The position numbers and the translations under genes were made by a program. From Pedobacter sp. (GTDB lineage: Bacteria; Desulfobacterota; Desulfuromonadia; Desulfuromonadales; Syntrophotaleaceae): a stretch of 64,000 nt of DNA. The notes beneath the pieces are model-generated. The model did no database searches, was not told where the DNA came from, and saw nothing but the letters and a program-made list of their open reading frames with translations. This document shows positions 1-64,000 of this stretch, in pieces (positions within the stretch are counted from its first letter, which is position 1; each line of letters opens with the position of its first letter). The stretch covers positions 680,679-744,678 of the forward strand of contig JBFWJC010000001.1 of NCBI GenBank assembly GCA_050253415.1, given 5' to 3'.

Positions 1-410
1 CCGACGTCAGCTTGACCGATTATGTACAAAACCTGGTGTCGCATGTGCAGCAAGCTTATATGAAACAGGAAACGCACCATGAATGTCGCGTGGTCATTGA
101 CAATGTGGAACTCGATATTGAAAAGGTGGTCCCTTGCGGACTGCTGATTACCGAACTGCTTTCCAATGTTTTTAAACATGCTTTCCCTGATGCCCGGTGC
201 GGTGCCATAGAAGTGACCCTCTCAAAGCAAAGTGGACGGTTGCTGCTATCCGTTGCGGATGATGGTGTCGGGCTGCCTGAAAGCCTGGATTATCGCAATG
301 CTCAGACACTCGGGCTGCAACTTGTTTCTGCTCTGGTCGAACAGCTTGACGGAAGTTTGTCAGTAAAAAACGATGCCGGAACCCGATTTGCAATTTCGTT
401 TCCCGGGTAA
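1..410 (+). CDS. Sensor histidine kinase, C-terminal HATPase_c domain (HisKA_2/HWE-like); 5'-truncated by the window edge
   Basis: PCGLLITELLSNVFKHAF (N box), SVADDGVGLP (G1), TLGLQLV and GTRFAISF (G2); reading frame open to the window start. Confidence 0.85.
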   Translation, partial: DVSLTDYVQNLVSHVQQAYMKQETHHECRVVIDNVELDIEKVVPCGLLITELLSNVFKHAFPDARCGAIEVTLSKQSGRLLLSVADDGVGLPESLDYRNAQTLGLQLVSALVEQLDGSLSVKNDAGTRFAISFPG

Positions 411-450
411 GGTAGCGACAGGGTAGGCCGCGAAAAGGAGCGCATTGTCG

Positions 451-1740
451 ATGAAAGCAAAGCTGTTGATCGTCGAAGACGAAGCGTTCATCGCTCTGGA
501 AATCAAGACCCGACTTCAGCACATGGGTTACGAGGTGTGCGGTGTGGTTTCCCACGGGGAGGATGCCATCCTGCAGGCGGAAGCCATGCGCCCGGATCTG
601 GTGTTAATGGATATCCGCTTGAAGGGAGAAATGAGCGGCATCGAAGCGGCCGCTGTTATTCGTGAAAAAAGCAGGATTCCGATAGTCTACCTCACCTCCC
701 ATGCCGATGAGGAAACCCTTCAGCAGGCCAAATGGACTGCCCCCTCCGGGTATCTTCTCAAGCCGTTTCAGGAGAAGGATTTACGCATCGGCATCGAAAT
801 GGCATTGCATAAACATGCCATGGAACGACAGTTGCTGGAAAGCGAAGAGAAATTCCGACTGGTCACCGAAAGCATTGATGACGTTTTCTGGCTCAGCAGT
901 CCCGATTTCAGGGAGTTGCTGTATGTCAGTCCCGCTTATGAGAAAATCTGGGGCCGGAGGCGGGAAGATCTGCATCACGACCCACTGTCGTTTCTCGACG
1001 GTGTGCATCCGCTCGATCGCGAGGCGGTGCGCGCACTCATGGAGCACCCCCCCCTCGAAAGGCTGCAACTCGAATACCGTATCATCAAGCCTGATGGATC
1101 CATATCCTGGGTCAGGGATCGGCGCTTTCCGGTCCTGAATGCCCATGGCAGCCCTTATCGCCTTGCAGGGGTGGCCACCGATATCACCGCGCAAAAGAAT
1201 GCCGAGCAGCAACTGCTGGTTCTCAATCAAAAATTGCAGCAGCAGGCGACTCATGACATGTTGACCGGCTTACCCAATCGGCGTCTGCTCATCGACCGTC
1301 TCGAACAGGCTTTAGCTCAAAGCCAGCGCAATGGCGGGCATCTTGCCATGTTGTTTATCGACCTCGATGGCTTCAAGGAAATCAATGATCGTCTGGGACA
1401 TACGGCTGGTGATGAGGTGTTGGAAATTATCGGTCGACGGCTGAATAATCTTCTGCGTTCAGCCGATACCGCTGCGCGTTTGGGGGGGGATGAATTCGGC
1501 CTCGTCCTTTCAAAAATCAGTGACAGGCAAGGTGCCCAACTGGTGGCGAAAAAGGTGCTGGAAACCATTTCTGCCCCCCTTGTCGTTCGGGGTGAGCACT
1601 GCTATATCGGGGCGTCCATAGGCATCAGTCTCTACCCGGAACATGGTACCTCGGCGGATGAACTTATCAGTCGGGCCGATTCAGCCATGTACAAGGTCAA
1701 ACATGCCGGTAAAGGTTCCTTTGGTTTTTACCACGAATAA
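451..1740 (+). CDS. Response regulator-PAS/PAC-GGDEF diguanylate cyclase
   Basis: REC (LIVEDE, DLVLMDI, LLKPF), PAS (YVSPAYEKIWG), intact GGDEF in ARLGGDEF; AGGAG RBS at 436-440. Confidence 0.93.
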   Translation: MKAKLLIVEDEAFIALEIKTRLQHMGYEVCGVVSHGEDAILQAEAMRPDLVLMDIRLKGEMSGIEAAAVIREKSRIPIVYLTSHADEETLQQAKWTAPSGYLLKPFQEKDLRIGIEMALHKHAMERQLLESEEKFRLVTESIDDVFWLSSPDFRELLYVSPAYEKIWGRRREDLHHDPLSFLDGVHPLDREAVRALMEHPPLERLQLEYRIIKPDGSISWVRDRRFPVLNAHGSPYRLAGVATDITAQKNAEQQLLVLNQKLQQQATHDMLTGLPNRRLLIDRLEQALAQSQRNGGHLAMLFIDLDGFKEINDRLGHTAGDEVLEIIGRRLNNLLRSADTAARLGGDEFGLVLSKISDRQGAQLVAKKVLETISAPLVVRGEHCYIGASIGISLYPEHGTSADELISRADSAMYKVKHAGKGSFGFYHE

Positions 1741-1914
1741 TTTTCCCACCTGCCTAGAAAACCTTTTTTCTCGAAAAAAACTCCTATTTCCCTGCAAAAT
1801 TTCTCCATCCGCTTTTTAAAGAGAGAAAATGCGGCATACTTCTAAGAGTTTGTTTTTTGTGGCGGATTTGTAAAATCCAGTAACAAATAACCAATTTAAT
1901 GAGGGAGACTCGCC

Positions 1915-3381
1915 GTGTCTGAGAAAAAGCAACTGCGCATAGCAACCCGAAACTCCGGCTTCATCGATCCGGAAAAGATCGAAGACTACATCGCCGTTGG
2001 TGGTTACCAGGCTATTGGGCGGTGCCTGGTTGATATGACGCCGCAGCAGGTTGTCGACGAAATGACCCGCAGCGGTTTGCGTGGCCGTGGCGGGGCGGGT
2101 TTCCCAACAGGTGTTAAATGGGGGTTTGCCGCCAAGTACCAGTCGGATACCAAGTACATCATCTGCAATGCGGATGAGGGTGATCCCGGCGCCTATATGG
2201 ACCGGGCCGTCCTCGAAGGTGATCCCCATACCGTTATCGAAGGCATGATCATCGCCGGTTACGCTATTGGTGCCAGGCATGGCGCCGTTTATATCCGGGC
2301 TGAATACCCCCTCGCGATCAAGCGCCTGCGTACTGCCATCGAGCAGGCAGAGGAATACGGGTTGCTGGGTGAAAAGATTCTCGGCAGCGATTTTTCCTTC
2401 GATATCGAGCTTAAATACGGCGCCGGTGCATTTGTCTGCGGCGAAGAAACCGCCCTGATCCGCTCCATCGAGGGCAATCGCGGCGAGCCTTATACCAAGC
2501 CGCCATTTCCCGCCGAATCGGGCTATTGGAATAAGCCGACCATCGTTAACAACGTCGAGACGCTGGCAAACGTTCCGGCCATCTTGATGAAAGGTCCCGA
2601 ATGGTTCAGCAGTATCGGATCCGCCACGGCGAAGGGGACCAAGGTCTTTTCCCTGGTTGGAAAAATCACCAACGTCGGTCTTATCGAAGTGCCCATGGGC
2701 ATCACCCTTAAAGAGGTCATCTTTGACATTGGCGGCGGCTGCCCCGGTGGCAAGGAGTTTAAGGCCGTCCAGACCGGTGGGCCATCCGGTGGGGTGCTGA
2801 CCTACAAAGATCTCGATATTCCGATTGATTACGAAAGTCTTGCCGCGTGCGAATCGATTATGGGCTCCGGCGGTATGATTGTCATGGACGAGGACGCCTG
2901 CATGGTGGCTATCGCCAAGTTCTTCCTTGAATTCACCATGGAAGAAAGCTGCGGCAAGTGTACCCCGTGCCGCATCGGTTCCAAGCGTCTGTGGGAATTA
3001 CTTGAGAATATCACTATCGGGCAGGCCACGGAGGACGATCTCGAGAAACTCGTGACGCTTGCGCGCACCATCAAGGACACGGCCCTGTGCGGCCTTGGCC
3101 AGACTATGCCCAATCCCATACTCTCCACGGTGCGGGTGTTTCGTGATGAATATCTTGCTCATATCCGCGACAAGCGCTGCCCGGCAGGGGTCTGCAAGCA
3201 CCTTTTACAATATGTCATTCTCAAAGACAAATGTGTCGGTTGCACCCTGTGCGCAAAAATTTGTCCCGTAAAATGTATCAGTGGCGCAGTAAAAGAGCTG
3301 CACGTTATCGACCAGAGCGAGTGCATCAAATGCGGAGCCTGTCTGGAAAAATGCAAATTCGATGCGATTGTTACCCGGTAA
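1915..3381 (+). CDS. NuoF/HndC/HydB-like NAD(P)H-binding flavoprotein subunit with C-terminal 2x[4Fe-4S] domain
   Basis: [57 protein letters not shown] and [14 protein letters not shown] start after GAGGGAG. Confidence 0.9.
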
Positions 3382-3444
3382 TCTGCCTTGCCCCCTCCCG
3401 GTAGCAGGGGAGGGGCGAGCGATAACTTACAGTTGGGTAAGAAG

Positions 3445-3822
3445 ATGTGCGATAAAAAGATTTTCAACAGAACCGAAGCGTTGCGGCTGACCCCGATTAA
3501 TCGTCTGGCATCTCTTAAGCTCAAAGTTGCCGGTCTGGACGAGCATCCTTCGGTGCTGCCGGTCTTTCAGCTCATGTCCTGGGGGTTGGCGGATTGTTCG
3601 TGTCTGGCCCACGAGGATACGGCTGATGAGCTGATGCAACTGGTCTGGCACCCTGACCAGCGGTTTGCTATCGATTATCTGCTTGCCAATGTGCCCGGTG
3701 GTGTGACAACCTTTCAACGCAAACTTCTGCACTTGCCTCCACGAGCCGCCGCCTGGGCCTTGCTGGGGGTTTTTGATATGCGCCTCAAGTCCGACCCTCG
3801 CAAGCCGTATCCGGACGGGTAG
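3445..3822 (+). CDS. Hypothetical protein
   Basis: ORF fills the gap between hndC-like gene and DUF502 gene; stop lies 3 nt before next ATG; no recognisable motif. Confidence 0.55.
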   Translation: MCDKKIFNRTEALRLTPINRLASLKLKVAGLDEHPSVLPVFQLMSWGLADCSCLAHEDTADELMQLVWHPDQRFAIDYLLANVPGGVTTFQRKLLHLPPRAAAWALLGVFDMRLKSDPRKPYPDG

Positions 3823-3825
3823 GCA

Positions 3826-4515
3826 ATGTCGCAAAGCAGCACCGGAGATCTCCCTATGCTTATGAAACGTCTTGGCAGGACCCTGTTCCGCGGGCTGGTA
3901 GCGATGCTGCCAGCTATCTTGACCATTTATATTCTCTATTGGCTGGTGCGCTCCACCGAGACGGTTCTGGGCTCCGTGCTTACGCTGTTGTTACCTCCCG
4001 GCTGGTATGTCCCCGGCATGGGGCTGGTTGCTGGCCTTGTCGTCACCTTTTTGTTCGGCATGGCTCTCAACGCCTTTTTGGTGCGCAAGATGCTCAGTTT
4101 GAGCGAAGCGCTGATGAACCGTATTCCGCTGGTCAAGATATTGTACGGTTCCCTCAAGGATTTCATCGGGTTTTTTGCGACCAAACGTGATACGCAGTTT
4201 AACCAGGTGGTCACCGTAGATCTGGAATTCGGCGGTATGCCCATGCGCATGCTTGGCTTCGTGACCTGCAGTGACTTCAGTAACCTCCCCGACGGGATAG
4301 GCACATCCGATGAGGTTGCCGTCTATCTCCCCTTGAGTTACCAGATTGGCGGTTATACCGTGGTCGTACCGCGAGCCTTGGTTAAACCGGTGGACATATC
4401 CACCCACCGGGCCATGGGATTTGTGGTCACCGGTGGACTTACGGCCGATAAAGGGCCGGTAGGTGCAGCCGCTCGACCTGATGTGAAACCTTCAAAGCCG
4501 GTCGCTACTACCTGA
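3826..4515 (+). CDS. DUF502 family membrane protein
   Basis: Two TM helices, RIPLVKILYGSLKD, MLGFVT and VAVYLPLSYQIGG patterns typical of DUF502. Confidence 0.85.
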   Translation: MSQSSTGDLPMLMKRLGRTLFRGLVAMLPAILTIYILYWLVRSTETVLGSVLTLLLPPGWYVPGMGLVAGLVVTFLFGMALNAFLVRKMLSLSEALMNRIPLVKILYGSLKDFIGFFATKRDTQFNQVVTVDLEFGGMPMRMLGFVTCSDFSNLPDGIGTSDEVAVYLPLSYQIGGYTVVVPRALVKPVDISTHRAMGFVVTGGLTADKGPVGAAARPDVKPSKPVATT

Positions 4516-4986
4516 CTCGGGCAAGGGGTCATCGGCGGACATGGTTTCGGTTTATTGTCATCTGCTCCATAGGGCTCCTCTTGTGCGCGGCTTAAAAGGG
4601 TTATGAAAATCCGCAGCTGAAGGCCGGCCAACATTATCTCCAACACCTCTTCCGATGCTTTAACTCCAGCAGATTTCAAGACGCCTCTCCGGCCGACCGG
4701 TCGAAGTAGCCCACGCCTGAATACGCATGCACGATGAATATGTTTGACGTTAACTGATCTGGTACGCAACCTTGATCCGAAGGGAGTTGCCAACAGGGGA
4801 GTTTTTTTCCTGTCGGTGGTGGGGCTGCTTGACATCGATAAGTACATATTGCATAAAGGTCTCTAATGATGATGCTCGAAGAGTTTTATGCCCGTGGTCG
4901 TTTTGCCCGGACAGGCTGTTTCGTTGCTGATCGGAAGCCGGCGGGTATGCGATGCCTCACCCAAACGATAAAGGGAGGAAGAACTT

Positions 4987-5775
4987 ATGCGTAAGTATTT
5001 CTGGTGGATGATTCTGTTCGCGGTATTGCCGCCCATGATAGTCGCTGCGCAGACACCCATGGAAAAACCGGCCTTGAAGCACCCCTCTTTACAACATCCC
5101 ATGGCGGAAAAAATCGGCAAACAATTGCGTCCCTGGCTGGCTATGGAGATCAACGATTTCTACACCCTGTGGAATGGCCATCCCATATATGATTATACTT
5201 TGACCAACAATTCTCAAGAGCCGTCAAGCCAGCTGGAGGTCACAACGTCCTTTGCCCGCAAACCTGATGGACCATGGGAGAATACGGAAGTCCTCGGGTT
5301 CATGAGCCTGCTCCCGGGGGGTAGCCAGGGGCCGGTTTCCCAGATCATCCCTCGCGGTGCCCGCTGGGCCAATGTGGTCATTCGGCAGGACCTCAAGCCG
5401 GGCAAGCCGGTGGTGCTTGCGAAGAAATTTGAGGTAAGGTATGCCGGACCGGTCATCCGAAGCGTTACCCGCAAGGTTGCTGCGGACAAGACCGGCTTAA
5501 AGCTTACCGTGGCTATCGATAATCCGACGGTGGAGGATTTCCGCGAAGAGTGCACCATTCAATGGAGCTTTTCTGAAGACTTGGAGGGGGTGCGCCCCGC
5601 CCTTTTGCATAAACAGCCTCTGGTTATCCCCGCATCCGCCACTATTACCCATGACTTGTCCGTAACAAACGATGCCTCCAAACCATATTTGACCGTGACC
5701 ATCAAAGGGCTTTACGATACGATTGCCGTCAGGCGTTTCAAGCAGGTGGGGCGTGTTTTTACGCCCATCAAATAA
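4987..5775 (+). CDS. Secreted hypothetical protein (beta-rich, possibly Ig-like)
   Basis: GGGAGG RBS; signal peptide MRKYFWWMILFAVLPPMIVAA; no family recognised. Confidence 0.7.
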   Translation: MRKYFWWMILFAVLPPMIVAAQTPMEKPALKHPSLQHPMAEKIGKQLRPWLAMEINDFYTLWNGHPIYDYTLTNNSQEPSSQLEVTTSFARKPDGPWENTEVLGFMSLLPGGSQGPVSQIIPRGARWANVVIRQDLKPGKPVVLAKKFEVRYAGPVIRSVTRKVAADKTGLKLTVAIDNPTVEDFREECTIQWSFSEDLEGVRPALLHKQPLVIPASATITHDLSVTNDASKPYLTVTIKGLYDTIAVRRFKQVGRVFTPIK

Positions 5776-5797
5776 CAGTCATTCACAGGAGTATCAG

Positions 5798-7255
5798 TTG
5801 GCGGATATCAGTCTCAACCGGGTTGTCGCACGCATCAGTAAGCATGCCAGTCTGAAGGATGTAAGTTTGCATATCGGCGACAACGAGCACTGGGCCGTCA
5901 TCGGTGCCAACGGTTCGGGAAAATCGGCCTTGGGGAGGCTTTTGTGCGGCGAGCTGGAGATCCTTTCGGGCACGCGGGACTCCGTCGCCAAGTCGGCTTA
6001 TATCGCTTTTGAAACGGTCAACGAGATTCTCGACATCGAGTATTACAACGACGATACCGATTTTCTCGATTGCATCGATCAGGGCACGCCGGTACGGGAG
6101 TTCATCCTGGAAGGTCATCCCCACGCCGGGCAGAGGCTCCAGGACCTCGCAGCGCAGCTCGATTTCAGCAGGTTGCTTGATCGCGGTATCCGTTTCCTGT
6201 CGACGGGCGAAATGCGCAAAGTGGTAATCTGCAGGGCTTTGCTGCAGGAACCGGAACTGCTGGTGCTCGACGAGCCGTTTGACGGGCTGGATCAATCTTC
6301 CTGCGCTGTTGTGCGGAGCCTGATCGACTCCTTGGCGCGCCAGGGGGTACGTATCGTTCTGCTGCTCAACCGATTCAGTGAAATCCTCCCCTGTATAACC
6401 CACCTGGCGTATATCCGGGACTGCAGCATTGTTGCGAGTGGTCCCCGGGATATCCTGCTGGCGTCCGAGGCGCTGTTGCGACTGCACTCCTTTCACTATA
6501 CCCTGCCAGCGCAACTGCCGGATGTCGGCGCAGTGCCCGTCGCCATCCCCCTGTCGGAAACCGAGCCGTTGATCGAAATGAAAGACGTGGTTGTGCGTTA
6601 CGATGGCAGATACGTTTTGAACGGACTGAGTTGGACGGTTTTACCCGGGCAGCACTGGCAAATTTCCGGTCCCAACGGTTCCGGCAAATCGACTTTGCTG
6701 AGCCTGGTCTCCGGCGATAATCCTCAAGCTTATGCCAATGATATCCGTCTGTTTGGACGCCAGCGGGGCACGGGAGAGAGTGTCTGGGAGATCAAAAAAC
6801 AGATCGGTCTGGTTTCCACCTCCTTCCAACAGAACTATCGCGTCGGCATTACGGCTGAACTGGCGGTTATTTCAGGTTTTTTCGACAGTATCGGGGTGTA
6901 CGGCAGTTATACCCGCAAACAGCGGGATATCGCCCTGCAGTGGCTGGAAATCCTGCATATGCAGGACAAACGCTCCGCTCCGTTGCGTGGTTTGTCCTAT
7001 GGGGAGCAACGCCTGATTTTGTTGGCTCGTGCCATGATCAAGCAGCCAAGGTTGTTGATTCTCGATGAGCCGTGCCAGGGGTTGGACGATGTCAACCGGG
7101 AGATGGTTCTGAAGCTTGTCGACCATCTCGGTACGGCCGGCCAGACTCAGCTTCTTTACGTGACCCATCATGCAGACGACCGTATACCCTGTGTCGATAA
7201 TCACATGCAGATGGTAGCGGCCGAGGGGGGCGGATATAAGGCCCAGGTGGTTTAA
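5798..7255 (+). CDS. modF: ModF-like ABC ATP-binding protein (two ATPase domains)
   Basis: GANGSGKS / LSTGE and GPNGSGKSTLL / LSYGEQR; GTGESVWEIKKQIG; TTG start after AGGAG. Confidence 0.85.
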   Translation: MADISLNRVVARISKHASLKDVSLHIGDNEHWAVIGANGSGKSALGRLLCGELEILSGTRDSVAKSAYIAFETVNEILDIEYYNDDTDFLDCIDQGTPVREFILEGHPHAGQRLQDLAAQLDFSRLLDRGIRFLSTGEMRKVVICRALLQEPELLVLDEPFDGLDQSSCAVVRSLIDSLARQGVRIVLLLNRFSEILPCITHLAYIRDCSIVASGPRDILLASEALLRLHSFHYTLPAQLPDVGAVPVAIPLSETEPLIEMKDVVVRYDGRYVLNGLSWTVLPGQHWQISGPNGSGKSTLLSLVSGDNPQAYANDIRLFGRQRGTGESVWEIKKQIGLVSTSFQQNYRVGITAELAVISGFFDSIGVYGSYTRKQRDIALQWLEILHMQDKRSAPLRGLSYGEQRLILLARAMIKQPRLLILDEPCQGLDDVNREMVLKLVDHLGTAGQTQLLYVTHHADDRIPCVDNHMQMVAAEGGGYKAQVV

Positions 7256-7399
7256 CCGTCTAAGAATCTGCCGTTGGCATACTATCGCCCGCCTGGTAAG
7301 GCCGGCCGGAAAACCGAATTGCTATTCAGCGGCAGATATCCAGGAAAAACGTGTGTCTTCGCCAAGAATGTAAAGAAATATTTGCTCACAGGAGAGACC

Positions 7400-8701
7400 A
7401 TGAAAAAAACGGCCATTCTAATCGCAGGGTTGATTGTCGCAGCAATGTTTGGGGCGACTTGCTATTCCAGCGTAAAAACTGAAAAGATATTTACCGCCCA
7501 AACGGAAAAGATGCGGGAGTTGTACGGGCCGATGTTGGGAGTAAGTCTGGATAACTATGAGCGTGGATTTTTTCACTCCCAGGCCAAGACCACTCTGCAG
7601 GTGGGGCAGGCAACGCCTGTGCATATGCTTCATCGGGTGACGCATCTGCCCTGGGGGGCGAGGGTGGTGACGACCGTCGACCAAGGTGTCTATGCAGATG
7701 AAGATTTGGCTGCAATCCGTGAACAATTACCTCTGGATCAGCTGAAGCTCGTCTGCCATTTTGGCATAACCGGGAGTTCCGATGCGAAGATGGAAATACC
7801 GGCCATTGTCATGGAACAGAATGGCGCAAAGATAAGTTTGGCCGGCATCGGCCTCAGCGGTGGACTCAATGCGGCCATGGATCGTGGGGATTTCGATGTC
7901 AGGATCGCAAGCCTGCAGGTGCAGTCTACCGATGAGAAAGACCTTGCCATTGCCGGGTTGCGCTACTTTGGAACCTATCGGGAGGTGAACGGTTTCCCTC
8001 TTGGCGAAGGAGCGTTTCAGCTGGATGACATTCAGGCCATGCATGGCGATATTGTTACGCATGCACTGAAAAAACTCCTCTGTCGTTTCAATAGCACACT
8101 GACGGATCAGACCTTAAACGAATATGTGGACATCACTTTTGGAAACATAGCGGTTTTAGACGCATCTTGTTCAAGCGGTCAGTTGAAGTTCGATATCACC
8201 GGCTTGGATGCCGAAAGCGTTCGCGCAATTCGTGAAGTTTATCGGGGCTCTTCGGCGGCGGCTCTGGATGGGGGGGACGTTGATCCCTTTATGTTGCAGC
8301 TGCAGGTTATGTCCAAGGGCATGGAATTGTTGCAAAAAGGTATGCGCTTCAAACTTGATGCCCTGAGGTTGGAACATGCCAATGGGTCGATGAGCGCTGA
8401 GGGATTTGTTGATCTGAAGAAAAGGGAAGATGGTTCCGCGCCGGCATTTGACCTGAAAAATATCGAGGCGCAAGCAAATCTGCATTTTGATAAGGGTGCG
8501 TTTGCTGACGGGTATCGCCTGGCCAGTGCCCTGCGTGGAAACCGCAGTCTCGCTGAGGATCTTTCCCGTCAGGCGGAAACGCTCGCGCAGTCGCTGTTGG
8601 CGCAAGGAGTTCTGATACAGGCTGAGGATGGTGGCCTGAGCGCTGACTTATCCTTTGCCGATGGCAAGGCGAGCTTGAATGGGAAGCCCATGTCGCGTTA
8701 A
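7400..8701 (+). CDS. YdgA/DUF945 family exported protein
   Basis: N-terminal anchor, YERGFFHSQA, HRVTHLP and C-terminal LNGKPM as in YdgA family; AGGAG RBS. Confidence 0.8.
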   Translation: MKKTAILIAGLIVAAMFGATCYSSVKTEKIFTAQTEKMRELYGPMLGVSLDNYERGFFHSQAKTTLQVGQATPVHMLHRVTHLPWGARVVTTVDQGVYADEDLAAIREQLPLDQLKLVCHFGITGSSDAKMEIPAIVMEQNGAKISLAGIGLSGGLNAAMDRGDFDVRIASLQVQSTDEKDLAIAGLRYFGTYREVNGFPLGEGAFQLDDIQAMHGDIVTHALKKLLCRFNSTLTDQTLNEYVDITFGNIAVLDASCSSGQLKFDITGLDAESVRAIREVYRGSSAAALDGGDVDPFMLQLQVMSKGMELLQKGMRFKLDALRLEHANGSMSAEGFVDLKKREDGSAPAFDLKNIEAQANLHFDKGAFADGYRLASALRGNRSLAEDLSRQAETLAQSLLAQGVLIQAEDGGLSADLSFADGKASLNGKPMSR

Positions 8702-8722
8702 TCGGTTCGTATTAAAAATAAT

Positions 8723-8755
8723 GAGCCGCTTTCAGTGTCTGGAGGCGGCTTTTTT
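8723..8755 (+). terminator. Rho-independent terminator after ydgA-like gene
   Basis: AGCCGC...GCGGCT stem followed by T-run. Confidence 0.75.
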
Positions 8756-8882
8756 GTGTCCGGGGTGGTCGAAAATCGTTTTTGAGTGGGAGGGACAACG
8801 GTCACGTTGGATCGCTTTCCCATGGCGGACCATCTATTTCAGTGCGTCAGGCTGGGCGAGTATGGCTCTGGTAGTCTCCGGG

Positions 8883-9989
8883 TCAAAAAATCGATGGCGT
8901 AAAGGGAAGATTCAGGGCTTTTGCAACGGCCTGGTTATGCAATCGACCTTGGTGAAGGTTCAGTCCCTTGGCCAGCGCCGGGTCTTCGTTCAATGCCTGT
9001 TGCAGTCCCTTGGTTGCCAAATCGCGGATGTACGCCAGGGTACTGTTGGTCAGGGCAAAGGTGCTGGTACGGCTGACGGCGCCGGGCATGTTGGCCACTC
9101 CGTAGTGCAATACCCCGTGTACTTCGCGTACCGGATCGTCATGGCTGGTAGGACGGATCGTTTCCACGCAGCCACCTTGATCCACGGCCAGATCGACAAT
9201 TACGCTGCCTGCTTCCATCTTTTTTACCAGAGCTTCCGACACAAGGTGGGGAGCCTTGGCTCCCGGAATCAATACCGCACCGATGACCAGATCCGCCCTT
9301 GATACTTCCTCTTCGATATTCTGAGAGTTCGACATCAGGGTGTGGATATGATTGCCGTAGTGATCGTCCAGGATTGCCAGACGTGCCGGTTCAATGTCGA
9401 GTACGGTGACATCTGCCCCCATACCCACAGCTATACGCACCGCATTGCTGCCCCCGGTTCCGGCCCCCAACACCACGACGCGCCCGGGGCGTACTCCTGG
9501 AGCGCCAGCGAGCAGTACCCCTTTGCCACCATGTTCTTTTTGTAAAAATTGGGCGCCAATCTGAACCGCCATGCGACCTGCCACTTCGCTCATTGGCTGC
9601 AACAGAGGCAGGCTGCGATCGGCCAACTGGATGGTTTCATAGGCGAGAGCGGTAACCCGGTTATTAAGGAGCGAAGAGGTCAGTTCCGCGTTGGCAGCCA
9701 GGTGCAGATAGGTGAATAAACATTGCCCGGGGCGCAGCAACTCGTACTCTTCGGGGAGTGGCTCCTTGACCTTGACGATCAGTTCCGCCGCCGCATAGAT
9801 GCTGTCAGCGGTTTGCAGTATGTCGGCGCCTGCCCGGCGATATTCCTCGTTGCTGAGTCCGCTGCCTGCTCCCGCCCCCTGTTCTACCAGGACCGTGTGG
9901 CCAGCTTCTGTTAGCGTCCTCGCTCCGGCCGGAGTCATTGCGACGCGGTATTCACGGGTTTTGATTTCTTTGGGAATTCCTATAATCAT
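8883..9989 (-). CDS. ald: Alanine dehydrogenase
   Basis: IGIPKEIK, VKVKEP, FTYLHLAA, MSEVAGR, AVDQGGC, VANMPGAV motifs. Confidence 0.96.
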   Translation of the reverse strand: MIIGIPKEIKTREYRVAMTPAGARTLTEAGHTVLVEQGAGAGSGLSNEEYRRAGADILQTADSIYAAAELIVKVKEPLPEEYELLRPGQCLFTYLHLAANAELTSSLLNNRVTALAYETIQLADRSLPLLQPMSEVAGRMAVQIGAQFLQKEHGGKGVLLAGAPGVRPGRVVVLGAGTGGSNAVRIAVGMGADVTVLDIEPARLAILDDHYGNHIHTLMSNSQNIEEEVSRADLVIGAVLIPGAKAPHLVSEALVKKMEAGSVIVDLAVDQGGCVETIRPTSHDDPVREVHGVLHYGVANMPGAVSRTSTFALTNSTLAYIRDLATKGLQQALNEDPALAKGLNLHQGRLHNQAVAKALNLPFTPSIF

Positions 9990-10044
9990 AGACGGAACAT
10001 GCTCCCGACAAAGCAGGTAACCAGGTCCCGGTGGCGGGGACCTG

Positions 10045-10078
10045 AAAAAAGGGCCGGTGCGTATGGCACCGGCCCTTT
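10045..10078 (-). terminator. Rho-independent terminator after serA
   Basis: GGGCCGGTGC-GTATG-GCACCGGCCC stem with A6 on the left (U-tract on minus strand). Confidence 0.75.
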
Positions 10079-10088
10079 GTGGATGAAA

Positions 10089-11693
10089 TTATTCTTCCGG
10101 GCGAGCCTTAATCAGATGCAGATACTTGATGAAACTGGCCTCGACCATGGAGCCGATTTCGTCCACCACGTTGGACGGTACAGCTGAGTCCAGCGACAGA
10201 ATAACCATGGCTTCTCCCCGTTTTTCCTGGCGGCCGAGGTTCATGGCGGCAATATTGATATCGTGCTCGCCCATGATCTGACCGATTTTGCCGATCATGC
10301 CCGGCTGGTCCTTGTAGGTGATGACCAGCATGTGTTCTTCCGGAGCAAAGTCGACCTGACAGTCACGCAGGCGCACAATGCGGGGCTGACCTTCGAAGTG
10401 GGTGCCGACGATGGACCGGCGCATGCCGGGGCCTTCGATGTCGATGGTAACGGTGTTGGCAAATGCCGCCGGATCAGGATTTTTGACTTCCTCGATGGTA
10501 ATGCCCATGTTTTCGGCTATGAGCGAGGCGTTAACCATGTTGACATCCTGCTCCACCTTGTTGTCCAGCAGGGCGGCCACACCGCAGACGGTAATGGGTG
10601 TGCAGCAGAAATTGGCAACATTGCCCTGATAAGTAAAGGTGATTTTGTTCAGGTTGGAATCGGTCAGTTGAGACACGAAATCGGCCATGATATTTACCAG
10701 CCGCAAAAACGGCCGCATCTGCCCCATCAGCGAGCTGTCGAAACGCGGAATATTGGCGGCGTATTCCATGGGTTGCTCGTTAGCAAACCGCACGATGTCC
10801 TTGGCCACGTCGATGGACACGTTGATCTGGGCCTCGGCGCTGGAGGCTCCCAGGTGAGGTATGGCAAGCATACGTTCGTGCGCAATAAGCTGTTTGATGT
10901 GGTCGCTTTTGGGCGGTTCTTCGCTCCACACGTCGACGCAGGCCGTTCCGACCTTACCGCTTTCCAGGGCAGCCAGCAGAGCCGGTTCGTTGATGATCCC
11001 GCCGCGGGCAGTGTTGACCAGGATGACGCCATCTTTCATTTGTTCAAATTCGGCGGCATCGATGAGGTTGCGGGTTTCGTCGTTGAGAGGTACATGTACG
11101 GAAATGACGTCGGAGGTTTTGATCAGTTCCTCAAGGGAAACAAGCCTTACGCCGAGATCCTGTACCCGCTTTTCCGAGATGTAGGGGTCGCAGCCGATAA
11201 CTTCGCAACCAAACGCCTTCAGGCGGGTGACCACGCCGCCGCCGATCTTATTGAGCCCGATGACACCGGCAACCTTGTCTTTGAGTTCCATGGCTTTAAT
11301 GGAACGGTTCCATTCGCCACTCTTTATACTGTTGTCAGCTTTGACCAGTTTGCGACAGGCCGCCAGGATAAGAGCCATAGCGTGTTCAATGACACTGTTG
11401 ATATTGCCGAACGGTGCGTTGCAGACGATGATTCCTTTTTCGCTGGCCGCTTTGAGGTCGACGTTGTCCAGCCCCACCCCGGCTCTGGCGACGACTTTGA
11501 GATTTTTCCCGGCCTCGAGCAGTTCACGGTCCGCCTTGGTCGCGCTGCGAATCACCAGTGCCTCATAGTTGCCGATGATGTTCAGCAATTCTTCCCGGGT
11601 AAGGTCGGTTTTGACGTCCAACTCGATGAGGGATTCTTTTTCAAGGATCAATAGCCCCTCTTTGGCAAGTTTTTCCGCAACCAGAATTTTCAT
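10089..11693 (-). CDS. serA: D-3-phosphoglycerate dehydrogenase (type I, ASB and ACT domains)
   Basis: RAGVGLDNVD, NTARGGII, PHLGASSAEAQ, C-terminal DQPGMIGKIG ACT domain; AGGAG RBS before MKILVAE. Confidence 0.93.
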   Translation of the reverse strand: MKILVAEKLAKEGLLILEKESLIELDVKTDLTREELLNIIGNYEALVIRSATKADRELLEAGKNLKVVARAGVGLDNVDLKAASEKGIIVCNAPFGNINSVIEHAMALILAACRKLVKADNSIKSGEWNRSIKAMELKDKVAGVIGLNKIGGGVVTRLKAFGCEVIGCDPYISEKRVQDLGVRLVSLEELIKTSDVISVHVPLNDETRNLIDAAEFEQMKDGVILVNTARGGIINEPALLAALESGKVGTACVDVWSEEPPKSDHIKQLIAHERMLAIPHLGASSAEAQINVSIDVAKDIVRFANEQPMEYAANIPRFDSSLMGQMRPFLRLVNIMADFVSQLTDSNLNKITFTYQGNVANFCCTPITVCGVAALLDNKVEQDVNMVNASLIAENMGITIEEVKNPDPAAFANTVTIDIEGPGMRRSIVGTHFEGQPRIVRLRDCQVDFAPEEHMLVITYKDQPGMIGKIGQIMGEHDINIAAMNLGRQEKRGEAMVILSLDSAVPSNVVDEIGSMVEASFIKYLHLIKARPEE

Positions 11694-11997
11694 TGTAGCT
11701 CCTTTTGTGTTCAAGCAACTGTCTGACCGGGGGGCGGAGGGGACATGCATGGGATGTCCGAAGGGGGTGCCTCGGGGTCGGGTTAGGGTTGACGTCTGGA
11801 CAGGCTTCACCGAAAAGTCTGCCCAATTCCAGGACTTGAAAAGCCTTGCCATAATATAAAACGCAGATAATTTTTGCCAGTAAATTTGTCCTTCTAAGAA
11901 TTGTTTAAAAAAAGCTGGTAAAATAAGAGCGTATTCACTATTATACCGTTCAAATTTATTAGGTTTTCCTAAATACGTACAATACAGGATTGTTAAT

Positions 11998-12795
11998 ATG
12001 TGTCGCTTTTTATCTCTATTGCTCATCTCATTTCTTGTCATCGGGGTCGCCAGCGGTTTTCGTGTGTCTCAGGGCAAGATTCTCCAGAATGGTTTTCTGG
12101 CCAGTTGCTTTCGGGGCTACAGTGCCGCATGGGGGCAGGAACTATGGCGTTCTGACGGAACTTCCGAGGGTACTACGCTTATCCGTGATATCAATCCTGG
12201 CAGTAACTCGGGGCAACCCTATCAGTTCAGAGCATCGGATGAGCTGCTCTATTTCGGCGCCGACGATGGCAGCCACGGCTTTGAGTTGTGGCGTTCCGAT
12301 GGCAGCGCCACCGGTACTCAGATGGTGGCGGATATCAATGACGGCCCGGCCGGTTCTTTCCCGGCCGGCATCACCATTTTGGGCAAGCGGGTTTGCTTCG
12401 GAGCGGACGACGGCAGTGCCGGTCGCGAACTGTGGTGCTCGGCTGGTACCGCTAACGATACCCGCATGATTATGGATATCTTTCCGGGTTCCAAGGGATC
12501 TAATCCGAGATATTTCACCGAAGTGGAAGGTATGCTGTTGTTCGAAGCCGATGACGGCATACATGGCAGGGAATTGTGGCGCACGGACGGCACCCCGGAG
12601 GGTACCATGATGGTCTACGATATTTTCGCCGGTAGCGATAATTCCTGGCCATCCAATTTTTCCAAGACCAACGGAATATTGTTGTTTCGCGCCACCGATA
12701 GTATTCACGGGCGCGAACTATGGCGTAGCGACGGTACCCCGGAGGGAACCTACATGGTTAGGGACCTCAATAAGGGGGTGAAAAGTGCCTTCTAG
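11998..12795 (+). CDS. Secreted ELWxxDGT-repeat protein
   Basis: Signal peptide plus five ~48-aa repeats: ELWRSDGT, ELWRSDGS, ELWCSAGT, ELWRTDGT, ELWRSDGT. Confidence 0.88.
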   Translation: MCRFLSLLLISFLVIGVASGFRVSQGKILQNGFLASCFRGYSAAWGQELWRSDGTSEGTTLIRDINPGSNSGQPYQFRASDELLYFGADDGSHGFELWRSDGSATGTQMVADINDGPAGSFPAGITILGKRVCFGADDGSAGRELWCSAGTANDTRMIMDIFPGSKGSNPRYFTEVEGMLLFEADDGIHGRELWRTDGTPEGTMMVYDIFAGSDNSWPSNFSKTNGILLFRATDSIHGRELWRSDGTPEGTYMVRDLNKGVKSAF

Positions 12796-12848
12796 GCAAT
12801 GTCCATCCGCAACTCGGATGCAATGAATTGATAATGCTCAAGGCAAAA

Positions 12849-12888
12849 TAAAAAAGGGACCTGCATTTCTGCAAGTCCCTTTTGTTTT
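12849..12888. terminator. Bidirectional terminator between ELWxxDGT gene and tRNA
   Basis: AAAAAAGGGAC...GTCCCTTTT inverted repeat flanked by A- and T-runs. Confidence 0.75.
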
Positions 12889-12891
12889 ATT

Positions 12892-12968
<77 letters not shown>

Positions 12969-13114
12969 TCAGTGGAGTGTGAAGATACACAATCGTTTGA
13001 GAGTTGTCAACCTGCAGTTTCGGAAAAATTTACAATCGGTGTTTTTTGTACGGTTGCCGCCATGACGCAAGGCTGATAGAATGATTGCGTCATTCATTGA
13101 GAAGGATACAACCG

Positions 13115-13291
13115 TTGAGTAAATCCTCACCCAAACAAACGTATAATCGCCTTTGCGCACGGTGCCTGCGAGATTGCCGGCAGTCGGAAGGCACACTTTT
13201 AATCAGTTGTCCCCGCTTCATGCCCCGTCCCTTCAAGGTCAAGGATTACCGCTTTGACCAGCTCGATCTTTTTGGTCGTCCCCGCAAATAA
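13115..13291 (+). CDS. Small Cys-rich protein with C-terminal QLDLF motif
   Basis: GAAGGA RBS, TTG start; CxxCxxxC-x10-C; ends RFDQLDLFGRPRK. Confidence 0.6.
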   Translation: MSKSSPKQTYNRLCARCLRDCRQSEGTLLISCPRFMPRPFKVKDYRFDQLDLFGRPRK

Positions 13292-13300
13292 CCTTGCGCT

Positions 13301-13439
13301 TGATGACGTCGTAAACAATCCCTTTACAGCGTATGGCGTGCTTTTGCAGGCCCTCGGCATGTTTTTATCCACTCAAAGCACGGTCCGTGCAGGTCAAAAC
13401 ATGCCCTTGACCACCTTCTGTTTTTTTGCGTAAGCATTA
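13301..13439. repeat. Nested-palindrome intergenic element (REP/MITE-like)
   Basis: Degenerate terminal IR TGATG-N4-CGTAAA ... TTTGCG-N4-CATTA; inner IRs GGCATGTTTT/AAAACATGCC and GCACGG-T-CCGTGC. Confidence 0.5.
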
Positions 13440-13473
13440 CGGTCGGGTGAGCCCTGATCTGTGCGGTATTTCT

Positions 13474-14601
13474 TTAGAATGCTAGGCGATCAAGGAAGTC
13501 CGTAATAAAGTGTGTGAACTTCTCGGGTTCCACCAGAAAGGAGTCATGCCCGTGGTCGGAGTCGATCAGATGGTATTCAACCGGTTTTTCCAGCTTATGC
13601 AGAATCTGAATAATTTCTTCAGCTTCCTTGGGGGGATAGAGCCAGTCGGAAGAAAAGGTAAACCATAGCGAGGGGCATTGGATACGTTGCAGGGCCTCTT
13701 CCCGGCTTTCATAATTCCAGGCAACGTCGTAAAGATCGAGAGCCTTGGCCAGGTAGAGAAACGCGTTGGTATCGAACCGGTCAATAAAGGATCGGCCGTT
13801 GTATTCCAGATACCGCTCAACTTCAAACTGCCCAAAGAAATCGAACATGCCGTCACGGGCCGAGAAACGACGACCGAATTTGAGATGCATGGACGCATTG
13901 GACAGAAAGGAGATATGTCCGATGGCACGGCCGAGGGCCAAACCGTCTGCCGGAGGGTGTTCCGGTTTGTAGTTGCCCTTTTTCCACATGGGGTCGTTAA
14001 AAATTGCCTGGCGCGCAAGGGCGTTGAGAGCGATAGCCATGGGCGATGTGCGCCCGGTTCCGGCAATGGGGATGATGGACCGGACCCGTTCAGGGAACAG
14101 CACCCCCCACTCAAGGGCCTGCATGGCTCCCATGCTTCCGCCGATGACCGTTAGCAGGCGTTGTAAGCCGAGGTGATCGATGAGGCGTTTCTGGGCGCGG
14201 ACCATGTCCCGCACCATGATGACCGGAAAGCTGAGGTTGTAAGGGCGCCCGGTGCGCGGATTAATGCTGGTCGGTCCGGTGGAGCCGCCGCAAGAACCGA
14301 TCACATTGCTGCAGACGACGAAGTAGCGGTTGGTGTCGAGGACTTTGCCGGGGCCGATCATGTCGTCCCACCAGCCGGGTTTGCGATCTTCGCTGGAATG
14401 CCGGCCGGCCGCATGGGCATCGCCGGTCCAGGCGTGGGTTACAAGAATGGCGTTGGAGCGATCGGTGTTGAGCTTCCCGTAGGTTTCATAAGCCAGTCTG
14501 ATGGGGGCGGTAAGTAGACGGCCGCTTTCCAGGCGCAGGTCGCCATCGAAGTCGATGAACTGGGTTTTGACGATGCCGACTGAATCTTCCAAGATCAACA
14601 A
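13474..14601 (-). CDS. metX: Homoserine O-acetyltransferase
   Basis: [16 protein letters not shown], nucleophile [20 protein letters not shown]; downstream of SAM riboswitch. Confidence 0.95.
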
Positions 14602-14615
14602 GCCTTCCCGTGCAT

Positions 14616-14652
14616 AAAAAAACGGCCCTTCCCGGAGATTGGGAGGGGCCGT
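14616..14652 (-). terminator. Riboswitch-coupled intrinsic terminator in metX leader
   Basis: Minus strand ACGGCCCCTCCC...GGGAAGGGCCGT followed by T-run, between aptamer and start codon. Confidence 0.8.
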
Positions 14653-14685
14653 GAGGATTAATTATGATCCTGCTGCATGCGGCTC

Positions 14686-14797
14686 CATCCTCATCTCTCC
14701 CCTGGGCAGGGGTAGGAATTAGCACCTGGCATCCGCGCCGGCAGATCGGTTGCTGTGGTTTCACAGGGCCTATCCCTCCACCACTCTCGATAAAGAC
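14686..14797 (-). ncRNA. SAM-I (S-box) riboswitch
   Basis: Minus strand TTATCGAGAGTGGTGGAGGGATAGGCCCTGTGAAACCACAGCAACC...GGTGCTAATTCC...GAGATGAG matches the S-box consensus; upstream of metX. Confidence 0.95.
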
Positions 14798-14973
14798 AGT
14801 ATAGTTTTACCTATATGTTGCGGAAACTCTAAAGGAGCAACCGCCAAATGTCAATCATTCTCTCTTCTTTGGTGGATGGGGCTTAGCCTGGTCGCAGGCA
14901 GGTCCGATCCGCAGTCGGAAGAAGAAAGGTCGCAGTCGCGTGTCAAAACAAACACGCGTTATGAATGAGGGTT

Positions 14974-15420
14974 CTAAAGTTTGCTGACAAGTTGGTCTAC
15001 AGGATCCTTGCAGTTTTTACCCATTTCGCAAAGCTGGGCAAAGCTGTAACGATTCAGAACCTCAATCAGTTGCGCGCGTGCTTCATGCCATACCTTGTTG
15101 ACCGGACAGTACAACTCACGTTCGCAATGGGATTCATCTGCCAGGCACAGATTGAGGTGAAGAGGGCCTTCTTCAGCCTTGATGACGTCGAGCAAGGTTA
15201 CATCCGCCGGATCTTTCATCAGGAAGAAACCGCCGCCGACGCCACGATGGGAACCAACGATGCCCAGTTTTATAAGAGGCTGAAGAATTTTAGTCAAAAA
15301 AGCGGGGGTAATGCCTTGCTCCCGGCAGATATCTTTTTTTAAAACTATTTCTCCTCGTGGCTGGCTGGCCATGAATAAAACGGCTCGTATAGCGTACTCG
15401 GTTGCTCTGGTAATGATCAC
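14974..15420 (-). CDS. Rrf2 family transcriptional regulator (Fe-S type)
   Basis: TEYAIRA, FLTKILQPL, SHRGVGGGF, three Cys in CLADESHCERELYC. Confidence 0.92.
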   Translation of the reverse strand: MIITRATEYAIRAVLFMASQPRGEIVLKKDICREQGITPAFLTKILQPLIKLGIVGSHRGVGGGFFLMKDPADVTLLDVIKAEEGPLHLNLCLADESHCERELYCPVNKVWHEARAQLIEVLNRYSFAQLCEMGKNCKDPVDQLVSKL

Positions 15421-15690
15421 ATCAAAATCCTTGAAAAGATGACTTTAGAGGTTATGAATAACCTGTCCTGTGCCCATTGTCAATATTCAAATTGCTCCAG
15501 ACGAAAAAATGTATACAGTGTTGGTTTTGGTCCATGATGCCGGGTTAAATTTTATGGCCTGCGGAAGCATTTATGCTTTATGATGAAGCGTTAGTAAGGA
15601 GCGTGCATTAGCAGGGATAGCGCAAATTATTGCGCTGCACCGTCTTGTTGCACAGCGGGTTCTGAAGACATTCACTCATGGAGATATTCG

Positions 15691-16038
15691 ATGGAGAAAA
15701 TTGCTCTGGTTGGCTTTAACGGTGAGTCCATGTGTTTTGTCCATGTTTTACTCAATGCCCTTGATATGCAGGCCAGGGGTTTTGACGTGCGGGTGATTAT
15801 CGAGGGCAGCGCTGTTCGCCAGATTGCGGAACTCGCCGAATCGTCTCATCCATTTGCGGCGCTTTGGGCCGATGTGCGGAAGTCCGGCCTGATCTGGGCA
15901 GTGTGCCGCGCTTGTGCTGTCAAGATGGATAGCCTCGCGGCCGCCCAGGAGCAGGGTTTGCCGGTGCGTGGCGATATGTCGGGCCATGTTGCCCTGGCCG
16001 AGTGTGTGCTGGAAGGGTACCGCATTATCACGTTTTGA
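15691..16038 (+). CDS. DsrE-like small protein
   Basis: MCFVHVLLNALDM, IIEGSA, VCRACA, MSGH, GYRIITF. Confidence 0.75.
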   Translation: MEKIALVGFNGESMCFVHVLLNALDMQARGFDVRVIIEGSAVRQIAELAESSHPFAALWADVRKSGLIWAVCRACAVKMDSLAAAQEQGLPVRGDMSGHVALAECVLEGYRIITF

Positions 16039-16134
16039 AGTCCGTTAAGTATGTGTTTTTTGGTTCTGGCGACGGGCACTTATTCCAATGGGGCGGCATG
16101 ATTGCAATGGTATTTTTTTGATTATGGAGGGGGC

Positions 16135-17154
16135 GTGACCGTAAGATTCTGGCGATGCGTGTGGGTGGTCGGACTGTTTTTGCTGCAGGTTAACACAGGG
16201 TATGGGCGACAAATCCGTTGCGACGATCCCTTGTCTTTGTGGCAGGATCGTCCGGTAAAGCAGGCCATTGTTAATTTTGTCCGGCAGGTAATTGATCCTG
16301 CCGACGTTGCGTATGTTCCACCCGGAGACCGTATCGTCACCATCGATATGGACGGTACTCTTTTATGCGAACGGCCTTTATCCGTGGGGATGGTATTTGC
16401 GGAGAGTCTGCTGGAAGAGTTGGCCGAGGTGCCGCAGTTGCAGGGCAGACAACCCTTTGATGCCGCACGCCAGGACAGGCTCAAGGCGCTGCGCAGGGAG
16501 CATTTTGAACTGTTCTTCGGCATGTCGGGCGCCGGCCTTGAGGAGGATACTGTTCGGGAAAAGGTGCGGACTCTGGCCCGCCAGGCGCGTCATCCGCGTT
16601 TTGACCGTCCGTATCGGGATCTGTTTTATGATCCCATGCTGCAATTGGTTACTTACCTGGTACGCAACGATTTTATCGTCTACGTGCTTTCCGGCTCGGA
16701 TCAGACCGTGGTTCGCACCCTGTGTGCCGAACGGTCGGAGTTGGCAGGCTTGCCGCCATCGCGTTTTATCGGGACTCTGGTGGCGCTGGATGTCGATTAC
16801 GGCACAAGTGGGCCGGTTTATTACCGCTTGGCCAGGGAGCTGGAGCCGGTCAACCTGCGTAAAGGCAAAGCCCTGAATATCCTCTATCGCATCGGGCAAA
16901 AGCCGATTCTGGCCGTGGGTAACAGTGAGGGCGACTGCGGTATGCTGGCCGCGACCCTCGGCTCGGGGTATCCTGCAACCATGCGCCTGTTGCTGCGACA
17001 TGATGACGACGAGCGTGAGTACCTTTATCCCCGAACGGAAAGGTCGGGCGCTGCGGATCAAGCCGGTCTTTGCCAAGCTCAGGTCGGAGCCGATATCCTC
17101 GCCATCAGTATGAAAGAGGATTTCCGCCAGATCTTTGGGCACCCCGCCAAGTGA
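16135..17154 (+). CDS. Exported HAD-superfamily hydrolase (non-specific acid phosphatase-like)
   Basis: DMDGTLLCE motif I, VLSGS, KGK, AVGNSEGD, LRHDDDEREY; signal-like N-terminus; start approximate. Confidence 0.85.
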   Translation: MTVRFWRCVWVVGLFLLQVNTGYGRQIRCDDPLSLWQDRPVKQAIVNFVRQVIDPADVAYVPPGDRIVTIDMDGTLLCERPLSVGMVFAESLLEELAEVPQLQGRQPFDAARQDRLKALRREHFELFFGMSGAGLEEDTVREKVRTLARQARHPRFDRPYRDLFYDPMLQLVTYLVRNDFIVYVLSGSDQTVVRTLCAERSELAGLPPSRFIGTLVALDVDYGTSGPVYYRLARELEPVNLRKGKALNILYRIGQKPILAVGNSEGDCGMLAATLGSGYPATMRLLLRHDDDEREYLYPRTERSGAADQAGLCQAQVGADILAISMKEDFRQIFGHPAK

Positions 17155-17191
17155 GCCATTCGTCCGCCTGCAACCGGAGGGCGTCGGCCGA

Positions 17192-17822
17192 TCAGGCGCC
17201 GCTGCGCTTAAGCACGGCGGCGACCGCTTCTGCCATCTGTTTATAACCGGCGGCGTTGGGATGGATCATATCGCTTTTCAGCGAGTTGTCCCGCAGGATG
17301 CGAGTCAAAACCTCGTTCTCAAGCGGAATCCGGTAGCGCTCGGCAACTTCCTGGTAAAATTCGGCCGGCCGGGGCAGCAGGCCCGGTTGCGGTACGCCGA
17401 GCATGACCACCTGGGCACCGCTTTTGCGGATCATTTCGATCATATCGGACAAGTGCGCGGCGGTTGTCTGGTGGGCCAAGCGTCGCAGCAGGTCGTTGCC
17501 GCCATGGCATAGCACCACCAGGTCCGGATGGTAACGTTGCAGCAGGCCAGGTAGTCGTAGTACCCCTTCGGCGCTGATTTCACCGGGTACCCCGGCATTG
17601 ATCGTCTGCCATCCGGTCAATTGCTGCAGTATGGCCGGATAGCTGTCAACCCTCTGTGCTCCGTTGCCGGCAGTGAGACTGTCGCCAAAAGCCAGGATTA
17701 CCGCATGGGCCGGCAATGGCTGCAGGCGTGGAATGCGATCGCGGCAACCCACCATCAAAGCTGCAAACATCACGATTGCCACGGATAAACCGCGACCCGT
17801 CCTTTTCAGGCTTTTAACCATG
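17192..17822 (-). CDS. SGNH/GDSL arylesterase (lipoprotein)
   Basis: FGDSLT, NAGVPGE, GGNDLL, DMIHPNAAGY; lipobox LMVGC; start approximate. Confidence 0.9.
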
Positions 17823-17998
17823 GCTAACCTCGTTTCCCTTCCGAACATCATCGTCAGAAACCATCCCTTTTAATTTATCGGTCCGGTGCGCTGTCTTGTC
17901 AAGGTCTCGCGTTTGTTCCGGGGCTTTCCTAAAATGGGCGGATCTGCCATAATCTTGTTTTTGTTCCATGTTGCAATCAGGAAGAGAGAATTACCATC

Positions 17999-19876
17999 AT
18001 GGCTTTGTTGAGTATACAGAATGTCAGTCTCGCATTTGGCGGGCCGACCTTGTTCCAGGACATTAATCTGCATGTTGAGCGCGGTGACCGCGTCGGGTTG
18101 CTGGGACGCAACGGCTGCGGTAAATCGACGCTGTTGCGCCTGATCTCCGGTGAATTGAAGCCGGATAGCGGCGCCGTGGTATGTCGCCAAGGGGTGCGGA
18201 TCGCCAGCCTGCCCCAGGATGTCCCCGCAGATTTGAACGGTACCGTGTATGAGGAAGTGCTGTGTGGCCTGGGACAGGCCGGACAGGAATTGTTGCGCTA
18301 TCACCGCCTCGCCCGGTTGGTGCAGGATGGCGATGACAGCCAGTTGCCCGCCATGCTGGAATGTCAGCACGCGCTGGAGGCCTCCGGTGCCTGGCCGCTG
18401 GAGCAGTTGGTGGTGCAGGTTCTTTCCCATCTGCACCTTGAGGGTGAAACGCCGGTGTCCGAACTTTCCGGTGGCGTTAAACGCCGGGTATTGCTGGCTC
18501 GCGCCCTGGTAGGGGAGCCGGATATCCTGCTGCTGGACGAACCGACAAACCATCTGGATATCGACACCATCGACTGGCTGGAAAGTTTTTTGCGCCGCTC
18601 ATCGCTGACCTTGCTGTTCGTTACCCATGACCGTGAGTTTCTCAAGGCTCTGGCGACTCGCACGGTTGAACTTGATCGCGGCAAGCTGTTTGATTTTGCC
18701 TGCGATTACGAAACGTTTTTGCGCCGCCGGGAAGAAGCGCTGCACGCCGAGGAGCAGGAATGGCAGCGTTTTGATCGCAAGCTGGCCCAGGAGGAAGTCT
18801 GGATTCGGCAGGGGATCAAGGCCCGCCGCACCCGTAATATGGGGCGAGTCGGTGAGTTGCAACGGATGCGAGCGGAACGTCTGCAGCGTCGCCAACGCTT
18901 CGGCACCTCGCGTCTGCAGTTGCAGGAGGCCGGCCGCAGTGGCAAGCTGGTAGCGGAGCTGGAGGACGTCTGTTTCAGCTATGGCGACAAACCGGTGATT
19001 CAGGGGCTGTCGACCACTATCATTCGTGGCGACCGCGTGGGGATCATCGGTCCCAATGGCGCGGGTAAATCGACCTTGCTCAAACTGATTCTCGGGCAGT
19101 TGGCGCCACAGCAGGGGCAGGCACGGCTTGGCACCAATCTGGAAATCCTCTATTTCGACCAGTTGCGCGAGCAACTTGATCCGGATGCCACGGTGCAGCA
19201 GAATTTATCCGGCGATCAGGACACCGTCCTGGTCGGCGGGACACCCCGGCACGTTTACGGTTATCTGCAGGACTTTCTGTTTACCCCGGATCGAGCCCGC
19301 ACGCCGGTGCGCATTCTGTCCGGTGGTGAGCGTCATCGCCTGCTGCTGGCAAAATTGTTTACCCGCGAAGCCAATGTGCTGGTCATGGACGAACCGACCA
19401 ACGACCTCGACCTGGAGACCCTGGAGTTGCTGGAGGAACTGTTGGCCGAGTTCACCGGTACGGTGTTGCTGGTCAGCCATGACCGCGCGTTCCTCGACCG
19501 GGTGGTGACCGGAACCCTGGTGTACGAGGGGGACGGTCGGTTTACCGATTATGTTGGTGGATACCAGGACTGGTTGCGGCAGCGTCCCGCTCCGGAGCCG
19601 GAGCCTGTTGTGGTCAAGTCGGCCAAAACCAAGCCGGAGCGGGTCCGGCCGCGCAAGTTAACATTTAAGGAACGCCAGGAACTCGATGCCTTGCCGGCCC
19701 GGATCGACGCATTGGAAAACGAACAGGCCACGCTCCATGAAAAGTTGGCCGATCCGGCCTTTTATCGGGAGCAGGGCGATGCCGTGGCCGTGGTGCGCGA
19801 ACGTATGGCAAGCCTTGAAGAGGACCTGACCGTTTGTTTTGCCCGTTGGGAAGAGCTCGAAGCCCTGGCAGAATGA
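17999..19876 (+). CDS. uup: ABC-F family ATPase Uup
   Basis: Two ABC domains, EEVWIRQGIKARRTRN linker, C-terminal KLTFKERQEL...RWEELE domain. Confidence 0.92.
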   Translation: MALLSIQNVSLAFGGPTLFQDINLHVERGDRVGLLGRNGCGKSTLLRLISGELKPDSGAVVCRQGVRIASLPQDVPADLNGTVYEEVLCGLGQAGQELLRYHRLARLVQDGDDSQLPAMLECQHALEASGAWPLEQLVVQVLSHLHLEGETPVSELSGGVKRRVLLARALVGEPDILLLDEPTNHLDIDTIDWLESFLRRSSLTLLFVTHDREFLKALATRTVELDRGKLFDFACDYETFLRRREEALHAEEQEWQRFDRKLAQEEVWIRQGIKARRTRNMGRVGELQRMRAERLQRRQRFGTSRLQLQEAGRSGKLVAELEDVCFSYGDKPVIQGLSTTIIRGDRVGIIGPNGAGKSTLLKLILGQLAPQQGQARLGTNLEILYFDQLREQLDPDATVQQNLSGDQDTVLVGGTPRHVYGYLQDFLFTPDRARTPVRILSGGERHRLLLAKLFTREANVLVMDEPTNDLDLETLELLEELLAEFTGTVLLVSHDRAFLDRVVTGTLVYEGDGRFTDYVGGYQDWLRQRPAPEPEPVVVKSAKTKPERVRPRKLTFKERQELDALPARIDALENEQATLHEKLADPAFYREQGDAVAVVRERMASLEEDLTVCFARWEELEALAE

Positions 19877-19920
19877 ACGGATAAATTTTGATCCGTCATT
19901 GTATTTTGGGGAGGGAAAAA

Positions 19921-20550
19921 ATGGTACCTGCCGTATTGCTGGCGATTTACCTGGTGATGTTTGCCGCGCTTGGTGTGGCGCCCTATGATCGTGCTGTATG
20001 GATTGCTGAGAACCTGCCGATCATGGCCATTGTCCTGCTGTTGGTGACGACTTATCGGCGGTTTCGATTTTCGGATGGGGCCTATCTGTTGATGGCTTGT
20101 CTGGTCTTTTTGCATACCATCGGCGGGCATTTTACCTTTGAGCGGGTGCCATTCGACTGGGTGACGGACCTTTTCGGTTTTCAGCGCAACCATTACGATC
20201 GCATGGCGCACTTCACCGTCGGTTTTTATGCCTTTCCCTGCGCAGAGTTACTGTTGCGGCGAAAGTTGGTATCTTCCCGCTGGGTGTTGCTGCTGTTTCC
20301 GATCTTTTTTATTGTGACGGTGGCGGCCGGCTACGAATTGTTTGAGTGGCAGTATGCCGTGCATGCCGACCCGACGGCCGGCATCGCCGTACTCGGCTCC
20401 CAGGGCGATATCTGGGATGCGCAGAAGGACATGCTGGCAGATACCCTTGGAGCCCTTTTTGCTACCGGCCTGTTTACGGTGGTTTACCGTCGCTCGCTGG
20501 CGGCTTTGAAATGCTGTGGGCCGCGGTCCCAGCAGGGCGGGGCTTGCTGA
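19921..20550 (+). CDS. DUF2238/YjdF family inner membrane protein
   Basis: PYDRAVWIAEN, GGHFTFERVP, RNHYDRMAHF, LGSQGDIWDAQKDM. Confidence 0.88.
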   Translation: MVPAVLLAIYLVMFAALGVAPYDRAVWIAENLPIMAIVLLLVTTYRRFRFSDGAYLLMACLVFLHTIGGHFTFERVPFDWVTDLFGFQRNHYDRMAHFTVGFYAFPCAELLLRRKLVSSRWVLLLFPIFFIVTVAAGYELFEWQYAVHADPTAGIAVLGSQGDIWDAQKDMLADTLGALFATGLFTVVYRRSLAALKCCGPRSQQGGAC

Positions 20551-20598
20551 ACGGCAGTTTTTTCAGTCTGCCTGCCGCAAAGGTGCGGTTCCTTGATT

Positions 20599-20907
20599 TT
20601 ACCGGGGCTGGTCAGACGGTTCCTCCGAGCGGTACATTTGCTTGGTTTGGACTTTGCCGTTGATGAACTGCACGGAAATCACCGTGTCCTTGTGACGCCA
20701 AGTGGCTGCTGTGCCGGAGAACAGGCCAAGATCGATGCTGGTGGTCTCTGCAGGTTCACCCAATATCTTGATGACTTCGGTTTCGGCCATGCCGGGTTCG
20801 ATGTGGCTGAAGTTTTCCTGGTTGATCGATGAATTACATGCGACGACGGACAGCAACAGATATAAGCCTAACAGCCCGCGCAGGCAGGATCGTAAAAAAA
20901 ATGGCAT
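20599..20907 (-). CDS. Small lipoprotein (SmpA/OmlA- or BLIP-like fold)
   Basis: Lipobox VVAC, INQENFSHIEPGM..EV..ILGEP. Confidence 0.75.
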   Translation of the reverse strand: MPFFLRSCLRGLLGLYLLLSVVACNSSINQENFSHIEPGMAETEVIKILGEPAETTSIDLGLFSGTAATWRHKDTVISVQFINGKVQTKQMYRSEEPSDQPR

Positions 20908-21037
20908 TTCATGACCTCTTTGGCTTGGGGTAAAAGGCTGCCAGTTGTGCGCAGCTGATGCCAAGCATAAATGCTTTTGTCTCGTCGGGCAAGAAGTGTC
21001 TGAACCCCAAGCGTTATACAGATGGAGCCTCATGTCG

Positions 21038-21463
21038 ATGGATATTACCACTCCAGCCTTGTTGTTTCCGGCCATATCGTTGCTATTGCTGGCTTACACA
21101 AACCGATTTCTGGCTTTGGCCAGCGTCATCCGTGCGTTGGCCGGGCGCCTTGCCGAGAGTGATGATGTTCAGGTGCGCCGACAGATTCATAACTTGCGAG
21201 TGCGTATCAGCCTTATCAAGTGGATGCAGGGCTTCGGCATCGTAAGCATTTTGCTGTGCATGGTTTCGATGTTTTGCCTGTTTATAGGTCAGGAAGTTTG
21301 GGCTCGGTTCAGCTTTGGCATCAGTATGGTTTTGATGGTGGTGTCTCTGGGTATCAGCATCTGGGAAACACTTTTGTCTGGTGAAGCCCTTAAGCATGAG
21401 TTGCAACGGTGCGAAATGCTGGCGGCGGAACGTGCGATGGGGCAAAAGAAACATCCATCATAA
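21038..21463 (+). CDS. DUF2721 family membrane protein
   Basis: TPALLFPAISLLLLAYTNRFL signature. Confidence 0.88.
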   Translation: MDITTPALLFPAISLLLLAYTNRFLALASVIRALAGRLAESDDVQVRRQIHNLRVRISLIKWMQGFGIVSILLCMVSMFCLFIGQEVWARFSFGISMVLMVVSLGISIWETLLSGEALKHELQRCEMLAAERAMGQKKHPS

Positions 21464-21511
21464 AATGGTTTTGCGTGCCAGTATGCGATACTGGCTGAAA
21501 GGTAGGGAAGG

Positions 21512-22000
21512 ATGCAGCCGTTTTTAAACCGCTGTGCGGAAGTTGAGGAGACTCTGGCGCAAATTTATACCGAATTGGCAGCCACGGTAGCGGCAGAGCA
21601 GACTCTTAAGAATATCTGGCTTGCCATGGCGGATGATGAGGGTGAGCATGCCCGTGAAATCCGCATGGCCGTGCGCATGTTGAAAGAGGATATCGTTGTT
21701 GGAGAGCAAGTCCCCGACGCGGAGATCAGGCAACTGCTTGCCCAGGCTCGTGATTTGCTGGCCAAGGTTCGCCAATCCGACCTTGGCGTAAAAGAGGCGT
21801 TGAGTCTGTCCCTGCATCTGGAATCAGATTTCCGCCGGGTGCATGTGTTGTGTGCTGTGCGCTTTGCCGATGAAGGCCTACGCAGGGTTTTCGAGCTTCT
21901 CGGGCGGGCCGATCAGGAACATGTCGCCCGACTTAGTGACTACTGCAGAAAGTTTTCCGCTTTGGAAAAGGGCGGAAATGGGGATGCTGCAACAGCCTGA
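21512..22000 (+). CDS. Ferritin-like/rubrerythrin-like di-iron protein
   Basis: E..LA.IY, MADDEGEHA, LE, RADQEHV helix pattern. Confidence 0.7.
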   Translation: MQPFLNRCAEVEETLAQIYTELAATVAAEQTLKNIWLAMADDEGEHAREIRMAVRMLKEDIVVGEQVPDAEIRQLLAQARDLLAKVRQSDLGVKEALSLSLHLESDFRRVHVLCAVRFADEGLRRVFELLGRADQEHVARLSDYCRKFSALEKGGNGDAATA

Positions 22001-22044
22001 TGGGCGTGCGCAGTAGTCTTGCCCGTTTTTAATTCCCTGAGGTC

Positions 22045-22074
22045 TTGACCTGCCCTAGACGACCGGTCTATTAT
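22045..22074 (+). promoter_or_regulatory. sigma70 promoter with overlapping TetR operator palindrome TAGAC-N5-GTCTA (22056-22070)
   Basis: TTGACC (-35, 22045) - 18 nt - TATTAT (-10, 22069); ATG 8 nt downstream with no SD. Confidence 0.65.
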
Positions 22075-22081
22075 TCTCGCC

Positions 22082-22663
22082 ATGGAAAAACGTGATACCA
22101 AAGAACATATCCTGCGCATCGGCATGGACCTGATTGCCCGTCAGGGCTTCAATGCCACCGGCATCGGTGCCGTCCTGAGCCAGGCAGAAGTGCCCAAGGG
22201 CTCCTTCTATCACTATTTCCCCAGCAAGGAAGCTTTCGGGCTGGCGATTATTGATCGGTTTGCCAGCCGCTACGAAGAAAAACTTCTTGGTTTTTTACAG
22301 AATGAAGATCTTGCGCCTCTCGATCGCATCCGCACCTATCTGGATGCCATTGTTCGGCGACTTGACGACGGGGGCTGCGATCGGGGTTGTCTGGCGGGGA
22401 ATCTGGGTCAGGAGCTGGCCGCCTGCAATGAGACTTTCCGTCATCGTCTTGGCCAGCTTTTCGATAACTGGCAGGAGCATCTTGCCAGTTGTCTAGCCGC
22501 GGCCCAGGCGCATGGAGAACTGGCCGTCGAGGCAGATAGCCGGCAGCTGGCGGGGATAATCCTCAATGGTCTCGAAGGGGCCATTCTGCGAGCCAAGGTG
22601 CAGCGTTCGTCCCAGCCGGTGCGTGAATTCATGAGTGTGCTGTTTTCACGATTGTTGCTTTGA
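22082..22663 (+). CDS. TetR/AcrR family regulator (NemR-like)
   Basis: GFNATGI..VL..AEVPKGSFYHYFPSKE, GCLAGNLGQE. Confidence 0.92.
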   Translation: MEKRDTKEHILRIGMDLIARQGFNATGIGAVLSQAEVPKGSFYHYFPSKEAFGLAIIDRFASRYEEKLLGFLQNEDLAPLDRIRTYLDAIVRRLDDGGCDRGCLAGNLGQELAACNETFRHRLGQLFDNWQEHLASCLAAAQAHGELAVEADSRQLAGIILNGLEGAILRAKVQRSSQPVREFMSVLFSRLLL

Positions 22664-22739
22664 TTAAATATCGAATCATTATCCGGTTACCTCGTCCCTG
22701 GCCTGCACTTGGGACTGTCTGGATGTATCTGGAAGGAGC

Positions 22740-23588
22740 ATGCGCATGACCCATTTACCTCAGTTTCAACGTTTTACCAGTGCCTCGCGCTATGTGCTTG
22801 ACGATGAGCTGGCCAAGATCGTCAACGTGTCGATGGTTCTGGAGCTGCCTCTGTTGCTCAAAGGGGAGCCTGGTACCGGAAAAACCCGTCTTGCCCATGC
22901 CATCGCCGAGAGCCTGGGCATGCCTTTGATTATTCTCAATGTCAAATCGAGTATGAAGCTGGTCGAGGCCCTTTATCAGTACGATACCCTGACCCGTCTC
23001 AATGATAGTCGATTCGCCGATAGCAGCCGTGATGTCAGCTGTATCGAAGATTACATCCGCATGGGCAAGATCGGCCAGGCTTTCACCGCACAGCAACGCG
23101 TGGTGCTGCTCATCGATGAGATCGATAAGGCCGATACCGATTTTCAGGATGACATGCTCGATGTGCTTGATCAGATGCAATTCGATATTATGGAAATCGA
23201 CAAAACTGTTACCGCCCGTCATCGTCCGGTGGTAATCATTACTTCCAACGCCAAAAAAGATCTGTCCGACCCGTTTCTCGGTCGGTGTAATTTCCATCAC
23301 ATCGCCTTCCCTGAGGCGGATATGATGAAGCGCATCGTGGCGGTGCATTTCCCCGATCTGGATCAGAGTCTGGTCGAGGAATGCCTGGCGGCTTTTTACC
23401 GGCTGCGCGATCTGGACGGGGTGGAGAAAAAACCGGCAACCCGCGAGCTGCTCAATTGGCTACGCGCTCTGTTGGCCGACCCGGATGTCGATGCCTCGAT
23501 GCTGACCCGGGGGCAGTTGCCGTATCTCGGTATCCTGTTTAAGAAAAGCGCCGATCTTGAGGCGGCACAACTCCACGCGTTGGCCTGA
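22740..23588 (+). CDS. MoxR-family AAA+ ATPase (short CoxD-like type)
   Basis: LLLKGEPGTGKT, LLIDEIDKAD, IITSN, KKPATREL.NW. Confidence 0.9.
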   Translation: MRMTHLPQFQRFTSASRYVLDDELAKIVNVSMVLELPLLLKGEPGTGKTRLAHAIAESLGMPLIILNVKSSMKLVEALYQYDTLTRLNDSRFADSSRDVSCIEDYIRMGKIGQAFTAQQRVVLLIDEIDKADTDFQDDMLDVLDQMQFDIMEIDKTVTARHRPVVIITSNAKKDLSDPFLGRCNFHHIAFPEADMMKRIVAVHFPDLDQSLVEECLAAFYRLRDLDGVEKKPATRELLNWLRALLADPDVDASMLTRGQLPYLGILFKKSADLEAAQLHALA

Positions 23589-23602
23589 AAAGAGGGGGTG
23601 CG

Positions 23603-24793
23603 GTGTTTTTGCCATTTTTTTACGGATTGCGCGATCGCGGGGTGATGGTTGCTCCGACAGCTTTTTTGCGCTTGCAACGTGCATTGAGTATGGGGCTGGT
23701 TCATTCCCTGGATGATCTCTATACCGTCGCGCGCACCGTACTGGTGAAAAGCGAGCGGGATTTCGATACCTACGATCAGCTGTTCGCTGAACATTTCGGC
23801 GCTGCGGAACAAGTCGCGGAACAGTTGGAGGATCTTGATCAGGCGATCCGCGATCAGATAAAAAAGTGGCTGGAAAAACCCAGAAACAAGGATCGTTCCG
23901 TGGAGCCTGGGGCCGAACAACTCGAGCGCCTCAGTCCGGAAGAGCTGGAACAGTATCTGTTGGATCGTCTGGAGGATCAGAAGGAGGAGCATCACGGTGG
24001 CCGCAAGTGGATCGGTACCGGAGGTGTTTCACCCGTCGGTCATTCGGGGCAGCGCCCCGGCGGCATGCGCATCGGTGGTATCTCCCGCAATCGTTCGGCC
24101 ATGCAGGTAGCCATGGAACGACGTTATCGCGATTATTCCCGGGGCGCTCCGTTGACCCGGGCGCACATCGGCGAAGCCCTTAAGCGGCTGCGAAACCTGA
24201 TGCCGGCCGGGCCGTGTGATGCCTTGAATATTGATCGAACCATTTGCCAGACCATGCGTAATGGTGGCGAAATCGAACTGGTCTTCGATCGGCGTCTGGC
24301 CGATCGCCTTAAGGTTATTTTGCTTGTCGACAACGGTGGCTGGTCCATGGAGACCCATGTGCCGACGGTCCAGACCCTGTTTAACCATGCGCGCGACCAG
24401 TTTCAGAATCTGGATATCCATTATTTTCATAATACCATCCACGACCGTGTCTGGAACGATGCCGAGCGGACGTCTTCGCCCATTCCCTTTGCGCAGCTAT
24501 TGGCGCGCGATCCCCAAAGTCGGCTGATTATTGTCGGCGATGCCAGTATGGCACCCGAAGAGCTGTTGCATGCCGGGCCTTCCTATACCATGCGTCGTGT
24601 CACAAGACAGGCCAGTATCGAACGTCTCGAAGCGCTGGCCAAGACTTTTCGTCATGCGGTCTGGCTCAATCCCCAAAGTCCTTCCCTGTGGCCCTACGGG
24701 CAAACCATCAATCGGATCCGGCAGGTCTTCCCCATGTTCAATCTCAGTCTTGATGGCCTTGAGCAGGCCGTATCGCACCTGATGCATTCCTGA
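23603..24793 (+). CDS. VWA-domain protein (CoxE-like partner of MoxR)
   Basis: HHGGRKWIGTGG.SP.GH, LVDNGGWSM, YFHN, VGDASMAPEEL, WLNP. Confidence 0.87.
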   Translation: MFLPFFYGLRDRGVMVAPTAFLRLQRALSMGLVHSLDDLYTVARTVLVKSERDFDTYDQLFAEHFGAAEQVAEQLEDLDQAIRDQIKKWLEKPRNKDRSVEPGAEQLERLSPEELEQYLLDRLEDQKEEHHGGRKWIGTGGVSPVGHSGQRPGGMRIGGISRNRSAMQVAMERRYRDYSRGAPLTRAHIGEALKRLRNLMPAGPCDALNIDRTICQTMRNGGEIELVFDRRLADRLKVILLVDNGGWSMETHVPTVQTLFNHARDQFQNLDIHYFHNTIHDRVWNDAERTSSPIPFAQLLARDPQSRLIIVGDASMAPEELLHAGPSYTMRRVTRQASIERLEALAKTFRHAVWLNPQSPSLWPYGQTINRIRQVFPMFNLSLDGLEQAVSHLMHS

Positions 24794-25126
24794 CCTCGGC
24801 TGTTTCGCAATAATCGGGAGCAATTTGGGGCGCATCCTTGGGGCACGCCACAGGAGTGTGGCGCCCCATGCGGGCGCTGTCAAGCCTCTGACTGCAAAGT
24901 TGAAGAGGTGCGGCACCTGTTGGCCTGTAATTACCAGGCAGGTCCTATGATTTTTGTCAAACAATTCCGTATACTTCCATTTTATTAAAGACAAATAAAG
25001 GCATATTCGGCGTAAGTGGCATTGCCTTTGCGATACTCCTGCCTGTCCACAATTAGGACGACCCGAAATTTTTCATCGTTGGCCTCATAAAATTCAATGT
25101 GGGACAGGAAGAAAGGACGAGTTTTT

Positions 25127-27346
25127 ATGCAATTCAAGTCGGTGCAAATGAAGATTGCCATGATTGCCGGGCTTTGCCTGCTTTCGGCTGTGGCAGTATT
25201 GGTGGTTTACGGATTGTTTTCTGCCAGCAGCACGCAAAGCCTGGTATCTGAGCAGGTTTCCGCCCTGCAGACCGAGACCAGCATGCAGGGGCTGCAAAGC
25301 CTGGCTGGCGAGCAGGCCGGTATGGTTCAGGAGCAGTTGGCCTTGGCGTTGGATGCCGCGCGAACCATGGCGAACACGTTTGAGGTAAGCAAACAGAAGT
25401 CCGGCAACCTGCACATCGGTCGCGATCAACTTAATGCCATCCTGCTCAATGTGTTGAAGCGCAACAAGAGTTTCAACGGGACCTATTCCTGCTGGGAGCC
25501 GAATGCCATTGACGGTCAGGATGAGGCGTTCCGGGTTGACAAGGATGGTAACAATGCGGTGACCGGTCGTTTCACCCCCTATTGGACCCGGGATGCCGGC
25601 GGCAATATCGCTGTTCAGCCCCTGGTTGAATACGATACGTATGATAAGCACCCCAACGGTGTGCTCAAGGGTGGCTGGTATATCACGCCTCGCGAAAAAA
25701 ATCTCGAAAGCGTGCTTGGCCCGTTGCCTTATATTGTGCAGGGCAAGCAGGTGTGGCTGGTAACCATGTCGGTACCCGTTATGGTCGACGGTAAATTCTA
25801 CGGTATCGCCGGAGCCGACTATAATCTTGATTTTGTGCAGGAAATTGCCAAAACGGTCGATTCTGGCCTGTTTGGCGGCGAGGGGCAAGTCTCCATTATT
25901 GCCGATAACGGATTGCTGGTTGGACAAAGCGAGCATGCGGACATGATCGGGGGCCATTTCAATCAGGTGATGCCCAAAGGCTGGGAAGATATTTACAAGG
26001 CCATCCAGTCCGGAGAGCCGTTGGTGCGTACCAACGAGGAAAGCGGTATGGTTGAAACCGTGTCCCCCATCCATCTCGGAAATACCGGCAAACCCTGGGC
26101 CGTCATGATTCAGGTCCCCCAGAAAGTCATTTTGGCTAAAGCCATGGCTCTCGACAACGAGTTGACCAAGCGCGGTCAAAGCAGCGCATTCTGGCAGATC
26201 GTTGCCGGAGTGGCGGTTGTCTCCCTGGCCGTGGCACTGCTGTGGTTGGCGGCTGGTGGCATCGCCCGCCCCATCCGCCGTGCTGCCGAATTGGCCAATA
26301 CCATCCGTGCCGGCGATTTTTCCCAGAGACTTACTCTCAATCAGCAGGATGAGGTGGGCCAGTTGTCCGCTGCCCTGAATCAGATGGCGGATAGCCTCCA
26401 GGGAGCAGCCGATGTCGCCGAACAGATTGCCGCAGGCAATCTTGATGTCGACGTCAAGCTGGCCTCCGATAAAGATCAGTTGGGTCGCGCTCTGCAAAAC
26501 ATGACCGCCAACCTTAACGACGTGTTGGACCAGGTGCAGACTGCCGGTGAGCAGATCGCCTCGGGCTCCGGTCAGATTGCCGATGCCAGCCAGTCTCTGT
26601 CGCAGAGCACCACGGAAGCCGCGGCGTCCATGGAAGAGATCAATGCTTCCATGACGCAGATGGCGTCCCAGACCAAGCTCAACGCCGATAACGCCGAGCA
26701 GGCCAACTCTTTGGCCGACAACGCCCGTCAGGGTGCTGCCGATGGCGCGAAGATGATGGAGGAGATGGTCGCGGCGATGCGTGAAATCAATGCTTCCAGT
26801 GAAGATATTTCCAAAATCATCAAGGTTATCGACGAAATCGCCTTCCAGACCAATCTTCTGGCTCTGAACGCTGCCGTCGAGGCAGCCCGCGCCGGACAGC
26901 ACGGCAAAGGCTTCGCCGTTGTTGCCGAAGAAGTTCGTACTTTGGCGGCGCGCAGTGCTACGGCGGCTAAGGAGACTGCCGAGCTTATTGAAAATTCGGT
27001 GGGTAAAACGCGCAATGGTACCAATATCGCCGACAAGACCGCAGGTGCTCTCAAGGAAATTGTCAGTGGTGCCACCAAGGTTTCGGATCTGGTCGGTGAA
27101 ATTGCCATGGCTTCTAACGAACAGGCACTTGGTTTTTCACAGGTCAATCAGGGGCTTAACCAGATCGATGGCGTGACTCAGCAGAATACCGCCAATGCCG
27201 AAGAGAGTGCTGCTGCTGCAGAAGAGCTTTCCGGCCAGGCTATGCAGTTGCAACACTTGCTCAGTCGTTTCACCCTCAAGGGCCGCAGTTCGGCGGGCAC
27301 CGCAAGGATAGCCAATCGCTCCCAGTTATCGCTTCCGGAGGCTTGA
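25127..27346 (+). CDS. Methyl-accepting chemotaxis protein (dCache-HAMP-MA)
   Basis: Two TM segments, periplasmic Cache domain (WEPNAIDG, GRFTPYW), IAFQTNLLALNAAVEAARAG. Confidence 0.95.
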   Translation: MQFKSVQMKIAMIAGLCLLSAVAVLVVYGLFSASSTQSLVSEQVSALQTETSMQGLQSLAGEQAGMVQEQLALALDAARTMANTFEVSKQKSGNLHIGRDQLNAILLNVLKRNKSFNGTYSCWEPNAIDGQDEAFRVDKDGNNAVTGRFTPYWTRDAGGNIAVQPLVEYDTYDKHPNGVLKGGWYITPREKNLESVLGPLPYIVQGKQVWLVTMSVPVMVDGKFYGIAGADYNLDFVQEIAKTVDSGLFGGEGQVSIIADNGLLVGQSEHADMIGGHFNQVMPKGWEDIYKAIQSGEPLVRTNEESGMVETVSPIHLGNTGKPWAVMIQVPQKVILAKAMALDNELTKRGQSSAFWQIVAGVAVVSLAVALLWLAAGGIARPIRRAAELANTIRAGDFSQRLTLNQQDEVGQLSAALNQMADSLQGAADVAEQIAAGNLDVDVKLASDKDQLGRALQNMTANLNDVLDQVQTAGEQIASGSGQIADASQSLSQSTTEAAASMEEINASMTQMASQTKLNADNAEQANSLADNARQGAADGAKMMEEMVAAMREINASSEDISKIIKVIDEIAFQTNLLALNAAVEAARAGQHGKGFAVVAEEVRTLAARSATAAKETAELIENSVGKTRNGTNIADKTAGALKEIVSGATKVSDLVGEIAMASNEQALGFSQVNQGLNQIDGVTQQNTANAEESAAAAEELSGQAMQLQHLLSRFTLKGRSSAGTARIANRSQLSLPEA

Positions 27347-27403
27347 CACAAGCAGGTTGAAGTTTCTGTAAGTCTATAGGCGTAAACATTGCGCCACCAA
27401 TAA

Positions 27404-27453
27404 GGCCCGCCCTGGAATTGCAACGTTCGTTGCGATCGAGGGCGGGCTTTTTT
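27404..27453 (+). terminator. Rho-independent terminator after MCP
   Basis: GCCCGCCCT...AGGGCGGGC followed by T6. Confidence 0.75.
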
Positions 27454-27512
27454 ATTGCATTTTATCGGTCTGTTATATGGTTTTGGAGGGGATTTTTCGG
27501 CAGAAAAAGCCC

Positions 27513-27562
27513 TTGACAGGCGTTATGTTTGGGATTAGTTTAATGCAGCTTAACGGTGTTAA
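27513..27562 (+). promoter_or_regulatory. sigma70 promoter plus palindrome TTAAC-GGT-GTTAA (putative TetR operator)
   Basis: TTGACA at 27513, 17 nt spacer, TAGTTT; palindrome at 27550-27562 just downstream. Confidence 0.55.
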
Positions 27563-27581
27563 CTTTAATGGGATAAAACGA

Positions 27582-28193
27582 ATGCAAGCAGTTGCTGTCC
27601 GAGCTGAGGACAAATCCGAACTTAGGGCCACTATATTACAGGCCGCACAGGACCTCTTTCTTGAGGAAGGGTTTGAAAAATTTTCTATGCGGCGGCTGGC
27701 GCGTAAAATCGGTTATTCCCCGACAACGCTGTACAACTACTTTAAGGATAAACAGGATCTTATTTATTCCCTCTGTGAAGATCTTTTTGCCTCCTATCTG
27801 GACGCGTTGCAGCAATTGGCCGAATTGGAGGCAAACCCTCTTGAGCGTCTCAAAGGGTTTTTTTTATTAAGCATTCGATTTGGCTGCAGTCATCGGGATC
27901 ATTACCGTGTGGCATTTTTCTCCTCGGAGGCGGTCTACGGTCCTCCGGAGGAATTCATGTCCAGGGATTCCCTGGCCCGCAAATCCTATCTTTTTATACG
28001 TCAGGTCGTAGCCGATTGCATTGCAGGCGGAAAGTTTCGCCTGGCGGACCCAGAAGTGGTGACACAGGCATTTTTGGCTGCATCTCATGGCGTCATTGCA
28101 GCACATATTTTCTGGACGGACTTTCCTCTGGCCCCTCCCGACGTGCTGGGTGAAACGTTGCTCGATGGACTGCTTAAAGGCTTGCTGCCCTAA
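27582..28193 (+). CDS. TetR/AcrR family regulator (WHG-like C-terminus)
   Basis: FSMRRLARKIGYSPTTLYNYFKDK; C-terminal ASHG. Confidence 0.9.
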   Translation: MQAVAVRAEDKSELRATILQAAQDLFLEEGFEKFSMRRLARKIGYSPTTLYNYFKDKQDLIYSLCEDLFASYLDALQQLAELEANPLERLKGFFLLSIRFGCSHRDHYRVAFFSSEAVYGPPEEFMSRDSLARKSYLFIRQVVADCIAGGKFRLADPEVVTQAFLAASHGVIAAHIFWTDFPLAPPDVLGETLLDGLLKGLLP

Positions 28194-28217
28194 TGGTTGT
28201 CAGGGACGAAAATTGTT

Positions 28218-30416
28218 ATGAATAACCGGGATCAATATAAATTTAAAGTCTATAGCGGTGGGCAGAAATCCGGACTGATAAAAACCGCTGCGCCATTTGA
28301 GCGGCGCGGTTCCCTCGACCGGGAACGGCTTGCACATGCCTTGAAACACGGCCGAGACTGGATGCTGTCTCTACAGGCCGAGGATGGCAACTGGGTATTT
28401 ACTCTGGAAGCGGATACGACCATTGCCTCCGAGTACATCATGTTACAGCGTTTTCTGGGTCGTCCTCTCTCCCCCGGGTTGCAACAGCGCATGGCCAATT
28501 ACCTGCTCAGCCGTCAGTTGCCGGATGGAAGCTGGGCCCTTTATGCCGGCGATGGTTTCGCCAATCTAAGCGCTACGGTCAAAGCTTATTTTGCACTCAA
28601 GCTTTTGGGGTATAAGCCTCAGAGTGAGCCATTGGTGCGGGCTCGGCAAATCATCCTGAGTCTTGGCGGCGCAGAGCGTTGCAATGTGTTCACCCGTATC
28701 GGCCTGGCGCTGTTCGGGCAAATTCCCTGGTATACCGCACCGGCCATGCCGGTTGAAATCATGCTTCTGCCGCGCTGGTTTTTCTTCCATCTGAGCAAAA
28801 TTTCCTATTGGGCACGTACCGTGGTGGTGCCCTTATTGATTCTCTACGCTCACCGACCGGTATGTCGACTGGAGCCTTGGGAAGGGGTTCCCGAGTTATT
28901 CGTGACGCAACCGGACAAGTTGGGTCATCTCGATGAATACAGACCCGGTAAATGGCGAAAAAATTTATTTATCCTGGTAGATCGCATCACCAAAAAGACC
29001 CTGCGGTTTATCCCCCGCCGCCTCCATGCACATGCCGTAACCAAGGCGGAAAAATGGACCCGCGAACATATGCAGGGCGCTGGCGGTGTCGGAGCTATTT
29101 TCCCGGCTATGGCCAATGCGGTGATGGCGTTGCGAACCCTGGGGTGTGCTCAAACGGATGCCGATTATCAGCGCGGCATCAAGGCACTTGACGAGCTGCT
29201 TATCGAGCGTTGCGACGTTTCTCCGCAAGAAGATACCCCTGTTTCGCCTTGCTGGTGTACCGGCGGGTCGGTAGCCCCGATACTTGATCCAAGCCCTGTT
29301 GGCAGTCAGGCAGCTGGGGGGGAGCAAGGCATGTGTCAACCTTGCGCCTCGCCGATATGGGATACCGGTCTGGCGCTTACCGGATTGCTCGAGGCGGGAC
29401 TCGATATCAAGCATCCGGCGGTTGATCGTGCGGTTCGCTGGCTGCTTGACCAGCAGGTCAGCATCAAAGGCGATTGGGCACAACGGGTCCCGGATCTTGA
29501 GCCGGGTGGCTGGGCTTTTCAATTTGAAAATGCGCTGTATCCCGATCTTGACGATACCAGCAAGGTGCTTATGTCCCTGATCCGTGCCGGAGCGCTGGAT
29601 AACCCGGCCTATCGCAGGGAAATGTCGAGGGCCATTAACTGGGTGATCGGCATGCAGAACTCCGACGGCGGGTGGGGAGCTTTCGATGTTGATAATAACT
29701 ATCTGTATCTCAATGATATTCCCTTCGCAGACCACGGTGCCTTGCTTGATCCCAGTACTGCCGATGTAACAGGCCGCTGCATTGAAATGCTTGGTATGAT
29801 TGGTTTTGGACCTGATTTTCCCCCCATTGCCAGAGGGGTAGAATATCTACGCCGCGAGCAGGAGAGTTTTGGCGGCTGGTATGGTCGATGGGGAGTGAAC
29901 TATATTTACGGCACCTGGTCGGCCCTGTCGGGTCTCAGCCAGGTTGGTGAGGATCTGCACTCTCCCGGCATCCGGCGGGCGGTGGCGTGGCTCGAATCGG
30001 TGCAGAATCCGGATGGCGGATGGGGAGAGACCTGCTATTCCTATGACGATCCCGGCTTGGCCGGTCGCGGCGCCAGTACGGCTTCTCAAACTGCCTGGGC
30101 GTTACTTGGACTGCTGGCGGTCAAAGAGGTGGACAACCTTGCGGTACGACGCGGTATTCAGTATCTGGTTGAGGAGCAGAACCGGGCCGGAGGGTGGGAT
30201 GAGCGCTATTTCACCGGAACCGGTTTTCCCCGGGTCTTTTATCTGCGCTATCACGGGTATAGCCAGTATTTTCCGCTTTGGGCTCTCGGCGTGTATGAGC
30301 GACTCAGTTCCGGCCATCCAAGCCTCCAGCAGAAGGTACGGCGGGCAGGTCCGGTCGGTCTGTTTTTGCCGGTCCTCGATCGGCATAAAAAATTGCGCCG
30401 TAAGCGTAAAAGTTAA
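28218..30416 (+). CDS. shc: Squalene-hopene cyclase
   Basis: YPDLDDT (DxDD), QW repeats (QLPDGSW, QNSDGGW, QNPDGGW), GRWGVNYIYG, FTGTGFPRVFYLRY. Confidence 0.96.
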   Translation: MNNRDQYKFKVYSGGQKSGLIKTAAPFERRGSLDRERLAHALKHGRDWMLSLQAEDGNWVFTLEADTTIASEYIMLQRFLGRPLSPGLQQRMANYLLSRQLPDGSWALYAGDGFANLSATVKAYFALKLLGYKPQSEPLVRARQIILSLGGAERCNVFTRIGLALFGQIPWYTAPAMPVEIMLLPRWFFFHLSKISYWARTVVVPLLILYAHRPVCRLEPWEGVPELFVTQPDKLGHLDEYRPGKWRKNLFILVDRITKKTLRFIPRRLHAHAVTKAEKWTREHMQGAGGVGAIFPAMANAVMALRTLGCAQTDADYQRGIKALDELLIERCDVSPQEDTPVSPCWCTGGSVAPILDPSPVGSQAAGGEQGMCQPCASPIWDTGLALTGLLEAGLDIKHPAVDRAVRWLLDQQVSIKGDWAQRVPDLEPGGWAFQFENALYPDLDDTSKVLMSLIRAGALDNPAYRREMSRAINWVIGMQNSDGGWGAFDVDNNYLYLNDIPFADHGALLDPSTADVTGRCIEMLGMIGFGPDFPPIARGVEYLRREQESFGGWYGRWGVNYIYGTWSALSGLSQVGEDLHSPGIRRAVAWLESVQNPDGGWGETCYSYDDPGLAGRGASTASQTAWALLGLLAVKEVDNLAVRRGIQYLVEEQNRAGGWDERYFTGTGFPRVFYLRYHGYSQYFPLWALGVYERLSSGHPSLQQKVRRAGPVGLFLPVLDRHKKLRRKRKS

Positions 30417-30443
30417 AAAAGGGGAGCCGCTGGCTCCCCTTTT
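30415..30443. terminator. Bidirectional terminator between shc and VOC gene
   Basis: AAAAAAGGGGAGCC-GCT-GGCTCCCCTTTT. Confidence 0.8.
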
Positions 30444-30481
30444 ATTTTCAGGCTGATTGTTTACGGGTTGTCCTCACTGTT

Positions 30482-30931
30482 TTACGGAGCCATGTTTTTG
30501 TCCTGCAATTCCTTTAGGGCCTGCTCGCTCTTGCTCAGCCCTGCCATCTGCATGCCCTTGAGGATGTGGTCTGCCTTGGTGAACTGGATGTTTGTGTACT
30601 CCACCACCTGGATGTGATTGCCCCAGGGATCGAGAAAGTCGAGTCCTCGGCTCGGTATGATTTGGGCTCCGAGTTTTTCAAGGGTAAGTCGGATCGGGTC
30701 GCGCTTGTCGACTACCAGTCCGAAGTGACGGTGGGTGTCGGGGGGCTGTGTCCGTCCTTCCGACAGGGCCAGAAACTGATCGCCCATATCAATGAACGCC
30801 ATTCCCGGGGCGCGTCCGCGCAAGGTAATATGAAAGATGCTGCCGTAAAACTCAAGGGCTGAATCGATGTCATCGACCTCCAGTGCGACATGATTGATCC
30901 CGACCATGGTGGCTTTGGGTGCTTGTGTCAT
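30482..30931 (-). CDS. VOC (glyoxalase/extradiol dioxygenase) family protein
   Basis: GINHVALEV, HFGLVVD, LDFLDPWGN. Confidence 0.85.
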   Translation of the reverse strand: MTQAPKATMVGINHVALEVDDIDSALEFYGSIFHITLRGRAPGMAFIDMGDQFLALSEGRTQPPDTHRHFGLVVDKRDPIRLTLEKLGAQIIPSRGLDFLDPWGNHIQVVEYTNIQFTKADHILKGMQMAGLSKSEQALKELQDKNMAP

Positions 30932-31195
30932 AACCGTTACTCCTTGTTGCAGGCTTTTGCGGGTTTTAACCTCGTCCTTCAAGCATACGGCAAAATGATG
31001 ACAATGCATTCACCGCGGAGGACGCTGAGAACGCAGAGACAGTTATTGATTTTCAGGCTCTCCCCTGCTTTTTCAGTTCTATGCGCAATGTGTGATCCGC
31101 ACTTTTCTATTATATCAACCTGTAGAAATGGTGACCCTGCTGATGAAATCCAAGGGGCGCAAACGGTGTAAAAGGCCAAGTTCGAACAGCGAATT

Positions 31196-31256
31196 AAAAA
31201 GGGCCGCATCTACCCGACTCGACCCATTGAAAGGTGCGCCGGGCGGATGCGGCCCT
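31196..31256 (-). terminator. Terminator after amt
   Basis: AAAAAGGGCCGCATC...GATGCGGCCCT inverted repeat. Confidence 0.65.
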
Positions 31257-31287
31257 CGTAGTTTATGATCGGGATGAACGTATCCGG

Positions 31288-32502
31288 TTATTTCACGTGC
31301 TCCTCGGGGTAAGCGTTGATGCTGTGGATTGAAAGGTCAGGTCCGGCAAATTCCTGCTCCTTCGTCAGGCGCATGCCAAATACTTTGCGGATTACACCGT
31401 AGATGACGAATCCATTGAGCAGGGCATAGAGGACGGCCAAAAGGCTTCCCCCCAGCTGCGACATGAAGGTGACGCCGCCCATTCCCCCGAACAGGGGGTA
31501 TCCAAAAATCCCTGCGGCGATGCCGCCCCAGGTACCAATGACACCGTGCAGGGGCCAGACGCCGAGTACGTCGTCAATCTTCAGTTTTTCCTGTTCCCAC
31601 TTGAAACCGTAGACAAAAATCAGCGAGCCAAAGCCACCCATGAAAAAAGCGGCCAGCGGATGCACGATATCCGATCCTGCGCAGATGGCGATCAGGCCGG
31701 CCAGCGCACCGTTATGCAGAAAGCCGGGGTCGTTGCGTCCCGCGACGAGGGCAAAAAGCACGCCGCCGACCAGTGCCATAAGCGAGTTGACAGCCACCAG
31801 CCCGGAAATGCCTGTGACCTGCTGGGCGCTCATGACATTGAATCCGAACCAGCCAACCGCCAGGATCCAGCTTCCCAGAGCCAAAAACGGGATATTGCTG
31901 ACGGGGATGGCATGACTGCGTCCATGGACATAACGTCCCTGGCGTGCTCCAAGCAGTAGAACGGCGGGTAAGGCAAGCCAGCCGCCCATGGAGTGAACCA
32001 CCACGCTGCCGGCAAAGTCATGAAAGGGGGCTCCGCCCAAAGAGGTGAAGAGTGATTGCAGCCAGCCGCTGTGTTGTCCCCATATGAGGGATTCAAACAG
32101 GGGGTAAGTGAGGCCAACGAAGATGGCACCTGCCAGGACTTGAGGATAGAAGCGGGCTCGCTCGGCAATGCCCCCGGAAATGATGGCGGGGATGCATGCG
32201 GCGAAGCAAAGCAGGAAAAAGAAACGTACCAGCTCAAATCCCTGGGTGTCGCCGAGCAGGGCTGCAGCCGGGTGCAGGAAATGGACGCCATAGGCAAGGG
32301 GATAGCCTATGAGAAAATAAATGATGGTAGATATGGCCCAGTCGGTGAGGATTTTTGAAAAAGCGTTGACTTGGCTTTTGGTGGTGACGGTGCCGACTTC
32401 CAGAAAAGCGAATCCGGCATGCATGGCAAATACCATGACCGCCCCAAGCATAAGAAAAAGCACATTGCTGCCGTTCAGCAGCCCGTTGACTGTTGCATCC
32501 AT
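31288..32502 (-). CDS. amt: Ammonium transporter (Amt family)
   Basis: HDFAGSVVVH and GVWPLHG twin-His, GWFGFN, IISGGIAER. Confidence 0.95.
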   Translation of the reverse strand: MDATVNGLLNGSNVLFLMLGAVMVFAMHAGFAFLEVGTVTTKSQVNAFSKILTDWAISTIIYFLIGYPLAYGVHFLHPAAALLGDTQGFELVRFFFLLCFAACIPAIISGGIAERARFYPQVLAGAIFVGLTYPLFESLIWGQHSGWLQSLFTSLGGAPFHDFAGSVVVHSMGGWLALPAVLLLGARQGRYVHGRSHAIPVSNIPFLALGSWILAVGWFGFNVMSAQQVTGISGLVAVNSLMALVGGVLFALVAGRNDPGFLHNGALAGLIAICAGSDIVHPLAAFFMGGFGSLIFVYGFKWEQEKLKIDDVLGVWPLHGVIGTWGGIAAGIFGYPLFGGMGGVTFMSQLGGSLLAVLYALLNGFVIYGVIRKVFGMRLTKEQEFAGPDLSIHSINAYPEEHVK

Positions 32503-32569
32503 GGTTTAAATCTCCCTTGATTTATAACTGAGTGGCGACGCTGCCACAATCGCAAAGCACCATTATCTG

Positions 32570-32584
32570 GCAACAGTTATGCCA
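32570..32584 (-). promoter_or_regulatory. sigma54 (RpoN) -24/-12 promoter for amt
   Basis: Minus strand TGGCAT-AACTG-TTGC with exact GG-N10-GC spacing, ~70 nt upstream of the ATG. Confidence 0.75.
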
Positions 32585-32822
32585 AAAAATAAATATGTTT
32601 GAATTCAGTAGCTTATGCAGGTTGCCGAGGTTTTATATGTAAAAATTGCCCAGAAAATATGCATTACTGCCTATAGTGTTGGCAGATTTCTAAAAAAACA
32701 CTGTGCGATGGGGTTAAATTGGAGGGGTCTTAGCCTTATTAAGGGTAAATCGGTGTTTTTGGGTGAAAATTTCATGAAAAGCGCAATTTTAGGCTGCATT
32801 GCTGAATAAAAATCAGGCAAAC

Positions 32823-32853
32823 AAAAAAGCCGCTTCATTTGGAAGCGGCTTTT
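32823..32853 (-). terminator. Terminator after sdhB
   Basis: AAAAAAGCCGCTTC...GAAGCGGCTTTT. Confidence 0.75.
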
Positions 32854-32900
32854 GAAATGTGTCGTGCCTGGCATATGCAGGTTTTAGAAAGGAAGGTGGG

Positions 32901-33659
32901 TTAATCCTTTTCTTTATAACCCTTGGGCAAAGCCATGACGTACTCGCGATTGAGTTGGGCAATGAATTTCACACTGATGCTCTTCGGACAAGCTGCTTCG
33001 CAGTCGTAATGGTTGCTGCAGTTGCCAAAGCCCTCATCAATCATGGCGTCGGTCATCGTGCAAACCCGTCGAGCGGCTTCGGCTCTGCCCTGGGGAAGCT
33101 TGGCCAATTGACCGACTTTGGCGGCCACAAAGAGCATGGCTGAACCATTGGGACAGGCTGCCACGCAGGCCCCGCAACCGATGCATTCGGCGGCGTCCAT
33201 AGCTGTTTCGGCATCGTCCTTCGGAATCAGGACGGCATTGGCGTCAGGCACCCCGCCGGTGCTGACCGAAACATAGCCGCCGGCCTGAATCAGCCGATCC
33301 ATGGCGCTGCGGTCCACGACAAGATCCCTGAGGACGGGGAACGCCCGCGATCGCCAAGGCTCGATGTAGATTTCATCGCCATCCCTGAACTGGCGCATGT
33401 GTAATTGGCAGACGGTGGTTCTGGCCTGGGGGCCGTGTGGGTCGCCATTGATAACCTGCGAGCAGGTGCCACAGATCCCCTCTCTGCAGTCGTGGTCAAA
33501 AGCGACAGGTTCGATGCCCTGTTTGATAAGTCCTTCGTTGACAACGTCCATCATTTCTAAAAAAGACATGTCCGGGCTGATGTCGGTTGCCTTGTAGGTT
33601 GCCAGTTTGCCTTTATCCTTGGGGCCTTTCTGCCGCCAGACGTGCAGTGTCAGGTCCAT
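32901..33659 (-). CDS. sdhB: Succinate dehydrogenase/fumarate reductase Fe-S subunit
   Basis: [36 protein letters not shown]. Confidence 0.93.
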
Positions 33660-35572
33660 TATTTATAACTCCTTACAGCAAGTTCGATATTCTCGAAGCT
33701 CAGCGGTTCTTTGTGCAATTCGGGGGCCTGATCGGCACCCTTATATTGCCAGGCAGCGACATGGGCGAAGTCGGCATCGTTGCGTAGGGCTTCACCGTCT
33801 GGAGTCTGGTGTTCGATACGGAAATGCCCGCCGCATGATTCCTCGCGATTGAGAGCGTCGCGCGCCAGCAACTCGCCGAATTCGAGGAAGTCGGCTATCC
33901 TGCCGGCTTTTTCGAGTTCCTGGTTCAGCTGTTGGGCGCTGCCCGGAATGCGAACGTTCTGCCAGAATTCCTCGCGAAGTTCGGGGATGCGTTTGAGGGC
34001 CTCCGAAAGGCTGGATGCGCTGCGCGCCATTCCGACCTGCTCCCACATAATGTGACCGAGTTCGCGGTGAAACTCGCTGGCGGTCTTGCGGCCGTTGATG
34101 GATAGCAGTCGGTCGGTTTGCTGCGCCACCTGTCCGCGTGATTCCCTGAAGGCTTCGTGGCTGTCGCTAACCATGCCGGGAGTGGTGCGAGCCAGGTAGT
34201 CGGCGATGGTGTAGGGGATGACAAAATATCCGTCGGCCAATCCCTGCATGAGAGCGCTCGCCCCCAAGCGGTTGGCGCCATGGTCGGAAAAATTGGCTTC
34301 GCCGAGTACAAACAGGCCGTCTATGTTGCTCTGCAGGTTGTAGTCGACCCAAAGACCGCCCATGCTATAGTGGGGCGCCGGGTAAATGCGCATCGGTTGC
34401 CGGTAGGCATTTTCGTCGGTGATGCGCTCATACATTTCAAACAGGTTGCCGTACCGGGCACGGATTGCATCCTCGCCAAGGCGTACGATGGAATCACCGA
34501 AGTCAAGATATACGCCGCGTCCTCCGGGACCGATACCGTAACCGGCGTCACATACTTCCTTGGCGGCACGTGAGGCGATATCGCGTGGCGCCAGATTGCC
34601 GAAACTCGGATATTTGCGCTCAAGGTAGTAATCGCGTTCGTTTTCAGGGATATCCTGGGGGAGGCGTGAATCGCCCGCCTTTTTGGGGACCCAGATGCGC
34701 CCGTCGTTGCGCAGCGATTCAGACATCAGGGTCAGTTTGGACTGGTGGTCACCGCTGACAGGAATACACGTTGGATGGATCTGCGTGTAGCAGGGGTTGG
34801 CAAATAAGGCCCCTTTTCTGTGGGCACGCCAGGCAGCGGTTACGCTACAGCCCATGGCATTGGTTGACAGGTTGAAGACGTTGACATAGCCGCCGGTCGC
34901 GAGGATAACCGCATCGGCAGCATGGGAGCGGATTTCCCCTGTGGTCAGGTCGCGAACGGTGATGCCCTTGGCATGACCGTCTACCAGTACCAGATCAAGC
35001 ATTTCGGTGCGGGGGAAAATTTTTACGGACTCTGCAGCGATCTGACGTGACAGGGACTGGTAGGCGCCAAGCAGCAATTGCTGTCCGGTCTGGCCGCGGG
35101 CGAAGAAAGTGCGGGAAACCTGAGCGCCGCCAAAAGAGCGATTTTCAAGATAGCCGGCATAGTCGCGGGCAAAAGGAACGCCCTGGGCCACGCATTGATC
35201 GATGATGGCGTTGCTGATTTGGGCTAGTCGGTAGACGTTGGCTTCGCGGGCACGGAAGTCGCCACCCTTGATGGTGTCGTAGAACAGCCGGTAGATGCTG
35301 TCGCCATCGTTCGGATAGTTTTTTGCCGCGTTGATGCCGCCCTGCGCTGCGATGGAATGGGCGCGGCGAGGGCTATCCTGGTAGCAGAAGGCTTCCACTC
35401 TGTAGCCGAGCTCGCCAAGGGTCGCTGCTGCTGAGGCCCCGGCCAGGCCGGTGCCAACGACGATAATTTTAAATTTGCGTTTATTGGCAGGATTAACCAG
35501 TTTGAGAGCCTGGCGATGATTGTCCCATTTGTCCGCCAGGGGTCCGGTTGGGCATTTGCCGTCGAGTATCAC
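33659..35572 (-). CDS. sdhA: Succinate dehydrogenase/fumarate reductase flavoprotein subunit
   Basis: [15 protein letters not shown] (FAD-His), QIHPT, HYSMGG, HGANRLG. Confidence 0.94.
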
Positions 35573-35582
35573 AGTAAACTCC

Positions 35583-36254
35583 CTACTTTATTACAAGGCC
35601 AAAAAAAATCAGTACCGGAATGGATACGAAGCCTGCTGCCAGCATGATCGCGACAGCGCGGCTAAGTCGTCCCAGCCAGGGCAATGTGACTTCATTGTTG
35701 AGGCCCGAAGTCTGAAACAGGCTGGCGAAACCGTGGCTGATATGAAAAAACAGAACAGTCATGGCAACCACGTACGCCAGTGCGTAACCGGCTTGGCTGA
35801 AGCTGTCGACGATCATCCGGAAAACATTGGGCAGGTTACCATCCAGCATTTCGATTTGCGGACCTATGGTACGGAAAGTAAAATGCAAGAGATGGAAGCC
35901 GATGAATGCAGCCAGCAGTAGTCCGCTGTAAATCATGGTGCGGCCTGCAAGGCTGCTGCGCGGGTGTTTTTTCCGTTTATAGGCCACCGGGCGGGCGTTG
36001 CGATTTTCAAGCGTCAGGGTGATGCCGAAAAAAACATGCAGGGCTACGGCGCCGAGCAGGCCAAGGCGAAAGACCCATAATAGCGGCTCAAGTTGGTGCA
36101 AATGTCTTGCGTAGGCATTAATACCGTCGGCGCCGAGGTAGATGGAAAGGTTGCCGAGCAGGTGGGCAACAACAAAGCCAAACAGAATGAAACCTGTGGC
36201 CATCATAAATAGTTTGCGCCCTACGGCACTGCGAATAAGATGTTTCAAAGGCAT
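35583..36254 (-). CDS. sdhC: Succinate dehydrogenase/fumarate reductase cytochrome b subunit
   Basis: Five TM helices with heme His (AHLLGN, LHV, FHLLHF, FHISHG); first gene of the CAB operon. Confidence 0.9.
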
Positions 36255-36830
36255 GGTGCAGATATCCTCTGATAGCGGGTTGAGCTGGAATGAACAGCTA
36301 TAACAAAAGCCCCCCCTCGTATATTTGACGCAGCGTAACCCGGAAAACCATTTTTTGTTGGCAGGGTGGTCGGTATGCCCTTTTCCGGGTACGCAGGAGT
36401 TGCATGTCCGGATTTCTGCCTGCCGGTTGCGAGGATCAAACCCGGAATGCAGGATGGTTTGAGCGCAACAGATTTAAAAACAGTGTCCTGGGTTTTTGGG
36501 GGAGCCGAGACGAAAGACACCAGTCTTGGTTCAAGTGTTCGTGGGATGCAACCAGTCGAAGCACTGGAACTTTTATGCTGATGAGGCAGTCTGTATACTA
36601 ATGGTCTTGGGTTTAAAATGCAAAAAAAATTATTAGGCCTGCTCTCGCCCTGTGTTTAAGTCCATTTTGGGCGACATAAATTTAATTATGAGGACTCTTC
36701 GGCTTATATTGAAAGGATGTGTAATTTTAAAAAATCTGTGCTAGTATGTCCGACTTGAATTAAGAATAACCCGACATAATGAGAAAAAACACACGTCGGG
36801 GAGGGAACGGGTGTTTGTTCCTGTTTTGGG

Positions 36831-37697
36831 GTGACAATCAACGGCTATGGCAACCGGGCCGCTGTTTTCTTGGGGGATTGTGCCGGTATGATGTGGATGG
36901 TCCATGGTGTTGGACGACTTTTTCAAAAATTGGGCGGAGATTTCCTGCTTTATCTGGAACAAGCCGGGCGTATGGGGATCTTTTTGGCGGCCTGCCTGTT
37001 TAGCGTAGTCCGTCCTCCATTCAAGCTCGGTCCAATCATCCGACAGATGCATTTTATTGGTTCACGATCCACTTTCGTTATCCTGTTCACCGGCTCATTC
37101 ACCGGTATGGTACTTGCCTTGCAAGGCTATTATACGCTACGCAAGTTCGGTTCGGAGGGATTACTCGGGGCAGCGGTAGCGCTAAGCCTGCTGCGGGAGC
37201 TCGGACCGGTTATCGCGGCCCTGATGGTGGTTGGTCGCGCCGGTTCGGCTATTTGTGCCGAGGTAGGCATCATGCGTAATTCGGAGCAGATTGACGCTCT
37301 CGAGTGCATGGCCATTGATCCATATAAATATCTCATGGCCCCCAAATTCGTTGCGGGGATTTTGTCCATGCCACTTCTGACGGCTATTTTCGATATGGCC
37401 GGCATTGTCGGCGGATACCTGGTTGGCGTTACCATGCTGGGTGTTAATAAAGGTGCTTATTTCCAACAGATGTATGCCAGTGTGGTCTGGAACGATGTAG
37501 AAATGGGATTGGTCAAATCTCTGGTTTTTGGACTGCTGATTATCTGGATAAGTGCTTGCAAAGGTTATTTTTTGCACCTTGAACGTTCCGGAGGTTTCGG
37601 TGCGGAAGGCGTAAGCCGGGTTACTACCGATGCGGTTGTTTTGTCGTCTGTAGCGATTTTGGTCTGGGATTATTTGTTAAGCGCCATCATGTTGTAA
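36831..37697 (+). CDS. mlaE: MlaE family lipid ABC permease
   Basis: LRELGPV..AL...GRAGSA..AEVG.M..SEQIDAL; start approximate. Confidence 0.92.
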   Translation: MTINGYGNRAAVFLGDCAGMMWMVHGVGRLFQKLGGDFLLYLEQAGRMGIFLAACLFSVVRPPFKLGPIIRQMHFIGSRSTFVILFTGSFTGMVLALQGYYTLRKFGSEGLLGAAVALSLLRELGPVIAALMVVGRAGSAICAEVGIMRNSEQIDALECMAIDPYKYLMAPKFVAGILSMPLLTAIFDMAGIVGGYLVGVTMLGVNKGAYFQQMYASVVWNDVEMGLVKSLVFGLLIIWISACKGYFLHLERSGGFGAEGVSRVTTDAVVLSSVAILVWDYLLSAIML

Positions 37698-37782
37698 TCC
37701 TGCCGGCAGGATTCTTCGTCTAAAAAAGTTGTGCGGCTGTCGGTGGCTGCGCAGAAGACGCCTGAATTGTAGAGGCGATTCC

Positions 37783-38583
37783 ATGACGCAAGAAAACTCT
37801 AAAATTGCCATAGAATTGGTTGACGTCGAGCGTTCCTTCGGCCAACAACAGGTCCTTAAAAAGGTTAACCTGGTGGTACGCGAAGGGACCACGACCGTTA
37901 TAGTGGGGCCCAGTGGGCAGGGGAAAAGTGTTATCCTAAAGCATATGTTGGGTTTACTTAAACCCGATGCGGGCAAAGTTCTCGTGTATGGGCAGGATAT
38001 GGCCAGCATGAGCAAGAGGCAGATGAAGGAGGTCCGCAAGGATTTCGGCGTTCTGTTCCAGAATGTCGCCTTATTTGACTCCATGACCGTATTCGACAAT
38101 GTCGCTTTGCCTCTACGTGAACGTACCGATACCAGCGAGGCCGAGATTCGTGATAATGTCGATGAAAAACTGGCACTTATGGATCTTGCGGATATGGGTG
38201 CCAAGTATCCCGCTCAACTCAGCGGTGGCATGAAAAAACGTGTCGGGTTGGCGCGGGCACTCGTCATGAAGCCCCGTATCGTATTTTTTGACGAGCCCAC
38301 TACCGGCCTGGATGTCAGCAAAAGCAACGAAATTTACAGGCTGTTTCATAAGACTCAGGCAAAACTGAAATATTCGGCTGTTATCGTCAGTCACGACGTG
38401 CCTAAAATTTTCAAACTGGCCGATTACGTAGCCCTCATTCATGAGGGCAAGATTCTCGGCAACATGTCTCCTGAGCAGTTCCAGCTTTCCGAGAATCCTG
38501 TTATTAGGGCCTTTGTCGAAGAGACTATGGGGCCGATCTATTCCAGTGAAAGGGAGGAGCGGTTTTTTTATGAAAAGGTTTAA
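37783..38583 (+). CDS. mlaF: MlaF family ABC ATP-binding protein
   Basis: GPSGQGKS, LFDSMTVFDNVA, LSGGMKKRVGLARA, FDEPTTGLD. Confidence 0.92.
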   Translation: MTQENSKIAIELVDVERSFGQQQVLKKVNLVVREGTTTVIVGPSGQGKSVILKHMLGLLKPDAGKVLVYGQDMASMSKRQMKEVRKDFGVLFQNVALFDSMTVFDNVALPLRERTDTSEAEIRDNVDEKLALMDLADMGAKYPAQLSGGMKKRVGLARALVMKPRIVFFDEPTTGLDVSKSNEIYRLFHKTQAKLKYSAVIVSHDVPKIFKLADYVALIHEGKILGNMSPEQFQLSENPVIRAFVEETMGPIYSSEREERFFYEKV

Positions 38584-39016
38584 CGTTGAGATGGCTGTCG
38601 GAGTTTTCCTGGTGGCTGGTTTCATCTGTTTCGCCTATCTTTCCGTGAAACTTGGCGACGTTAATCTGTTTGGAGATAAGACTTATCTCGTCAAGGCCCG
38701 CTTCGGGTCCGTTTCCGGACTCAAGGAAGGCGCTATTGTAGAGTTGGCCGGTGTTAAAATCGGAACGGTATCACGCGTCACTCTCGACCCCGAAAAATAC
38801 GAAGCCGTGGTGGGGATGGATATCGACGCGGCGGTTAAGCTCCAGGAAGACAGCATCGCTTCCATCCGTACCTCTGGTATTATTGGTGATAAATACGTCG
38901 ATGTCTCACCCGGCGGGCTTGAGGATTATATTCCTCCCGGTGGCGAGATTTATGAAACCGAGTCTGCAGTGAACATCGAAAAACTCATCAGCAAATATAT
39001 CTTTGAGAAAAAGTAA
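38570..39016 (+). CDS. mlaD: MlaD (MCE domain) protein
   Basis: E..VG.F, GLKEGA.V..AGVKIG, SIRTSGIIGDKY. Confidence 0.93.
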   Translation: MKRFNVEMAVGVFLVAGFICFAYLSVKLGDVNLFGDKTYLVKARFGSVSGLKEGAIVELAGVKIGTVSRVTLDPEKYEAVVGMDIDAAVKLQEDSIASIRTSGIIGDKYVDVSPGGLEDYIPPGGEIYETESAVNIEKLISKYIFEKK

Positions 39017-39034
39017 AAACGGAAGGGTGATTTC

Positions 39035-39919
39035 ATGAGACACTTTATGGTGTTTATGCTGTTGGTGATGCTCGCGGGCGGACAGGTTTTTGCTGCCGAT
39101 GAGCTGGGTACCGCAACTGACGCGCCTGCTGTTGACGTCAATCGTGCTGAACAGGACGCCTCCTCTGCTGTTGAAGTCACTGGTTCTGAACAGGACGCCT
39201 CCTCTGCTATCGTTGAACAATCCACAGATTCTGAGGAGACTGATCCGGGTGCGATTACGGTTGAGGATGACTTTACCGGCGACGAGGATTTCAGTAACGG
39301 CGATATCGAGACTCTGGATGTCTTCGATCCCATTGAACCTTTTAATCGGGGTATGTTCTGGTTCAATGACAAACTGTACTTTTATCTGTTCAAGCCGATC
39401 GCGCGCGGTTATCGCGTAGTGCCTGAGCCGGCCCGCGAGTCGGTGTCGAATTTTTTCTCTAACCTGGGAACCCCCGTGCGGTTTGCCAACTCACTTCTGC
39501 AGCTGAAAATTGCGGATGCAGGTACTGAGCTTGGTCGTCTGATTATCAATTCGACGCTGGGTATTGGTGGTTTGTTCGATCCGGCCAAGGCTTGGTTCGA
39601 TCTCGACAGGAAGGAAGAAGATTTCGGACAGACCCTTGGTAACTACGGTGTTGGTTCGGGATTTTATATTGTCTGGCCGATTTTTGGGCCCTCCAATACG
39701 CGTGATACCGTCGGAATGGTTGGTGATTTTTTTCTTGATCCTTTGCACTACATTGAGATAAAGCCGGTAGAACGCGTTGGCTTGACCGCTTTGGATAAAG
39801 AAACGGATCTCTCGCTGGATAAGGATACCTACGAAAGCATTCAGCAGGAAGCCCTTGACCCCTATTTGTTCGTCCGGAATGCTTATGAGCAATACCGTGA
39901 CGGAAAGATCAAGAAATAA
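39035..39919 (+). CDS. mlaA: MlaA/VacJ family protein with acidic N-terminal extension
   Basis: DPIEPFNR.MF.FND, INSTLGIGGLFD, EDFGQTLG, GPSNTRD, DPY...R..Y.Q.R. Confidence 0.9.
   Translation: MRHFMVFMLLVMLAGGQVFAADELGTATDAPAVDVNRAEQDASSAVEVTGSEQDASSAIVEQSTDSEETDPGAITVEDDFTGDEDFSNGDIETLDVFDPIEPFNRGMFWFNDKLYFYLFKPIARGYRVVPEPARESVSNFFSNLGTPVRFANSLLQLKIADAGTELGRLIINSTLGIGGLFDPAKAWFDLDRKEEDFGQTLGNYGVGSGFYIVWPIFGPSNTRDTVGMVGDFFLDPLHYIEIKPVERVGLTALDKETDLSLDKDTYESIQQEALDPYLFVRNAYEQYRDGKIKK
39126..39208 (+). repeat. 39-bp imperfect tandem repeat (two copies) within mlaA
   Basis: CTGAACAGGACGCCTCCTCTGCT occurs twice 39 bp apart, encoding EQDASSA twice. Confidence 0.85.
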
Positions 39920-39932
39920 AAGGAGTGCGGCA

Positions 39933-40571
39933 ATGAAAGTCAGGAATTATCTACTGCTTATCCTGATGGTTGCGGTATTTGGATGGGTGAAGCCGGCAAT
40001 GGCCGTTCCCGGTCCGACGGACCAGCTACGGGTAACTCTCGACAAGATTGTTGAAGTATTGCGCAACAAGGATCTTTCACAGGACGCTATCCTCGACCAG
40101 GTGGAAGTTCTGGTGCGATCCAAATTCGATTTCGATGCCATGTCGCAACGAACCCTTGGGATCAACTGGAAAAATGCCACCCCCAAACAGAGAGTGCGTT
40201 TTATTGAACTGTTTTCGCAGTTGTTGGAAGACACCTATCGTCTGCGGATTCGCAATTATACCTACCAGGATGAACGCGTCGAGTATATTGGTGAAGAAGT
40301 GCGGGGTACGCGGGGGCAAGTTGACACCCTCGTGATAGCCAACAAGGAAATCCCGGTAAGTTACCGCGTGCGTCTTAAAGGTAGTGAGTGGCTGGTTTAC
40401 GACGTGATTGTTGAAGAGGTCAGCCTGATCAGCAACTATCGCAGCAGCTATAACGAAATCATCCGGCAGGAGGGTTTTGACGGGCTTCTCAAGCGCCTTG
40501 AAGAAAAGGTGAAAGAGTTGGAGTCTGCCCAAAATACCAGTACCGTATCTGTGGAAGGGCGGCGCGTGTGA
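39933..40571 (+). CDS. mlaC: MlaC/Ttg2D (HpnM-like) periplasmic lipid-binding protein
   Basis: FDFDAMSQRTLG..W, WLVYDVIVEEVSLISNYRS. Confidence 0.9.
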   Translation: MKVRNYLLLILMVAVFGWVKPAMAVPGPTDQLRVTLDKIVEVLRNKDLSQDAILDQVEVLVRSKFDFDAMSQRTLGINWKNATPKQRVRFIELFSQLLEDTYRLRIRNYTYQDERVEYIGEEVRGTRGQVDTLVIANKEIPVSYRVRLKGSEWLVYDVIVEEVSLISNYRSSYNEIIRQEGFDGLLKRLEEKVKELESAQNTSTVSVEGRRV

Positions 40572-41059
40572 CCACCGTGGATGCCGAACGCTCCGCTAGT
40601 GGGACGGAAGGTTCGTTGGCAGAATTGCGGATCTCCCTGGAGCAGTTACATATATTCAGCGATAATGATCTGACCTGCCTTTTGCCTTATTTGAAGGGCC
40701 GCGATGTCAACGCCGGGCAAACGCTATGGCAGGAAGGTCAGCCGGGGCATTATCTGGCCTTAATTTTATCCGGGCATCTGGAAGCGAAAAAAGATACGGA
40801 ATTTCCCGGTAAGCAGGTTGTTGTTGCCGTATTCGGGCCTGGAGCTGTTGTCGGGGAATTGTCTTTTTTGGATAAAAGCCCCCGCGCCGTAAGTGTCGTA
40901 GCGCTTGAAGACGCCAAGCTGGCGGTGATCAGCCATGATGATTTCGACCGACTTGTCACCGATCATCCTGTTTTGGGAATGAAGGTTTACCGCACTATAA
41001 TGCTGGCTTTGGCTACTCGGCTTAAAAAGTCCTATGAGCGTCTGGCTGCTATCTTCTGA
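40568..41059 (+). CDS. Stand-alone cyclic-nucleotide-binding (cNMP) domain protein
   Basis: LWQEG.PG, GELSFLD..PRAVSV; no HTH; GTGA overlap with mlaC stop. Confidence 0.85.
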   Translation: MTTVDAERSASGTEGSLAELRISLEQLHIFSDNDLTCLLPYLKGRDVNAGQTLWQEGQPGHYLALILSGHLEAKKDTEFPGKQVVVAVFGPGAVVGELSFLDKSPRAVSVVALEDAKLAVISHDDFDRLVTDHPVLGMKVYRTIMLALATRLKKSYERLAAIF

Positions 41060-41076
41060 TAGTGGGTGGCGTATTA

Positions 41077-41119
41077 AATAAACAGGCCGGTCCTTAAGGG
41101 GGCCGGCCTGTTTTATTTT
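41077..41119. terminator. Bidirectional terminator between mla operon and tonB
   Basis: AAACAGGCCGG...CCGGCCTGTTT flanked by A- and T-runs. Confidence 0.8.
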
Positions 41120-41203
41120 GTAGATATGATATACGAAACAAAGGCAAACTGTTTGGCCCGTCGCCCGCAATTTAATAAAGTAATGGGGATGTGTCCTGGA
41201 ATT

Positions 41204-42166
41204 TTATTGGGGATTGTGGAGTTGGAAGTGGATGGGAACTAAAACGGTGTCGGCCTTTGGTGTCCCATTAATACTTGCTGGACGGAATCGCCACTTGGAC
41301 ACGGTCTGGAGAGCTGTGTCATCAAGTATTCCATACCCGGATGATGTTTCAATATGCACCGATAGAACCTTGCCGCTGGCAGATACGTCTACCCGCAGCA
41401 AGACGTCTCCTTCCCACCCTCTGCGGCGTGCGCTGTGTGGGTAAGGCATGGGCGGGTTGTCACCGTAGCCCAAGGGTGTGGCGCGTAACATTCCATTTCC
41501 TGTGCCGGTGCCACCGGTTCCACCACCGGGAATCCCGTTGTTGGCATTGGCCTGTCCGCCAGGTACTCCCCCAGTTTGTTCGCCAGCATGAGATAAAGTT
41601 CCATCCTGTTGCGCGCCTTCGATCATCTCTTCGAGAACACTGGGCGGCTCTTCTGTAGGAAGAGCAGTCTCCTGTGAACTTTTCGCATTATCTGTCAATA
41701 TTGCGCCAGGTGTGGATAACTCTGTGGGTAATGCCTTTGGTCCTGGTATAACCCGGGATTTTGAGGGTTTTTTGATGATTTTTTTGGGGATGGCTGGCGC
41801 CGCCGTTGGGGTTTTTAAGGCTTGTTTCGGAGGTTCGGGCTGGCTGGAAACTGATGGTATGTTTCCTGATTTTTCACCGGGGCTGGTTGAGGCTGCTCCC
41901 GCAGGTCCGCCTGCCGGACGGAGATCGACCACGACGTAGGATGGCTGATCGACCTCCCAGGACGGTGGCAGTGGCCAAAGTGCAAGTGTTGCCACATGAA
42001 TACCCAGGGATAGAATCAACCACAGGGTGAAGGTTTCATGAGGAATAGGCACAGCTGATAGTAGCCTCTTGTTTCGTCGTTCGGGACTCTGAAGGTGACC
42101 CCCCGGCAATTTGGTTTGCCGGGAGGTGGTTAAGTTCAATACGTTATTTGTTTGTTTTACATCCAA
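41204..42166 (-). CDS. tonB: TonB family energy transducer
   Basis: TM with SLGIH (S-x3-H), Pro/Lys-rich linker, PYP..ARRRGWEG.V...V C-terminal domain; start approximate. Confidence 0.9.
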   Translation of the reverse strand: MDVKQTNNVLNLTTSRQTKLPGGHLQSPERRNKRLLSAVPIPHETFTLWLILSLGIHVATLALWPLPPSWEVDQPSYVVVDLRPAGGPAGAASTSPGEKSGNIPSVSSQPEPPKQALKTPTAAPAIPKKIIKKPSKSRVIPGPKALPTELSTPGAILTDNAKSSQETALPTEEPPSVLEEMIEGAQQDGTLSHAGEQTGGVPGGQANANNGIPGGGTGGTGTGNGMLRATPLGYGDNPPMPYPHSARRRGWEGDVLLRVDVSASGKVLSVHIETSSGYGILDDTALQTVSKWRFRPASINGTPKADTVLVPIHFQLHNPQ

Positions 42167-42193
42167 AATACGAATTAAATCCTGCTGCAGGGG

Positions 42194-44128
42194 TTAAAAG
42201 GTTAAGCTGGCGCCTGCATAACCTGCAATGCCGGGCGTACCAAACCCATTGACTTCTTCGTACTCTTCATCAAACAAGTTTTCCACTCTGCCGTGAATTT
42301 TGAGATGTTTGTTGATCTCGTATGAAAGCCCCAGATTGACGACCGTGTAGGCGCCAAGGCTGGTTGTTTTGCTCCAATCATAAAGATCCAGATCGTCACG
42401 TTCGCCAACATAAAAAATATCGAGATTGATATTGCCGGCGTCGAGAAAACGGTAGTTGGCATTTACGTTGTATTTATGGCGTGGACGGCGTAACAACTGT
42501 TTGCCGGTACTACGGTTTTCCGTGTCTGTGTACGTGTAACTTGCAGACAGGGTCAGGTCGTCAACGGGTCGCACTGAAGCGGTGACCTCAATGCCTTTGG
42601 TCTGGGCTTCGTCGACATTTTCATACTCGTACTTGAAACTGTCCAAGCTGAAAAAGGTGTTGATCAGATCCTCGAAATGATTTTCGAAGTAGGTTGCTCC
42701 AAGGGTTATGCGATCATCCCACAGGCTTTGTTCAAGGCCAATGTCCCATCCGCGACTTTTTTCGGGTGTCAGTTCGGGATTACCTAGAACATAAGTCGAA
42801 TTTTCAAATAGCTGAGCCAGTGTCGGGGCCTTGAATGCTGTCCCATAAGTTCCCTTGATGCGGGTCCCGGTAGGACGAAACAGGTAGCTGCTGGTAATTC
42901 TATAAGTCAGCCGCGAACCAAATGTTTGGTGGTCATCCACGCGCACACCCAGGGTAGTGATGAAATCCTGCCAGAGTTTGATCTGATCCTGAATGTAGTA
43001 GCCGTTGGTCTCTGCGCTCTTTTTTTCAAAGGCGTCATTGGTGTTCCAGGAGGGATCTGCATAGACATACACGGATGAACCCTGGGCCTCTTCCTTTTCG
43101 TATTCAACCCCCACGGTCAGGGTGTTGGTGGGGTGGAGATAGAGGTTGTGCTGCCAGTCAATCTTGTAGAGACGGCTGTCGTAGGTGGTCAGACTGCTGT
43201 CAGAGGGATGTGCAGCATCAGTATCATCCCTGTTTTCCCGTTCATAGTCAGTCAATGAAAAGCCCAGCTTCTGTTCCCATAAATCATTCAGCAACATGAG
43301 GCGAGACTGAACGCGCAAATAGAGAGCTTCGGAATCAAAGGTGTTGTTGACGTCATCGCCATAGGGTCCGGCAAAAGTATCCAGATCCGCCTCAGAGTCT
43401 ATATAGCGCAAAATAAAATCGATATCGAAGTTATCCGTTGGCGTAAGTCCGAGTCGGGTGGCAACCGTGGTGCGATCATAACCATCTTTTTCCGAGTTGC
43501 CATATCTTTCGGCTGCCGCCGATATGCCGTCGGATTCAAGGAAGGATGCAACCAGGGAGTAGTTCAGAAGGTCGTTGCCCCCGCTGATGGAGAGTTTTTC
43601 CTGGTGGGTATCGAAACTTCCGCCCTCCGCGAATAAGCTGACACGGGGCTTGCCGCTCCCTTTGCGGGTAATGATGTTGATTACGCCACCCAGGGCGTCG
43701 GAGCCGTAAAGGGTGCTGCCAGGGCCTCTAACGATCTCAATGCGCTCGATATTGTCAGTCGCAAGGGAGGCAAAATCAAGGGACCTTCCAGGATTGGAAG
43801 GGTCATTGATTTCGATTCCGTCAACAAGTACCAATGTATGGGTGGAGTTGGCGCCGCGCAGGAAAATCGAGGTTTGTTGACCCAACCCTCCCTGTCGCAC
43901 AACGTCCAGGCCTGGCACGCTACGCAGTACCTCCGCGACCGAATTGGACTGCTTGTCTTCAATCTCTTGGCGGGTAATGATGGTGACAGAACTGGCGACT
44001 TCACGTAACGGTGTTTCGATCTTGGTTGCCGTGACAACGACCGGTTCGAGGGTGGTCAGGTCGGAAGCGAATGCAGAAAAAGTCTGCATCAATACACCGA
44101 CCAGGGCCAAAGACAGGATTTTAACCAT
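42194..44128 (-). CDS. btuB: TonB-dependent cobalamin receptor (BtuB-like)
   Basis: TonB box VVVTAT, plug IERIEIVRGP.STLYG, C-terminal Phe; cobalamin riboswitch upstream. Confidence 0.85.
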   Translation of the reverse strand: MVKILSLALVGVLMQTFSAFASDLTTLEPVVVTATKIETPLREVASSVTIITRQEIEDKQSNSVAEVLRSVPGLDVVRQGGLGQQTSIFLRGANSTHTLVLVDGIEINDPSNPGRSLDFASLATDNIERIEIVRGPGSTLYGSDALGGVINIITRKGSGKPRVSLFAEGGSFDTHQEKLSISGGNDLLNYSLVASFLESDGISAAAERYGNSEKDGYDRTTVATRLGLTPTDNFDIDFILRYIDSEADLDTFAGPYGDDVNNTFDSEALYLRVQSRLMLLNDLWEQKLGFSLTDYERENRDDTDAAHPSDSSLTTYDSRLYKIDWQHNLYLHPTNTLTVGVEYEKEEAQGSSVYVYADPSWNTNDAFEKKSAETNGYYIQDQIKLWQDFITTLGVRVDDHQTFGSRLTYRITSSYLFRPTGTRIKGTYGTAFKAPTLAQLFENSTYVLGNPELTPEKSRGWDIGLEQSLWDDRITLGATYFENHFEDLINTFFSLDSFKYEYENVDEAQTKGIEVTASVRPVDDLTLSASYTYTDTENRSTGKQLLRRPRHKYNVNANYRFLDAGNINLDIFYVGERDDLDLYDWSKTTSLGAYTVVNLGLSYEINKHLKIHGRVENLFDEEYEEVNGFGTPGIAGYAGASLTF

Positions 44129-44282
44129 AAAGAAAAACTCCTCCTTGTGCCCAGGCAGGAGTGAGCACGAAGAGGAGCATGGTCCTTTGCATGTTCACAT
44201 TTACGATAAATGCGACAGCAACAGTAACGACCGCTTCAGCCCACCTTCCCATAAGCCCGGGGAAGATGATGTGGGATGTCCG

Positions 44283-44445
44283 AAACGGCAGGTATACTGG
44301 CTTGCGAATCATTCTCGGGACCGCCTTCCCAGCATGAGCGCCAGTGGCATGTTGATCCCTCGTCCTCGCTTACAGTGGCGGGTCCGCGGGGGATTTGCAC
44401 CCCTCTTCCCTCTTACGCCCTGAGGCGCCGTCGAACGTATACCGT
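44283..44445 (-). ncRNA. Cobalamin (B12) riboswitch
   Basis: Minus strand AAGAGGGAA-GAGGGGTGCAAATCCCC-CGCGGACCCGCCACTGTAAG...GCCACTG...GGGAAGG...AAGCCAGTATACCTGCC. Confidence 0.93.
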
Positions 44446-44501
44446 AAATGTAACCTTATTGTATAAGATTGTAAAGTAAGTCTAAGGGCTTATAGGAAAA
44501 A

Positions 44502-44726
44502 CTAACCCCCTCCGACTTTGGGGAAAAGGGACAGGATCTGGCCGTCCATCATGACATGTTCGGGGAGCACGTGACGACCGTTTATAAGGGCGACGCCGAG
44601 TTCCGGTCCATCGATTTTCAGCGAGGTGAGAATGTCACCAACTGTTGTAGCTTCAGGGTAGTCCTGCTCGGCCATCTTGAAACGGTTGTCACGAAATCCT
44701 GCAAAAAGTTTAACAGTAATTTTCAT
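44502..44726 (-). CDS. MoaD/ThiS sulfur-carrier family protein
   Basis: VKLFA, LING, C-terminal FPKVGGG. Confidence 0.9.
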   Translation of the reverse strand: MKITVKLFAGFRDNRFKMAEQDYPEATTVGDILTSLKIDGPELGVALINGRHVLPEHVMMDGQILSLFPKVGGG

Positions 44727-44854
44727 GCGGCACCTGTTCTTAGATCAGCTAAAAATTGATAAAACGCCTTTGAATGAAAGCTCAAAAGTGGAAATGATTA
44801 AAAAAATGGGCACCCCATTGGGGTGCCCACTGGTATTGCATGTCAGTGTTTATT

Positions 44855-46588
44855 TTAGAAATTCCAGACTTCGTCGATTTCGGCCGGGGTGAAGTCCCAT
44901 ACTGCATTGTGGGGAGGAATCGGCTCGAGTTCGAAGAACTCAGGCAGACGGTCGTCTTCGTTGGTGAAGCCAGCCTTGGTGTTCCACTCTTTTTCCATTT
45001 TCAGGATCTTGGCGCCCATGCCGACGAAGTCGTCAACAGTCATTTCAACGCCGAAGCGGGCTGCGATCATGTCAACCAGAGCGGGCAGTACTTCGGGGAT
45101 ATCCAGAGCCGGGAAGGCTACGAAGATACACATACCGGTGCTGTCGACTGCGGTGGTAGCAATCTGCAGGTTACGGGACAGTTCAACCTGGCCTTCTTTG
45201 GTCAGAGGATCGACGAAGCCGCCAACCTTGAGGATGTTGGTAGCAATGGTGTAGCCGGCAGTGTGGTCGGCACCCTGAGTAGTGGTAGCGTAGGTGATGC
45301 CGATACCCTTGACCGAACGGGGGTCGTAAGCCGGGATACCCTGGTTTTTGACAACCGGTACACGGGTCAGGCCATAAGCTGCGCCGACGGAACCGGTACC
45401 GTTACCAAGGATACGGCCCAGAGGGGTACACTTGCCGATTTCTTCGTTCATGATGCGCAGGCCTTCTTTGCCATCACCCCAGGGGAGTACGCCGGCTTCC
45501 ATGGCGACGGCGAGAAGTACGGCGCCTTCGATGGAGTCGATGCCGATGTTGTCCATGGCGTTGTCGATGCGTGCGCAGTCGTCAAGGCTTTCGATCAGGC
45601 AGTTGATGCCGAGGCCCCAAACGGTTTCATATTCGAAGCCAGAGGTGATGTACTCACCTTTGTCGTCAACATATACCTGGGAGCACTGAATGATACAACC
45701 GGCATGGCAGCCGTGCTTGGTGTGGCCGTTGGGGCGGCCGGCGATGGTGTCATGCATGGTCTCGCCGGACACTTTGTCGTGGTGCTCGCACTGGCCGTAT
45801 TTGAAGTTTTTGGTCGGCAGACCGCCGGCTTCGTTCAGGATGTTGATCAGAACGTTGGTGCCGTAGGTGGGCAGACCTTCGCCGGTAACGGGGTGATCGA
45901 GCATGCCTTTTGCGAATACTTTGGCAGCAGCGCGGAATTTCTCGGTGTCGGCGATTTCAACTTTACCGGCGCCGGTAGCATCAACGGTGATGACCTTGAT
46001 CTTTTTGGAGCCCATAACGGCGCCCAGGCCGCCACGACCATGGGAGCGGATCTTCTGGTCGGGGTCTTTGACCGAAATGTTGGCGGACAGCAGGCGATTT
46101 TCACCGGGGATGCCGATGGTCATAACGCCGATTTTTTTGTCGAACTTTTCGTTCATGGCGTCGATGACGTCGAAGTTCTGCTTGCCGACCAGCTCGGAAG
46201 CGTCTTCGAAGGTTACGCCGTCCATGGTGACATGCAGGCGATACCATTTGTCATCTTTGGGCTGGCCTTCGATGATCATGGCTTTGATGCCCATTTTGGC
46301 GAACTGCTGAGCGGTGGTGCCGCCGGCGTTGGATTCTTTGATGGTGCCGGTCAGGGGGCTTTTAGCACCGGCGGACATACGGCCGGAGTTGGCAGCCGCG
46401 GTACCGGACAGCTGACCGGGGGCGAATACCAGTTTGTTGTTAGGTCCGAGGGGGTGGCACATCGGGGGTACTTCTGCTGCTACGATGGTGGAGGTCAAGG
46501 CACGACCGCCCAAAGTAACAAATTCGGCGGGTACTTTCTCGACCTTGCAGGTCAGATCCGTCATGTTAACGCGGAAAATCTTATCCAT
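44855..46588 (-). CDS. aor: Tungsten-dependent aldehyde:ferredoxin oxidoreductase
   Basis: KSPLTGTIKESNAGG, GRGGLGAVMGSK, GCHAGCIIQC, EYET, YDPR, GADHT, DSTGMC, DDRLPEFF. Confidence 0.94.
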   Translation of the reverse strand: MDKIFRVNMTDLTCKVEKVPAEFVTLGGRALTSTIVAAEVPPMCHPLGPNNKLVFAPGQLSGTAAANSGRMSAGAKSPLTGTIKESNAGGTTAQQFAKMGIKAMIIEGQPKDDKWYRLHVTMDGVTFEDASELVGKQNFDVIDAMNEKFDKKIGVMTIGIPGENRLLSANISVKDPDQKIRSHGRGGLGAVMGSKKIKVITVDATGAGKVEIADTEKFRAAAKVFAKGMLDHPVTGEGLPTYGTNVLINILNEAGGLPTKNFKYGQCEHHDKVSGETMHDTIAGRPNGHTKHGCHAGCIIQCSQVYVDDKGEYITSGFEYETVWGLGINCLIESLDDCARIDNAMDNIGIDSIEGAVLLAVAMEAGVLPWGDGKEGLRIMNEEIGKCTPLGRILGNGTGSVGAAYGLTRVPVVKNQGIPAYDPRSVKGIGITYATTTQGADHTAGYTIATNILKVGGFVDPLTKEGQVELSRNLQIATTAVDSTGMCIFVAFPALDIPEVLPALVDMIAARFGVEMTVDDFVGMGAKILKMEKEWNTKAGFTNEDDRLPEFFELEPIPPHNAVWDFTPAEIDEVWNF

Positions 46589-46635
46589 TTTGTACTTCCT
46601 CCCAATCTTTTACATCTGGAATGGTTCCGGGTAAA

Positions 46636-46730
46636 ATCTCCTTTCCAAAAGGGAGGCGCCACTGTTTCCAGCGGAACCCGTCGGCCTGTCGCCATAAGGA
46701 CCTTCCCAGTAGGCAGCGAGGCTCGGAGAT
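46636..46730 (-). ncRNA. Moco/Tuco riboswitch (P3-less, tungsten-cofactor type)
   Basis: Minus strand ATCTCCGAGCC...CCTA...TATGG...GGCCG ACGGG..CCGCTG-GAAA-CAGTGG-CGCCTCCC-TTTT-GGAAAGGAGAT; P1 ATCTCC/GGAGAT; upstream of aor. Confidence 0.85.
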
Positions 46731-46974
46731 TGGTAGTTTCGCATAAATCGCTGATGAAGATGTCAATGAACTTTTCCAAGTAGACACGTTATAACATAAA
46801 ATAGAACGAAAGTTCAATATCGGATGGTGTATACATTTTGCGGCGGCGGGTATTTTTTGCAAAAAAACTGTAAGACCTTGAAAACACACTGGAAAAAAAA
46901 TTAAAATTGATAGCAAACAGTGTGGTTTTTCGATCTGTTTTGCGTTGAATGGCGCGTTTTTTTCACAGCTGACG

Positions 46975-47997
46975 TCATAAAAGCAAAAAAGGGATATAAA
47001 AAAATAGACTGCCGAGAAGAAAAAATGGCGAGAGGTCAAAAGATGTTCGCTGCGGTGGGAGGTCGATGGGGGACACCGCGACCGTTGTGATTTTCTCCAT
47101 GAGTTTGGTGGCGACTTTTTCTGGTTGGTTATCGCCCAAATAGAAATAGCTTCCGCCGGTCGCAGCAGCTATTTCTTCAAGGGGGCGTTGATCGAGTCGG
47201 GTTTTAAGGGGAATGTCCTGACTGTCCACATAAAAGCCGTCGATGTCGGTGGCGCCTTTTCTGCGGATGGGAATAAAGACATCGCTGGTATGACCGACTC
47301 CGATGGTGAATACCGGAGTAACGGATCCTGTTCTTCTGGCAAGAGTCTGCAGAAGCGATGACCGGGTATTTTCAGTGTCTTCGCCATCCGTTATGAGAAC
47401 CACCGCTCGCGCCGGGATTTCTGCCTGGCTGTCGACCATCATCATACCACTGTCGATGGCAGCCAACAGATTACTGCCTGATTCCGTCAGATCGCCAAGA
47501 TCGGTATGGGTGACCATGTAACGCAAAAAGCCCAGGTCACGAGTGGGAGAAACAACCTCGATGCCGTTACGCGCAAAAAAGAACAGACCGACTTTCTCTC
47601 CATCAAGACGTTCGACTATGCTCAGAGCCAATCGCCGCGAGGCATTAAGCCGGTTGGAAAGAGGCGTTACGCGCTCTCCAGGTAGCCGTTGCAGGACCAC
47701 ATCCTCGGCCAGCATCGATTTGCTCACATCAATGCCGATGGCCAGCACCAGGTTGTCGCTGATATTCCCCGATCGCGATACGGTAATGCTGGGTCCTGCG
47801 AGGGCGGTCACAAGACTGGCCAGTCCCAGTAGTGGCAGCAGGCTGCGGCCTGTACGCCGCCAAACCGGCCTGTTGCCAGAATCCGCCCGGAACCGACTCC
47901 GTAAACGACCAAGAAAACGTTCCGTGGCCAGAACCCGCCAACCGATCGGAAGGAGTAGCAGGAGCAGCCAGAACATCTGCGGAGAATTGAATCGCAT
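46975..47997 (-). CDS. Membrane-anchored VWA protein (MxaL/BatB-like)
   Basis: FNSP..WLLLLL N-terminus, MIDAS DVSKSM, LITDGE, IA..TGG.Y, C-terminal TM. Confidence 0.82.
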   Translation of the reverse strand: MRFNSPQMFWLLLLLLPIGWRVLATERFLGRLRSRFRADSGNRPVWRRTGRSLLPLLGLASLVTALAGPSITVSRSGNISDNLVLAIGIDVSKSMLAEDVVLQRLPGERVTPLSNRLNASRRLALSIVERLDGEKVGLFFFARNGIEVVSPTRDLGFLRYMVTHTDLGDLTESGSNLLAAIDSGMMMVDSQAEIPARAVVLITDGEDTENTRSSLLQTLARRTGSVTPVFTIGVGHTSDVFIPIRRKGATDIDGFYVDSQDIPLKTRLDQRPLEEIAAATGGSYFYLGDNQPEKVATKLMEKITTVAVSPIDLPPQRTSFDLSPFFLLGSLFFYIPFLLL

Positions 47998-48006
47998 GTC
48001 AGGGTC

Positions 48007-48807
48007 CTATTTCTCTACCCGGGTTTCCAAAGGAACTCCGGGGGCGAAGCCAGCCACGTCTGGAATAAAAGCTTCGAGCTGTTCCTGAACCTCGGTCAGA
48101 TTTTCCTGCCGGACTTCGCTCAGTCCGATCTTGCGGTATTCGCCGAGGCCGACGATCAATTCCATGTTCCAGCGGGGCAGGGCACGTTCCTGGGAGGAAC
48201 TGCAGGTTGCGTCGACGAGATCGATGGCGGCTTTATAATCATCAATGGCGTCGGACAGGAACTTTGCACCCTTGCGCCCATCCTGTTCAAAATTCAGCAC
48301 GCTGTAGGCAAGCATGACAGACACATTGCCTTTGAGGGTGAGCAGTTTCCAGTCTAGCGATGCAGTTAGCTTTCCCCTGCTTTCCAAGGCTGCGGCGCAA
48401 CTGTCGCGCAGGGCGAGCAATTGTTGGTGAAAAGTCTGCAGTTGATGGCGTTGATCCGAAGCAAGATATCGGTTATTCAAGGCCGCTGAGATTTGCTTGA
48501 AATTGGTAACGGCTTCTTGCCACTGGTTCCAAAGTCGGACGTAGTTGGCCTCGGGTAGCGGTTGGCCAAGAGTTTTCGCCTGGGCGCTGATCTGCTCCAG
48601 TTCGGAAATGACGGCTTGACGGTCCTCGGCTGGGGGCAGGTTTGCCATTCGTGCATTGAGCTTATGCAGGTTTGTCGTTTGTTGCGAACTGTGCCAGTAG
48701 CCGATGGCACCGGCAATCAGCAGCACTATGCCTGCCAATCCCACAGTGCTCAGGGCGATAACTGTGGCGCGTTTGTTTCGCAGAAGGATGTCTGTGAAAG
48801 TAAGCAT
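48007..48807 (-). CDS. Membrane-anchored helical/TPR-like protein (MxaK-like)
   Basis: Single N-terminal TM, helical body, KGN...Y..A...PRWNMEL; lies between two VWA genes. Confidence 0.6.
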   Translation of the reverse strand: MLTFTDILLRNKRATVIALSTVGLAGIVLLIAGAIGYWHSSQQTTNLHKLNARMANLPPAEDRQAVISELEQISAQAKTLGQPLPEANYVRLWNQWQEAVTNFKQISAALNNRYLASDQRHQLQTFHQQLLALRDSCAAALESRGKLTASLDWKLLTLKGNVSVMLAYSVLNFEQDGRKGAKFLSDAIDDYKAAIDLVDATCSSSQERALPRWNMELIVGLGEYRKIGLSEVRQENLTEVQEQLEAFIPDVAGFAPGVPLETRVEK

Positions 48808-48901
48808 GTTTCAGTCCTCGAAGTTGTTGCAAGGCAATTTGTTATACCTTGACCGGTTATTGCCGTGTCCTTTTGGTTTTAACCGAAGCCAGGTGGCTGT
48901 T

Positions 48902-50014
48902 TTAAAGTTTGCGAAGCCGCGGCAGGCTGCGCAGAAGCAGGTGCAGTGCCATAAGTCCAAATCCCATAAGGGCCAGCGTCTGTCGGGTCCAGCGTGGTTG
49001 CAGGGTGATGCGAGTCAGATTCCGATTGCTTTCCAGGATGTCGATCTCTCGGTAGACTTCTTCAATCTGTTCCCGATCCAGACCGCGCGAGGTAACGAAA
49101 ATGCGACCGACGGCAGGTTCGCCGGTTACCGGCTGCATGGCTTTTTCCACCGCTTCGTCGACCTCGCCACCGACCGAAATGATGTAGAAACGCACTCCGA
49201 CCGCTTTCATCAGGGTAATGATGTTGACCAGGTTCGGCAGGGCACCGCTGCGCACGTGGGCGCGCTGGGTCGGTTCGATGCGGCCGTCGGTAAAAAGGAT
49301 AACAGCCATGCCGGTGCCCAGTGCCGCATTGCGGATCTTCTGGGGGATATCGAGCAGTGCTCCCGGTTCGCCGAGCAGAAACTCGCGCATGCCGGCGATC
49401 TGTTCAACGCTCAGGCGGTTTTCCTCGGGCAACATGGAGAAAAATGCCGAAAGGGATAACCATACAGCTTCGGAGGCGTTGGTGCCGCCCCCGGCTCCAA
49501 GTTCCCGGTAGATTCGCGAGTGGTTTTTGCTGCGCACCAGATCGAGTTTGGCTTTGAGCAGATCTTTGTCAAACGTCAGCGGAGCCAGTAGCTTGGCGTA
49601 GCTGGAAAAGGCCACCAAGCCGATGTAATCGTCGCTGCGGCGCATATCGATAAAGGAGCTGATCCCGTCCAGAGCCAGATCGCCCAGAGTCTGATCCGAG
49701 AACCGGCTTACCGGGCGTTTCATGGAGCCGGACAGGTCAAGGGCCAGAAACAGCCATTTCGATTCGATGAATTCCTCTACCGTCTCTTTCGAATAGCCTG
49801 GATTGACCAGGCTAAGGACCAGACAGGCGTATACCAGGCTGAAAAGGATACCGTTGTAATTACGTTTCCAGAATCCCGGCCGCAGACTGACCATGTCCGG
49901 CAAGATGGACGGGAATGGCAGCTTGCGCCGAGTGCGCCGTCGCAGCACCAGGAAAAGGGGTGCCAGCAACAGCAGCAGCAGGGCCAGAGGGTATTGCAGT
50001 TCGAAACCAGGCAT
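48902..50014 (-). CDS. Membrane-anchored VWA protein (MxaC/BatA-like)
   Basis: YPLALLLLLL N-terminus, MIDAS DLSGSM, GLVAFS, PLTFD, GT, LFTDG, VY.EI..LE. Confidence 0.85.
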   Translation of the reverse strand: MPGFELQYPLALLLLLLAPLFLVLRRRTRRKLPFPSILPDMVSLRPGFWKRNYNGILFSLVYACLVLSLVNPGYSKETVEEFIESKWLFLALDLSGSMKRPVSRFSDQTLGDLALDGISSFIDMRRSDDYIGLVAFSSYAKLLAPLTFDKDLLKAKLDLVRSKNHSRIYRELGAGGGTNASEAVWLSLSAFFSMLPEENRLSVEQIAGMREFLLGEPGALLDIPQKIRNAALGTGMAVILFTDGRIEPTQRAHVRSGALPNLVNIITLMKAVGVRFYIISVGGEVDEAVEKAMQPVTGEPAVGRIFVTSRGLDREQIEEVYREIDILESNRNLTRITLQPRWTRQTLALMGFGLMALHLLLRSLPRLRKL

Positions 50015-50040
50015 GGGCACAATCCGGCAGCAGAGGCGGT

Positions 50041-51843
50041 TCAGTGTTTTTCGGGAACGTCCTGCAGCGTTTCTGAGCAGGCCCGCACTTCGGCAATAAG
50101 CTTCCCGGCTTTCTCGGGTAAATCGGCCGGTATGACTGCCTGGTCGCCACGCGCCAGAGCATGATCGATGATGGACAGCACGTCGGCGGCGGATGGGCGG
50201 CATGCGCGGGGCAGTGCATCTTCGATGCGGTGGAAGAAGGCCGTGTGGCTCCCCCCGCGCATGTCCTCGTCAAGCCCTGCAAATTCGGCCAGGTAGTTTT
50301 TCAAGGCTACACCCAAAACGGCCAGTTCTTTTAATCCCAGGTGTTGCTCTGTGGCCAGAACCACTGCGCTTACTGCCTGATATAGGCGGTTCAGGGCGTG
50401 GTTTTCGGGCTGCACGGCCATTTTCTGGCGGCTACGCCGGAGGATGGCTGCCGATGCGCAGACCAGGCCGATGAGAACCAACCCGGCTAACATCAGCATG
50501 GCATGGTGGCGTTTGGCCCCTGTCGCAGCCGCGTCATCCATGCCCGGCAGGGGGGCTGGTTCGGCGACCTGCAGGTCAAATCCCTGCTGGCTTTCCGGGA
50601 TCATCGCGGCGATGCGTACGGGTACTTCGGTAGTCTTGATCAGCTGCACCTTGGTCCTGGGTGCGCCGCTATCTGTGTAATAAACCGGAATGCCCGGGAG
50701 ATTGTATTCGCCGGTGGCATAGATTTTTATCTGTCCGGTAATGCGAATGGGGCTGCGGTTCAGGTCGACGGCGCTTAACGGGACGTCATAGCTGATGTCG
50801 TACAAATTGTGGAAAATGCCACCCGGTTTGAGATTCAGGTTGGCAATGGTGCTCGATTCAATTTTCACCTTGTCGGTAAAGCGAATTTCAAAGGTAAAGG
50901 GGATGGGGGTGCCGGGCATGGCACCATTCATCGCCAGGGAAAACTGTACGCCGACAGGCGGTATCAGAGGCATCAAGACCGGCCAGGCCTGCGCTACGCT
51001 GATGTCCTCGGCCAGCAGGTTGGCAGTCTGCCAGACGCTTTGCCGGCAAGGATCGATGGTGATACTTTGACGGTTGGAGGGCGTTATTTCATCGGTTTCC
51101 ACGGCCTCGATGGCTTGCAGCAGAGCCTGCCGTTGTTGGGGGGAGGCGGCGGTCTTCCAACGGATCGCAATACGTTCCAGGGGAGCATACAGCTGATCAG
51201 CGATTCTCCAGGCAGGGTGTGCGTACTTGACCTGTGGATCCTGCTGTAAACGCGTCATAAGGGTTTGGAAAACTTCCTTCGGCATATCTCTGCGCAGCCG
51301 GTAGGCGGCCATAGCGGGGCCCAACTCCGGGTCGTGAAGGAAGTGACTGAAGTATTCGCCGTACTGTTGGTTGAACGACTCGAAGGATGGCGGTTGGGCA
51401 TTGCTATCCCCCATCTGGAGATTGTCGGATATCTCTGCCGAGTAGCTGTCGGTTGTGTCCTCCGGCAGAGTATCGATTTGCCTCGTTGCATCCATCAATC
51501 GCACCACCAACCAGTCAAGGGCCGGTTGGGGGACGACCCTCTGCCCGTTTTGGTCGTAGAACCATACATCCTCCTGGTAGCTGGACCACAGGCGGTCAAA
51601 GCAGGCGATACGTTCCGCATCAAGGGAGTCTGACGCGGTTTCCGGCTGAGCCTCGGAATCCGTGACTTGTTCGGCGGATACTTCCGCAGTTGTCCCACTT
51701 TGATCAGGCAAGTTTTCTGCTGCCATGGCCGGGACAGCAAACACCAGGAAGAAAACCAGAACCTGGACCAACAGGCTTACCTGCGCAAGGCAGGCAGGGT
51801 GCTTTGTAACTGTACGGGAAGCATTGCGAGGATGTTGTTTCAT
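50041..51843 (-). CDS. Exported membrane-anchored protein (MxaA/BatD-like C-terminal half)
   Basis: Signal peptide ending PAMA, beta-sandwich segment (GEYNLPGIPVYY), TM at ~aa 480-505, short cytoplasmic tail. Confidence 0.6.
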   Translation of the reverse strand: MKQHPRNASRTVTKHPACLAQVSLLVQVLVFFLVFAVPAMAAENLPDQSGTTAEVSAEQVTDSEAQPETASDSLDAERIACFDRLWSSYQEDVWFYDQNGQRVVPQPALDWLVVRLMDATRQIDTLPEDTTDSYSAEISDNLQMGDSNAQPPSFESFNQQYGEYFSHFLHDPELGPAMAAYRLRRDMPKEVFQTLMTRLQQDPQVKYAHPAWRIADQLYAPLERIAIRWKTAASPQQRQALLQAIEAVETDEITPSNRQSITIDPCRQSVWQTANLLAEDISVAQAWPVLMPLIPPVGVQFSLAMNGAMPGTPIPFTFEIRFTDKVKIESSTIANLNLKPGGIFHNLYDISYDVPLSAVDLNRSPIRITGQIKIYATGEYNLPGIPVYYTDSGAPRTKVQLIKTTEVPVRIAAMIPESQQGFDLQVAEPAPLPGMDDAAATGAKRHHAMLMLAGLVLIGLVCASAAILRRSRQKMAVQPENHALNRLYQAVSAVVLATEQHLGLKELAVLGVALKNYLAEFAGLDEDMRGGSHTAFFHRIEDALPRACRPSAADVLSIIDHALARGDQAVIPADLPEKAGKLIAEVRACSETLQDVPEKH

Positions 51844-51873
51844 CGTTTTTTCCTTGGTGTGAACAGGGTCAAA

Positions 51874-52737
51874 TCAGATTCTGGTCGCCAGGCGCCGGGC
51901 AAAAAGGGTGTTGACGCGGGCCTGGATATCCGTAGCACCGACTGGAAGCACCGCGGAGTCGATGCCGACCCCGGCCAGTGCGCGCACGGTGCGTTCCCTG
52001 TCCCGACGCAGCAGGGCGTTGAACTCCTGAAGGCGGGAAAGATCCAGGTCCATTTGCTGGCCCGATTCCATATCCTGAAGCGTCAACAGGCCGCTGTCGA
52101 TGCCGGTCAGCCGGTATTCCGAGTCTTCAAGCACATGCAGGGCCACCATCTCATGGGCGGGAAAACGGCTGTCCGCCGCATCCATCAGACCTTTGAGATA
52201 GCCAAGGTCGGTGTGAAAATCGGAAATGATAACCCCGAGGCAGGAGGCCAGTCGTTTCATGACGAATTCCAGCGCCGGTGCCAGTCGGGTCTGCCGGTTT
52301 TTGGCTGCCGGGGCCTGCTGCAAGGCGTTGACGATGCGGTGAAACTGCCGTGGCGCGGCACTCGGAGGAATCCAGGTCAGGACCTTGTCGGCGAACAGCA
52401 GCAATCCGCAGGGATTGTTGGCGCGCAGGGCGGCGTGGGCCAGGGAAACGGCCAGGTCCTTAGCCATACCGAATTTGTTGCCGAAGTGCATGGAGCGGCT
52501 CACATCGCATATCAGTAGCAGGTTGTAGGCGCTGTCCTTGAGAAACTCACGCACGTGCAGTTCGCCGCTGCGTGCGCAGGCTTTCCAGTCGATACGGCTC
52601 CAGCTGTCGCCGGGCAGGTATTTACGCAACCCCCAGAACTCGTATCCGGTGCCCCGGTCAAGCCCGGCCCAGTCGCCCGCCATGTCGTTACGTGGGGGGT
52701 GTTTGAGCAGGATATCGAAACGATAGGGAGGTTTCAT
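51874..52737 (-). CDS. DUF58 family protein (MxaS-like)
   Basis: G.EF..LR.Y.PGD....IDWKA.AR, DVSRSM.FG, ISDF. Confidence 0.92.
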   Translation of the reverse strand: MKPPYRFDILLKHPPRNDMAGDWAGLDRGTGYEFWGLRKYLPGDSWSRIDWKACARSGELHVREFLKDSAYNLLLICDVSRSMHFGNKFGMAKDLAVSLAHAALRANNPCGLLLFADKVLTWIPPSAAPRQFHRIVNALQQAPAAKNRQTRLAPALEFVMKRLASCLGVIISDFHTDLGYLKGLMDAADSRFPAHEMVALHVLEDSEYRLTGIDSGLLTLQDMESGQQMDLDLSRLQEFNALLRRDRERTVRALAGVGIDSAVLPVGATDIQARVNTLFARRLATRI

Positions 52738-52764
52738 GGCTCAGAGTTGCTCCGTGAGACTGTC

Positions 52765-53784
52765 TTAAGCATAAGGGTCCACCGAACGTACGATATCCCG
52801 CAACAGGTCGGCGGCATGAATGCCCTCGAGAATCGCCGAGTCGCTGAGGATCAGGCGATGTCCGAGAACCTGGGCGGCACAGGCGTCGACATCTTCAAAG
52901 GCCACATAGTCCCGCCCGCGCAAAAAGGCAAATCCTTTGCAATAGGCGATAATATGCTCGCCGGCACGCGGCGAGACTCCCACCGAGACGTAATCGCGTA
53001 CCGCCGGAGGCGCTACGTTTGACTGGGGGCGGGTGCGCAGGCAGATTTCGAGAATATAAGCCACTACGGCCTCTGAAACGGTGACGTGATGAGCAACATG
53101 CTGCTGCATGGCGACGACTTCGTCCGGTTGCAGCAGGCACGGTACCGCTTTTTGCAACTCTTCGAAGTTGGTGCTCTTTTTCCTGAGCAGTTGTTCCTCA
53201 AACTCCCTGGGAGGGTAGGTCAGGGTCACCTTGGCGATAAACCGGTCGAGTTGCGCCTCCGACAGGGGGTAGGTGCCGAGCTGTTCCACCGGATTCATGG
53301 TGGCCAGCACCATGAACAATTCAGGCAGTTGGTATTGGTCGCGGTCGATGCTGACCCGCTTTTCCTGCATCGCCTCAAGCAGCGCCGATTGCACCTTGGG
53401 CGCCGCGCGGTTGATCTCATCAGCCAGCAGAATGTTGCAGAACACCGGCCCCTGATGAAAGGTGAAGGCGCCGGTAGCCTGGTTGAAAACGGTGGTGCCG
53501 GTGATGTCGCTGGGCAGCTTGTCCGGCGTGAATTGAATGCGCTTGAATTCGCCACCGATGGTGCGGGCGAAGGTGCCCACCGTGAGGCTTTTTGCCAGCC
53601 CCGGCACCCCCTCCAGCAGAATGTGACCCCGGGACAGAAGAGTGCAGATAATGGCTTCGATCATCGCTTCCTGGCCGATGATGATTTTGCCGATTTCCTC
53701 TTCGACCTGCTGAATCTTGGTGCGGAACGTTTCCGCCGAAAAGGTTGCTGCAGTCGGGGAGGTATTGTTGGCGGTAGGATTCAT
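52765..53784 (-). CDS. moxR: MoxR-proper AAA+ ATPase (MxaR-like)
   Basis: HILLEGVPGLAKS, RIQFTPD.LPSD, LLADEINRA, ATMNP.EQ.GTY.L.EAQLDRF. Confidence 0.93.
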   Translation of the reverse strand: MNPTANNTSPTAATFSAETFRTKIQQVEEEIGKIIIGQEAMIEAIICTLLSRGHILLEGVPGLAKSLTVGTFARTIGGEFKRIQFTPDKLPSDITGTTVFNQATGAFTFHQGPVFCNILLADEINRAAPKVQSALLEAMQEKRVSIDRDQYQLPELFMVLATMNPVEQLGTYPLSEAQLDRFIAKVTLTYPPREFEEQLLRKKSTNFEELQKAVPCLLQPDEVVAMQQHVAHHVTVSEAVVAYILEICLRTRPQSNVAPPAVRDYVSVGVSPRAGEHIIAYCKGFAFLRGRDYVAFEDVDACAAQVLGHRLILSDSAILEGIHAADLLRDIVRSVDPYA

Positions 53785-53842
53785 GACAGTGCTGCCTCCA
53801 GCTATAACGGTCGTCGACCGGCTGTTGGTCGGTCGAAAAGAT

Positions 53843-54898
53843 TTAGAAAAATACAAATTTGCGGCGGTCACGGATGATCAGGTAGAGAAAAAACGGCCCG
53901 CCGAGCAGTGCGGTCAATACTCCGATACGCAGCCCGCCGCTGCCCCAGACACGCACCACGCAGTCCGAATAGATTACCAGAGCTCCCCCCAGCACACCGG
54001 CGGCAGGGATAAGCACCCGGTTGTCCGAGCCGACAAAGCTGCGCATGATGTGCGGCGCGACCAGGCCTACGAAGCCGATGGCGCCGGATACTGCAATGGC
54101 GCCGCCGGTCAGCAACGCGGAGATAAACAGCAGCATGTTGCGGGATAGGGTTACATTGACGCCGAGGTTGGCGGCGATTTCCTCGCTGAGCATCATGATG
54201 TTGAGATCGCGGGCGTAAAGCATCGACCACAAGGTCCCGATCAGAGTGATGATAAGCACGATATGCACATGCTGCCAACTGCGGTTGGTCAGATCCCCCA
54301 TCAACCAGCCCACGATCTGGCGTGCCATCTCGAACTGGTCCGTCGACAGCACGATGACCAGCGATGTCAGGGCGCCGAAAATAGCATTGAAGGCGATGCC
54401 GGCCAGCAGCAACGTATAGCGCGAGGTCAGTCCGCCGCTGGTGGCGATGCCCAGCACGATCAGCATCGACAAAAAGGCGAACAGGATGGCAAACGACGGT
54501 ACCGCGTAGATGCTGGTGGCGGCCAGACCGGCGTAGATGGCCGTTACCGCACCCAGCGCCGCGCCGGAACTGGTACCGATGACCCCCGGACTGGCCATGG
54601 GGTTTTTGAAGATGCCCTGCATGATGGTCCCCGCGGCGCCCAGCGCGAATCCGACCAACGCACCGGTCAGGGTGCGTGGAACCCGTCCCAGCCAGACGAT
54701 GGCTTCCAAAGCTGGATCCGTCACCATATCGAGACGCAGAACCTTGGCCGCCAGGATGCGGCCGATATCCTGCAGGCTGACCTCCCAGGGGCCGATGCGG
54801 ACCGACAGAAACATGCCGACAAGTAGCAGTGCCAATGCGGCCGAGCATGCCATCAGGCTGGTGATAAAAAAATGCCGGCGATCAGAACGACGATTCAT
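53843..54898 (-). CDS. BtuC/FecCD-type ABC permease (probably corrinoid)
   Basis: RVPR, QGIFKNPMASP..IG.SSGA, W.MG, G.IGFVGL..PH. Confidence 0.9.
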   Translation of the reverse strand: MNRRSDRRHFFITSLMACSAALALLLVGMFLSVRIGPWEVSLQDIGRILAAKVLRLDMVTDPALEAIVWLGRVPRTLTGALVGFALGAAGTIMQGIFKNPMASPGVIGTSSGAALGAVTAIYAGLAATSIYAVPSFAILFAFLSMLIVLGIATSGGLTSRYTLLLAGIAFNAIFGALTSLVIVLSTDQFEMARQIVGWLMGDLTNRSWQHVHIVLIITLIGTLWSMLYARDLNIMMLSEEIAANLGVNVTLSRNMLLFISALLTGGAIAVSGAIGFVGLVAPHIMRSFVGSDNRVLIPAAGVLGGALVIYSDCVVRVWGSGGLRIGVLTALLGGPFFLYLIIRDRRKFVFF

Positions 54899-55955
54899 AA
54901 ATTAATCCCGCCAGGTAGTTGATGCTGGCGACCAAATATTGTGAAGAACTAAGTAAGTAAACCGTTGGCATCTTGCGGATGTTCTTCTGCCGTACCGCGC
55001 GTGCCGTGGCCAGGATCTTCTGGCTGTAAAGTTGCAGGTCAAAGGTGCTTTCTTCCGGCACGATAATCACATCCGGATTCCATTGCAGCAGGGTTTCGTA
55101 GTCAATCTGCTTGAAGTTGTGAATCCCCTTAACTGCGGCGATGTTGGTCACTCCCAAAGCCTGGCACATGCTGTTAAATGTGGTGCCCGAACCAGCCACG
55201 TAGGCCATATTATCGTAATACAGCACGGTCGGCGGTTTGCTCACGGGCCCTCTTCGCTGCCGCACCACTGCTTGGATATCGCGCAGCTTTTCGGTCATGA
55301 CGGAAACCAGGCGCTGCGCCGAGGCTTCTTCGCCGGTCAGGCGTCCGGCCAGCACAATCTGATCCTTGATGGCATCAAGATCGTCGAAAAACCCGAACTG
55401 CGCCAAAGGCACATGCGCGGTGCGCAGCTGGTGCAGAAAGTTTTCGTTGGAAAAGAACGACGCCAACACCAGATCCGGACGGTAGCCGATGACGATTTCC
55501 GCATCGTCGGTGCCGTAGGTCGGCAGGTCGGCCGGCAGCAGCGGTGCCAAAAACGAGAACTGTCGATCCTTGCAGCTTTTGTGCACAGCGACCAGGCGCT
55601 CATGCGGTACAATGGCCCACAAAATTTCCGTCAGACCTGTTGCGTGGGGAATAATGCGCTGCGGCTGCCGCGCAAGGGTAATCGATCGTTCCTCATCATG
55701 TTTCTGGTCTGAAACGAAATCATAGCGTACAAAGCGATAGGATACGGTGCGGGGATAGCTCTCCGCCGTAACAGGTGTCGGTTGCCGGGTGTCGCTCAGT
55801 GATCCCATCAGCGCATCCATCTCCAGAGGAAACTTGCGGGCACCGCGGGCGTTTTCCGCCGCGGTACAAGCGCCTCCCAGCAGCATCGTCAGCAACGCAG
55901 CTCCCAAAATCCCTGTCAAGGCATGCTTAACGATAGAACAACAGCGAAACGCCAT
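54882..55955 (-). CDS. BtuF/FecB-type periplasmic substrate-binding protein
   Basis: PQRII, TEILWA, E......PDLV, E.LLQWNPDVII, AVRQK; start uncertain. Confidence 0.85.
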   Translation of the reverse strand: MAFRCCSIVKHALTGILGAALLTMLLGGACTAAENARGARKFPLEMDALMGSLSDTRQPTPVTAESYPRTVSYRFVRYDFVSDQKHDEERSITLARQPQRIIPHATGLTEILWAIVPHERLVAVHKSCKDRQFSFLAPLLPADLPTYGTDDAEIVIGYRPDLVLASFFSNENFLHQLRTAHVPLAQFGFFDDLDAIKDQIVLAGRLTGEEASAQRLVSVMTEKLRDIQAVVRQRRGPVSKPPTVLYYDNMAYVAGSGTTFNSMCQALGVTNIAAVKGIHNFKQIDYETLLQWNPDVIIVPEESTFDLQLYSQKILATARAVRQKNIRKMPTVYLLSSSQYLVASINYLAGLIYESSF

Positions 55956-56703
55956 GTTCGGTTGCGATTTCCTCCACGCCGACATGGAAAACCTCCTTGA
56001 TGCGTTGTTCGGCAAATCCTTGTTCGGCCTTGCCGTGGTAATAGACGCTGCCCTGTTGCAGCAGGGTTACGGTGTCGCAGTAACGTCGCGCCAGGTCGAG
56101 ATCGTGGATACTGATGAGAATGGTTTTACCCGCATCGCGCAGGCTGGTCAGCAATTCCATGATTTCGAGCTTGTGCAGAATATCCAGGGCGCTGGTCGGC
56201 TCGTCGAGCAGAATGATCGGTGCTTCGGTGGCCAGCGCGCGCGCTAGACTGACCAACTGCGCCTCGCCGCCCGACAGTTCGTTGATAAGCCGGTTGCGGA
56301 AGATGTCGGTGCCGGTGACCACCAGGGCCTGGTCGATGATATCCATATCTTTCTGGCGCAGCCACTGCAGCCGTTTCAGGTGCGGATGGCGGCCCATGGC
56401 GACAAAGTCGGATACCATAATGGAAAAATCGAGGCGCGTGTCCTGCTGTACCAGGGTCACCATCTGGCTGAGAGATTTGCGGGGGATGCGGCGATAATCC
56501 CGCCCCTCGATCAAAACCCGGCCGTTTTGCGGTTCCCAGATGCGGCAGATGTTGCGCAGCAGCGTGCTCTTGCCGGAACCGTTGGGCCCGATCAGTCCAT
56601 GGATGCCCCCGGCGGCAAAGTGGCAGCTGATGTCTTTAAGAATAGCATGGCCACCGATGGAAAAATCGAGCTTGTCAATCTGCAGGATCGGTTGATCGGT
56701 CAT
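55927..56703 (-). CDS. BtuD/FecE-type ABC ATP-binding protein
   Basis: GPNGSGKST, V.MGR.PH, LSGGE, LLDEPTSALD, HDL.LA. Confidence 0.92.
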   Translation of the reverse strand: MTDQPILQIDKLDFSIGGHAILKDISCHFAAGGIHGLIGPNGSGKSTLLRNICRIWEPQNGRVLIEGRDYRRIPRKSLSQMVTLVQQDTRLDFSIMVSDFVAMGRHPHLKRLQWLRQKDMDIIDQALVVTGTDIFRNRLINELSGGEAQLVSLARALATEAPIILLDEPTSALDILHKLEIMELLTSLRDAGKTILISIHDLDLARRYCDTVTLLQQGSVYYHGKAEQGFAEQRIKEVFHVGVEEIATEHGVSLLFYR

Positions 56704-57521
56704 TCTTCCTCGTGTTCCCGGCTTTTAAGAGTCAGTTTCCAGGCCAGCGGCAAGCTGAATTTGGATACGGCGGTCAGCAGCGTGCCGCACAGCACGATGC
56801 TCCACATGATGCCGTGCCCCAGCCGGTCCTGAAACAGGCCGGTGGTTAAAGTCGTTCCCCATAACAGCGTCAACCCGGCGAATAACTGAATATTCTGGCT
56901 CATGGCATGAATGCCCCAGAAATTTTCGGAAATCCGGCTCAATCGGCCATTGCGCAATTTAATTTCAATGAGTTTAAACCAGATGCGTCCTTCCGCCACC
57001 TGGGCCGAGCCGTCGCAGATGTGATGCAACAGGTACAGGGCAATGAGGACATAACGTCCCGCAGCCATATCGCCGAACAGCCCGGTGAACAAGGGCGGGT
57101 AACACAGCAACAGCAATATCGCTCCCAGCGCCTGCCCACCACCCACCAGGGCCATGGCTCGCACCAGGCCTCGTACCTGGGTGTTGATATCCGGAAAGCT
57201 TTCCAGATAATCGACAAACGAAGAAACCTTGACGTTGCTGATAAACGTGATCCCCGGATAAAAGTATTTTGTCAGCACGCCAAGAATCGCCGCCACCCTG
57301 AATTCGGTCTGGGCCATGGAGAACATGGTGTAGAGCACCGCCCCTTCAAGAATGCTCTTGCCCAAAGTGTACAACAGGTTGCCGATCTCGCCATAGCGAT
57401 AATAAGGACTTAGCCCCATGGCCTGGAACCAGAGGGAAGTTTTATGCGCGACATCGCGCCACAGGGAGCGGGGTGCTGGGCGTGGATTGGCGATGGCAGT
57501 TTTCACGGCGGTCTCAGGCAT
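56700..57521 (-). CDS. Uncharacterised multi-pass inner membrane protein
   Basis: About 6 hydrophobic segments; ATGA overlap with the ABC ATPase gene. Confidence 0.7.
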   Translation of the reverse strand: MPETAVKTAIANPRPAPRSLWRDVAHKTSLWFQAMGLSPYYRYGEIGNLLYTLGKSILEGAVLYTMFSMAQTEFRVAAILGVLTKYFYPGITFISNVKVSSFVDYLESFPDINTQVRGLVRAMALVGGGQALGAILLLLCYPPLFTGLFGDMAAGRYVLIALYLLHHICDGSAQVAEGRIWFKLIEIKLRNGRLSRISENFWGIHAMSQNIQLFAGLTLLWGTTLTTGLFQDRLGHGIMWSIVLCGTLLTAVSKFSLPLAWKLTLKSREHEEE

Positions 57522-57691
57522 AGGCGTATCCCGGTTGCGTTAGAAAGCCGGGCCGCTTGAAGGCGGCCCGACCTGGAATTTTGCAGAGTCCAGCGCTTCG
57601 ACCGAATGCGGGGGGTCGAAAAGCTAATGGTGAGGTGGGGGGAAGAGATGGCCCGGGGCGAACCCCGGGCCGATTACAAAGGGTAGAGAGC

Positions 57692-59959
57692 TTACATTTC
57701 CTTCAGCAGTTTAACCGTCTGGCGGGCTGCTTCAGCAGGAACCAGACCGGTATCGGAAATACCGGACAAAACCTTGGAAGAGTCGTGGTCGACAGTACCT
57801 GCTTTAGCCCAGGTGCTGGGAGCGACTTTGACCAGATAAGCGGAGAAGGCATGATGGCCGCTACCCGGGCGTTCGCCGATGAGATGAACAATGGCCTTAG
57901 GAGTGGTGCCAGCTTTGGTAAACAAAACTTCACCAGCTTTGTAGCCAGCGCGAACGCGGCCGCCGGTCACGACGATGTTTTTATCGGACAGGGTCAATCC
58001 GGCTTTTTTGCACTGTTTTTTCAGTTCGTTCAGGTAAGGCATCAGGTGCCCATCATCCATGATCGCCTTGGCGTTCAGACCGTCGGAGATGACAACCTGT
58101 ACGTCAGGGGCTTTGTTGCCCCAAGAGGCAGACAGTTTGCCCAGGGTGGCAACAGCCGCGTCGGACAACTCTTCACCGGTGCCCGGTGCGGAGATGTAGT
58201 TTTCGCGATCGTGAGCCTGAGATTTAATGCTCACGGCATTGGGGATGGAACCGATGAATTCAGGAGTGAACTCGGCCCACAGGCTGATTTTGGCGTCGTC
58301 ATACAGGTCGTGGATACGCTTGTTGGTGACAGGTTCCAGATCCCATACGTTTTCGCCATAGCCTACGGCCAGGTCGACACCGCGGCTGCGTACGTTTTTA
58401 ATGGATTGCTGGCCTTCAGCATAGATTTCCTTGAAGGAGCGGGTGTCACCTTTGGCCTGACGGAATTTGTAGTAAACCCAGGCAGGATCGCCAAAGTGCT
58501 TGGTCGGTTTGCCGTTGGCGTCGATGACTTCGATTTTTTTGTAGAAGTCCCACATGGCGTCGTTGACTTTAAAGCCGAATTTTTCGCGCAGGCGCACGTG
58601 GTCCTGGAAACCGGTGGTCAGGTAGCTGAGCATCGGGTCGTTACGGGTCGGCAGAGCCATCAGGTAGGCCGGGTTGGCCGGGGCGATCTGATCCTGGCAC
58701 CAGGCCAGGTCGTCGAGGGTTACAGGCATATGCAGGGTCGAGCAGATGTCGAGACCCAGCACCAGGCCGTGCAGTTTACCCATGACGATGTCTTCCAGAC
58801 AGGCGCGTACCAGCTGTTCGCGGGTTTTGAAGACCTCGGGACCGATGAAGCCGGCCACGTCGTTGACGTGCAGCCATACCTGATCCTCGGTGACGCCCTT
58901 GGCTTTGGCGATTTCCTGTTTCAGGGCGCGAGAGAACCCGTATTTACGGGACTCGTGGACGACCATGTCGAAGCCGTGGCCGTGACCGTTGGTGTAGTCG
59001 GCACCCTGGCCGGTTTCGAAATAGAGGCCGTAGGGACCCTTACGCATTTTTGCGTAGTCGATCATTTTCTGGATGGTCAGGTCGAAGGTCTTGTTGGCGC
59101 TTTCGGTACCGGCGAGGCTCTGGAACCAGATAGCGGTGGAGCCGGGCTTGGCTTCTTCCGCGGCAGCCTGACCGTCGATGTGGGACAAAACACACCAGGG
59201 GATGGTTTTTTCCAGGCCGAAAGCATCGACGATTTCTTTAAGACCTTCTTCGACGCGCAGGGTTGCTTCGAGTTGGCTGTCGACCGGGTTGGTACCGATG
59301 ACGATGTCACCGACGCCATAGGCGAAGCCATTAAGCGTCTGCATCTGAATGTCTTCTTTGTTGTCGGTCGGCGAGTTGGGCTGAATGCGGGCGCCGATGT
59401 AACCCTTAGCGCCGATTTTGGTGCCGGGCAGGGTGTTGAAAATCTTCTGGCCAATGCGGGTCAGTTCGGCGTTGGACATCAGTTTGACCACGGAACCGAT
59501 CACATCGCTGTGCAGACCGCCCATAATGGCTTTGATGTCTGCTTCGGGCTTGGTGAGCAGAAAGTTTTTCAGCTCGCCCATGGTCATGTTTTTGATTTTG
59601 TTGTATTTAGCCTTGTCGGTGGTTTGGCGGATCAGGGTGTCCTGGCCATCCACGAACAGCGAATGATCGTTGAGGTCCTTGATCTTGGTGTTGGCCAGCA
59701 ATTTGCGGGCGTTTTCGCGGTCCGCTTCGGTGTCTGCCGCTACCCCGAGGGCCTCGTCGCCTTCTTTAAAGGCATTGGCGGCGCCGATTACCTGCTGATA
59801 GGTGGTTTGGTCAAACTTCCCTTTGGTGCGATTGATGTACTGCATGACGTCTTCACCGGGCTTGACGCTGCCGATGGTGACGGCTCCGGCCATGCTGGCC
59901 AGAAAGGTCATTACCAGTGCGCCGGTAATGCCTGCCACGAATTTCCCCTTTTGTAACAT
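57692..59959 (-). CDS. eutBC: Ethanolamine ammonia-lyase, fused large+small subunit (EutB-EutC), with N-terminal Sec-type signal peptide
   Basis: EutB motifs RIQPN, IGTNP, FQSLAG, YFETGQG, GFIGPE, LED..MGKL, MLSY.TT; EutC motifs DVQVVISDGL, RV, LIGERPG; GGAGG RBS; N-terminus MLQKGKFVAGITGALVMTFLASMAGA. Confidence 0.92.
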   Translation of the reverse strand: MLQKGKFVAGITGALVMTFLASMAGAVTIGSVKPGEDVMQYINRTKGKFDQTTYQQVIGAANAFKEGDEALGVAADTEADRENARKLLANTKIKDLNDHSLFVDGQDTLIRQTTDKAKYNKIKNMTMGELKNFLLTKPEADIKAIMGGLHSDVIGSVVKLMSNAELTRIGQKIFNTLPGTKIGAKGYIGARIQPNSPTDNKEDIQMQTLNGFAYGVGDIVIGTNPVDSQLEATLRVEEGLKEIVDAFGLEKTIPWCVLSHIDGQAAAEEAKPGSTAIWFQSLAGTESANKTFDLTIQKMIDYAKMRKGPYGLYFETGQGADYTNGHGHGFDMVVHESRKYGFSRALKQEIAKAKGVTEDQVWLHVNDVAGFIGPEVFKTREQLVRACLEDIVMGKLHGLVLGLDICSTLHMPVTLDDLAWCQDQIAPANPAYLMALPTRNDPMLSYLTTGFQDHVRLREKFGFKVNDAMWDFYKKIEVIDANGKPTKHFGDPAWVYYKFRQAKGDTRSFKEIYAEGQQSIKNVRSRGVDLAVGYGENVWDLEPVTNKRIHDLYDDAKISLWAEFTPEFIGSIPNAVSIKSQAHDRENYISAPGTGEELSDAAVATLGKLSASWGNKAPDVQVVISDGLNAKAIMDDGHLMPYLNELKKQCKKAGLTLSDKNIVVTGGRVRAGYKAGEVLFTKAGTTPKAIVHLIGERPGSGHHAFSAYLVKVAPSTWAKAGTVDHDSSKVLSGISDTGLVPAEAARQTVKLLKEM

Positions 59960-60082
59960 TCTGTTACCTCCGTCTCGTTTGATGGGGGTGCTATCCGGTC
60001 TGCGACAAACGTCGCAGGCGGAGCATGATGAGGTTAAAGTGTGGGAGATGTCTTTGATGATCAGCAACACCTCCCACAGCGC

Positions 60083-61201
60083 TTACTTACGCAGCTGCTT
60101 TGCTGCTTCCCACATTTCGTTGAAGGCCTGCTCGGTCTCGTCGCTGAGAACTCGCCACAGGGCTACGGTTTTGAAGTAGGCTTCGTCGCCTACGTGGAAC
60201 ATAGCTTTTTCCTCGGCATTGAGGATGTCGCCGGTGTCGGCCATGACAGGTGAAACACCCTGAGATTTGACAACGTCAGCCTGGCGTGCGGGATCGAGGG
60301 AGAAGTTGATCCATTCTTCGGCCAGGGTTTTGGTCATGTCCTTGGCGCCGGCGCCCACATACCAAGCGTCGATCCAGGCTGTACCGCCTTCGGCAGGGGT
60401 TGCCAGGCGCCAGTTGCCGCCTTTAAGGTTGGCGGCCTGGGCGGCGAAACCCCAGGTGGTGGCCAGTGCCAGTTCGGGGAATTCATCCGGATTGGCGGCG
60501 CCGTCCCACAGGCTCTTGGCATTTTTGGCCAGATCGTTGAGTTTTTCCTGAACCTTGGCGCGGTCGAGCTTGTTGATGTCGAAGATATCTTCATAGCCGT
60601 AACCGAGCGCCAGAGCCGAGATCCAGACATTAACCTTGGGGAAGTTATTGTTGATGGTGTACTGACCGGCATACTGGGGTTCCCACAGTACGTTCCAGCT
60701 GGTCGGGGCTTGGGCTACCTTGTCGCGGTTATATGCCAGACCGTAGGGGCCGCAGTTGTAAGGCACTCCGTAGCGCACGCCGTTATAGAAAGGCGTCTGG
60801 TCGTTGCGGAATACTTCCATCATTTTGGCCAGGTTGGGGATGTTGTTCACATCCACGGGCTGCACGTATTGCTGGCCTTCCTGGTAGGAGAAGAAACGCG
60901 GGATCTTGGGCAGTTCGATCGGCGGAGAGATCAAATCCGCGGTGTTGTCTTTGACGGCCTGGAAGAATTCGTCCTGGTCGGTCGGGTTGAAAATCTCGAC
61001 ATTGACATCGACGTTGTATTTGTCTTTGACCAGTTTCTGGAAATCCTCTACGTAGGGTTTGGCATAGCCGCCCCAGCAGGTAATGCGCAATGTTTCTTTT
61101 TGGGTCTCTGCCTTTTTGGTGCAGGCGGGGGTCAACAACAGGGCGCCTGCGGCCACTACGGCTGCGGTTGCGGAAACGGCTCCCCACAAAGTTTTCTTCA
61201 T
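60083..61201 (-). CDS. PotD/PotF-like (polyamine/amine) solute-binding lipoprotein
   Basis: Lipobox LTPAC, W.GY, YGVPY..G..GLAYN, PTSW..LW, P.EG...WID, A..WINF; GGAGG RBS. Confidence 0.85.
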   Translation of the reverse strand: MKKTLWGAVSATAAVVAAGALLLTPACTKKAETQKETLRITCWGGYAKPYVEDFQKLVKDKYNVDVNVEIFNPTDQDEFFQAVKDNTADLISPPIELPKIPRFFSYQEGQQYVQPVDVNNIPNLAKMMEVFRNDQTPFYNGVRYGVPYNCGPYGLAYNRDKVAQAPTSWNVLWEPQYAGQYTINNNFPKVNVWISALALGYGYEDIFDINKLDRAKVQEKLNDLAKNAKSLWDGAANPDEFPELALATTWGFAAQAANLKGGNWRLATPAEGGTAWIDAWYVGAGAKDMTKTLAEEWINFSLDPARQADVVKSQGVSPVMADTGDILNAEEKAMFHVGDEAYFKTVALWRVLSDETEQAFNEMWEAAKQLRK

Positions 61202-61371
61202 GATGTTCCTCCTGGCATGCGTCGTTTTCAGGAAAAGGGTGGTCCGGTTTGTACGCCAAAAATTCCGAGTTGCCTTTGTGGGCGAGCTGCGGAAATGGGG
61301 GCGAGGGCAATTCGTTCGCCTCTCGCCCCGTTGGTTGATCGGGGCGGTTGACGCCCATACTTCTTCTGAAC

Positions 61372-62109
61372 TTAGAAAGTAAAGGTCAGGTTAAGGGCCG
61401 CGGCCGATTCGGTGTCGATGAGCTCCTTGGCAGCGCTGCTGATCGGCGACGAGAAGATGACGATCGGGCTGAGGGTCAGCTGGTCGGTCAGGGCGTAATC
61501 AAGGCTGGCGCTCAGTTCGTAGTTATGCCATCCGGAGTAGTCGGCTACGGTGCCATCGGCATGCTGGTTGTAAGAAACCAGGGCGCCGAGATTCAAAGTA
61601 GTGTTGGGGACCCACTGGGTAAGGTCGAAGCTGTGGCTGACGTCAAAGCTGAAGAACAGGCCGTCTTCTTCGGCGCGGTCCCAGTCGTAAGAGATTTTCA
61701 GGTTCGGCGAAAGAAGGGTGTTGAGGGTGACGGTCGCGAACAGTTCGTTGGTGTCTTCCCCTTCGATCATGTACCAGATATCTCCGATCGATACGGAAAT
61801 AAGATCATTCACATCAAAGGCATAGGTCAGGATGACGTCGGTTTCGTTGAGCTCGCCAGCTTTCCAGTTGTCGCCACTGGTCAGCTGCCAGTTGTGCCAG
61901 GTGCTGAGGGTGAAACCGCCGCCGAGGGTCAGGTCCATGCCTGCCTGGATGGTCGGGCGGGAGTCACTCAGGTTAAATCCACGCCACATGTACTTGTCCC
62001 AGATGCCGGCGTAGGCATCGCCTTCAACTTCAATGGACGCCTGGGCCTGGCCGATAAAGCCGGCAGTCATCATAAAGACGGCGAGTAACAACACACTCCA
62101 CTTTTTCAT
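61372..62109 (-). CDS. Outer-membrane beta-barrel protein (TorF/TIGR02001-like putative porin)
   Basis: Signal peptide ending AQA, KYMWRG..L...P.IQ, E.D....Y, amphipathic strands, C-terminal LNLTFTF. Confidence 0.8.
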   Translation of the reverse strand: MKKWSVLLLAVFMMTAGFIGQAQASIEVEGDAYAGIWDKYMWRGFNLSDSRPTIQAGMDLTLGGGFTLSTWHNWQLTSGDNWKAGELNETDVILTYAFDVNDLISVSIGDIWYMIEGEDTNELFATVTLNTLLSPNLKISYDWDRAEEDGLFFSFDVSHSFDLTQWVPNTTLNLGALVSYNQHADGTVADYSGWHNYELSASLDYALTDQLTLSPIVIFSSPISSAAKELIDTESAAALNLTFTF

Positions 62110-62703
62110 AGGTTTTTACCTCCATATGGGGATGAAAAAGGGACGGGAGTTCTATCGGGCCACCCGAGGAATTCCTGTCCCACGAAAGCATATGCAAGGG
62201 CCCGGAACCCAAAGGCGCACCGGAAGCCGTTTGTCTTGAATGAAGGAGCGGTCGAGGCCGCAGACAGAGCTGTGCGGCGGCACGGGATGGTGTCGGTAGG
62301 TGGTGGATTGTGAAGCAATAAAGAATCAGGAATCGTGCGAAGCGTGTGTCGTTGGACCGGGGCAGGGCAGAACAACCATGGCAAAAGACGGCGCCAGCCT
62401 GTGTTATCGGCTGTCACCTTGACGTCTTTCCACATGTTCGCCACCAACCTGGTCATAATATACCGTGTCTGAGTAGGAGTGGCCGGCTTCCCACCGGATG
62501 TTCTTTTGCAACTCGAAGCGTTCACAGCAGAACAGGTTTTTAAGGGGTGCCGGTAAACGAAGTTCATCACCGTACTGAGGATAAAATACCTTATCAGGGG
62601 TATGCAGGAGTATCCCCCAACGGAGGGGAATTTAACTCACCAATTGGGGGGATTAAGGCAGGTTAGGGCAGTGAGAAGGGGGCATTCAAGAGGGTTACGG
62701 GGG

Positions 62704-63480
62704 TTACAGGGTCGGGATCGAGAGTACCTCGGCCAGTGCCTGGAGCAACGCCGGAAGATCCTGGAAGCGCGGGCCCGTACCGGAGACATCGGGTCGGCGC
62801 ACCGCGATAACAAGACATTGTTCCATCTGTGCCGCAAGCAGTTTATCCGGAACCCCGCCGGCCTTGCCACTGTCCTTGGTGACCAGAACGCCGATGTGGT
62901 GCTGGCGGATGTGCAAACGATTGCTGTCGACGGAAAACGGTCCCTTCCCCCAGATGATTTCATCGGGGGTCAGACCGGCCTGTTCCACGGCGTGGCGCGA
63001 TTCGGCATGGGGCAGCACCCGGGCCCGCAAGCGGGTGCCGGTCAGGCGTGCTTGTGCCACATAGGGTGCCAGGTGACGCGAACCGGTGGTCAGCAGCACC
63101 GGACGGCCGTCCGCGCAGGCCAGCGCGGCGGCGTGTTCGTGATCTTCGGCCCAGGTGACCGGATAATCGTTGAAATCGGAGGATGGCCGTTCCCAGCGCA
63201 GATAGGGCAGGTCGAGGGCTGCTGCGGCCTGTTGCGCCTGGGTCTGGGCCTGGCTGGCGTATGGATGCGCGGCATCGATGAGAACCCGTACCCCCCACTG
63301 GCGCATCACGTCCGCCATGGCCGTCGCATCGAGACGGCCATGACGGCGCTGCAGGCGCGGATGTTCCGGCAGTGCCAACGGTGCGTCCGTCGCCGTCGAC
63401 ACCAGCACCGGGTGGCCGGTTTCCAGCAGGGCGCTGGCCAGCGGGGCCGTTTCGCTGGTACCTCCGAGCAGCAAAATCAT
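62704..63480 (-). CDS. cobK: Precorrin-6A/cobalt-precorrin-6A reductase
   Basis: ILLLGGTSE, IDAAHPYA, LLTTGSR, GPFS, LVTKDSG..GG...K, RRP. Confidence 0.93.
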   Translation of the reverse strand: MILLLGGTSETAPLASALLETGHPVLVSTATDAPLALPEHPRLQRRHGRLDATAMADVMRQWGVRVLIDAAHPYASQAQTQAQQAAAALDLPYLRWERPSSDFNDYPVTWAEDHEHAAALACADGRPVLLTTGSRHLAPYVAQARLTGTRLRARVLPHAESRHAVEQAGLTPDEIIWGKGPFSVDSNRLHIRQHHIGVLVTKDSGKAGGVPDKLLAAQMEQCLVIAVRRPDVSGTGPRFQDLPALLQALAEVLSIPTL

Positions 63481-64000
63481 AATCGGTAGCCTCGTGGCGT
63501 GATCATCCAGCCGCCCAGTTGAAGAGAAGTACTGTTGCCGATGATGACCGTGCTGCGCATGCCGACGTCGGCTTTCAGCAACTGGCCGAGGGTGGTTAAT
63601 TCGATGCGTTCGTCAGCTTCGCCGATGGCGGTGACAATACCGACCGGCGTAGCGTCGTTGCGGTGGAATTGCATGATTTCGACGGCTTCTTCCAGTTGCA
63701 TAATGCGCTTTTTGCTGCGCGGATTGTACAGCGCAACCACCAGGTCGGCTTCGGCCAGTGCCGTCAGACGGCTGCGGATGGCATCCCAGGGAACCAGCAG
63801 ATCGCTCAGACTGATGCAGGCATAGTCAAGCATCAGCGGGGCGCCGAGGCGCGCCGCCGCCGAATTGGCGGCCGAGATGCCGGGCACGATTTCGATAGGC
63901 ACCTCAAAACCTTCGGCAGCCGCCATCTCCAGGGCCAGACCGGCCATGCCATAGACGCCGGGATCACCCGACGATACCAATGCCACCACGGCCCCCTGTG
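63477..64000 (-). CDS. cobJ: Precorrin-3B C17-methyltransferase (CobJ/CbiH), 5'-truncated by the window edge
   Basis: VSSGDPGVYGMA, GAPLM.D...ISLSDLL, YNPRS, IGNS, TPRGY. Confidence 0.92.
   Translation of the reverse strand, partial: QGAVVALVSSGDPGVYGMAGLALEMAAAEGFEVPIEIVPGISAANSAAARLGAPLMLDYACISLSDLLVPWDAIRSRLTALAEADLVVALYNPRSKKRIMQLEEAVEIMQFHRNDATPVGIVTAIGEADERIELTTLGQLLKADVGMRSTVIIGNSTSLQLGGWMITPRGYRL

Follow-up and report, generated by a model that had tools for sequence, protein, structure and literature searches.

A single-chain ethanolamine ammonia-lyase with a predicted export signal and its conserved membrane, transporter and ATPase gene neighbours

The gene run and its flanks

The window, that is, the whole stretch of 64,000 nucleotides that we analysed, contains 13 co-oriented open reading frames (ORFs) at or near 46975..62109 on the minus strand, to which all coordinates below refer. 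The ORFs are real and their Pfam content agrees with the original prediction, which had counted 12 proteins but listed 13. Judged by sequence, the run would encode a single-chain AdoCbl-dependent ethanolamine ammonia-lyase together with conserved membrane, transporter and ATPase genes. From the gene behind the enzyme to the last gene of the run, neighbours overlap or are separated by at most 94 nt.

The enzyme gene (57692..59959) predicts a 755-aa precursor with EutB and EutC in one frame. Over the ORF 57692-60070, Pfam gives 487.7 bits for EutB and 115.8 bits for EutC, and the NCBIfam EutB model scores 645.9 bits against a cut-off of 554. The closest PDB entries are 2qez (E 1.4e-66) and 3abo (E 1.7e-60). 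At the positions matching E. coli R160, Q162, N193, E287, D362 and M392 the enzyme has the same residues, and alignment A1 shows no variation at these active-site positions. The first 35 positions of the Pfam EutC profile have no counterpart in the enzyme; they cover the stretch that holds the microcompartment tag. We placed the start at ATG 59959 because a Shine-Dalgarno site, GGAGG, lies 7 nt upstream and the homologues begin at the same point; GTG 60070 was rejected as a start on the same grounds.

The next gene, TM273 (56700..57521), encodes a hydrophobic, all-helical membrane protein with no family match in Pfam or NCBIfam. Its AF2 model (pLDDT 83.8) suggests a six-helix, MFS-half-like fold: the best 50 VIA matches are all MFS transporters, led by 9jbs_A (Z 17.1, rmsd 3.2, 205 aligned). 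The protein is probably a homodimer according to the modelling, with a homodimer score of 0.71 against 0.00 for the best control; among proteins with known structures, 20 of 30 that are pairs of one chain attained the homodimer mark, as did 1 of 23 that are single chains. The dimer runs shared at least 21% of their contacts, with a partner pLDDT of at least 81.

Overlapping TM273 by 4 nt, the ATPase gene (55927..56703; ABC_tran 109 bits) begins a FecCD-type, type II importer-like ABC system. It continues with a Peripla_BP_2 binding protein (54882..55955, 86.4 bits; start at an internal Met of an ORF reaching to 56015) and a FecCD-family permease (53843..54898, 296 bits). The original prediction took this system for a corrinoid transporter, which the data do not bear out. 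The best NCBIfam models, corrinoid ABC ATPase (230.7 bits, cut-off 537) and BtuC for the permease (262 bits, cut-off 461), stay below their cut-offs, and no riboswitch was found 5' of the ABC genes. The PDB matches of the binding protein are iron-complex, haem and siderophore binders, and BtuF is not among them at E up to 0.01.

The permease ORF overlaps, as called, that of a MoxR AAA+ ATPase (52765..53871; AAA_3 201 bits, plus AAA_lid_2), the genome's sole AAA_3 match above the cut-off, which we take to be cytoplasmic because it has no signal or hydrophobic transmembrane (TM) segment. The following DUF58 protein (51874..52737; DUF58 127.9 bits, VWA_2 42.7 bits) is VWA-like, and no hydrophobic or TM segment was found in it. 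The next product, p600 (50041..51843), has no Pfam or NCBIfam family match. With TM segments at residues 24-42 and 450-468, it is predicted to be bitopic: behind an N-terminal anchor or signal comes an exported part of alpha/beta and Ig-like structure, then a single TM segment and, in the cytoplasm, a helical bundle; its AF2 model (pLDDT 74.5) found generic fold matches only, with Z up to 9.3. A BatA-like membrane VWA protein (48902..50014, VWA_2; start at an internal Met of an ORF reaching to 50203) has a pair of N-terminal TM segments separated by an R-rich loop and a single TM segment at its C-terminus, and scores 47.6 bits with NCBIfam BatA, below the cut-off of 380. Hel266 (48007..48807) has one TM segment (residues 17-35) and a helical domain with a weak 4HB_MCP_1 match (22 bits, below the Pfam cut-off); its position is conserved in loci L006, L009, L013, L014, L023, L063, L087, L090, L091 and L097. 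The run ends with a BatB-like membrane VWA protein (46975..47997; VWA_2 34.5 bits) with TM segments near both ends, which scores 46.7 bits with NCBIfam BatB, below the cut-off of 350.

Upstream of the enzyme lies a Gcw_chp/TorF-family outer-membrane porin-like protein of 245 aa (61372..62109; PF09694 38.4 bits, cut-off 24), which has a hydrophobic N-terminal signal and scores 42.7 bits with the NCBIfam TorF family putative porin model, below the cut-off of 47.15. The porin gene is upstream of EutBC in L004, L006, L007 and L010, and more distant in other loci. Between the two genes is a PotD/PotF-like solute-binding lipoprotein, SBP6, of 372 aa (60083..61201; SBP_bac_6 165 bits), whose N-terminus shows a hydrophobic segment followed by Cys and whose top PDB matches are spermidine/putrescine binders (E 2.6e-13). 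Its gene remains part of the cluster, placed ahead of EutBC or behind the second VWA gene, and the 13 genes include no permease to go with it. Beyond the run follow a Moco/tungsten riboswitch (46622-46740; RF01055 61.1 bits), an aldehyde:ferredoxin oxidoreductase, AOR (44855-46588; AFOR_N 215 bits, AFOR_C 236 bits), a cobalamin riboswitch (44268-44447; RF00174 102.8 bits) and a BtuB-like TonB-dependent receptor (42194-44128) with Plug and TonB barrel domains, which scores 387 bits with the TonB-B12 model, below the cut-off of 599.7.

Export signals of the Sec and Tat types

Canonical ethanolamine ammonia-lyase is cytoplasmic, and AdoCbl is made in the cytoplasm. By contrast, the enzyme of the window carries an export signal and is predicted to be periplasmic. 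Its residues 1-26 (59882..59959) follow the pattern of a Sec-type signal peptide, with MLQKGK, a hydrophobic core and A-G-A, then VTI. Among 120 EutBC homologues, 102 conform to a strict n/h/c rule (K/R, hydrophobic core, small-x-Ala, then [VIA]x[IV]) with Ala at -1; a further 13 carry Val at -3, and one has an RRxFL-like motif. EutBC orthologues of Bacteroidota, Planctomycetota, Myxococcus and some Thermodesulfobacteriota have Tat signals instead; at 53-62% identity, orthologues in other phyla carry an RR or RK twin-arginine signal, in many cases together with a lipobox Cys. That the same mature enzyme bears either of two kinds of export signal would be difficult to account for if it were not exported, and we consider it very probable that EutBC leaves the cytoplasm, as originally predicted. 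A location outside the cytoplasm has not been reported for this enzyme class.

The absence of eutA, BMC and EutH genes that had been noted in the window holds for the entire assembly, which is 100% complete: neither a BMC domain nor EutH was found there, and EutA is matched only by 45 residues within FtsA. These absences, the kept active site and the missing start region of EutC were also counted as support for export.

Distribution of the accessory genes

TM273 occurs in 14 of 19 Sec-type genomes and p600 in 12 of 19; both are absent from all 10 Tat-type genomes (five in a 401-genome phylum sample and five from other phyla). The 12 genomes of that sample with canonical EutB only have no TM273 and no strong match to p600. 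Across the 401 genomes, TM273 was found in 16, 14 of them with fused EutBC, and strong p600 in 12, all TM273-positive. TM273 lies directly downstream of Sec-type EutBC in 14 loci, plus further loci of a second locus set. The order EutBC, TM273, three ABC genes, MoxR, DUF58 and p600 (then VWA, helical protein and VWA) recurs in 11 distinct loci besides the window, where identity falls to 48-53% for MoxR, 36-40% for DUF58 and 24-30% for p600. In L014 the order is rearranged and the genes are still linked. In two relatives the whole set is present twice, as is EutBC, and each of both EutBC copies has its own MoxR 4-6 kb away.

The accessory genes travel with the Sec-type enzyme only, and the association is not absolute. 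The predicted co-conservation of exported EutBC with MoxR, DUF58 and VWA genes, with the ABC system and with TM273 was found across families, down to 36-53% identity, and only for the Sec-type form. Some Sec-type genomes lack the module: both TM273 and p600 are missing from G402, G403, G404 and G390, and G401 has p600 without TM273. In G150, G215 and G326, TM273 is present and p600 absent. Several of these eight are MAGs of unknown or at most 94% completeness. In the EutBC tree (FastTree, midpoint root), the Sec forms are one clade with support 100, within which two Tat revertants are nested. Because the Sec forms make one clade, the Sec/Tat contrast rests on about two evolutionary changes, and shared ancestry alone could give much of the accessory-gene pattern.

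A possible extracytoplasmic maturation module

The original interpretation stands in part: export, co-conservation and the likeness to mxaRSACKL are supported, corrinoid specificity is not. MoxR, DUF58, p600, VWA, helical protein and VWA follow the gene order of mxaRSACKL, the Ca2+ inserter of periplasmic methanol dehydrogenase (PMC12276312), and the comparison is apt in gene order and Pfam domain content. The mxaRSACKL system employs a cytoplasmic AAA+ ATPase together with membrane VWA proteins to complete the cofactor site of the dehydrogenase. DUF58 would hold the MxaS position, p600 the MxaA (BatD-like), the BatA-like protein the MxaC, hel266 the MxaK (BatC-like) and the BatB-like protein the MxaL position; for p600 and hel266, no homology to MxaA or MxaK was detectable by Pfam or NCBIfam. 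The Sec-exported dehydrogenase does not incorporate Ca2+ if any one of MxaR, S, A, C, K and L is missing, and MxaJ, an SBP-fold protein, chaperones PQQ insertion (PMC12276312).

A periplasmic ethanolamine ammonia-lyase with a dedicated extracytoplasmic module for maturation or cofactor supply is plausible, with chances that we regard as about even. EutBC would be exported unfolded through Sec, lose its signal peptide and be active in the periplasm, with ethanolamine entering via the TorF-like porin and acetaldehyde diffusing inward to the neighbouring tungsten-type AOR, its likely consumer, which adjoins EutBC in many related loci. Since the Sec route delivers an apo-protein, EutBC would reach its folded, assembled and cofactor-bearing state outside the cytoplasm. 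The ten genes that follow EutBC might be a dedicated helper set for these steps, consisting of the dimeric, MFS-half-like TM273, the FecCD-type ABC system with its binding protein, and the module from MoxR to the second VWA protein; they might supply the cofactor, insert it or exchange it. A role of MoxR in loading or exchanging AdoCbl is purely our inference. We know of no route for AdoCbl into the periplasm. Tat-type enzymes work without such neighbours, so the chemistry itself does not need helper genes.

The counterpart of the cluster, Pcar_0457-0469 of Pelobacter (Syntrophotalea) carbinolicus, was listed by Aklujkar et al. in 2012 with exactly these genes, and the missing eutA was noted (PMC3543383). 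The original claim that no description exists needs to be narrowed to that extent; the paper, which assumed uptake, neither mentioned export nor assigned the module a helper role. New here are the Sec-type signal, the Tat signals on orthologues, the restriction of the accessory genes to the Sec form and the mxaRSACKL order.

The genes behind an exported EutBC might instead not be helpers, a reading that we hold possible though less probable. Together with BtuB and TonB, the ABC system would import a corrinoid or another metal chelate for the cell, MoxR/DUF58/VWA would be an ordinary Bat-type envelope module, and common descent and shared regulation in a B12-related super-operon would keep them together. 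The 2012 paper interpreted the ABC genes as an importer of cobalamin or cobalt (PMC3543383), cob genes flank the cluster, the VWA proteins match the BatA and BatB models, and generic, Bat-type MoxR AAA_3 genes occur in 39 of 41 relatives, with EutBC or not. The single Sec clade, the Sec-type genomes without the module and the Tat-type enzymes without such neighbours point the same way. However, p600 and TM273 orthologues are confined to genomes with the Sec-type enzyme or of its genus, the order persists down to 24-53% identity and the linkage survives the L014 rearrangement. The duplication of the whole set along with EutBC in two relatives, the lack of TM273 and p600 in the genomes of both Tat revertants, and the failure to find a cobalamin riboswitch 5' of the ABC genes also count against this reading.

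It is quite improbable that the N-terminal stretch is a membrane anchor or unused, with the enzyme on the cytoplasmic side and the binding lipoprotein and TM273 serving ethanolamine uptake, for which the 2012 paper proposed Pcar_0468/0492 and Pcar_0466/0490 (PMC3543383). The cytoplasmic site of the canonical enzyme and of AdoCbl synthesis and the transporter-like fold of TM273 would fit. Yet the hydrophobic core is preceded by positive charges and followed by a small-x-Ala site, its sequence varies freely whereas the cleavage region does not change and always has Ala at -1, the Tat signals and lipoboxes of orthologues make sense for export only, and binding proteins of the PotD type normally work with a permease and ATPase of the PotBC type, which the 13 genes do not include.

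Very improbably, it is not EutBC but a different product of the run that depends on the MoxR/VWA module, either AOR, which follows the second VWA gene in the window and L087 and flanks EutBC in L090, L091 and L094, or the ABC transporter, whose permease ORF overlaps MoxR; MoxR systems for metal-cofactor enzymes are indeed known (PMC12276312), but AOR has no signal peptide and the BatA/B-type VWA domains between TM segments would lie on the outer side by the positive-inside pattern, second-copy AOR-EutBC pairs lack the module in L095, L096, L085 and L088, and in L014 the VWA genes adjoin EutBC without TM273 or ABC genes.

Single-chain ethanolamine ammonia-lyase and its predicted export signal

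The ethanolamine ammonia-lyase (EAL) of the cluster combines EutB and EutC in one chain (EutBC). Its true start is the ATG at 59959, which has GGAGG 7 nt upstream and corresponds to the Met at which the homologues begin. The EutB domain scores 487.7 bits with Pfam PF06751 (cut-off 25) and 645.9 bits with NCBIfam NF011649 (cut-off 554), and in the PDB it matches the Listeria enzyme 2QEZ (E 1.4e-66) and the E. coli enzyme 3ABO (E 1.7e-60). The residues that phmmer aligned to R160, Q162, N193, E287, D362 and M392 of E. coli EutB (3abo_A), which we take to be its substrate-site residues, are all identical, and the same six are invariant across 19 fused homologues. The EutC domain matches Pfam PF05985 with 115.8 bits (cut-off 25.8) over profile positions 36–224 of 235 and reaches 92.2 bits with the NCBIfam equivalog, under the cut-off of 230; it is a divergent, N-terminally shortened EutC module. 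The N-terminal region of canonical EutC carries the microcompartment tag, and because the match begins at profile position 36, this region is absent here. Judged by its residues, the single-chain EAL is catalytically intact. The closer of the P. carbinolicus EutBC copies among the matches listed is 71% identical to it. The absence of eutA, BMC shell genes and eutH, noted originally for the window, holds for the entire genome (4.10 Mb in 18 contigs, 100% complete): genome-wide searches of the assembly identified no BMC domain, no EutH and, for EutA, one match, a 45-residue stretch of FtsA.

Residues 1–26 of EutBC consist of MLQKGK, a 19-residue hydrophobic core and A-G-A, and are followed by VTIG. 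They show the features of a Sec (signal peptidase I) signal, namely a basic n-region, a hydrophobic h-region and small residues at -3 and -1, and the twin-arginine motif (S/T-R-R-x-F-L) is absent from the N-terminus, MLQKGKFVAG. We surveyed the 120 best homologues, all of about 750 aa with both EutB and EutC domains, using a strict rule of our own, which requires K/R, a hydrophobic 12-mer, small-x-small and [VIA]x[IV] in that order. The rule applied to 102 of the 120, with Ala at -1 in all 102; of the other 18, Val stands at -3 in 13, a residue that the usual rule for signal-peptide cleavage permits there, and five are N-terminally truncated or borderline. Since the hydrophobic core drifts freely while the cleavage region is fixed, the segment would be a cleaved Sec signal rather than a functional anchor, and the window EutBC is very probably exported.

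An RRxFL-like motif was found in only one of the 120 closest homologues and recurs in more distant orthologues. In a survey of N-termini covering 80 genomic loci, with 490 relatives confirmed, members of the family also occur in Bacteroidota, Planctomycetota, Myxococcus, Balneolota, Chloroflexota and others. The N-termini there have the form xRRDFL or SRKEFL, in many cases with LLNGC behind it, and are twin-arginine-type (Tat) signals with a lipobox. One mature enzyme carrying two different export signals provides strong comparative evidence that the EutBC family would act outside the cytoplasm. Many Bacteroidota members (loci L039, L040, L049, L053, L057, L064 and others) have S-R-K-x-F-L instead of R-R, followed by the lipobox Cys, which suggests Tat-like lipoprotein precursors of an RK variant.

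The gene run and its accessory proteins

The 13-gene run and its Pfam content were confirmed as originally described, with 13 minus-strand ORFs from 62109 down to 46975 carrying the expected domains. The order begins with a Gcw_chp porin-like protein and an SBP_bac_6 lipoprotein (SBP6; ORFs 1–2), then EutB and EutC in one frame (ORF 3), and TM273, a hydrophobic protein of 273 aa outside any Pfam family (ORF 4). ABC_tran, Peripla_BP_2 and FecCD proteins (ORFs 5–7) follow, and then a MoxR of the AAA_3 family and a DUF58 protein (ORFs 8–9). The run ends with p600, a 600-aa protein with no Pfam family (ORF 10), and a VWA_2 protein, the helical protein hel266 (266 aa) and a second VWA_2 protein (ORFs 11–13). 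Between TM273 and the last VWA gene, neighbouring ORFs overlap or are separated by no more than 94 nt; the gap between EutBC and TM273 is 170 nt and that from the last VWA gene to the next gene is 386 nt. The 386-nt gap carries a Moco/tungsten riboswitch at 46622–46740 (-) with 61.1 bits, directly ahead of a gene for aldehyde:ferredoxin oxidoreductase (AOR; 44855–46588, (-)). A strong terminator-like hairpin at 44831–44805, 3' of the AOR gene, is the sole strong minus-strand terminator in a scan of 44000–63000, in which promoter and terminator counts are near the shuffled expectation (12 vs 8.1; 25 vs 20.4), so that no operon boundaries are derivable from it.

Genes for B12 metabolism lie on both sides. 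A BtuB-like TonB-dependent receptor gene (42194–44128, (-)) is preceded by a cobalamin riboswitch at 44268–44447 (-) with 102.8 bits, and cbiJ and a corrin methylase gene are located upstream of the porin gene. About 30 kb away, a second cassette (C1:768057-773579, covered in part by locus L002) contains a porin-like gene, an SBP gene, an EutBC gene (753 aa) and the gene of a TM273 paralogue; genes for cobalamin synthesis come next. The EutBC of this cassette bears the same signal type, and neither an ABC nor a MoxR set goes with the cassette. The window also holds a SAM riboswitch at 14688–14796 (-), 84 bits, and a tRNA gene at 12895–12968 (-), both unrelated to the EutBC run.

The ABC system is of the FecCD/Peripla_BP_2 type in Pfam. 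Its best NCBIfam matches are corrinoid models, far under their cut-offs (BtuC, 262 bits against 461; corrinoid ATPase, 230.7 against 537), and in the PDB the Peripla_BP_2 protein matches binders of iron complexes, haem and siderophores, with no BtuF among them. No cobalamin riboswitch stands ahead of the ABC genes, the single one in the window being that of the TonB-dependent receptor. Because the Btu scores are below the cut-offs and the binder is unlike BtuF, the label "corrinoid" given to this transporter in the original prediction is a guess. SBP6 is PotD/PotF-like, and no matching permease is found among the 13 genes. The porin-like protein matches TorF/Gcw_chp above the Pfam cut-off (38.4 against 24) and below the NCBIfam cut-off (42.7 against 47.15).

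MoxR and DUF58 lack any hydrophobic segment. Both VWA proteins have the arrangement TM, R-rich loop, TM, VWA, TM, which by the positive-inside rule would place the VWA domains outside the membrane, and they match the NCBIfam BatA and BatB models weakly, far under the curated cut-offs. Neither p600 nor hel266 belongs to a Pfam or NCBIfam family. From its sequence and AF2 model, p600 is predicted to begin with a signal or anchor and to continue with alpha/beta and Ig-like parts, a single TM segment and, in the cytoplasm, a helical bundle; a wide fold search (VIA) returned only generic matches with Z-scores up to 9.3, for the helical bundle (477–600) and the Ig-like sandwich (294–414), from which no function follows.

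TM273 belongs to a small, unnamed family: of 8000 candidates scored out of 5.8 billion proteins, 338 clusters match at E <=0.001. None of the 120 clusters listed, which include Pcar_0490, has a Pfam domain, and the source names given are all "hypothetical" or "uncharacterized". The invariant polar residues of TM273 are YRYGE, HH, Q174, E177, R179, K183, E186, R190 and N200–W202. The AF2 model (pLDDT 83.8) resembles one six-helix half of an MFS transporter: all 50 top matches are MFS proteins, the best being 9jbs_A with a Z-score of 17.1 and an r.m.s.d. of 3.2 for 205 aligned residues, where helical bundles reach Z-scores of about 13–14 by chance. There was no MFS match in Pfam, the Foldseek search of the PDB gave nothing at E <=0.001 (best E 0.16), and the ESM Atlas provided no usable match and no model. 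As a predicted homodimer, TM273 scores 0.71 compared with 0.00 for the best control, with at least 21% of contacts shared between runs and pLDDT of at least 81; the mark is attained by 20 of 30 proteins solved as same-chain pairs and by one of 23 solved as single chains. The modelling thus supports a TM273 homodimer, and invariant residues fall within its predicted interface. The models fit TM273 as a candidate dimeric transporter-like protein.

Distribution of the putative helper set

We compared gene orders by tblastn with the window proteins against the EutBC loci. The order EutBC, TM273, three ABC genes, MoxR, DUF58 and p600, with VWA-hel266-VWA where the contig reaches, recurs outside the window in 11 distinct loci (L004, L006, L009, L010, L013, L023, L063, L087, L090, L091 and L097). 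The most distant ones show identities to the window proteins of 48–53% for MoxR, 36–40% for DUF58 and 24–30% for p600. In Desulfococcus (L014), VWA-hel266-VWA lies directly upstream of EutBC, and MoxR follows 5 kb downstream, separated from EutBC by an HlyIII-family gene and a sensor kinase gene. Second EutBC copies, that of the window genome included, are without the large module; one (L012) retains TM273 alone, and others (L095, L096, L085, L088) are AOR-EutBC pairs. The AOR gene adjoins EutBC in many loci.

In an evenly drawn sample of 401 genomes across the phylum, 16 genomes have TM273, 20 have fused EutBC and 12 have only canonical EutB. Of the 16 genomes with TM273, 14 also have fused EutBC; the remaining two, both fragmented assemblies, belong to a genus in which the other members have both genes. 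Strong p600 matches (E < 1e-30) occur in 12 of the 401 genomes, every one of them also a TM273 genome. Six fused-EutBC genomes are without TM273, of which five have a Tat-type enzyme (G082, G240, G296, G356 and G392) and one a Sec-type enzyme on an 8-kb contig (G390). Neither TM273 nor a strong p600 match was detected in any of the 12 canonical-EutB genomes, nor TM273 or p600 in any of five Tat-type genomes of other phyla. Sec-type genomes overall have TM273 in 14 of 19 cases and p600 in 12 of 19, the 19 including one with an unread N-terminus (G315). Besides G390, three Sec-type genomes have neither (G402, G403 and the Riflebacteria MAG G404), one has p600 and no TM273 (G401), and three have TM273 and no p600 (G150, G215, G326). 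Many of these Sec-type genomes are MAGs, and some absences may be assembly gaps; the exceptions stand regardless.

For the EutBC tree (FastTree, 90 mature sequences), an automatic Sec/Tat regex was dropped because it misclassified several rows, and the classes were therefore assigned by eye from the N-termini. The Sec forms make up one clade with a support of 100, inside which the Tat forms of G392 and G356 are nested, so that the signal type must have changed twice. Neither of these revertant genomes has the module. As the Sec forms are a single clade, the contrast between Sec and Tat reflects about two events, and related genomes do not count as independent cases.

Generic MoxR was rejected as a marker of co-occurrence because AAA_3 genes are present in 39 of 41 relatives, and p600 and TM273 were used in its place. 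The window MoxR is the single AAA_3 gene above the cut-off in its own genome. Among the 16 relatives of its family (f1), 13 have fused EutBC, and a MoxR gene lies 4–6 kb from EutBC in 11 of the 14 f1 genomes with the fusion, the window's own included. In two relatives from another genus of the family, G414 (C1:1374544-1381277 and 2523333-2529942) and G416 (contigs C231 and C393), a MoxR gene lies 4–6 kb from each EutBC copy, and the whole module seems to have been duplicated along with the enzyme. The accessory set is co-conserved with Sec-type EutBC only. The specific subunits of the module track the enzyme, but MoxR as such does not. The originally proposed co-occurrence of the module with exported EutBC is partly supported: it is seen for the Sec type, with TM273 and p600 as markers, and not for generic MoxR or for the Tat type.

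A conserved partner in Tat-type loci was also considered and rejected. Among 115 neighbouring ORFs in 12 loci (10 Tat-type of other phyla and two Sec-type), no family recurs, and no eut, MoxR, ABC or TM273 gene was found. A few neighbours deserve mention. An HlyIII-family membrane protein adjoins EutBC in both the Sec-type Desulfococcus locus (L014:5834-6547, (-)) and the Tat-type Myxococcus locus (L067:2758-3525, (+)). XdhC/CoxI-type and VWA_CoxE genes in Maribacter (L077:15727-17860, (-)) and an XdhC gene in Myxococcus (L067:12684-13595, (+)) are located a few kb from Tat-type EutBC and may be part of unrelated molybdoenzyme clusters. In L024 (12713-16527, (+)), two large ORFs of 538 and 739 aa with no Pfam family lie 3' of a Sec-type EutBC that has no TM273 or module, and they are possible alternative partners. 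One genome (G289:C1:170777-179379) has a decayed-looking copy of the cluster, with TM273 split by a stop, EutBC reduced to a 280-residue fragment and p600 in two pieces; an intact-looking EutBC is on another of its contigs.

Described counterparts and a possible maturation route

A fused eutBC in a Pelobacter genome, mentioned in the original prediction, is indeed on record. The window genome is that of a relative and not of P. carbinolicus DSM 2380 itself, whose eutBC-2 cluster spans Pcar_0469 to Pcar_0454 (Aklujkar et al. 2012, PMC3543383). Its order is the same as in the window: a conserved hypothetical protein (CHP), SBP, eutBC, CHP, three metal ABC genes, an AAA_3 ATPase and DUF58, then CHP, VWFA, CHP, VWFA, aorA-2, moaD and a BtuB-like receptor. 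P. carbinolicus likewise has a second eutBC cassette across cob genes and no eutA, and its strains grow on ethanolamine (PMC3543383). In the accessible part of its text, that paper remarks on the unusual fusion, its duplication, the intervening cob genes and the missing eutA, and proposes the SBP and a multi-transmembrane protein for uptake of ethanolamine or choline. The same part takes the enzyme as intracellular, gives the MoxR/VWA genes no role, and uses "signal peptide" three times, always for proteins other than EutBC. The claim that the machinery had not been described therefore stands for the function of the MoxR/VWA genes, as far as that part of the paper goes, and not for the gene list, which is in print. 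Literature searches on exported or periplasmic EAL returned nothing past this 2012 genome paper, and export was in no paper found. What is new is the link of the Sec-type signal to an mxa-like MoxR/VWA set, TM273 and an ABC system.

Canonical EAL (E. coli 3ABO, Listeria 2QEZ) shares the EutB and EutC domains and the substrate-site residues with the window EutBC. However, the canonical enzyme has two chains, is cytoplasmic or enclosed in a microcompartment, and is served by the EutA reactivase, whereas EutBC is one chain with an N-terminal export signal and no EutC N-terminal region, in a genome without EutA, BMC shell or EutH.

An analogy in gene order is the mxaFJGIRSACKLD cluster, as presented in the accessible part of PMC12276312. 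As predicted for the window, a Sec-exported cofactor enzyme, here methanol dehydrogenase (MDH), is encoded with an SBP-fold protein; this protein, MxaJ, chaperones PQQ insertion into MDH, and the incorporation of Ca2+ into the periplasmic enzyme depends on every one of MxaR, S, A, C, K and L (PMC12276312). The window series MoxR, DUF58, no family, VWA_2, no family, VWA_2 follows the R-S-A-C-K-L order (PMC12276312). Nevertheless, the client in the window is a B12 radical enzyme and not a PQQ/Ca2+ quinoprotein, and the ABC system and TM273 are additional. The proposal of an mxaRSACKL-like module agrees with the gene order and the MoxR, DUF58 and VWA domains; for p600 and hel266, family searches with Pfam and NCBIfam models detected no homology to MxaA and MxaK.

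Bat operons are similar in having a MoxR AAA_3 protein, a DUF58 protein and two membrane VWA proteins, which match the Leptospira BatA and BatB models, and in placing a BatD-like bitopic protein (p600) and a BatC-like helical protein (hel266) in between. Unlike Bat operons, the window module is tied to a neighbouring exported enzyme and restricted to genomes having it, and its scores are far under the BatA/BatB cut-offs. Corrinoid enzymes beyond the cytoplasm are exemplified by the Tat-exported reductive dehalogenases, and Tat-type EutBC belongs to the same fused family as the window enzyme. The window EutBC differs from such enzymes in its Sec-type signal, and only the Sec form keeps the accessory genes. 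Sec exports unfolded chains, whereas Tat exports folded, cofactor-loaded proteins. With a Sec-type signal and no twin arginine, the cofactor would not be carried across the membrane with the enzyme.

In Tat lineages, the holo-enzyme would be assembled inside and then exported, which would make the helpers unnecessary. In Sec lineages, the apo-enzyme would mature outside, and the module would supply the maturation step. The cofactor might cross the membrane via TM273, the ABC system or both, a binding protein might hand it to EutBC, and p600 and the VWA proteins might relay an ATP-dependent step from MoxR-DUF58. The TorF-like porin would admit ethanolamine, and the acetaldehyde would reach the cytoplasmic AOR by diffusion; the AOR gene lies beside EutBC in many loci. 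We regard the chance that the module is dedicated to EutBC as about even. That the exact step is AdoCbl loading or exchange by MoxR is purely a proposal, and an improbable one.

A more elaborate reading, which we consider doubtful, is that the cluster is a trans-envelope machine maintaining B12 in a radical enzyme where there is no ATP, its parts together replacing EutA. In such a machine, AdoCbl from the pathway of the flanking cob genes would leave the cytoplasm through TM273, and SBP6 or the Peripla_BP_2 protein would pass it to apo-EutBC, as MxaJ does with PQQ for MDH. By way of DUF58, p600 and the BatA/B-like VWA proteins, MoxR would power cofactor loading, or the removal of damaged cofactor, across the membrane, and the FecCD-type ABC system would bring spent corrinoid back for re-adenosylation. 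If this were true, the Bat-type MoxR modules, long unexplained, would gain a defined client and a mechanism.

The standard teaching on AdoCbl radical enzymes is that they reside in the cytoplasm or in a microcompartment and need ATP-driven reactivases. A periplasmic one raises the questions of cofactor delivery, cofactor repair and acetaldehyde handling. The Sec versus Tat split within one enzyme family might serve as a natural experiment pointing to the genes required for inserting a cofactor outside. Outside Mxa, we know of no function for the widespread MoxR-DUF58-VWA (Bat-like) modules; EutBC would be a second concrete candidate client, genetically testable in cultivable Syntrophotalea/Pelobacter. 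The link between the Sec signal and the module turns an annotation oddity into a testable model of B12 radical enzyme maturation outside the cytoplasm.

Two marine-sediment metatranscriptome runs of one study contain 9% of the words. Their contigs leave the ABC, MoxR and VWA genes nearly uncovered, which is not proof of silence, and they do not address operon structure; libraries of this kind may contain DNA. Stretches of EutBC, SBP6, the porin and AOR are matched by contigs from these runs at 90–99+% identity, some pieces being near-identical with 1–4 other letters in 187–315, which shows that the same or a very close organism was present in the RNA library. With the lyase, binding protein, porin and AOR all matched in marine sediment, compartment-free use of ethanolamine may be common among sediment anaerobes.

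Follow-up and report, generated by a model that had tools for sequence, protein, structure and literature searches.

In the present study, we analysed a window of 64,000 nucleotides, by which we mean the whole stretch of DNA examined. It was observed that a membrane protein of 273 residues (MP273) and the orthologue group of the adjoining ABC transporter go with ethanolamine ammonia-lyase (EutBC) bearing a Sec-type signal peptide, and were not found with Tat-type EutBC. This pattern would be expected if MP273 and the ABC system served cofactor loading or turnover outside the cytoplasm. We give a chance just short of even to the reading in which an EutBC that must be loaded in the periplasm depends on the module for the supply and recovery of corrinoid, with MP273 as the candidate exporter and the ABC system as the candidate importer.

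The open reading frames of 53843..57521 all lie on the minus strand, in the order MP273, ABC ATPase, substrate-binding protein (SBP) and permease, and are flanked by fused eutBC (57692..59959) and moxR (52765..53871). The features of the locus were as follows:

61372..62109, minus strand, TorF/Gcw_chp-family putative outer-membrane porin of the conserved cluster (Pfam/NCBIfam)
60083..61201, minus strand, PotD-like periplasmic binding protein (SBP_bac_6), a member of the conserved cluster (Pfam/NCBIfam)
57692..59959, minus strand, fused EutB-EutC ethanolamine ammonia-lyase (Pfam EutB, 3.9e-146; EutC, 2.5e-33)
56700..57521, minus strand, MP273, inner-membrane protein of 273 aa (open reading frame list)
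55927..56703, minus strand, ABC ATPase of a type II importer (Btu/Hmu/Fhu-type), 258 aa (Pfam ABC_tran, 3.8e-31)
54882..55955, minus strand, SBP of the Peripla_BP_2 family, 357 aa from the likely ATG at 55955 (PF01497, 2.6e-24); the frame as listed is 54882..56015
53843..54898, minus strand, FecCD-family permease, 351 aa (PF01032, 3.1e-88)
52765..53871, minus strand, MoxR (Pfam)
46975..53871, minus strand, Bat-like set from MoxR to the second VWA protein, conserved 3' of the ABC genes (Pfam)
44268..44447, minus strand, cobalamin riboswitch ahead of btuB-tonB, the sole one in the window
42194..44128, minus strand, btuB, downstream of the ABC genes and behind the cobalamin riboswitch
41204..42166, minus strand, tonB, downstream of the ABC genes, with btuB

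The initial annotation had placed a membrane protein between eutBC and moxR, its gene joined through an ATGA overlap to those of an ABC ATPase, SBP and permease, with cob genes upstream and btuB-tonB downstream. The open reading frames, Pfam matches and sequence agreed with this description throughout, eutBC being fused. The stop codon of MP273 and the start codon of the ATPase gene share the ATGA, as read in the sequence, and the coordinates give overlaps of 29 nt between ATPase and SBP and of 17 nt between SBP and permease. The genes upstream of the operon include cbiJ and a corrin methylase gene. The Bat-like set comprises the MoxR AAA+ ATPase, a DUF58 protein, a 600-aa protein with a signal peptide and a C-terminal TM helix, a VWA membrane protein, a 266-aa anchored protein and a second VWA membrane protein. 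A promoter and terminator scan of 53500..62800 returned 5 against 4.0 and 8 against 9.7 in shuffles, and was thus not above shuffles. In two marine-sediment metatranscriptomes from one study, short contigs (90-99% alike), which cannot rank expression, matched EutBC and a short segment of the ATPase, and none covered MP273, the SBP or the permease.

The gene order of the window recurred in 70 loci of other genomes; therefore, the arrangement is not due to chance. Fused EutBC lay directly upstream of MP273 in 54 of the 59 loci whose upstream flank exceeded 1.5 kb, and the ABC ATPase directly downstream in 56 of the 60 loci with more than 0.8 kb downstream. MoxR was present in 41/49 loci whose downstream flank exceeded 5 kb. 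The initial annotation would have been contradicted by a membrane protein widespread in genomes without exported B12 enzymes, which was not the pattern seen. In a sample of 401 genomes, fused EutBC was found in 14 of the 16 genomes with MP273, and the other two were fragmented assemblies. The five MP273 loci without EutBC formed one clade; one of them retains a relic of EutC (31 aa) immediately ahead of MP273, and full fused EutBC was encoded elsewhere in three of the five genomes. Rrf2-IscS neighbours, seen in one clade, follow the rearrangement that left this relic. In split clusters, MP273 remained linked to the ABC genes, and EutBC to the PotD-like protein. Genomes with two EutBC (L007, L009, L013, L017 and L081) carried two MP273 copies and often only one ABC set, which is as compatible with specificity for a partner or substrate as with a hand-off of cofactor. 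MP273 and the ABC genes were also found without the MoxR set (L029, L041, L057 and L058), and the same cluster was kept in loci labelled Geobacteraceae.

The EutBC in the window scored 645.7 bits against the NCBIfam EutB model, above the cut-off of 554, and its N-terminus bears a Sec-type signal peptide consisting of a basic n-region, a hydrophobic core and an AxA site. The signal calls were based on a manual and regular-expression reading of 65 EutBC N-termini, by which export is predicted only. Every complete EutBC beside MP273 was Sec-like, with these three elements and without twin arginine; the regular expression flagged the EutBC of L014, where the RR precedes the probable start codon. 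The exported lyase postulated in the initial annotation was thus upheld as a prediction, both here and for every complete MP273-adjacent EutBC. Clear Tat motifs (SRRxF-like) were present in 9 of the 65 N-termini, and MP273, the ABC genes and MoxR were nearby in none of these nine. A search for MP273 at E<=1 in 10 genomes, namely the nine Tat genomes and G395, gave no match in any. Accordingly, the phylogenetic profile against signal-peptide eutBC, which had been suggested as a check, came out in favour of the earlier proposal: MP273 follows Sec-type EutBC (0/9 Tat genomes). The SBP orthologue scored 475-574 bits over the whole profile in 4/4 Sec/MP273 genomes, and in all five Tat genomes tested the same profile reached 26-70 bits, matching the generic domain only.

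In two Tat genomes (L083 and L084), EutBC was still surrounded by the genes for AOR, TorF porin and PotD-like protein, with MP273, the ABC genes and MoxR missing; MP273 is therefore unnecessary for substrate or product handling. In a quick tree of EutBC, the Tat label corresponded to two changes, with one Tat clade nested within the Sec-type rows. The Tat and Sec genomes are each related among themselves, so the comparison amounts to only about two independent contrasts. G395 (99% complete, 320 contigs) held a Sec-like EutBC without MP273 and without the SBP orthologue, and the accessory set is therefore either not strictly required or unassembled there. The EutBC N-terminus was also considered as a microcompartment targeting peptide, and this was rejected in favour of the classical hydrophobic signal with an AxA site.

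MP273 matched no Pfam family (E<=0.001) and no NCBIfam family, and none of the EutH/Eat ethanolamine permease Pfam models at E<=0.001. We collected 269 homologues, of which none of the 120 listed had a Pfam domain, and the sequence relatives found were uncharacterised proteins only. The alignment used as a profile against the PDB gave no match at E<=10, and the ESM Atlas gave no usable match. The AlphaFold2 model (pLDDT 90.2, pTM 0.85) contained six long TM helices and an N-terminal helix, in agreement with the earlier call of about six TM helices. Foldseek against the PDB, the check suggested by the initial annotation, returned no match at E<=0.001 and weak rows of the major facilitator superfamily (MFS) only; VIA-align then revealed the fold. 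All of the best 50 VIA-align rows were MFS transporters, in which MP273 superposed on one MFS domain with Z 13-18 and rmsd 3-4 Å over about 190-210 residues; the best match reached Z 17.8 with rmsd 3.2 over 209 residues. Ferroportin homologues were among the fold matches (Z 14.4 and 14.1). MP273 thus represents a new family and is confidently modelled as a single six-helix half of an MFS transporter. The absence of a recognisable family that had been noted earlier held at the level of Pfam and NCBIfam and was refined by the fold, which tells nothing of substrate or direction.

The two halves of MFS transporters meet through TM2 and TM5. The predicted MP273 homodimer scored 0.71 against 0.00 for the best control. 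Of 30 solved one-chain pairs, 20 came up to this mark, compared with 1 of 23 single chains. Contact agreement between runs was at least 88% and partner pLDDT at least 83, and the predicted interface placed TM2 against TM5'. The prediction is therefore of an MP273 homodimer joined at the interface that normally connects the two MFS domains, although this result may be due to resemblance to MFS proteins of solved structure. The six-helix bundle resembles one domain of, for example, LAT4, LmrP, ferroportin and FLVCR2, but each MP273 gene encodes a single six-TM repeat, has no MFS Pfam match and, in an alignment read by eye, lacks the basic MFS signature motif in the TM2-TM3 loop. Invariant polar residues, among them an HH-x-C/D-G motif, were seen in the alignment within TM1 and TM4, and the conserved TM4 residues were His, His, Cys/Asp and Glu. 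A CcdA-like thiol shuttle was also considered for MP273 and rejected: one of the two conserved Cys was replaced in 2/20 sequences, and the fold is MFS-like.

The ABC set was found to have the components of a type II importer, namely a FecCD permease, a signal-bearing cluster-A (Peripla_BP_2) SBP and an ATPase in the same operon, an arrangement shared with BtuCD-BtuF. Corrinoid models were the top NCBIfam matches of both permease and ATPase, and the genes lie among cob genes and btuB; however, all three ABC parts scored below the BtuCDF-specific corrinoid cut-offs of NCBIfam. For the ATPase, the best match was the corrinoid ABC ATPase PRK09536 (230.7 bits, cut-off 537), with 214.4 bits against the haem ATPase model and 119.3 against BtuD (cut-off 281). 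The permease, in which PF01032 covers model positions 1-311 of 311, matched archaeal BtuC PRK09535 best (262 bits, cut-off 461) and reached 202.6 bits against PRK03784 (cut-off 334). Its nearest solved relative was HmuU (8.6e-52), and FhuB, MolB and BtuC (2e-43) were also found. The SBP has an N-terminal hydrophobic signal peptide and is further distinguished from BtuF by about 60 extra conserved residues at its N-terminus. Its closest solved relatives, both by sequence and by the fold of its model (pLDDT 90.8; RhuT, 7.4e-18 at 26% identity, BhuT and 4hn9, with BtuF at rank 16), were haem and iron-chelate binders. The sequence and fold of the SBP cannot tell a corrinoid from a haem or siderophore ligand. 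The haem importers HmuUV-T, BhuUV-T and RhuT thus provide the nearest solved relatives of permease and SBP, and haem and corrinoid are both tetrapyrroles, but the locus has no haem-related context and the enzyme to which the cluster is linked depends on B12.

The system also differs from BtuCD-BtuF in its control and distribution. Cobalamin riboswitch control of BtuCDF is usual, although not universal. No cobalamin riboswitch was found ahead of the operon, either here or in 7/7 other loci scanned, so the operon is not a scavenging system of the kind induced under B12 limitation. In addition, the SBP orthologue group is confined to Sec-type EutBC genomes. A second copy of a CobA-type adenosyltransferase gene lies inside the same supercluster, and the search for EutA gave no full-length match and only one of 45 residues.

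These observations can be arranged in a putative mechanism. Leaving the cytoplasm unfolded via Sec, EutBC would have to be loaded with AdoCbl in the periplasm. The MP273 homodimer would carry corrinoid outward after its synthesis and adenosylation in the cytoplasm, perhaps with the second cobA copy; the ABC importer would bring spent or free corrinoid back for re-adenosylation, and the MoxR/VWA set may stand in for the missing EutA reactivase. The initial annotation had suggested such a loop of export and return for an exported lyase, and it is partly supported by the Sec-type EutBC and by the co-occurrence with Sec-type, not Tat-type, enzymes. In cytochrome c maturation, the apoprotein passes through Sec and its cofactor is brought separately, and by analogy the same could apply to EutBC, although the present cluster has no sequence relation to that system and its cofactor would be corrinoid. 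An enzyme folded before Tat export needs no periplasmic cofactor delivery; the split of Sec and Tat EutBC, with and without accessory genes, mirrors this difference. Running counter to parts of this scheme, AdoCbl is large for a 12-helix carrier, and the SBP and permease are nearest to haem or iron-chelate binders and HmuU, respectively. It is rather unlikely, but worth stating, that MP273 represents the first bacterial exporter dedicated to cobamides, a homodimeric half-MFS protein that would hand AdoCbl to the Sec-exported apo-lyase within a maturation-and-recycling pathway comprising a BtuCDF-like importer, a cobA paralogue and a MoxR/VWA machine replacing EutA.

An ordinary explanation would be that the ABC system performs general corrinoid (BtuFCD-like) uptake, while MP273 and the PotD-like protein import ethanolamine or choline, or MP273 carries a product such as ammonium. 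This was the proposal of the 2012 Pelobacter carbinolicus genome paper (PMC3543383). It is consistent with the adjoining btuB-tonB and cob genes, with the duplication of MP273 along with the porin, PotD-like protein and EutBC, and with the finding that the only other FecCD system in the genome sits in a different cluster, together with genes for FmdE, a radical-SAM protein and a TonB receptor. However, a lyase predicted to be periplasmic makes substrate uptake unneeded, and the Tat-type loci retain the porin, PotD-like protein and AOR yet do without MP273. The parting of MP273 and the PotD-like protein in split clusters, the lack of a riboswitch, and the absence of the SBP orthologue from all five Tat-type genomes tested, which still need B12, also argue against it, and we consider this explanation unlikely.

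The affinities of the SBP and permease, the ferroportin homologues among the fold matches and the conserved TM4 residues of MP273 would suit another explanation, in which the ABC system takes up haem, a siderophore or some other chelate and MP273 is a ferroportin-like carrier of divalent metal (e.g., Co2+) feeding corrin synthesis. P. carbinolicus is without cbiMNQO according to PMC3543383, which also favours this reading; yet the cluster is kept in loci of Geobacteraceae, a family that carries cbiMNQO according to the same source. Moreover, MP273 tracks Sec-type EutBC rather than cob genes, the need for cobalt or iron would be equal in Sec- and Tat-type genomes, and the Rrf2-IscS neighbours of one clade postdate the rearrangement that left the EutC relic. 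A metal or chelate role is thus very improbable. MP273 might instead be a dock or subunit of a MoxR-DUF58-VWA machine that folds, anchors or reactivates EutBC, with no corrinoid transport; AdoCbl would enter via BtuB, and the ABC system would only clear the periplasm. The frequency of MoxR in loci with sufficient downstream flank, the membrane-spanning or signal-peptide-bearing nature of several Bat-like members, the lack of a full-length EutA and the one-to-one pairing of MP273 and EutBC copies point in this direction. We nevertheless hold it to be quite improbable, as the invariant polar residues within the TM helices and the MFS-like dimer suggest a carrier rather than an anchor, and MP273 and the ABC genes survive without the MoxR set in four loci.

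The gene set itself is already known from P. carbinolicus, whose eutBC clusters (Pcar_0466/0490 and neighbours) have identical genes in identical order to the window (Aklujkar et al. 2012, PMC3543383); Pcar_0490 is in our list of MP273 homologues. The accessible part of that paper lists the eutBC fusion, multi-TM proteins, a corrinoid-like ABC system, VWA proteins and the missing eutA. The multi-TM proteins were suggested there to take up ethanolamine or choline; its Table S2 gives Pcar_0466/0490 as 'conserved hypothetical' and Pcar_0465 as 'metal ABC transporter'. This part of the paper makes no mention of an EutBC signal peptide or of periplasmic cofactor supply, and the export logic is new here. 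Also new are the MFS-half fold and predicted homodimer of MP273, the linkage counts, the Sec-type EutBC beside MP273 and the absence of MP273 from Tat genomes. How cobamides exit the bacterial cytoplasm is an open question; in the portion seen of a 2026 Salmonella study, they 'somehow cross the inner membrane' (PMC13532332), and the cobalamin exporters named among the literature matches listed are eukaryotic ABC proteins. The literature searched yielded no published periplasmic cofactor-delivery pathway for a B12 enzyme. The cluster provides a concrete candidate exporter and points to an AdoCbl radical enzyme active in the periplasm, which, if the proposal is true, would be served outside the cytoplasm by a corrinoid pathway that parallels the maturation of cytochrome c. 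A periplasmic lyase may also be an alternative to microcompartments for excluding acetaldehyde from the cytoplasm. The Tat-exported EutBC relatives, which manage without MP273, serve as a built-in natural control.

The protein under study, MP273, is a membrane protein of 273 amino acids encoded between the fused EutB-EutC ethanolamine ammonia-lyase gene (EutBC, 57692-59959, minus strand) and the genes of an ABC transporter. The neighboring genes around 53843-57521 were all located on the same strand, with the following features:

56700-57521, minus strand: MP273 (273 aa), first in order; no Pfam or NCBIfam model matched
55927-56703, minus strand: ABC ATPase, second in order
54882-55955 (open frame to 56015), minus strand: Peripla_BP_2 binding protein, third in order
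53843-54898, minus strand: FecCD permease, fourth in order
Upstream, same strand: cbiJ, TorF-family porin, PotD-like binding protein and fused EutB-EutC
Downstream, same strand: MoxR, DUF58, a 600-aa protein, two VWA membrane proteins and an anchored 266-aa protein
46622-46740, minus strand: Moco/tungsten-cofactor riboswitch (61.1 bits), preceding AOR
44855-46588, minus strand: aldehyde:ferredoxin oxidoreductase (AOR), at the cluster end, past the MoxR/VWA set

The sequence confirmed the layout given in the initial annotation, in which a membrane protein is coupled to an ABC ATPase, binding protein and permease between eutBC and moxR. The MP273 stop and the ATPase start shared an ATGA overlap, and both following junctions overlapped too. 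The cobalamin genes described on either side were also found, with cbiJ upstream and btuB-tonB downstream, the latter with a cobalamin riboswitch beyond the Moco riboswitch and AOR. The likely start of EutBC yielded a basic-hydrophobic-AxA signal peptide, and the 600-aa protein of the downstream set carried a signal peptide and a C-terminal transmembrane (TM) helix.

To describe the neighborhood in other genomes, one genome per species was scanned, which gave 70 MP273 loci, and neighbors were mapped by tblastn with the proteins of the window. Fused EutBC was immediately upstream of MP273 in 54 of the 59 loci with sufficient upstream flank, the ABC ATPase was immediately downstream in 56/60 with sufficient downstream flank, and MoxR followed further downstream in 41/49 with sufficient flank. 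ABC genes were missing from four loci (L007, L009, L013 and L017), all of them second copies made up of the porin, PotD-like protein, EutBC and MP273. The genome of the window (G000) also contained such a second copy 30 kb off, after which came a cobalamin riboswitch and then cob genes:

G000:C1:767761-767944, minus strand: cobalamin riboswitch, directly past the second EutBC-MP273 copy and before the cob genes
G000:C1:758178-758696, minus strand: second CobA-type adenosyltransferase, inside the riboswitch/cob block of the supercluster

The five loci without EutBC formed one clade, in which Rrf2 and cysteine desulfurase were followed by MP273 and the ABC genes. In one of these loci, 31 aa of the EutC C-terminus survived as a remnant between cysteine desulfurase and the homologue of MP273 (about 8841-9170 in locus L041, the same place as 1501-1593 in L074), which marks a rearrangement that relocated EutBC in that clade. 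A full fused EutBC, followed by AOR, was present elsewhere in three of these five genomes. Where the cluster was broken, MP273 remained together with the ABC genes; in one of the three genomes (L072), the PotD-like gene remained beside EutBC.

The occurrence of MP273 was compared with the export signal of EutBC in 401 genomes of the phylum, counting EutBC if it was full-length, fused and at least 55% identical. MP273 was present in 16 genomes and fused EutBC in 20; both occurred in 14 and EutBC alone in 6, and the two genomes with MP273 only were fragmented assemblies from the above clade with the split cluster. A further sample of 151 genomes added four EutBC-only genomes. The EutBC N-termini were read by eye and with a regular expression. 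All copies adjoining MP273 were Sec-like, including L014, which the regular expression had picked out on account of an RR located before the probable start. Clear twin-arginine signals (SRRxF-like) with less hydrophobic cores were observed in nine EutBC-only genomes from four families (Tat-type; L075, L076, L078, L079 and L083-L087), none of which had the accessory cluster. The tenth EutBC-only genome, G395, was Sec-like, with its EutBC on an 8-kb contig. A third fused form with 36% identity (L080) had no signal. The MP273 model, which readily finds the protein in other genomes, gave no match at E<=1 in any of these ten EutBC-only genomes. The binding-protein profile matched over its full length with 475-574 bits in 4/4 Sec-type genomes with MP273, whereas 5/5 Tat genomes gave 26-70 bits over the generic domain only, and G395 gave 32 bits. 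Two of the Tat-type genomes retained AOR together with the porin and PotD-like genes but had no MP273, ABC genes or MoxR there; the other Tat-type loci stood alone. AOR was next to EutBC in several related loci, Tat-type ones included.

A quick maximum-likelihood tree was built from 63 complete EutBC sequences, with incomplete or interrupted matches excluded. The Tat label needed two changes on this tree, one Tat clade was nested within Sec-type sequences, and G395 was placed among Sec-type sequences having MP273. Related genomes are not independent, so the comparison provides roughly two contrasts rather than nine. On the profile against signal-peptide eutBC that the initial annotation had proposed, MP273 adjoined Sec-like copies only and occurred in 0/9 Tat genomes; G395 was Sec-like without it.

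Chains pass through the Sec pathway unfolded, whereas proteins exported by Tat are already folded and loaded with cofactor. Here, the accessory genes followed the Sec mode and were dispensable in the Tat mode, and the substrate-side genes (porin, PotD-like protein and AOR) could stay. The simplest reading is that MP273 and the ABC system serve the lyase in the periplasm, in its cofactor loading or turnover, and that the MoxR/VWA set probably does likewise. No full-length EutA was present, a second CobA lay in the supercluster, and a PduO-type enzyme was not found, all of which fit this reading. Judged by their architectures, MP273 would be the candidate exporter and the ABC system the candidate importer of a putative corrinoid ligand. 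The initial annotation had proposed a cobalamin recycling or export loop for an exported lyase, and comparative sequence evidence supported such a putative loop.

The AlphaFold2 model of MP273 (pLDDT 90.2, pTM 0.85) showed an N-terminal helix and then six long TM helices, in agreement with the six or so that had been expected. The description of the family as unfamiliar also held: 269 homologues were found in a large protein collection, no Pfam domain was found among the 120 matches listed, and the named ones were all "hypothetical", among them Pcar_0490 of Syntrophotalea (Pelobacter) carbinolica. Foldseek, one of the checks suggested for 56700-57521, returned no match at E<=0.001. In a VIA-align comparison with 48,161 chains, the top 50 were all MFS transporters, each aligned over one six-helix half, and the best was LAT4 (Z 17.8, rmsd 3.2 over 209 residues). 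MP273 represents a new family whose fold is known. The two-copy prediction passed, scoring 0.71 against 0.00 for the best control, a mark that 20/30 solved one-chain pairs and 1/23 single chains reached. At least 88% of contacts agreed, the partner pLDDT was 83 or higher, and the predicted interface was symmetric, with TM2 (89-108) against TM5' (199-217). MFS halves meet through the same pairing, and the pass may partly be owed to this likeness. An exhaustive profile search yielded only 29 cluster representatives. Among these, distant relatives (P0135, P0137, P0138, P0143 and others) of 570-720 aa had an MP273-like six-helix core flanked by soluble domains (about 270 aa N-terminal and 110 aa C-terminal), with no Pfam family and no HH motif.

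A docking role without transport is one rival explanation for MP273. Invariant polar residues were located within TM1, TM2 and TM4 (E45, K85, D104, E107, H167, Q174, E177 and R179), and H166 and C169 were kept in 90% of sequences; such a pattern is more fitting for a carrier than for an anchor. Because basic residues occur there, the N-terminus, TM4-5 loop and C-terminal tail are placed on the cytoplasmic side in the predicted topology.

The other rivals to periplasmic cofactor service are metal or chelate transport, and general B12 uptake combined with substrate transport. Each of the three ABC parts falls in the type II importer class, and the genes are a new orthologue group inside this known class. 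For the permease and ATPase, corrinoid models were the top NCBIfam matches with scores far under the cut-offs, closely followed by haem, F420-0, hydroxamate and citrate models. The nearest solved permease was HmuU, then FhuB, MolB and BtuC. The binding protein (model pLDDT 90.8) resembled RhuT, BhuT, 4hn9 and HmuT; BtuF of V. cholerae ranked 16th. The substrate is not readable from sequence or fold. The binding protein had an extra conserved N-terminal segment of about 60 aa (residues ~40-95, PLDM..L...LS.VRG...WPR.I.Y...YDF), a helix and beta-hairpin before the standard Peripla_BP_2 fold, which was absent from the generic paralogues of Tat-type genomes. No cobalamin riboswitch preceded the ABC operon in the window or in seven diverse related loci. 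Just one other true FecCD system was found in the genome, in an unrelated cluster (G000:C1:8000-24000, L082) that also contained a TonB-dependent receptor, FmdE and methyltransferases. A radical-SAM protein of this cluster carried a fused Peripla_BP_2 domain, and a ModE-like regulator was adjacent; this may be a metallophore system. Regarding substrate transport, Aklujkar et al. 2012 (PMC3543383) suggest "multitransmembrane proteins" of P. carbinolicus for ethanolamine or choline uptake.

The same paper catalogues the duplicated eutBC fusions, a corrinoid-like "metal ABC transporter", VWA proteins and an ATPase, and reports eutA as missing; the passages and Table S2 rows covered do not mention an EutBC signal peptide. 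In a literature search with subscription journals mostly outside its scope, ethanolamine ammonia-lyase combined with periplasm, signal peptide or fusion gave nothing relevant besides this paper in the material available, and combinations with twin-arginine or MoxR gave nothing related. For cobalamin exporters, eukaryotic ABC proteins were the only ones among the titles listed.

Two GC-rich hairpins were seen by eye in the 170 nt that separate the EutBC stop from the start of MP273 (57522-57691, minus strand). They were not among the calls of a consensus terminator scan and might attenuate the downstream genes relative to the enzyme. A 154-aa ORF of no family between cbiJ and the porin gene (62106-62570, minus strand) was recognizable solely in the closest relatives (L001 and L003). 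This ORF is possibly not a true gene, and regulation of the operon could reside in this stretch. Elsewhere, the window contained the following:

14688-14796, minus strand: SAM riboswitch
12895-12968, minus strand: tRNA gene
36831-40571, plus strand: complete Mla (MlaEFDAC-like) lipid-transport operon

Follow-up and report, generated by a model that had tools for sequence, protein, structure and literature searches.

How might an ethanolamine ammonia-lyase (EAL) that depends on adenosylcobalamin (AdoCbl) operate outside the cytoplasm? The question is raised by a fused eutBC gene in the window, i.e., the whole 64,000-nucleotide stretch of DNA analyzed here, whose predicted product begins with an export leader. 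To our knowledge, all characterized AdoCbl-dependent eliminases reside in the cytoplasm or in protein microcompartments. The cofactor of these eliminases is renewed by ATP-driven reactivases, and the microcompartment shells retain the toxic aldehyde. From the gene, its relatives and its neighborhood, we consider it probable, with appreciable room for doubt, that the window EutBC is a catalytically intact, single-chain AdoCbl-dependent EAL that is made as a Sec precursor and acts in the periplasm.

A single-chain EutBC with an intact catalytic pocket

The first-pass annotation had placed an EutB-EutC fusion at positions 57692-59959; these coordinates are correct, and eutBC (57692..59959) is encoded on the minus strand, where an ATG at 59959 opens a frame for a 755-aa precursor with the N-terminus MLQKGKFVAGITGALVMTFLASMAGA|VTIG. 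Six nucleotides upstream of this ATG, a Shine-Dalgarno motif, GGAGGT (59966..59971, minus strand), can be read from the sequence. The plus-strand frame across the same interval is an open shadow frame that has no family match, and was rejected as a gene.

Translation and Pfam searches bear out the claim that both subunits lie in this one 755-aa frame: EutB at residues 53-487 (PF06751, E 3.4e-146, 487.9 bits against a cut-off of 25) is followed by a linker and by EutC at residues 553-755 (PF05985, E 2.3e-33, 115.9 bits against a cut-off of 25.8). The EutB part also matches NCBIfam NF011649 at 645.9 bits (cut-off 554), whereas the EutC part scores 92.2 bits with the NCBI equivalog NF003971, below the cut-off of 230. 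The substrate pocket of E. coli EutB, which we take to consist of R160, Q162, N193, E287, D362, M392 and Y404, had been recognized by eye in the initial reading, and in the HMMER alignment to E. coli EutB (3abo_A) all these positions are paired with identical residues: with numbering counted from the alignment, R191/Q193 correspond to R160/Q162, N224 to N193, E315 to E287, D404 to D362, M434 to M392 and Y446 to Y404. A 24-sequence family alignment (A1) shows no variation at R191, Q193, N224, E315, D404 and Y446, and at least 90% conservation at M434. An overlay on E. coli EAL, which had been proposed as a check, matches both domains: the AF2 model (pLDDT 81.9) is aligned by Foldseek to 3abo_A over the TIM-barrel large domain (E 8e-27, TMt 0.87) and to 3abo_B over the Rossmann-like small domain (E 1.6e-8, TMt 0.71).

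Thus, the window EutBC shares its domains, fold and pocket residues with the canonical EutB and EutC of E. coli, Salmonella and Listeria (3abo, 2qez), despite only about 32% identity to canonical EutB, and presumably uses the same AdoCbl radical chemistry. The two differ in that canonical EAL consists of two subunits, is located in the cytoplasm or a microcompartment and is served by EutA, whereas the window enzyme joins both domains in a single chain behind a 26-residue Sec leader and has no EutA. Indeed, full-length EutA was not found in the genome; the search returned only a partial match that covers 45 positions and scores 29 bits, which we read as a cross-match because the EutA model also responds in control genomes, presumably devoid of eut genes. 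No microcompartment shell-protein family was detected among the cluster genes scanned. As a separate chemical observation, an AdoCbl radical enzyme lacking ATP-driven reactivation in the periplasm would be awkward, a point against a periplasmic location.

The host genome carries two eutBC cassettes encoding enzymes that are 71% identical, and these two fused proteins, both with a leader, are its only EutB homologues. Fusion itself has a precedent in eutBC-1 and eutBC-2 (Pcar_0491 and Pcar_0467) of Pelobacter (Syntrophotalea) carbinolicus, which the accessible text of the genome paper calls unusual (Aklujkar et al., 2012, PMC3543383). The P. carbinolicus EutBC (P0024) is 71% identical to the window EutBC, and, as far as the accessible text goes, that genome shares the duplicated cassette, the cobalamin genes between the copies and the downstream ABC, VWA, ATPase and receptor genes, has no eutA, and belongs to an organism whose strains grow on ethanolamine with these fused genes alone (Aklujkar et al., 2012, PMC3543383). 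In the same accessible portion, signal peptides are mentioned three times, never in connection with EutBC, and the supplementary table entry reads ethanolamine ammonia-lyase only (PMC3543383).

A conserved Sec-type leader

Residues 1-26 (59882..59959, minus strand) form a predicted signal peptide with the n-region MLQKGK, the h-region FVAGITGALVMTFLASM and the c-region AGA, with K4 and K6 providing the positive charges, F7-M23 forming the hydrophobic stretch and A24-G25-A26 preceding the predicted cleavage site A26|V27. The assignment to Sec and signal peptidase I, with no twin arginine, holds at the level of sequence, and family counts agree with it. The 120 best homologues listed include 2 N-terminally cut gene calls, which were excluded; among the 118 usable N-termini that remain, position -1 is Ala in 118/118 and position -3 is A, V, G, C or S in 118/118, the n-region is net positive in 113, the median leader length is 26 aa, and RR occurs in 2, out of context. 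Leader sequences drift among these close homologues while the -1 Ala and the small -3 residue stay, and within the first 40 columns of A1, M1 and A26 are the sole invariant positions. TatC occurs twice in the host genome, so that the use of Sec by EutBC is not forced by any missing Tat system. Conservation of a Sec-type signal peptide suggests that EutBC works in the periplasm, and we conclude that the protein is probably exported through this leader as a periplasmic enzyme.

Sec, Tat and signal-less relatives

For 80 related loci drawn from several phyla, N-termini were sorted automatically by regular expressions, and 9 of them were then re-sorted by eye (L005, L010, L017, L024 and L025 to Sec; L042, L062 and L075 to Tat; L061 to cut). 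The result was 45 Tat-like leaders (33 with strict RR, 12 with RK or RQ), 28 of Sec type (the labels of L024 and L025, the latter starting MRRAIG…, being debatable), 3 N-termini with no leader and 4 cut ones. Given that most of the 80 loci encode leaders, export appears to be a trait of the family. The median hydrophobicity of the h-region is 2.64 for the Sec type versus 1.68 for the Tat type.

The Tat-leader proteins (L026-L084), which come from Bacteroidota, Planctomycetota, Myxococcota, Alphaproteobacteria and some Thermodesulfobacteriota, have the same fused architecture as the window EutBC, 54-63% identity to it and a leader for export in the corresponding place, but this leader contains a twin-arginine motif and its core is less hydrophobic. 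Fused EutBC proteins with no signal also exist (P0139, P0147, P0187, P0188, L056, L080, L082, L089 and L090), and fusion is accordingly not tied to export. The suggestion in the first-pass annotation that fusion allows a single signal to carry both subunits out thus stands as a plausible advantage but not as a demonstrated cause. In the phylogenetic tree, a split with 100% local support divides the exported clade from the fused forms that lack a signal, and only 3 or more changes between Sec and Tat labels are required.

The leader type is also reflected in gene neighborhoods. In the 10 Tat-type loci examined, eutBC stands alone, whereas Sec-type eutBC is usually followed by genes for a half-MFS protein, a BtuCDF-like ABC system and a MoxR/DUF58/VWA set; the neighbors of those 10 Tat-type loci and of 3 Sec-type loci lacking the module had no family in common. 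Given the few independent lineages and label changes, shared descent could explain much of this link between Sec leaders and the module.

Alternative locations and functions

Both the site and the activity of EutBC can be construed differently. The h-region is long (about 17-20 residues), and so the leader could be an uncleaved signal-anchor that keeps EutBC tethered to the periplasmic side of the inner membrane instead of releasing it; F7-A26 is almost long enough to span a membrane (KD mean 1.77 over 19 residues), and the AF2 model has a helix at residues 3-22 with positive residues on its N-terminal side. We nevertheless regard an anchor as unlikely, because retention of the -1 and -3 residues in all 118 usable N-termini amid leader drift points to selection for cleavage by the peptidase, and because many homologues have shorter h-regions. 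A cytoplasmic EutBC, to which we give hardly any credence, would require either a start at Met39 or an N-terminus that serves as a membrane tether or encapsulation peptide, with the binding protein and the membrane protein TM273 (see below) importing ethanolamine. A Met39 start would yield a canonical EutB N-terminus, TM273 has a predicted transporter fold, and the P. carbinolicus genome paper, in its accessible text, took the neighboring genes for an uptake system (PMC3543383). However, when the downstream start that the first-pass annotation had named as fatal to export was checked, Met39 turned out to be unconserved, being Phe or Leu in most relatives, and we rejected it as the start; Met1 is preceded by a strong Shine-Dalgarno sequence. 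The Tat-like leaders at the same place in 45/80 related loci and the lack of shell-protein families among the cluster genes scanned likewise oppose a cytoplasmic enzyme.

It is very unlikely, in our view, that the exported protein is not a lyase at all but serves in the periplasm to bind, store or sense corrinoids in connection with the B12 uptake genes. Such a role would fit the position of eutBC among genes for cobalamin synthesis and uptake, the failure to find a reactivase and a periplasm devoid of ATP, but is at odds with the conservation of every pocket residue across the family, with a host genome that has no EutB homologue besides the two fused copies and, within the accessible text of the paper, with the growth of P. 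carbinolicus on ethanolamine with the same gene pair alone (PMC3543383). Rather unlikely, and compatible with a periplasmic lyase, is that one or both of the exported, active paralogues use another vicinal amino alcohol, such as 2-aminopropanol or N-methylated ethanolamines; the presence of two cassettes with diverged enzymes in one genome favors this, and distinct substrates were suggested in the accessible text of the 2012 paper (PMC3543383). The pocket residues, however, are identical in both copies (both rows of A1). Moreover, the cleavage of choline is today attributed to a glycyl-radical enzyme, which also counts against a different amino alcohol.

Genes surrounding eutBC

All features described here lie on the minus strand. 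The four-gene cassette begins with a putative outer-membrane porin of the TorF/Gcw_chp family with its own signal peptide (61372..62109; Pfam PF09694), which scores 42.7 bits with TIGR02001, below the cut-off of 47.15, and has an 86% identical paralogue beside the second eutBC copy. Next to eutBC is a PotD/YdcS-like solute-binding protein (60083..61201; Pfam SBP_bac_6), a probable lipoprotein with a lipobox recognized by eye (…LLLTPAC…), which has weak NCBIfam matches, PDB matches to polyamine-binding proteins and a 75% identical paralogue. TM273 (56700..57521), which shares 4 nt with the gene after it, is followed by an ABC ATPase of the FecE/BtuD class by Pfam (55927..56703; best NCBIfam match "corrinoid ABC transporter ATPase", 230.7 bits, below its cut-off), a class-III periplasmic binding protein of the BtuF/heme/siderophore type (54882..56015; Pfam Peripla_BP_2), nearest in sequence to PDB iron-complex and hemin binding proteins and with a true start that is probably downstream of the first start of the ORF, and a FecCD/BtuC-type permease (53843..54898; Pfam FecCD; best NCBIfam match BtuC, 262 bits, below its cut-off).

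The accessory module comprises a MoxR-type AAA+ ATPase (52765..53871; Pfam AAA_3 and AAA_lid_2), a DUF58 protein of the MxaS/BatA-operon type (51874..52737; Pfam DUF58 and VWA_2), a 600-aa protein with N- and C-terminal hydrophobic segments in a hydrophobicity scan, conserved in synteny and with no Pfam family (50041..51843), two VWA-domain membrane proteins (48902-50203 and 46975-47997; Pfam VWA_2, a BatA-like NCBIfam match and synteny) and a 266-aa single-anchor protein identified by hydrophobicity scan and synteny (48007-48807); PF07726, PF01882 and PF13519 are found in consecutive genes. A Moco/W riboswitch (46622-46740; Rfam RF01055, 61.1 bits) precedes an aldehyde:ferredoxin oxidoreductase (44855..46588; Pfam AFOR_N and AFOR_C), the likely consumer of acetaldehyde, in which the family match begins at residue 3 and so leaves no room for a leader. 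Finally, a cobalamin riboswitch (44268-44447; Rfam RF00174, 102.8 bits), a TonB-dependent receptor (42194-44128; Pfam Plug and TonB_dep_Rec) and TonB (41204-42166; Pfam TonB_C) make up an outer-membrane corrinoid uptake unit (41204..44447). The receptor and the cbi genes each have a cobalamin riboswitch; none was found between eutBC and the ABC/MoxR genes.

TM273, a membrane protein linked to Sec-type EutBC

TM273 is a conserved membrane protein, retained in synteny, for which AF2 modeling predicts a half-MFS homodimer. The family has no Pfam match even at E<=10, no NCBIfam match and no usable match in the ESM Atlas. In a structural search with the AF2 model (pLDDT 85.4), every one of the top 50 VIA matches is an MFS half (Z 10.8-17.8), in a comparison where helical bundles score high by default; the best is 9jbs_A (Z 17.8, rmsd 3.0, 206 aligned). 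The dimer model scores 0.69, against 0.00 for the best control.

Where at least 3 kb of sequence is available downstream of eutBC, TM273 follows it in 12/19 Sec loci as against 0/33 Tat loci, and is absent nearby in the other 7 of the 19 Sec loci. With this query, TM273 went undetected in 3/5 genomes searched that have TM273-less Sec loci, two of these being assemblies of 2.1-2.4 Mb, and in 5/5 Tat-leader genomes searched. Of 251 genomes sampled from the class, 19 contain TM273 and all 19 hold a fused EutBC at no less than 61% identity, with the two genes adjoining in the pairs compared by coordinates; the remaining 232 lack TM273, one of them (G183) being Sec-like. Twelve further N-termini that were checked are all of the Sec type. 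An apparent 520-aa TM273-ATPase fusion in L021 was rejected given a stop between the two genes, and the L021 row was left out of alignment A2.

A possible periplasmic cofactor cycle

Ethanolamine would enter via the cassette's TorF-like porin, might be captured by the PotD-like lipoprotein and would be cleaved by periplasmic EutBC into ammonia and acetaldehyde; the latter would diffuse into the cell, to be oxidized by the aldehyde:ferredoxin oxidoreductase that this gene cluster encodes. The Sec machinery exports unfolded, cofactor-free chains, so a Sec-exported EutBC would have to fold and bind AdoCbl outside the cytoplasm. Thus, we infer that AdoCbl is inserted after export, for which there is comparative support in the Tat relatives with no shared neighbors and the Sec genes with the module. 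The most likely task of the genes after eutBC in the Sec loci is to provide the cofactor and to renew it, with roles that we assign conjecturally: the TM273 dimer might export AdoCbl of cytoplasmic origin, spent corrinoid might be re-imported by the BtuCDF-like system for re-adenosylation, and the MoxR/DUF58/VWA set might be an insertion or exchange chaperone that replaces the missing EutA reactivase.

Two known systems offer partial parallels. PQQ methanol dehydrogenase is a periplasmic enzyme exported without its cofactor, and the MoxR, DUF58 and VWA genes of its mxaRSACKL set are thought to aid cofactor or metal insertion; enzyme, cofactor and organisms differ from those considered here, and the parallel is in gene content only. 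Corrinoid reductive dehalogenases, which are not known to perform AdoCbl radical chemistry, are, like the predicted EutBC, B12 enzymes outside the cytoplasmic membrane, but are exported by Tat with the corrinoid aboard, whereas the window protein has a Sec leader and by sequence is of the AdoCbl radical type.

Within the literature outside subscription papers, including the accessible text of a 2018 review (PMC5821096), we found no report of an exported EAL; the EutBC fusion has been known from P. carbinolicus since 2012, and we found no paper that reports an export signal. If true, a periplasmic EAL would shift the presumed site of ethanolamine breakdown in sediment anaerobes, flavobacteria, planctomycetes and myxobacteria, would call for an explanation of how so large and labile a coenzyme reaches an enzyme beyond the cell membrane and is renewed there, and would offer candidate functions for TM273, a membrane family with no described relatives, and for the MoxR/VWA module. 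The occurrence of one enzyme with either Tat or Sec leaders is a natural experiment that makes cofactor insertion after export directly testable. More speculatively, exported EALs could form a widely distributed but overlooked group of AdoCbl radical enzymes outside the cytoplasm that underwent at least two Tat/Sec switches and in which the Sec lineages have a dedicated periplasmic cofactor cycle (a half-MFS AdoCbl exporter, BtuCDF-like re-import and a MoxR/VWA chaperone) in place of EutA and the microcompartment, as the first known case of B12-coenzyme loading outside the cytoplasm; we entertain this generalization as a possibility but on balance doubt it.

Contigs from RNA libraries (4 metatranscriptome runs from 2 studies), which may hold DNA and sequences of relatives, match eutBC and the binding-protein gene with a likeness of at least 90% and cover much of both; they are evidence neither for nor against transcription. 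The interval 56700-57470, in TM273, is uncovered, and pieces of these contigs span the eutBC start codon with one difference.

The EutB-EutC fusion and its leader

The fused ethanolamine ammonia-lyase (EAL) gene eutBC runs on the minus strand from an ATG at 59959, with a Shine-Dalgarno sequence GGAGGT six bases 5' of it, to a stop at 57692, and encodes 755 residues. The Pfam EutB (residues 53-487, E 3.4e-146) and EutC (residues 553-755, E 2.3e-33) domains lie in this single frame, as the first-pass annotation had read it; the protein scores above the cut-off of the NCBIfam EutB subfamily model and matches the EutC equivalog model with a score below cut-off. The plus-strand reading of 57692..59959 was rejected as a shadow frame. 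Antisense frames longer than the gene are present in both eutBC copies of this genome (57557-59956 (+) in the window and L002 691-2982 (+), of 799 and 763 aa, respectively); the window frame has no family match, and both probably represent shadow frames opposite a GC-rich gene.

By HMMER alignment, R191, Q193, N224, E315, D404, M434, and Y446 correspond to R160, Q162, N193, E287, D362, M392, and Y404 of E. coli EutB (3abo_A), which we take to be the EAL substrate pocket. All are invariant across the 24 members of our family alignment except M434, whose conservation is 90% or more. The AlphaFold model of EutBC (pLDDT 81.9, pTM 0.78) matches E. coli EAL, with TMt 0.87 for chain A and 0.71 for chain B of 3abo. 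The EAL sequence is thus intact, and the claim that the catalytic residues are kept holds.

The translated N-terminus is MLQKGKFVAGITGALVMTFLASMAGA, followed by VTIG. A word-index search listed the best 120 homologues, all fused and 680-774 aa in length, of which 118 have usable N-termini and two are cut gene calls. Among the 118, the N-terminal sequence varies and the leader plan is constant: all have Ala at -1 and one of A, V, G, C, or S at -3, 109 have Val at +1, 113 carry a net positive charge in the n-region, and the median leader length is 26. Within the first 40 columns of the 24-sequence alignment, M1 and A26 are the only invariant positions. Such conservation of -1 and -3 in a drifting leader is the pattern left by selection for signal-peptidase cleavage, and the sequence comparison shows a conserved leader of the Sec type, in agreement with the initial assignment to Sec rather than Tat. 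The own genome encodes only two EutB homologues, the second (753 aa) with the same kind of leader; TatC is encoded twice, so the use of Sec cannot be attributed to a missing Tat system.

Leader types across the family

A one-genome-per-species scan yielded at least 517 loci encoding EutBC relatives, and for the best 80 the frame upstream of the match was read and the leaders were sorted by rule and then by eye. Sec-type leaders were assigned at 28 loci (Desulfuromonadales, Desulfobacterales, and allies) and Tat-like leaders at 45 (33 with strict S/T-R-R-x-F-L and 12 where RK or RQ replaces RR in that context); three loci have no leader and four are truncated at a contig end. Tat-like leaders were read in Bacteroidota, Planctomycetota, Myxococcota, Alphaproteobacteria, and some Thermodesulfobacteriota; every RK/RQ leader belongs to Bacteroidota or Balneolota, and several of these also have a lipobox Cys. 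Hydrophobicity of the core separates the two pathways in the expected way (median 12-residue Kyte-Doolittle mean 2.64 for Sec vs 1.68 for Tat).

In a FastTree phylogeny of 86 rows, local support is 100% for the split between the exported forms and four fused representatives that lack a signal. The two copies from the window genome fall within a 14-row, all-Sec clade (96%) that lies, with a 37-row Tat clade (99%), inside a 52-row group (99%). The Sec label needs at least three changes; with its deep branches unresolved and long branches to the outgroup, the tree does not settle the direction of these changes. Together, the leaders at the 80 loci and the tree indicate that export is a predicted trait of the whole family and that its route switched more than once. 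Joint export of both subunits under one signal, as the first-pass proposal has it, is a plausible advantage of fusion; fusion by itself does not imply export, given that signal-less fused forms exist.

Fused paralogues with Tat leaders (L054, L045, L060) and without leaders (L080, L082) occur in Myxococcota, L054 and L080 in one Archangium assembly, which suggests coexisting exported and cytoplasmic versions. Three fused representatives (P0124, of 1110 aa, P0129, and P0134) carry long N-terminal extensions; one of these extensions resembles a C2 domain by eye and is possibly eukaryotic. At L058 10001-11923, in a complete-chromosome MAG, the match ends at query residue 646; gene truncation or a frameshift may account for this.

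A module linked to the Sec type

Synteny was assessed by tblastn of the window proteins against the 80 loci. The order EutBC, TM273 (the membrane protein encoded directly downstream, 56700..57521, minus strand), ATPase, binding protein, permease, MoxR, DUF58, 600-aa protein, VWA, and 266-aa protein is retained in full, or up to the contig end, at L005, L006, L008, L009, L011, L014, L016, L017, L021, L037, and L063. Where at least 3 kb of sequence follow eutBC, TM273 is present at 12 of 19 Sec loci vs none of 33 Tat loci, a comparison for which shared descent leaves few independent lineages per state and hence no meaningful p-value. Five Sec genomes lacking a nearby TM273 were searched: two carry it elsewhere, beside the ATPase and binding protein and in one case with another EutBC copy, and three gave no match, as did all five Tat genomes searched. 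The 10 Tat loci inspected share no neighbouring family.

TM273 was found in 19 of 251 genomes sampled from the class, all 19 of which hold fused EutBC (at least 61% identity), the two genes being adjacent in those pairs compared by coordinates. Exported-type EutBC occurs without TM273 in two genomes (one Tat-type, one Sec-like), and the remaining 230 have neither; twelve additional N-termini from the class genomes are all Sec-type. At the level of gene content and order, the accessory module is conserved in the Sec lineages.

No described family was found for TM273. Its 16 homologues share motifs including YRYGE-GN, LHHxxDGSAQxxEGRxWFK, and NFWxxxAxSQN, and its gene shares a 4-nt overlap with that of the ATPase. 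The top 50 structural rows for the TM273 model (pLDDT 85.4) are all MFS transporter halves (best match 9jbs_A, Z 17.8, rmsd 3.0, 206 aligned residues), a fold-level lead since helical bundles score high by default. A two-copy model scored 0.69 vs 0.00 for the best of three controls, a mark reached by 20 of 30 solved same-chain pairs and 1 of 23 solved single chains; across the complex runs, contact agreement was at least 7% and partner pLDDT at least 83. The modeling supports a putative TM273 homodimer.

Cassettes and the surrounding cluster

Each eutBC copy lies in a four-gene cassette encoding a TorF/Gcw_chp-type porin, a PotD-like binding protein, EutBC, and a membrane protein of 273/275 aa (86, 75, 71, and 65% identical between cassettes, respectively). 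Cobalamin synthesis genes, including the CobA/BtuR adenosyltransferase, separate the two. Downstream of the window copy come the genes of the ABC ATPase, class-III binding protein, and FecCD/BtuC permease, then those of MoxR, DUF58, the 600-aa protein, a pair of VWA proteins, and the anchored protein of 266 aa, and then a Moco/tungsten riboswitch (46622-46740, minus) directly upstream of an aldehyde:ferredoxin oxidoreductase gene (44855-46588, minus) inside the ethanolamine cluster. Next comes a cobalamin riboswitch (44268-44447, minus) preceding a TonB-dependent receptor and TonB; another (L004 5083-5266, minus) precedes cobalamin synthesis (cbi) genes. Receptor and cbi genes are thus under riboswitch control, and no riboswitch was found between eutBC and the downstream BtuCDF-like ABC/MoxR genes.

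Discussion

The enzyme family and the EutB-EutC fusion are already known: the same 43-gene cluster was described in P. carbinolicus in 2012, with an "unusual fusion", duplicated neighbours interpreted as an uptake system, and no eutA (PMC3543383). Where that paper mentions signal peptides, it is never for EutBC, and in its supplementary table the gene is listed simply as the lyase. For the export signal and its family-wide conservation, the Tat/Sec split, and the link of the module to the Sec type, we found no paper in the literature searched outside subscription journals.

We propose, as the most likely account, that EutBC leaves the cytoplasm unfolded, loses its leader by cleavage after A26, and would fold and bind AdoCbl in the periplasm, cofactor insertion thus following Sec export. 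There it would deaminate ethanolamine admitted by the porin, and acetaldehyde would diffuse inward to the aldehyde:ferredoxin oxidoreductase. TM273 would export the AdoCbl that the cell makes and adenosylates in its cytoplasm, the ABC system would recover spent corrinoid, and the MoxR/DUF58/VWA proteins would assist cofactor insertion or exchange. That last role resembles the one proposed for mxaRSACKL with periplasmic methanol dehydrogenase. Tat-type relatives would bring the cofactor across the membrane with the enzyme and hence need no such helpers. On the whole, the initial observation is confirmed and its interpretation supported.

Several other readings were weighed. A cytoplasmic enzyme could arise from a start at Met39, which would yield a canonical EutB N-terminus; this start was rejected because most relatives have Phe or Leu at the position, so that the downstream start given in the initial note as grounds for refutation does not apply, and we consider a cytoplasmic location very improbable. 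An N-terminus retained as an uncleaved anchor is unlikely; it would keep EutBC outside the cytoplasm, and the invariant A26 speaks for cleavage. An exported, non-catalytic corrinoid binder would suit the cobalamin genes nearby and sits poorly with the intact pocket; we regard it as improbable. Action on a different amino-alcohol substrate is compatible with periplasmic catalysis by exported EutBC.

Additional observations around the cassettes

A B12-binding radical-SAM protein with DUF4080 is encoded just upstream of the second porin-binding protein-EutBC cassette (L004 11133-12890, minus), with two proteins of no assigned family further upstream. Mla lipid-transport genes (MlaE, ABC ATPase, MlaA, MlaC; 36831-40571, plus) adjoin the cluster on the opposite strand. 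Two ORFs without any family (62106-62570, minus, and 62602-63489, plus) separate the porin gene from the cobalamin genes, the 154-aa one having a 47% match in L005 only.
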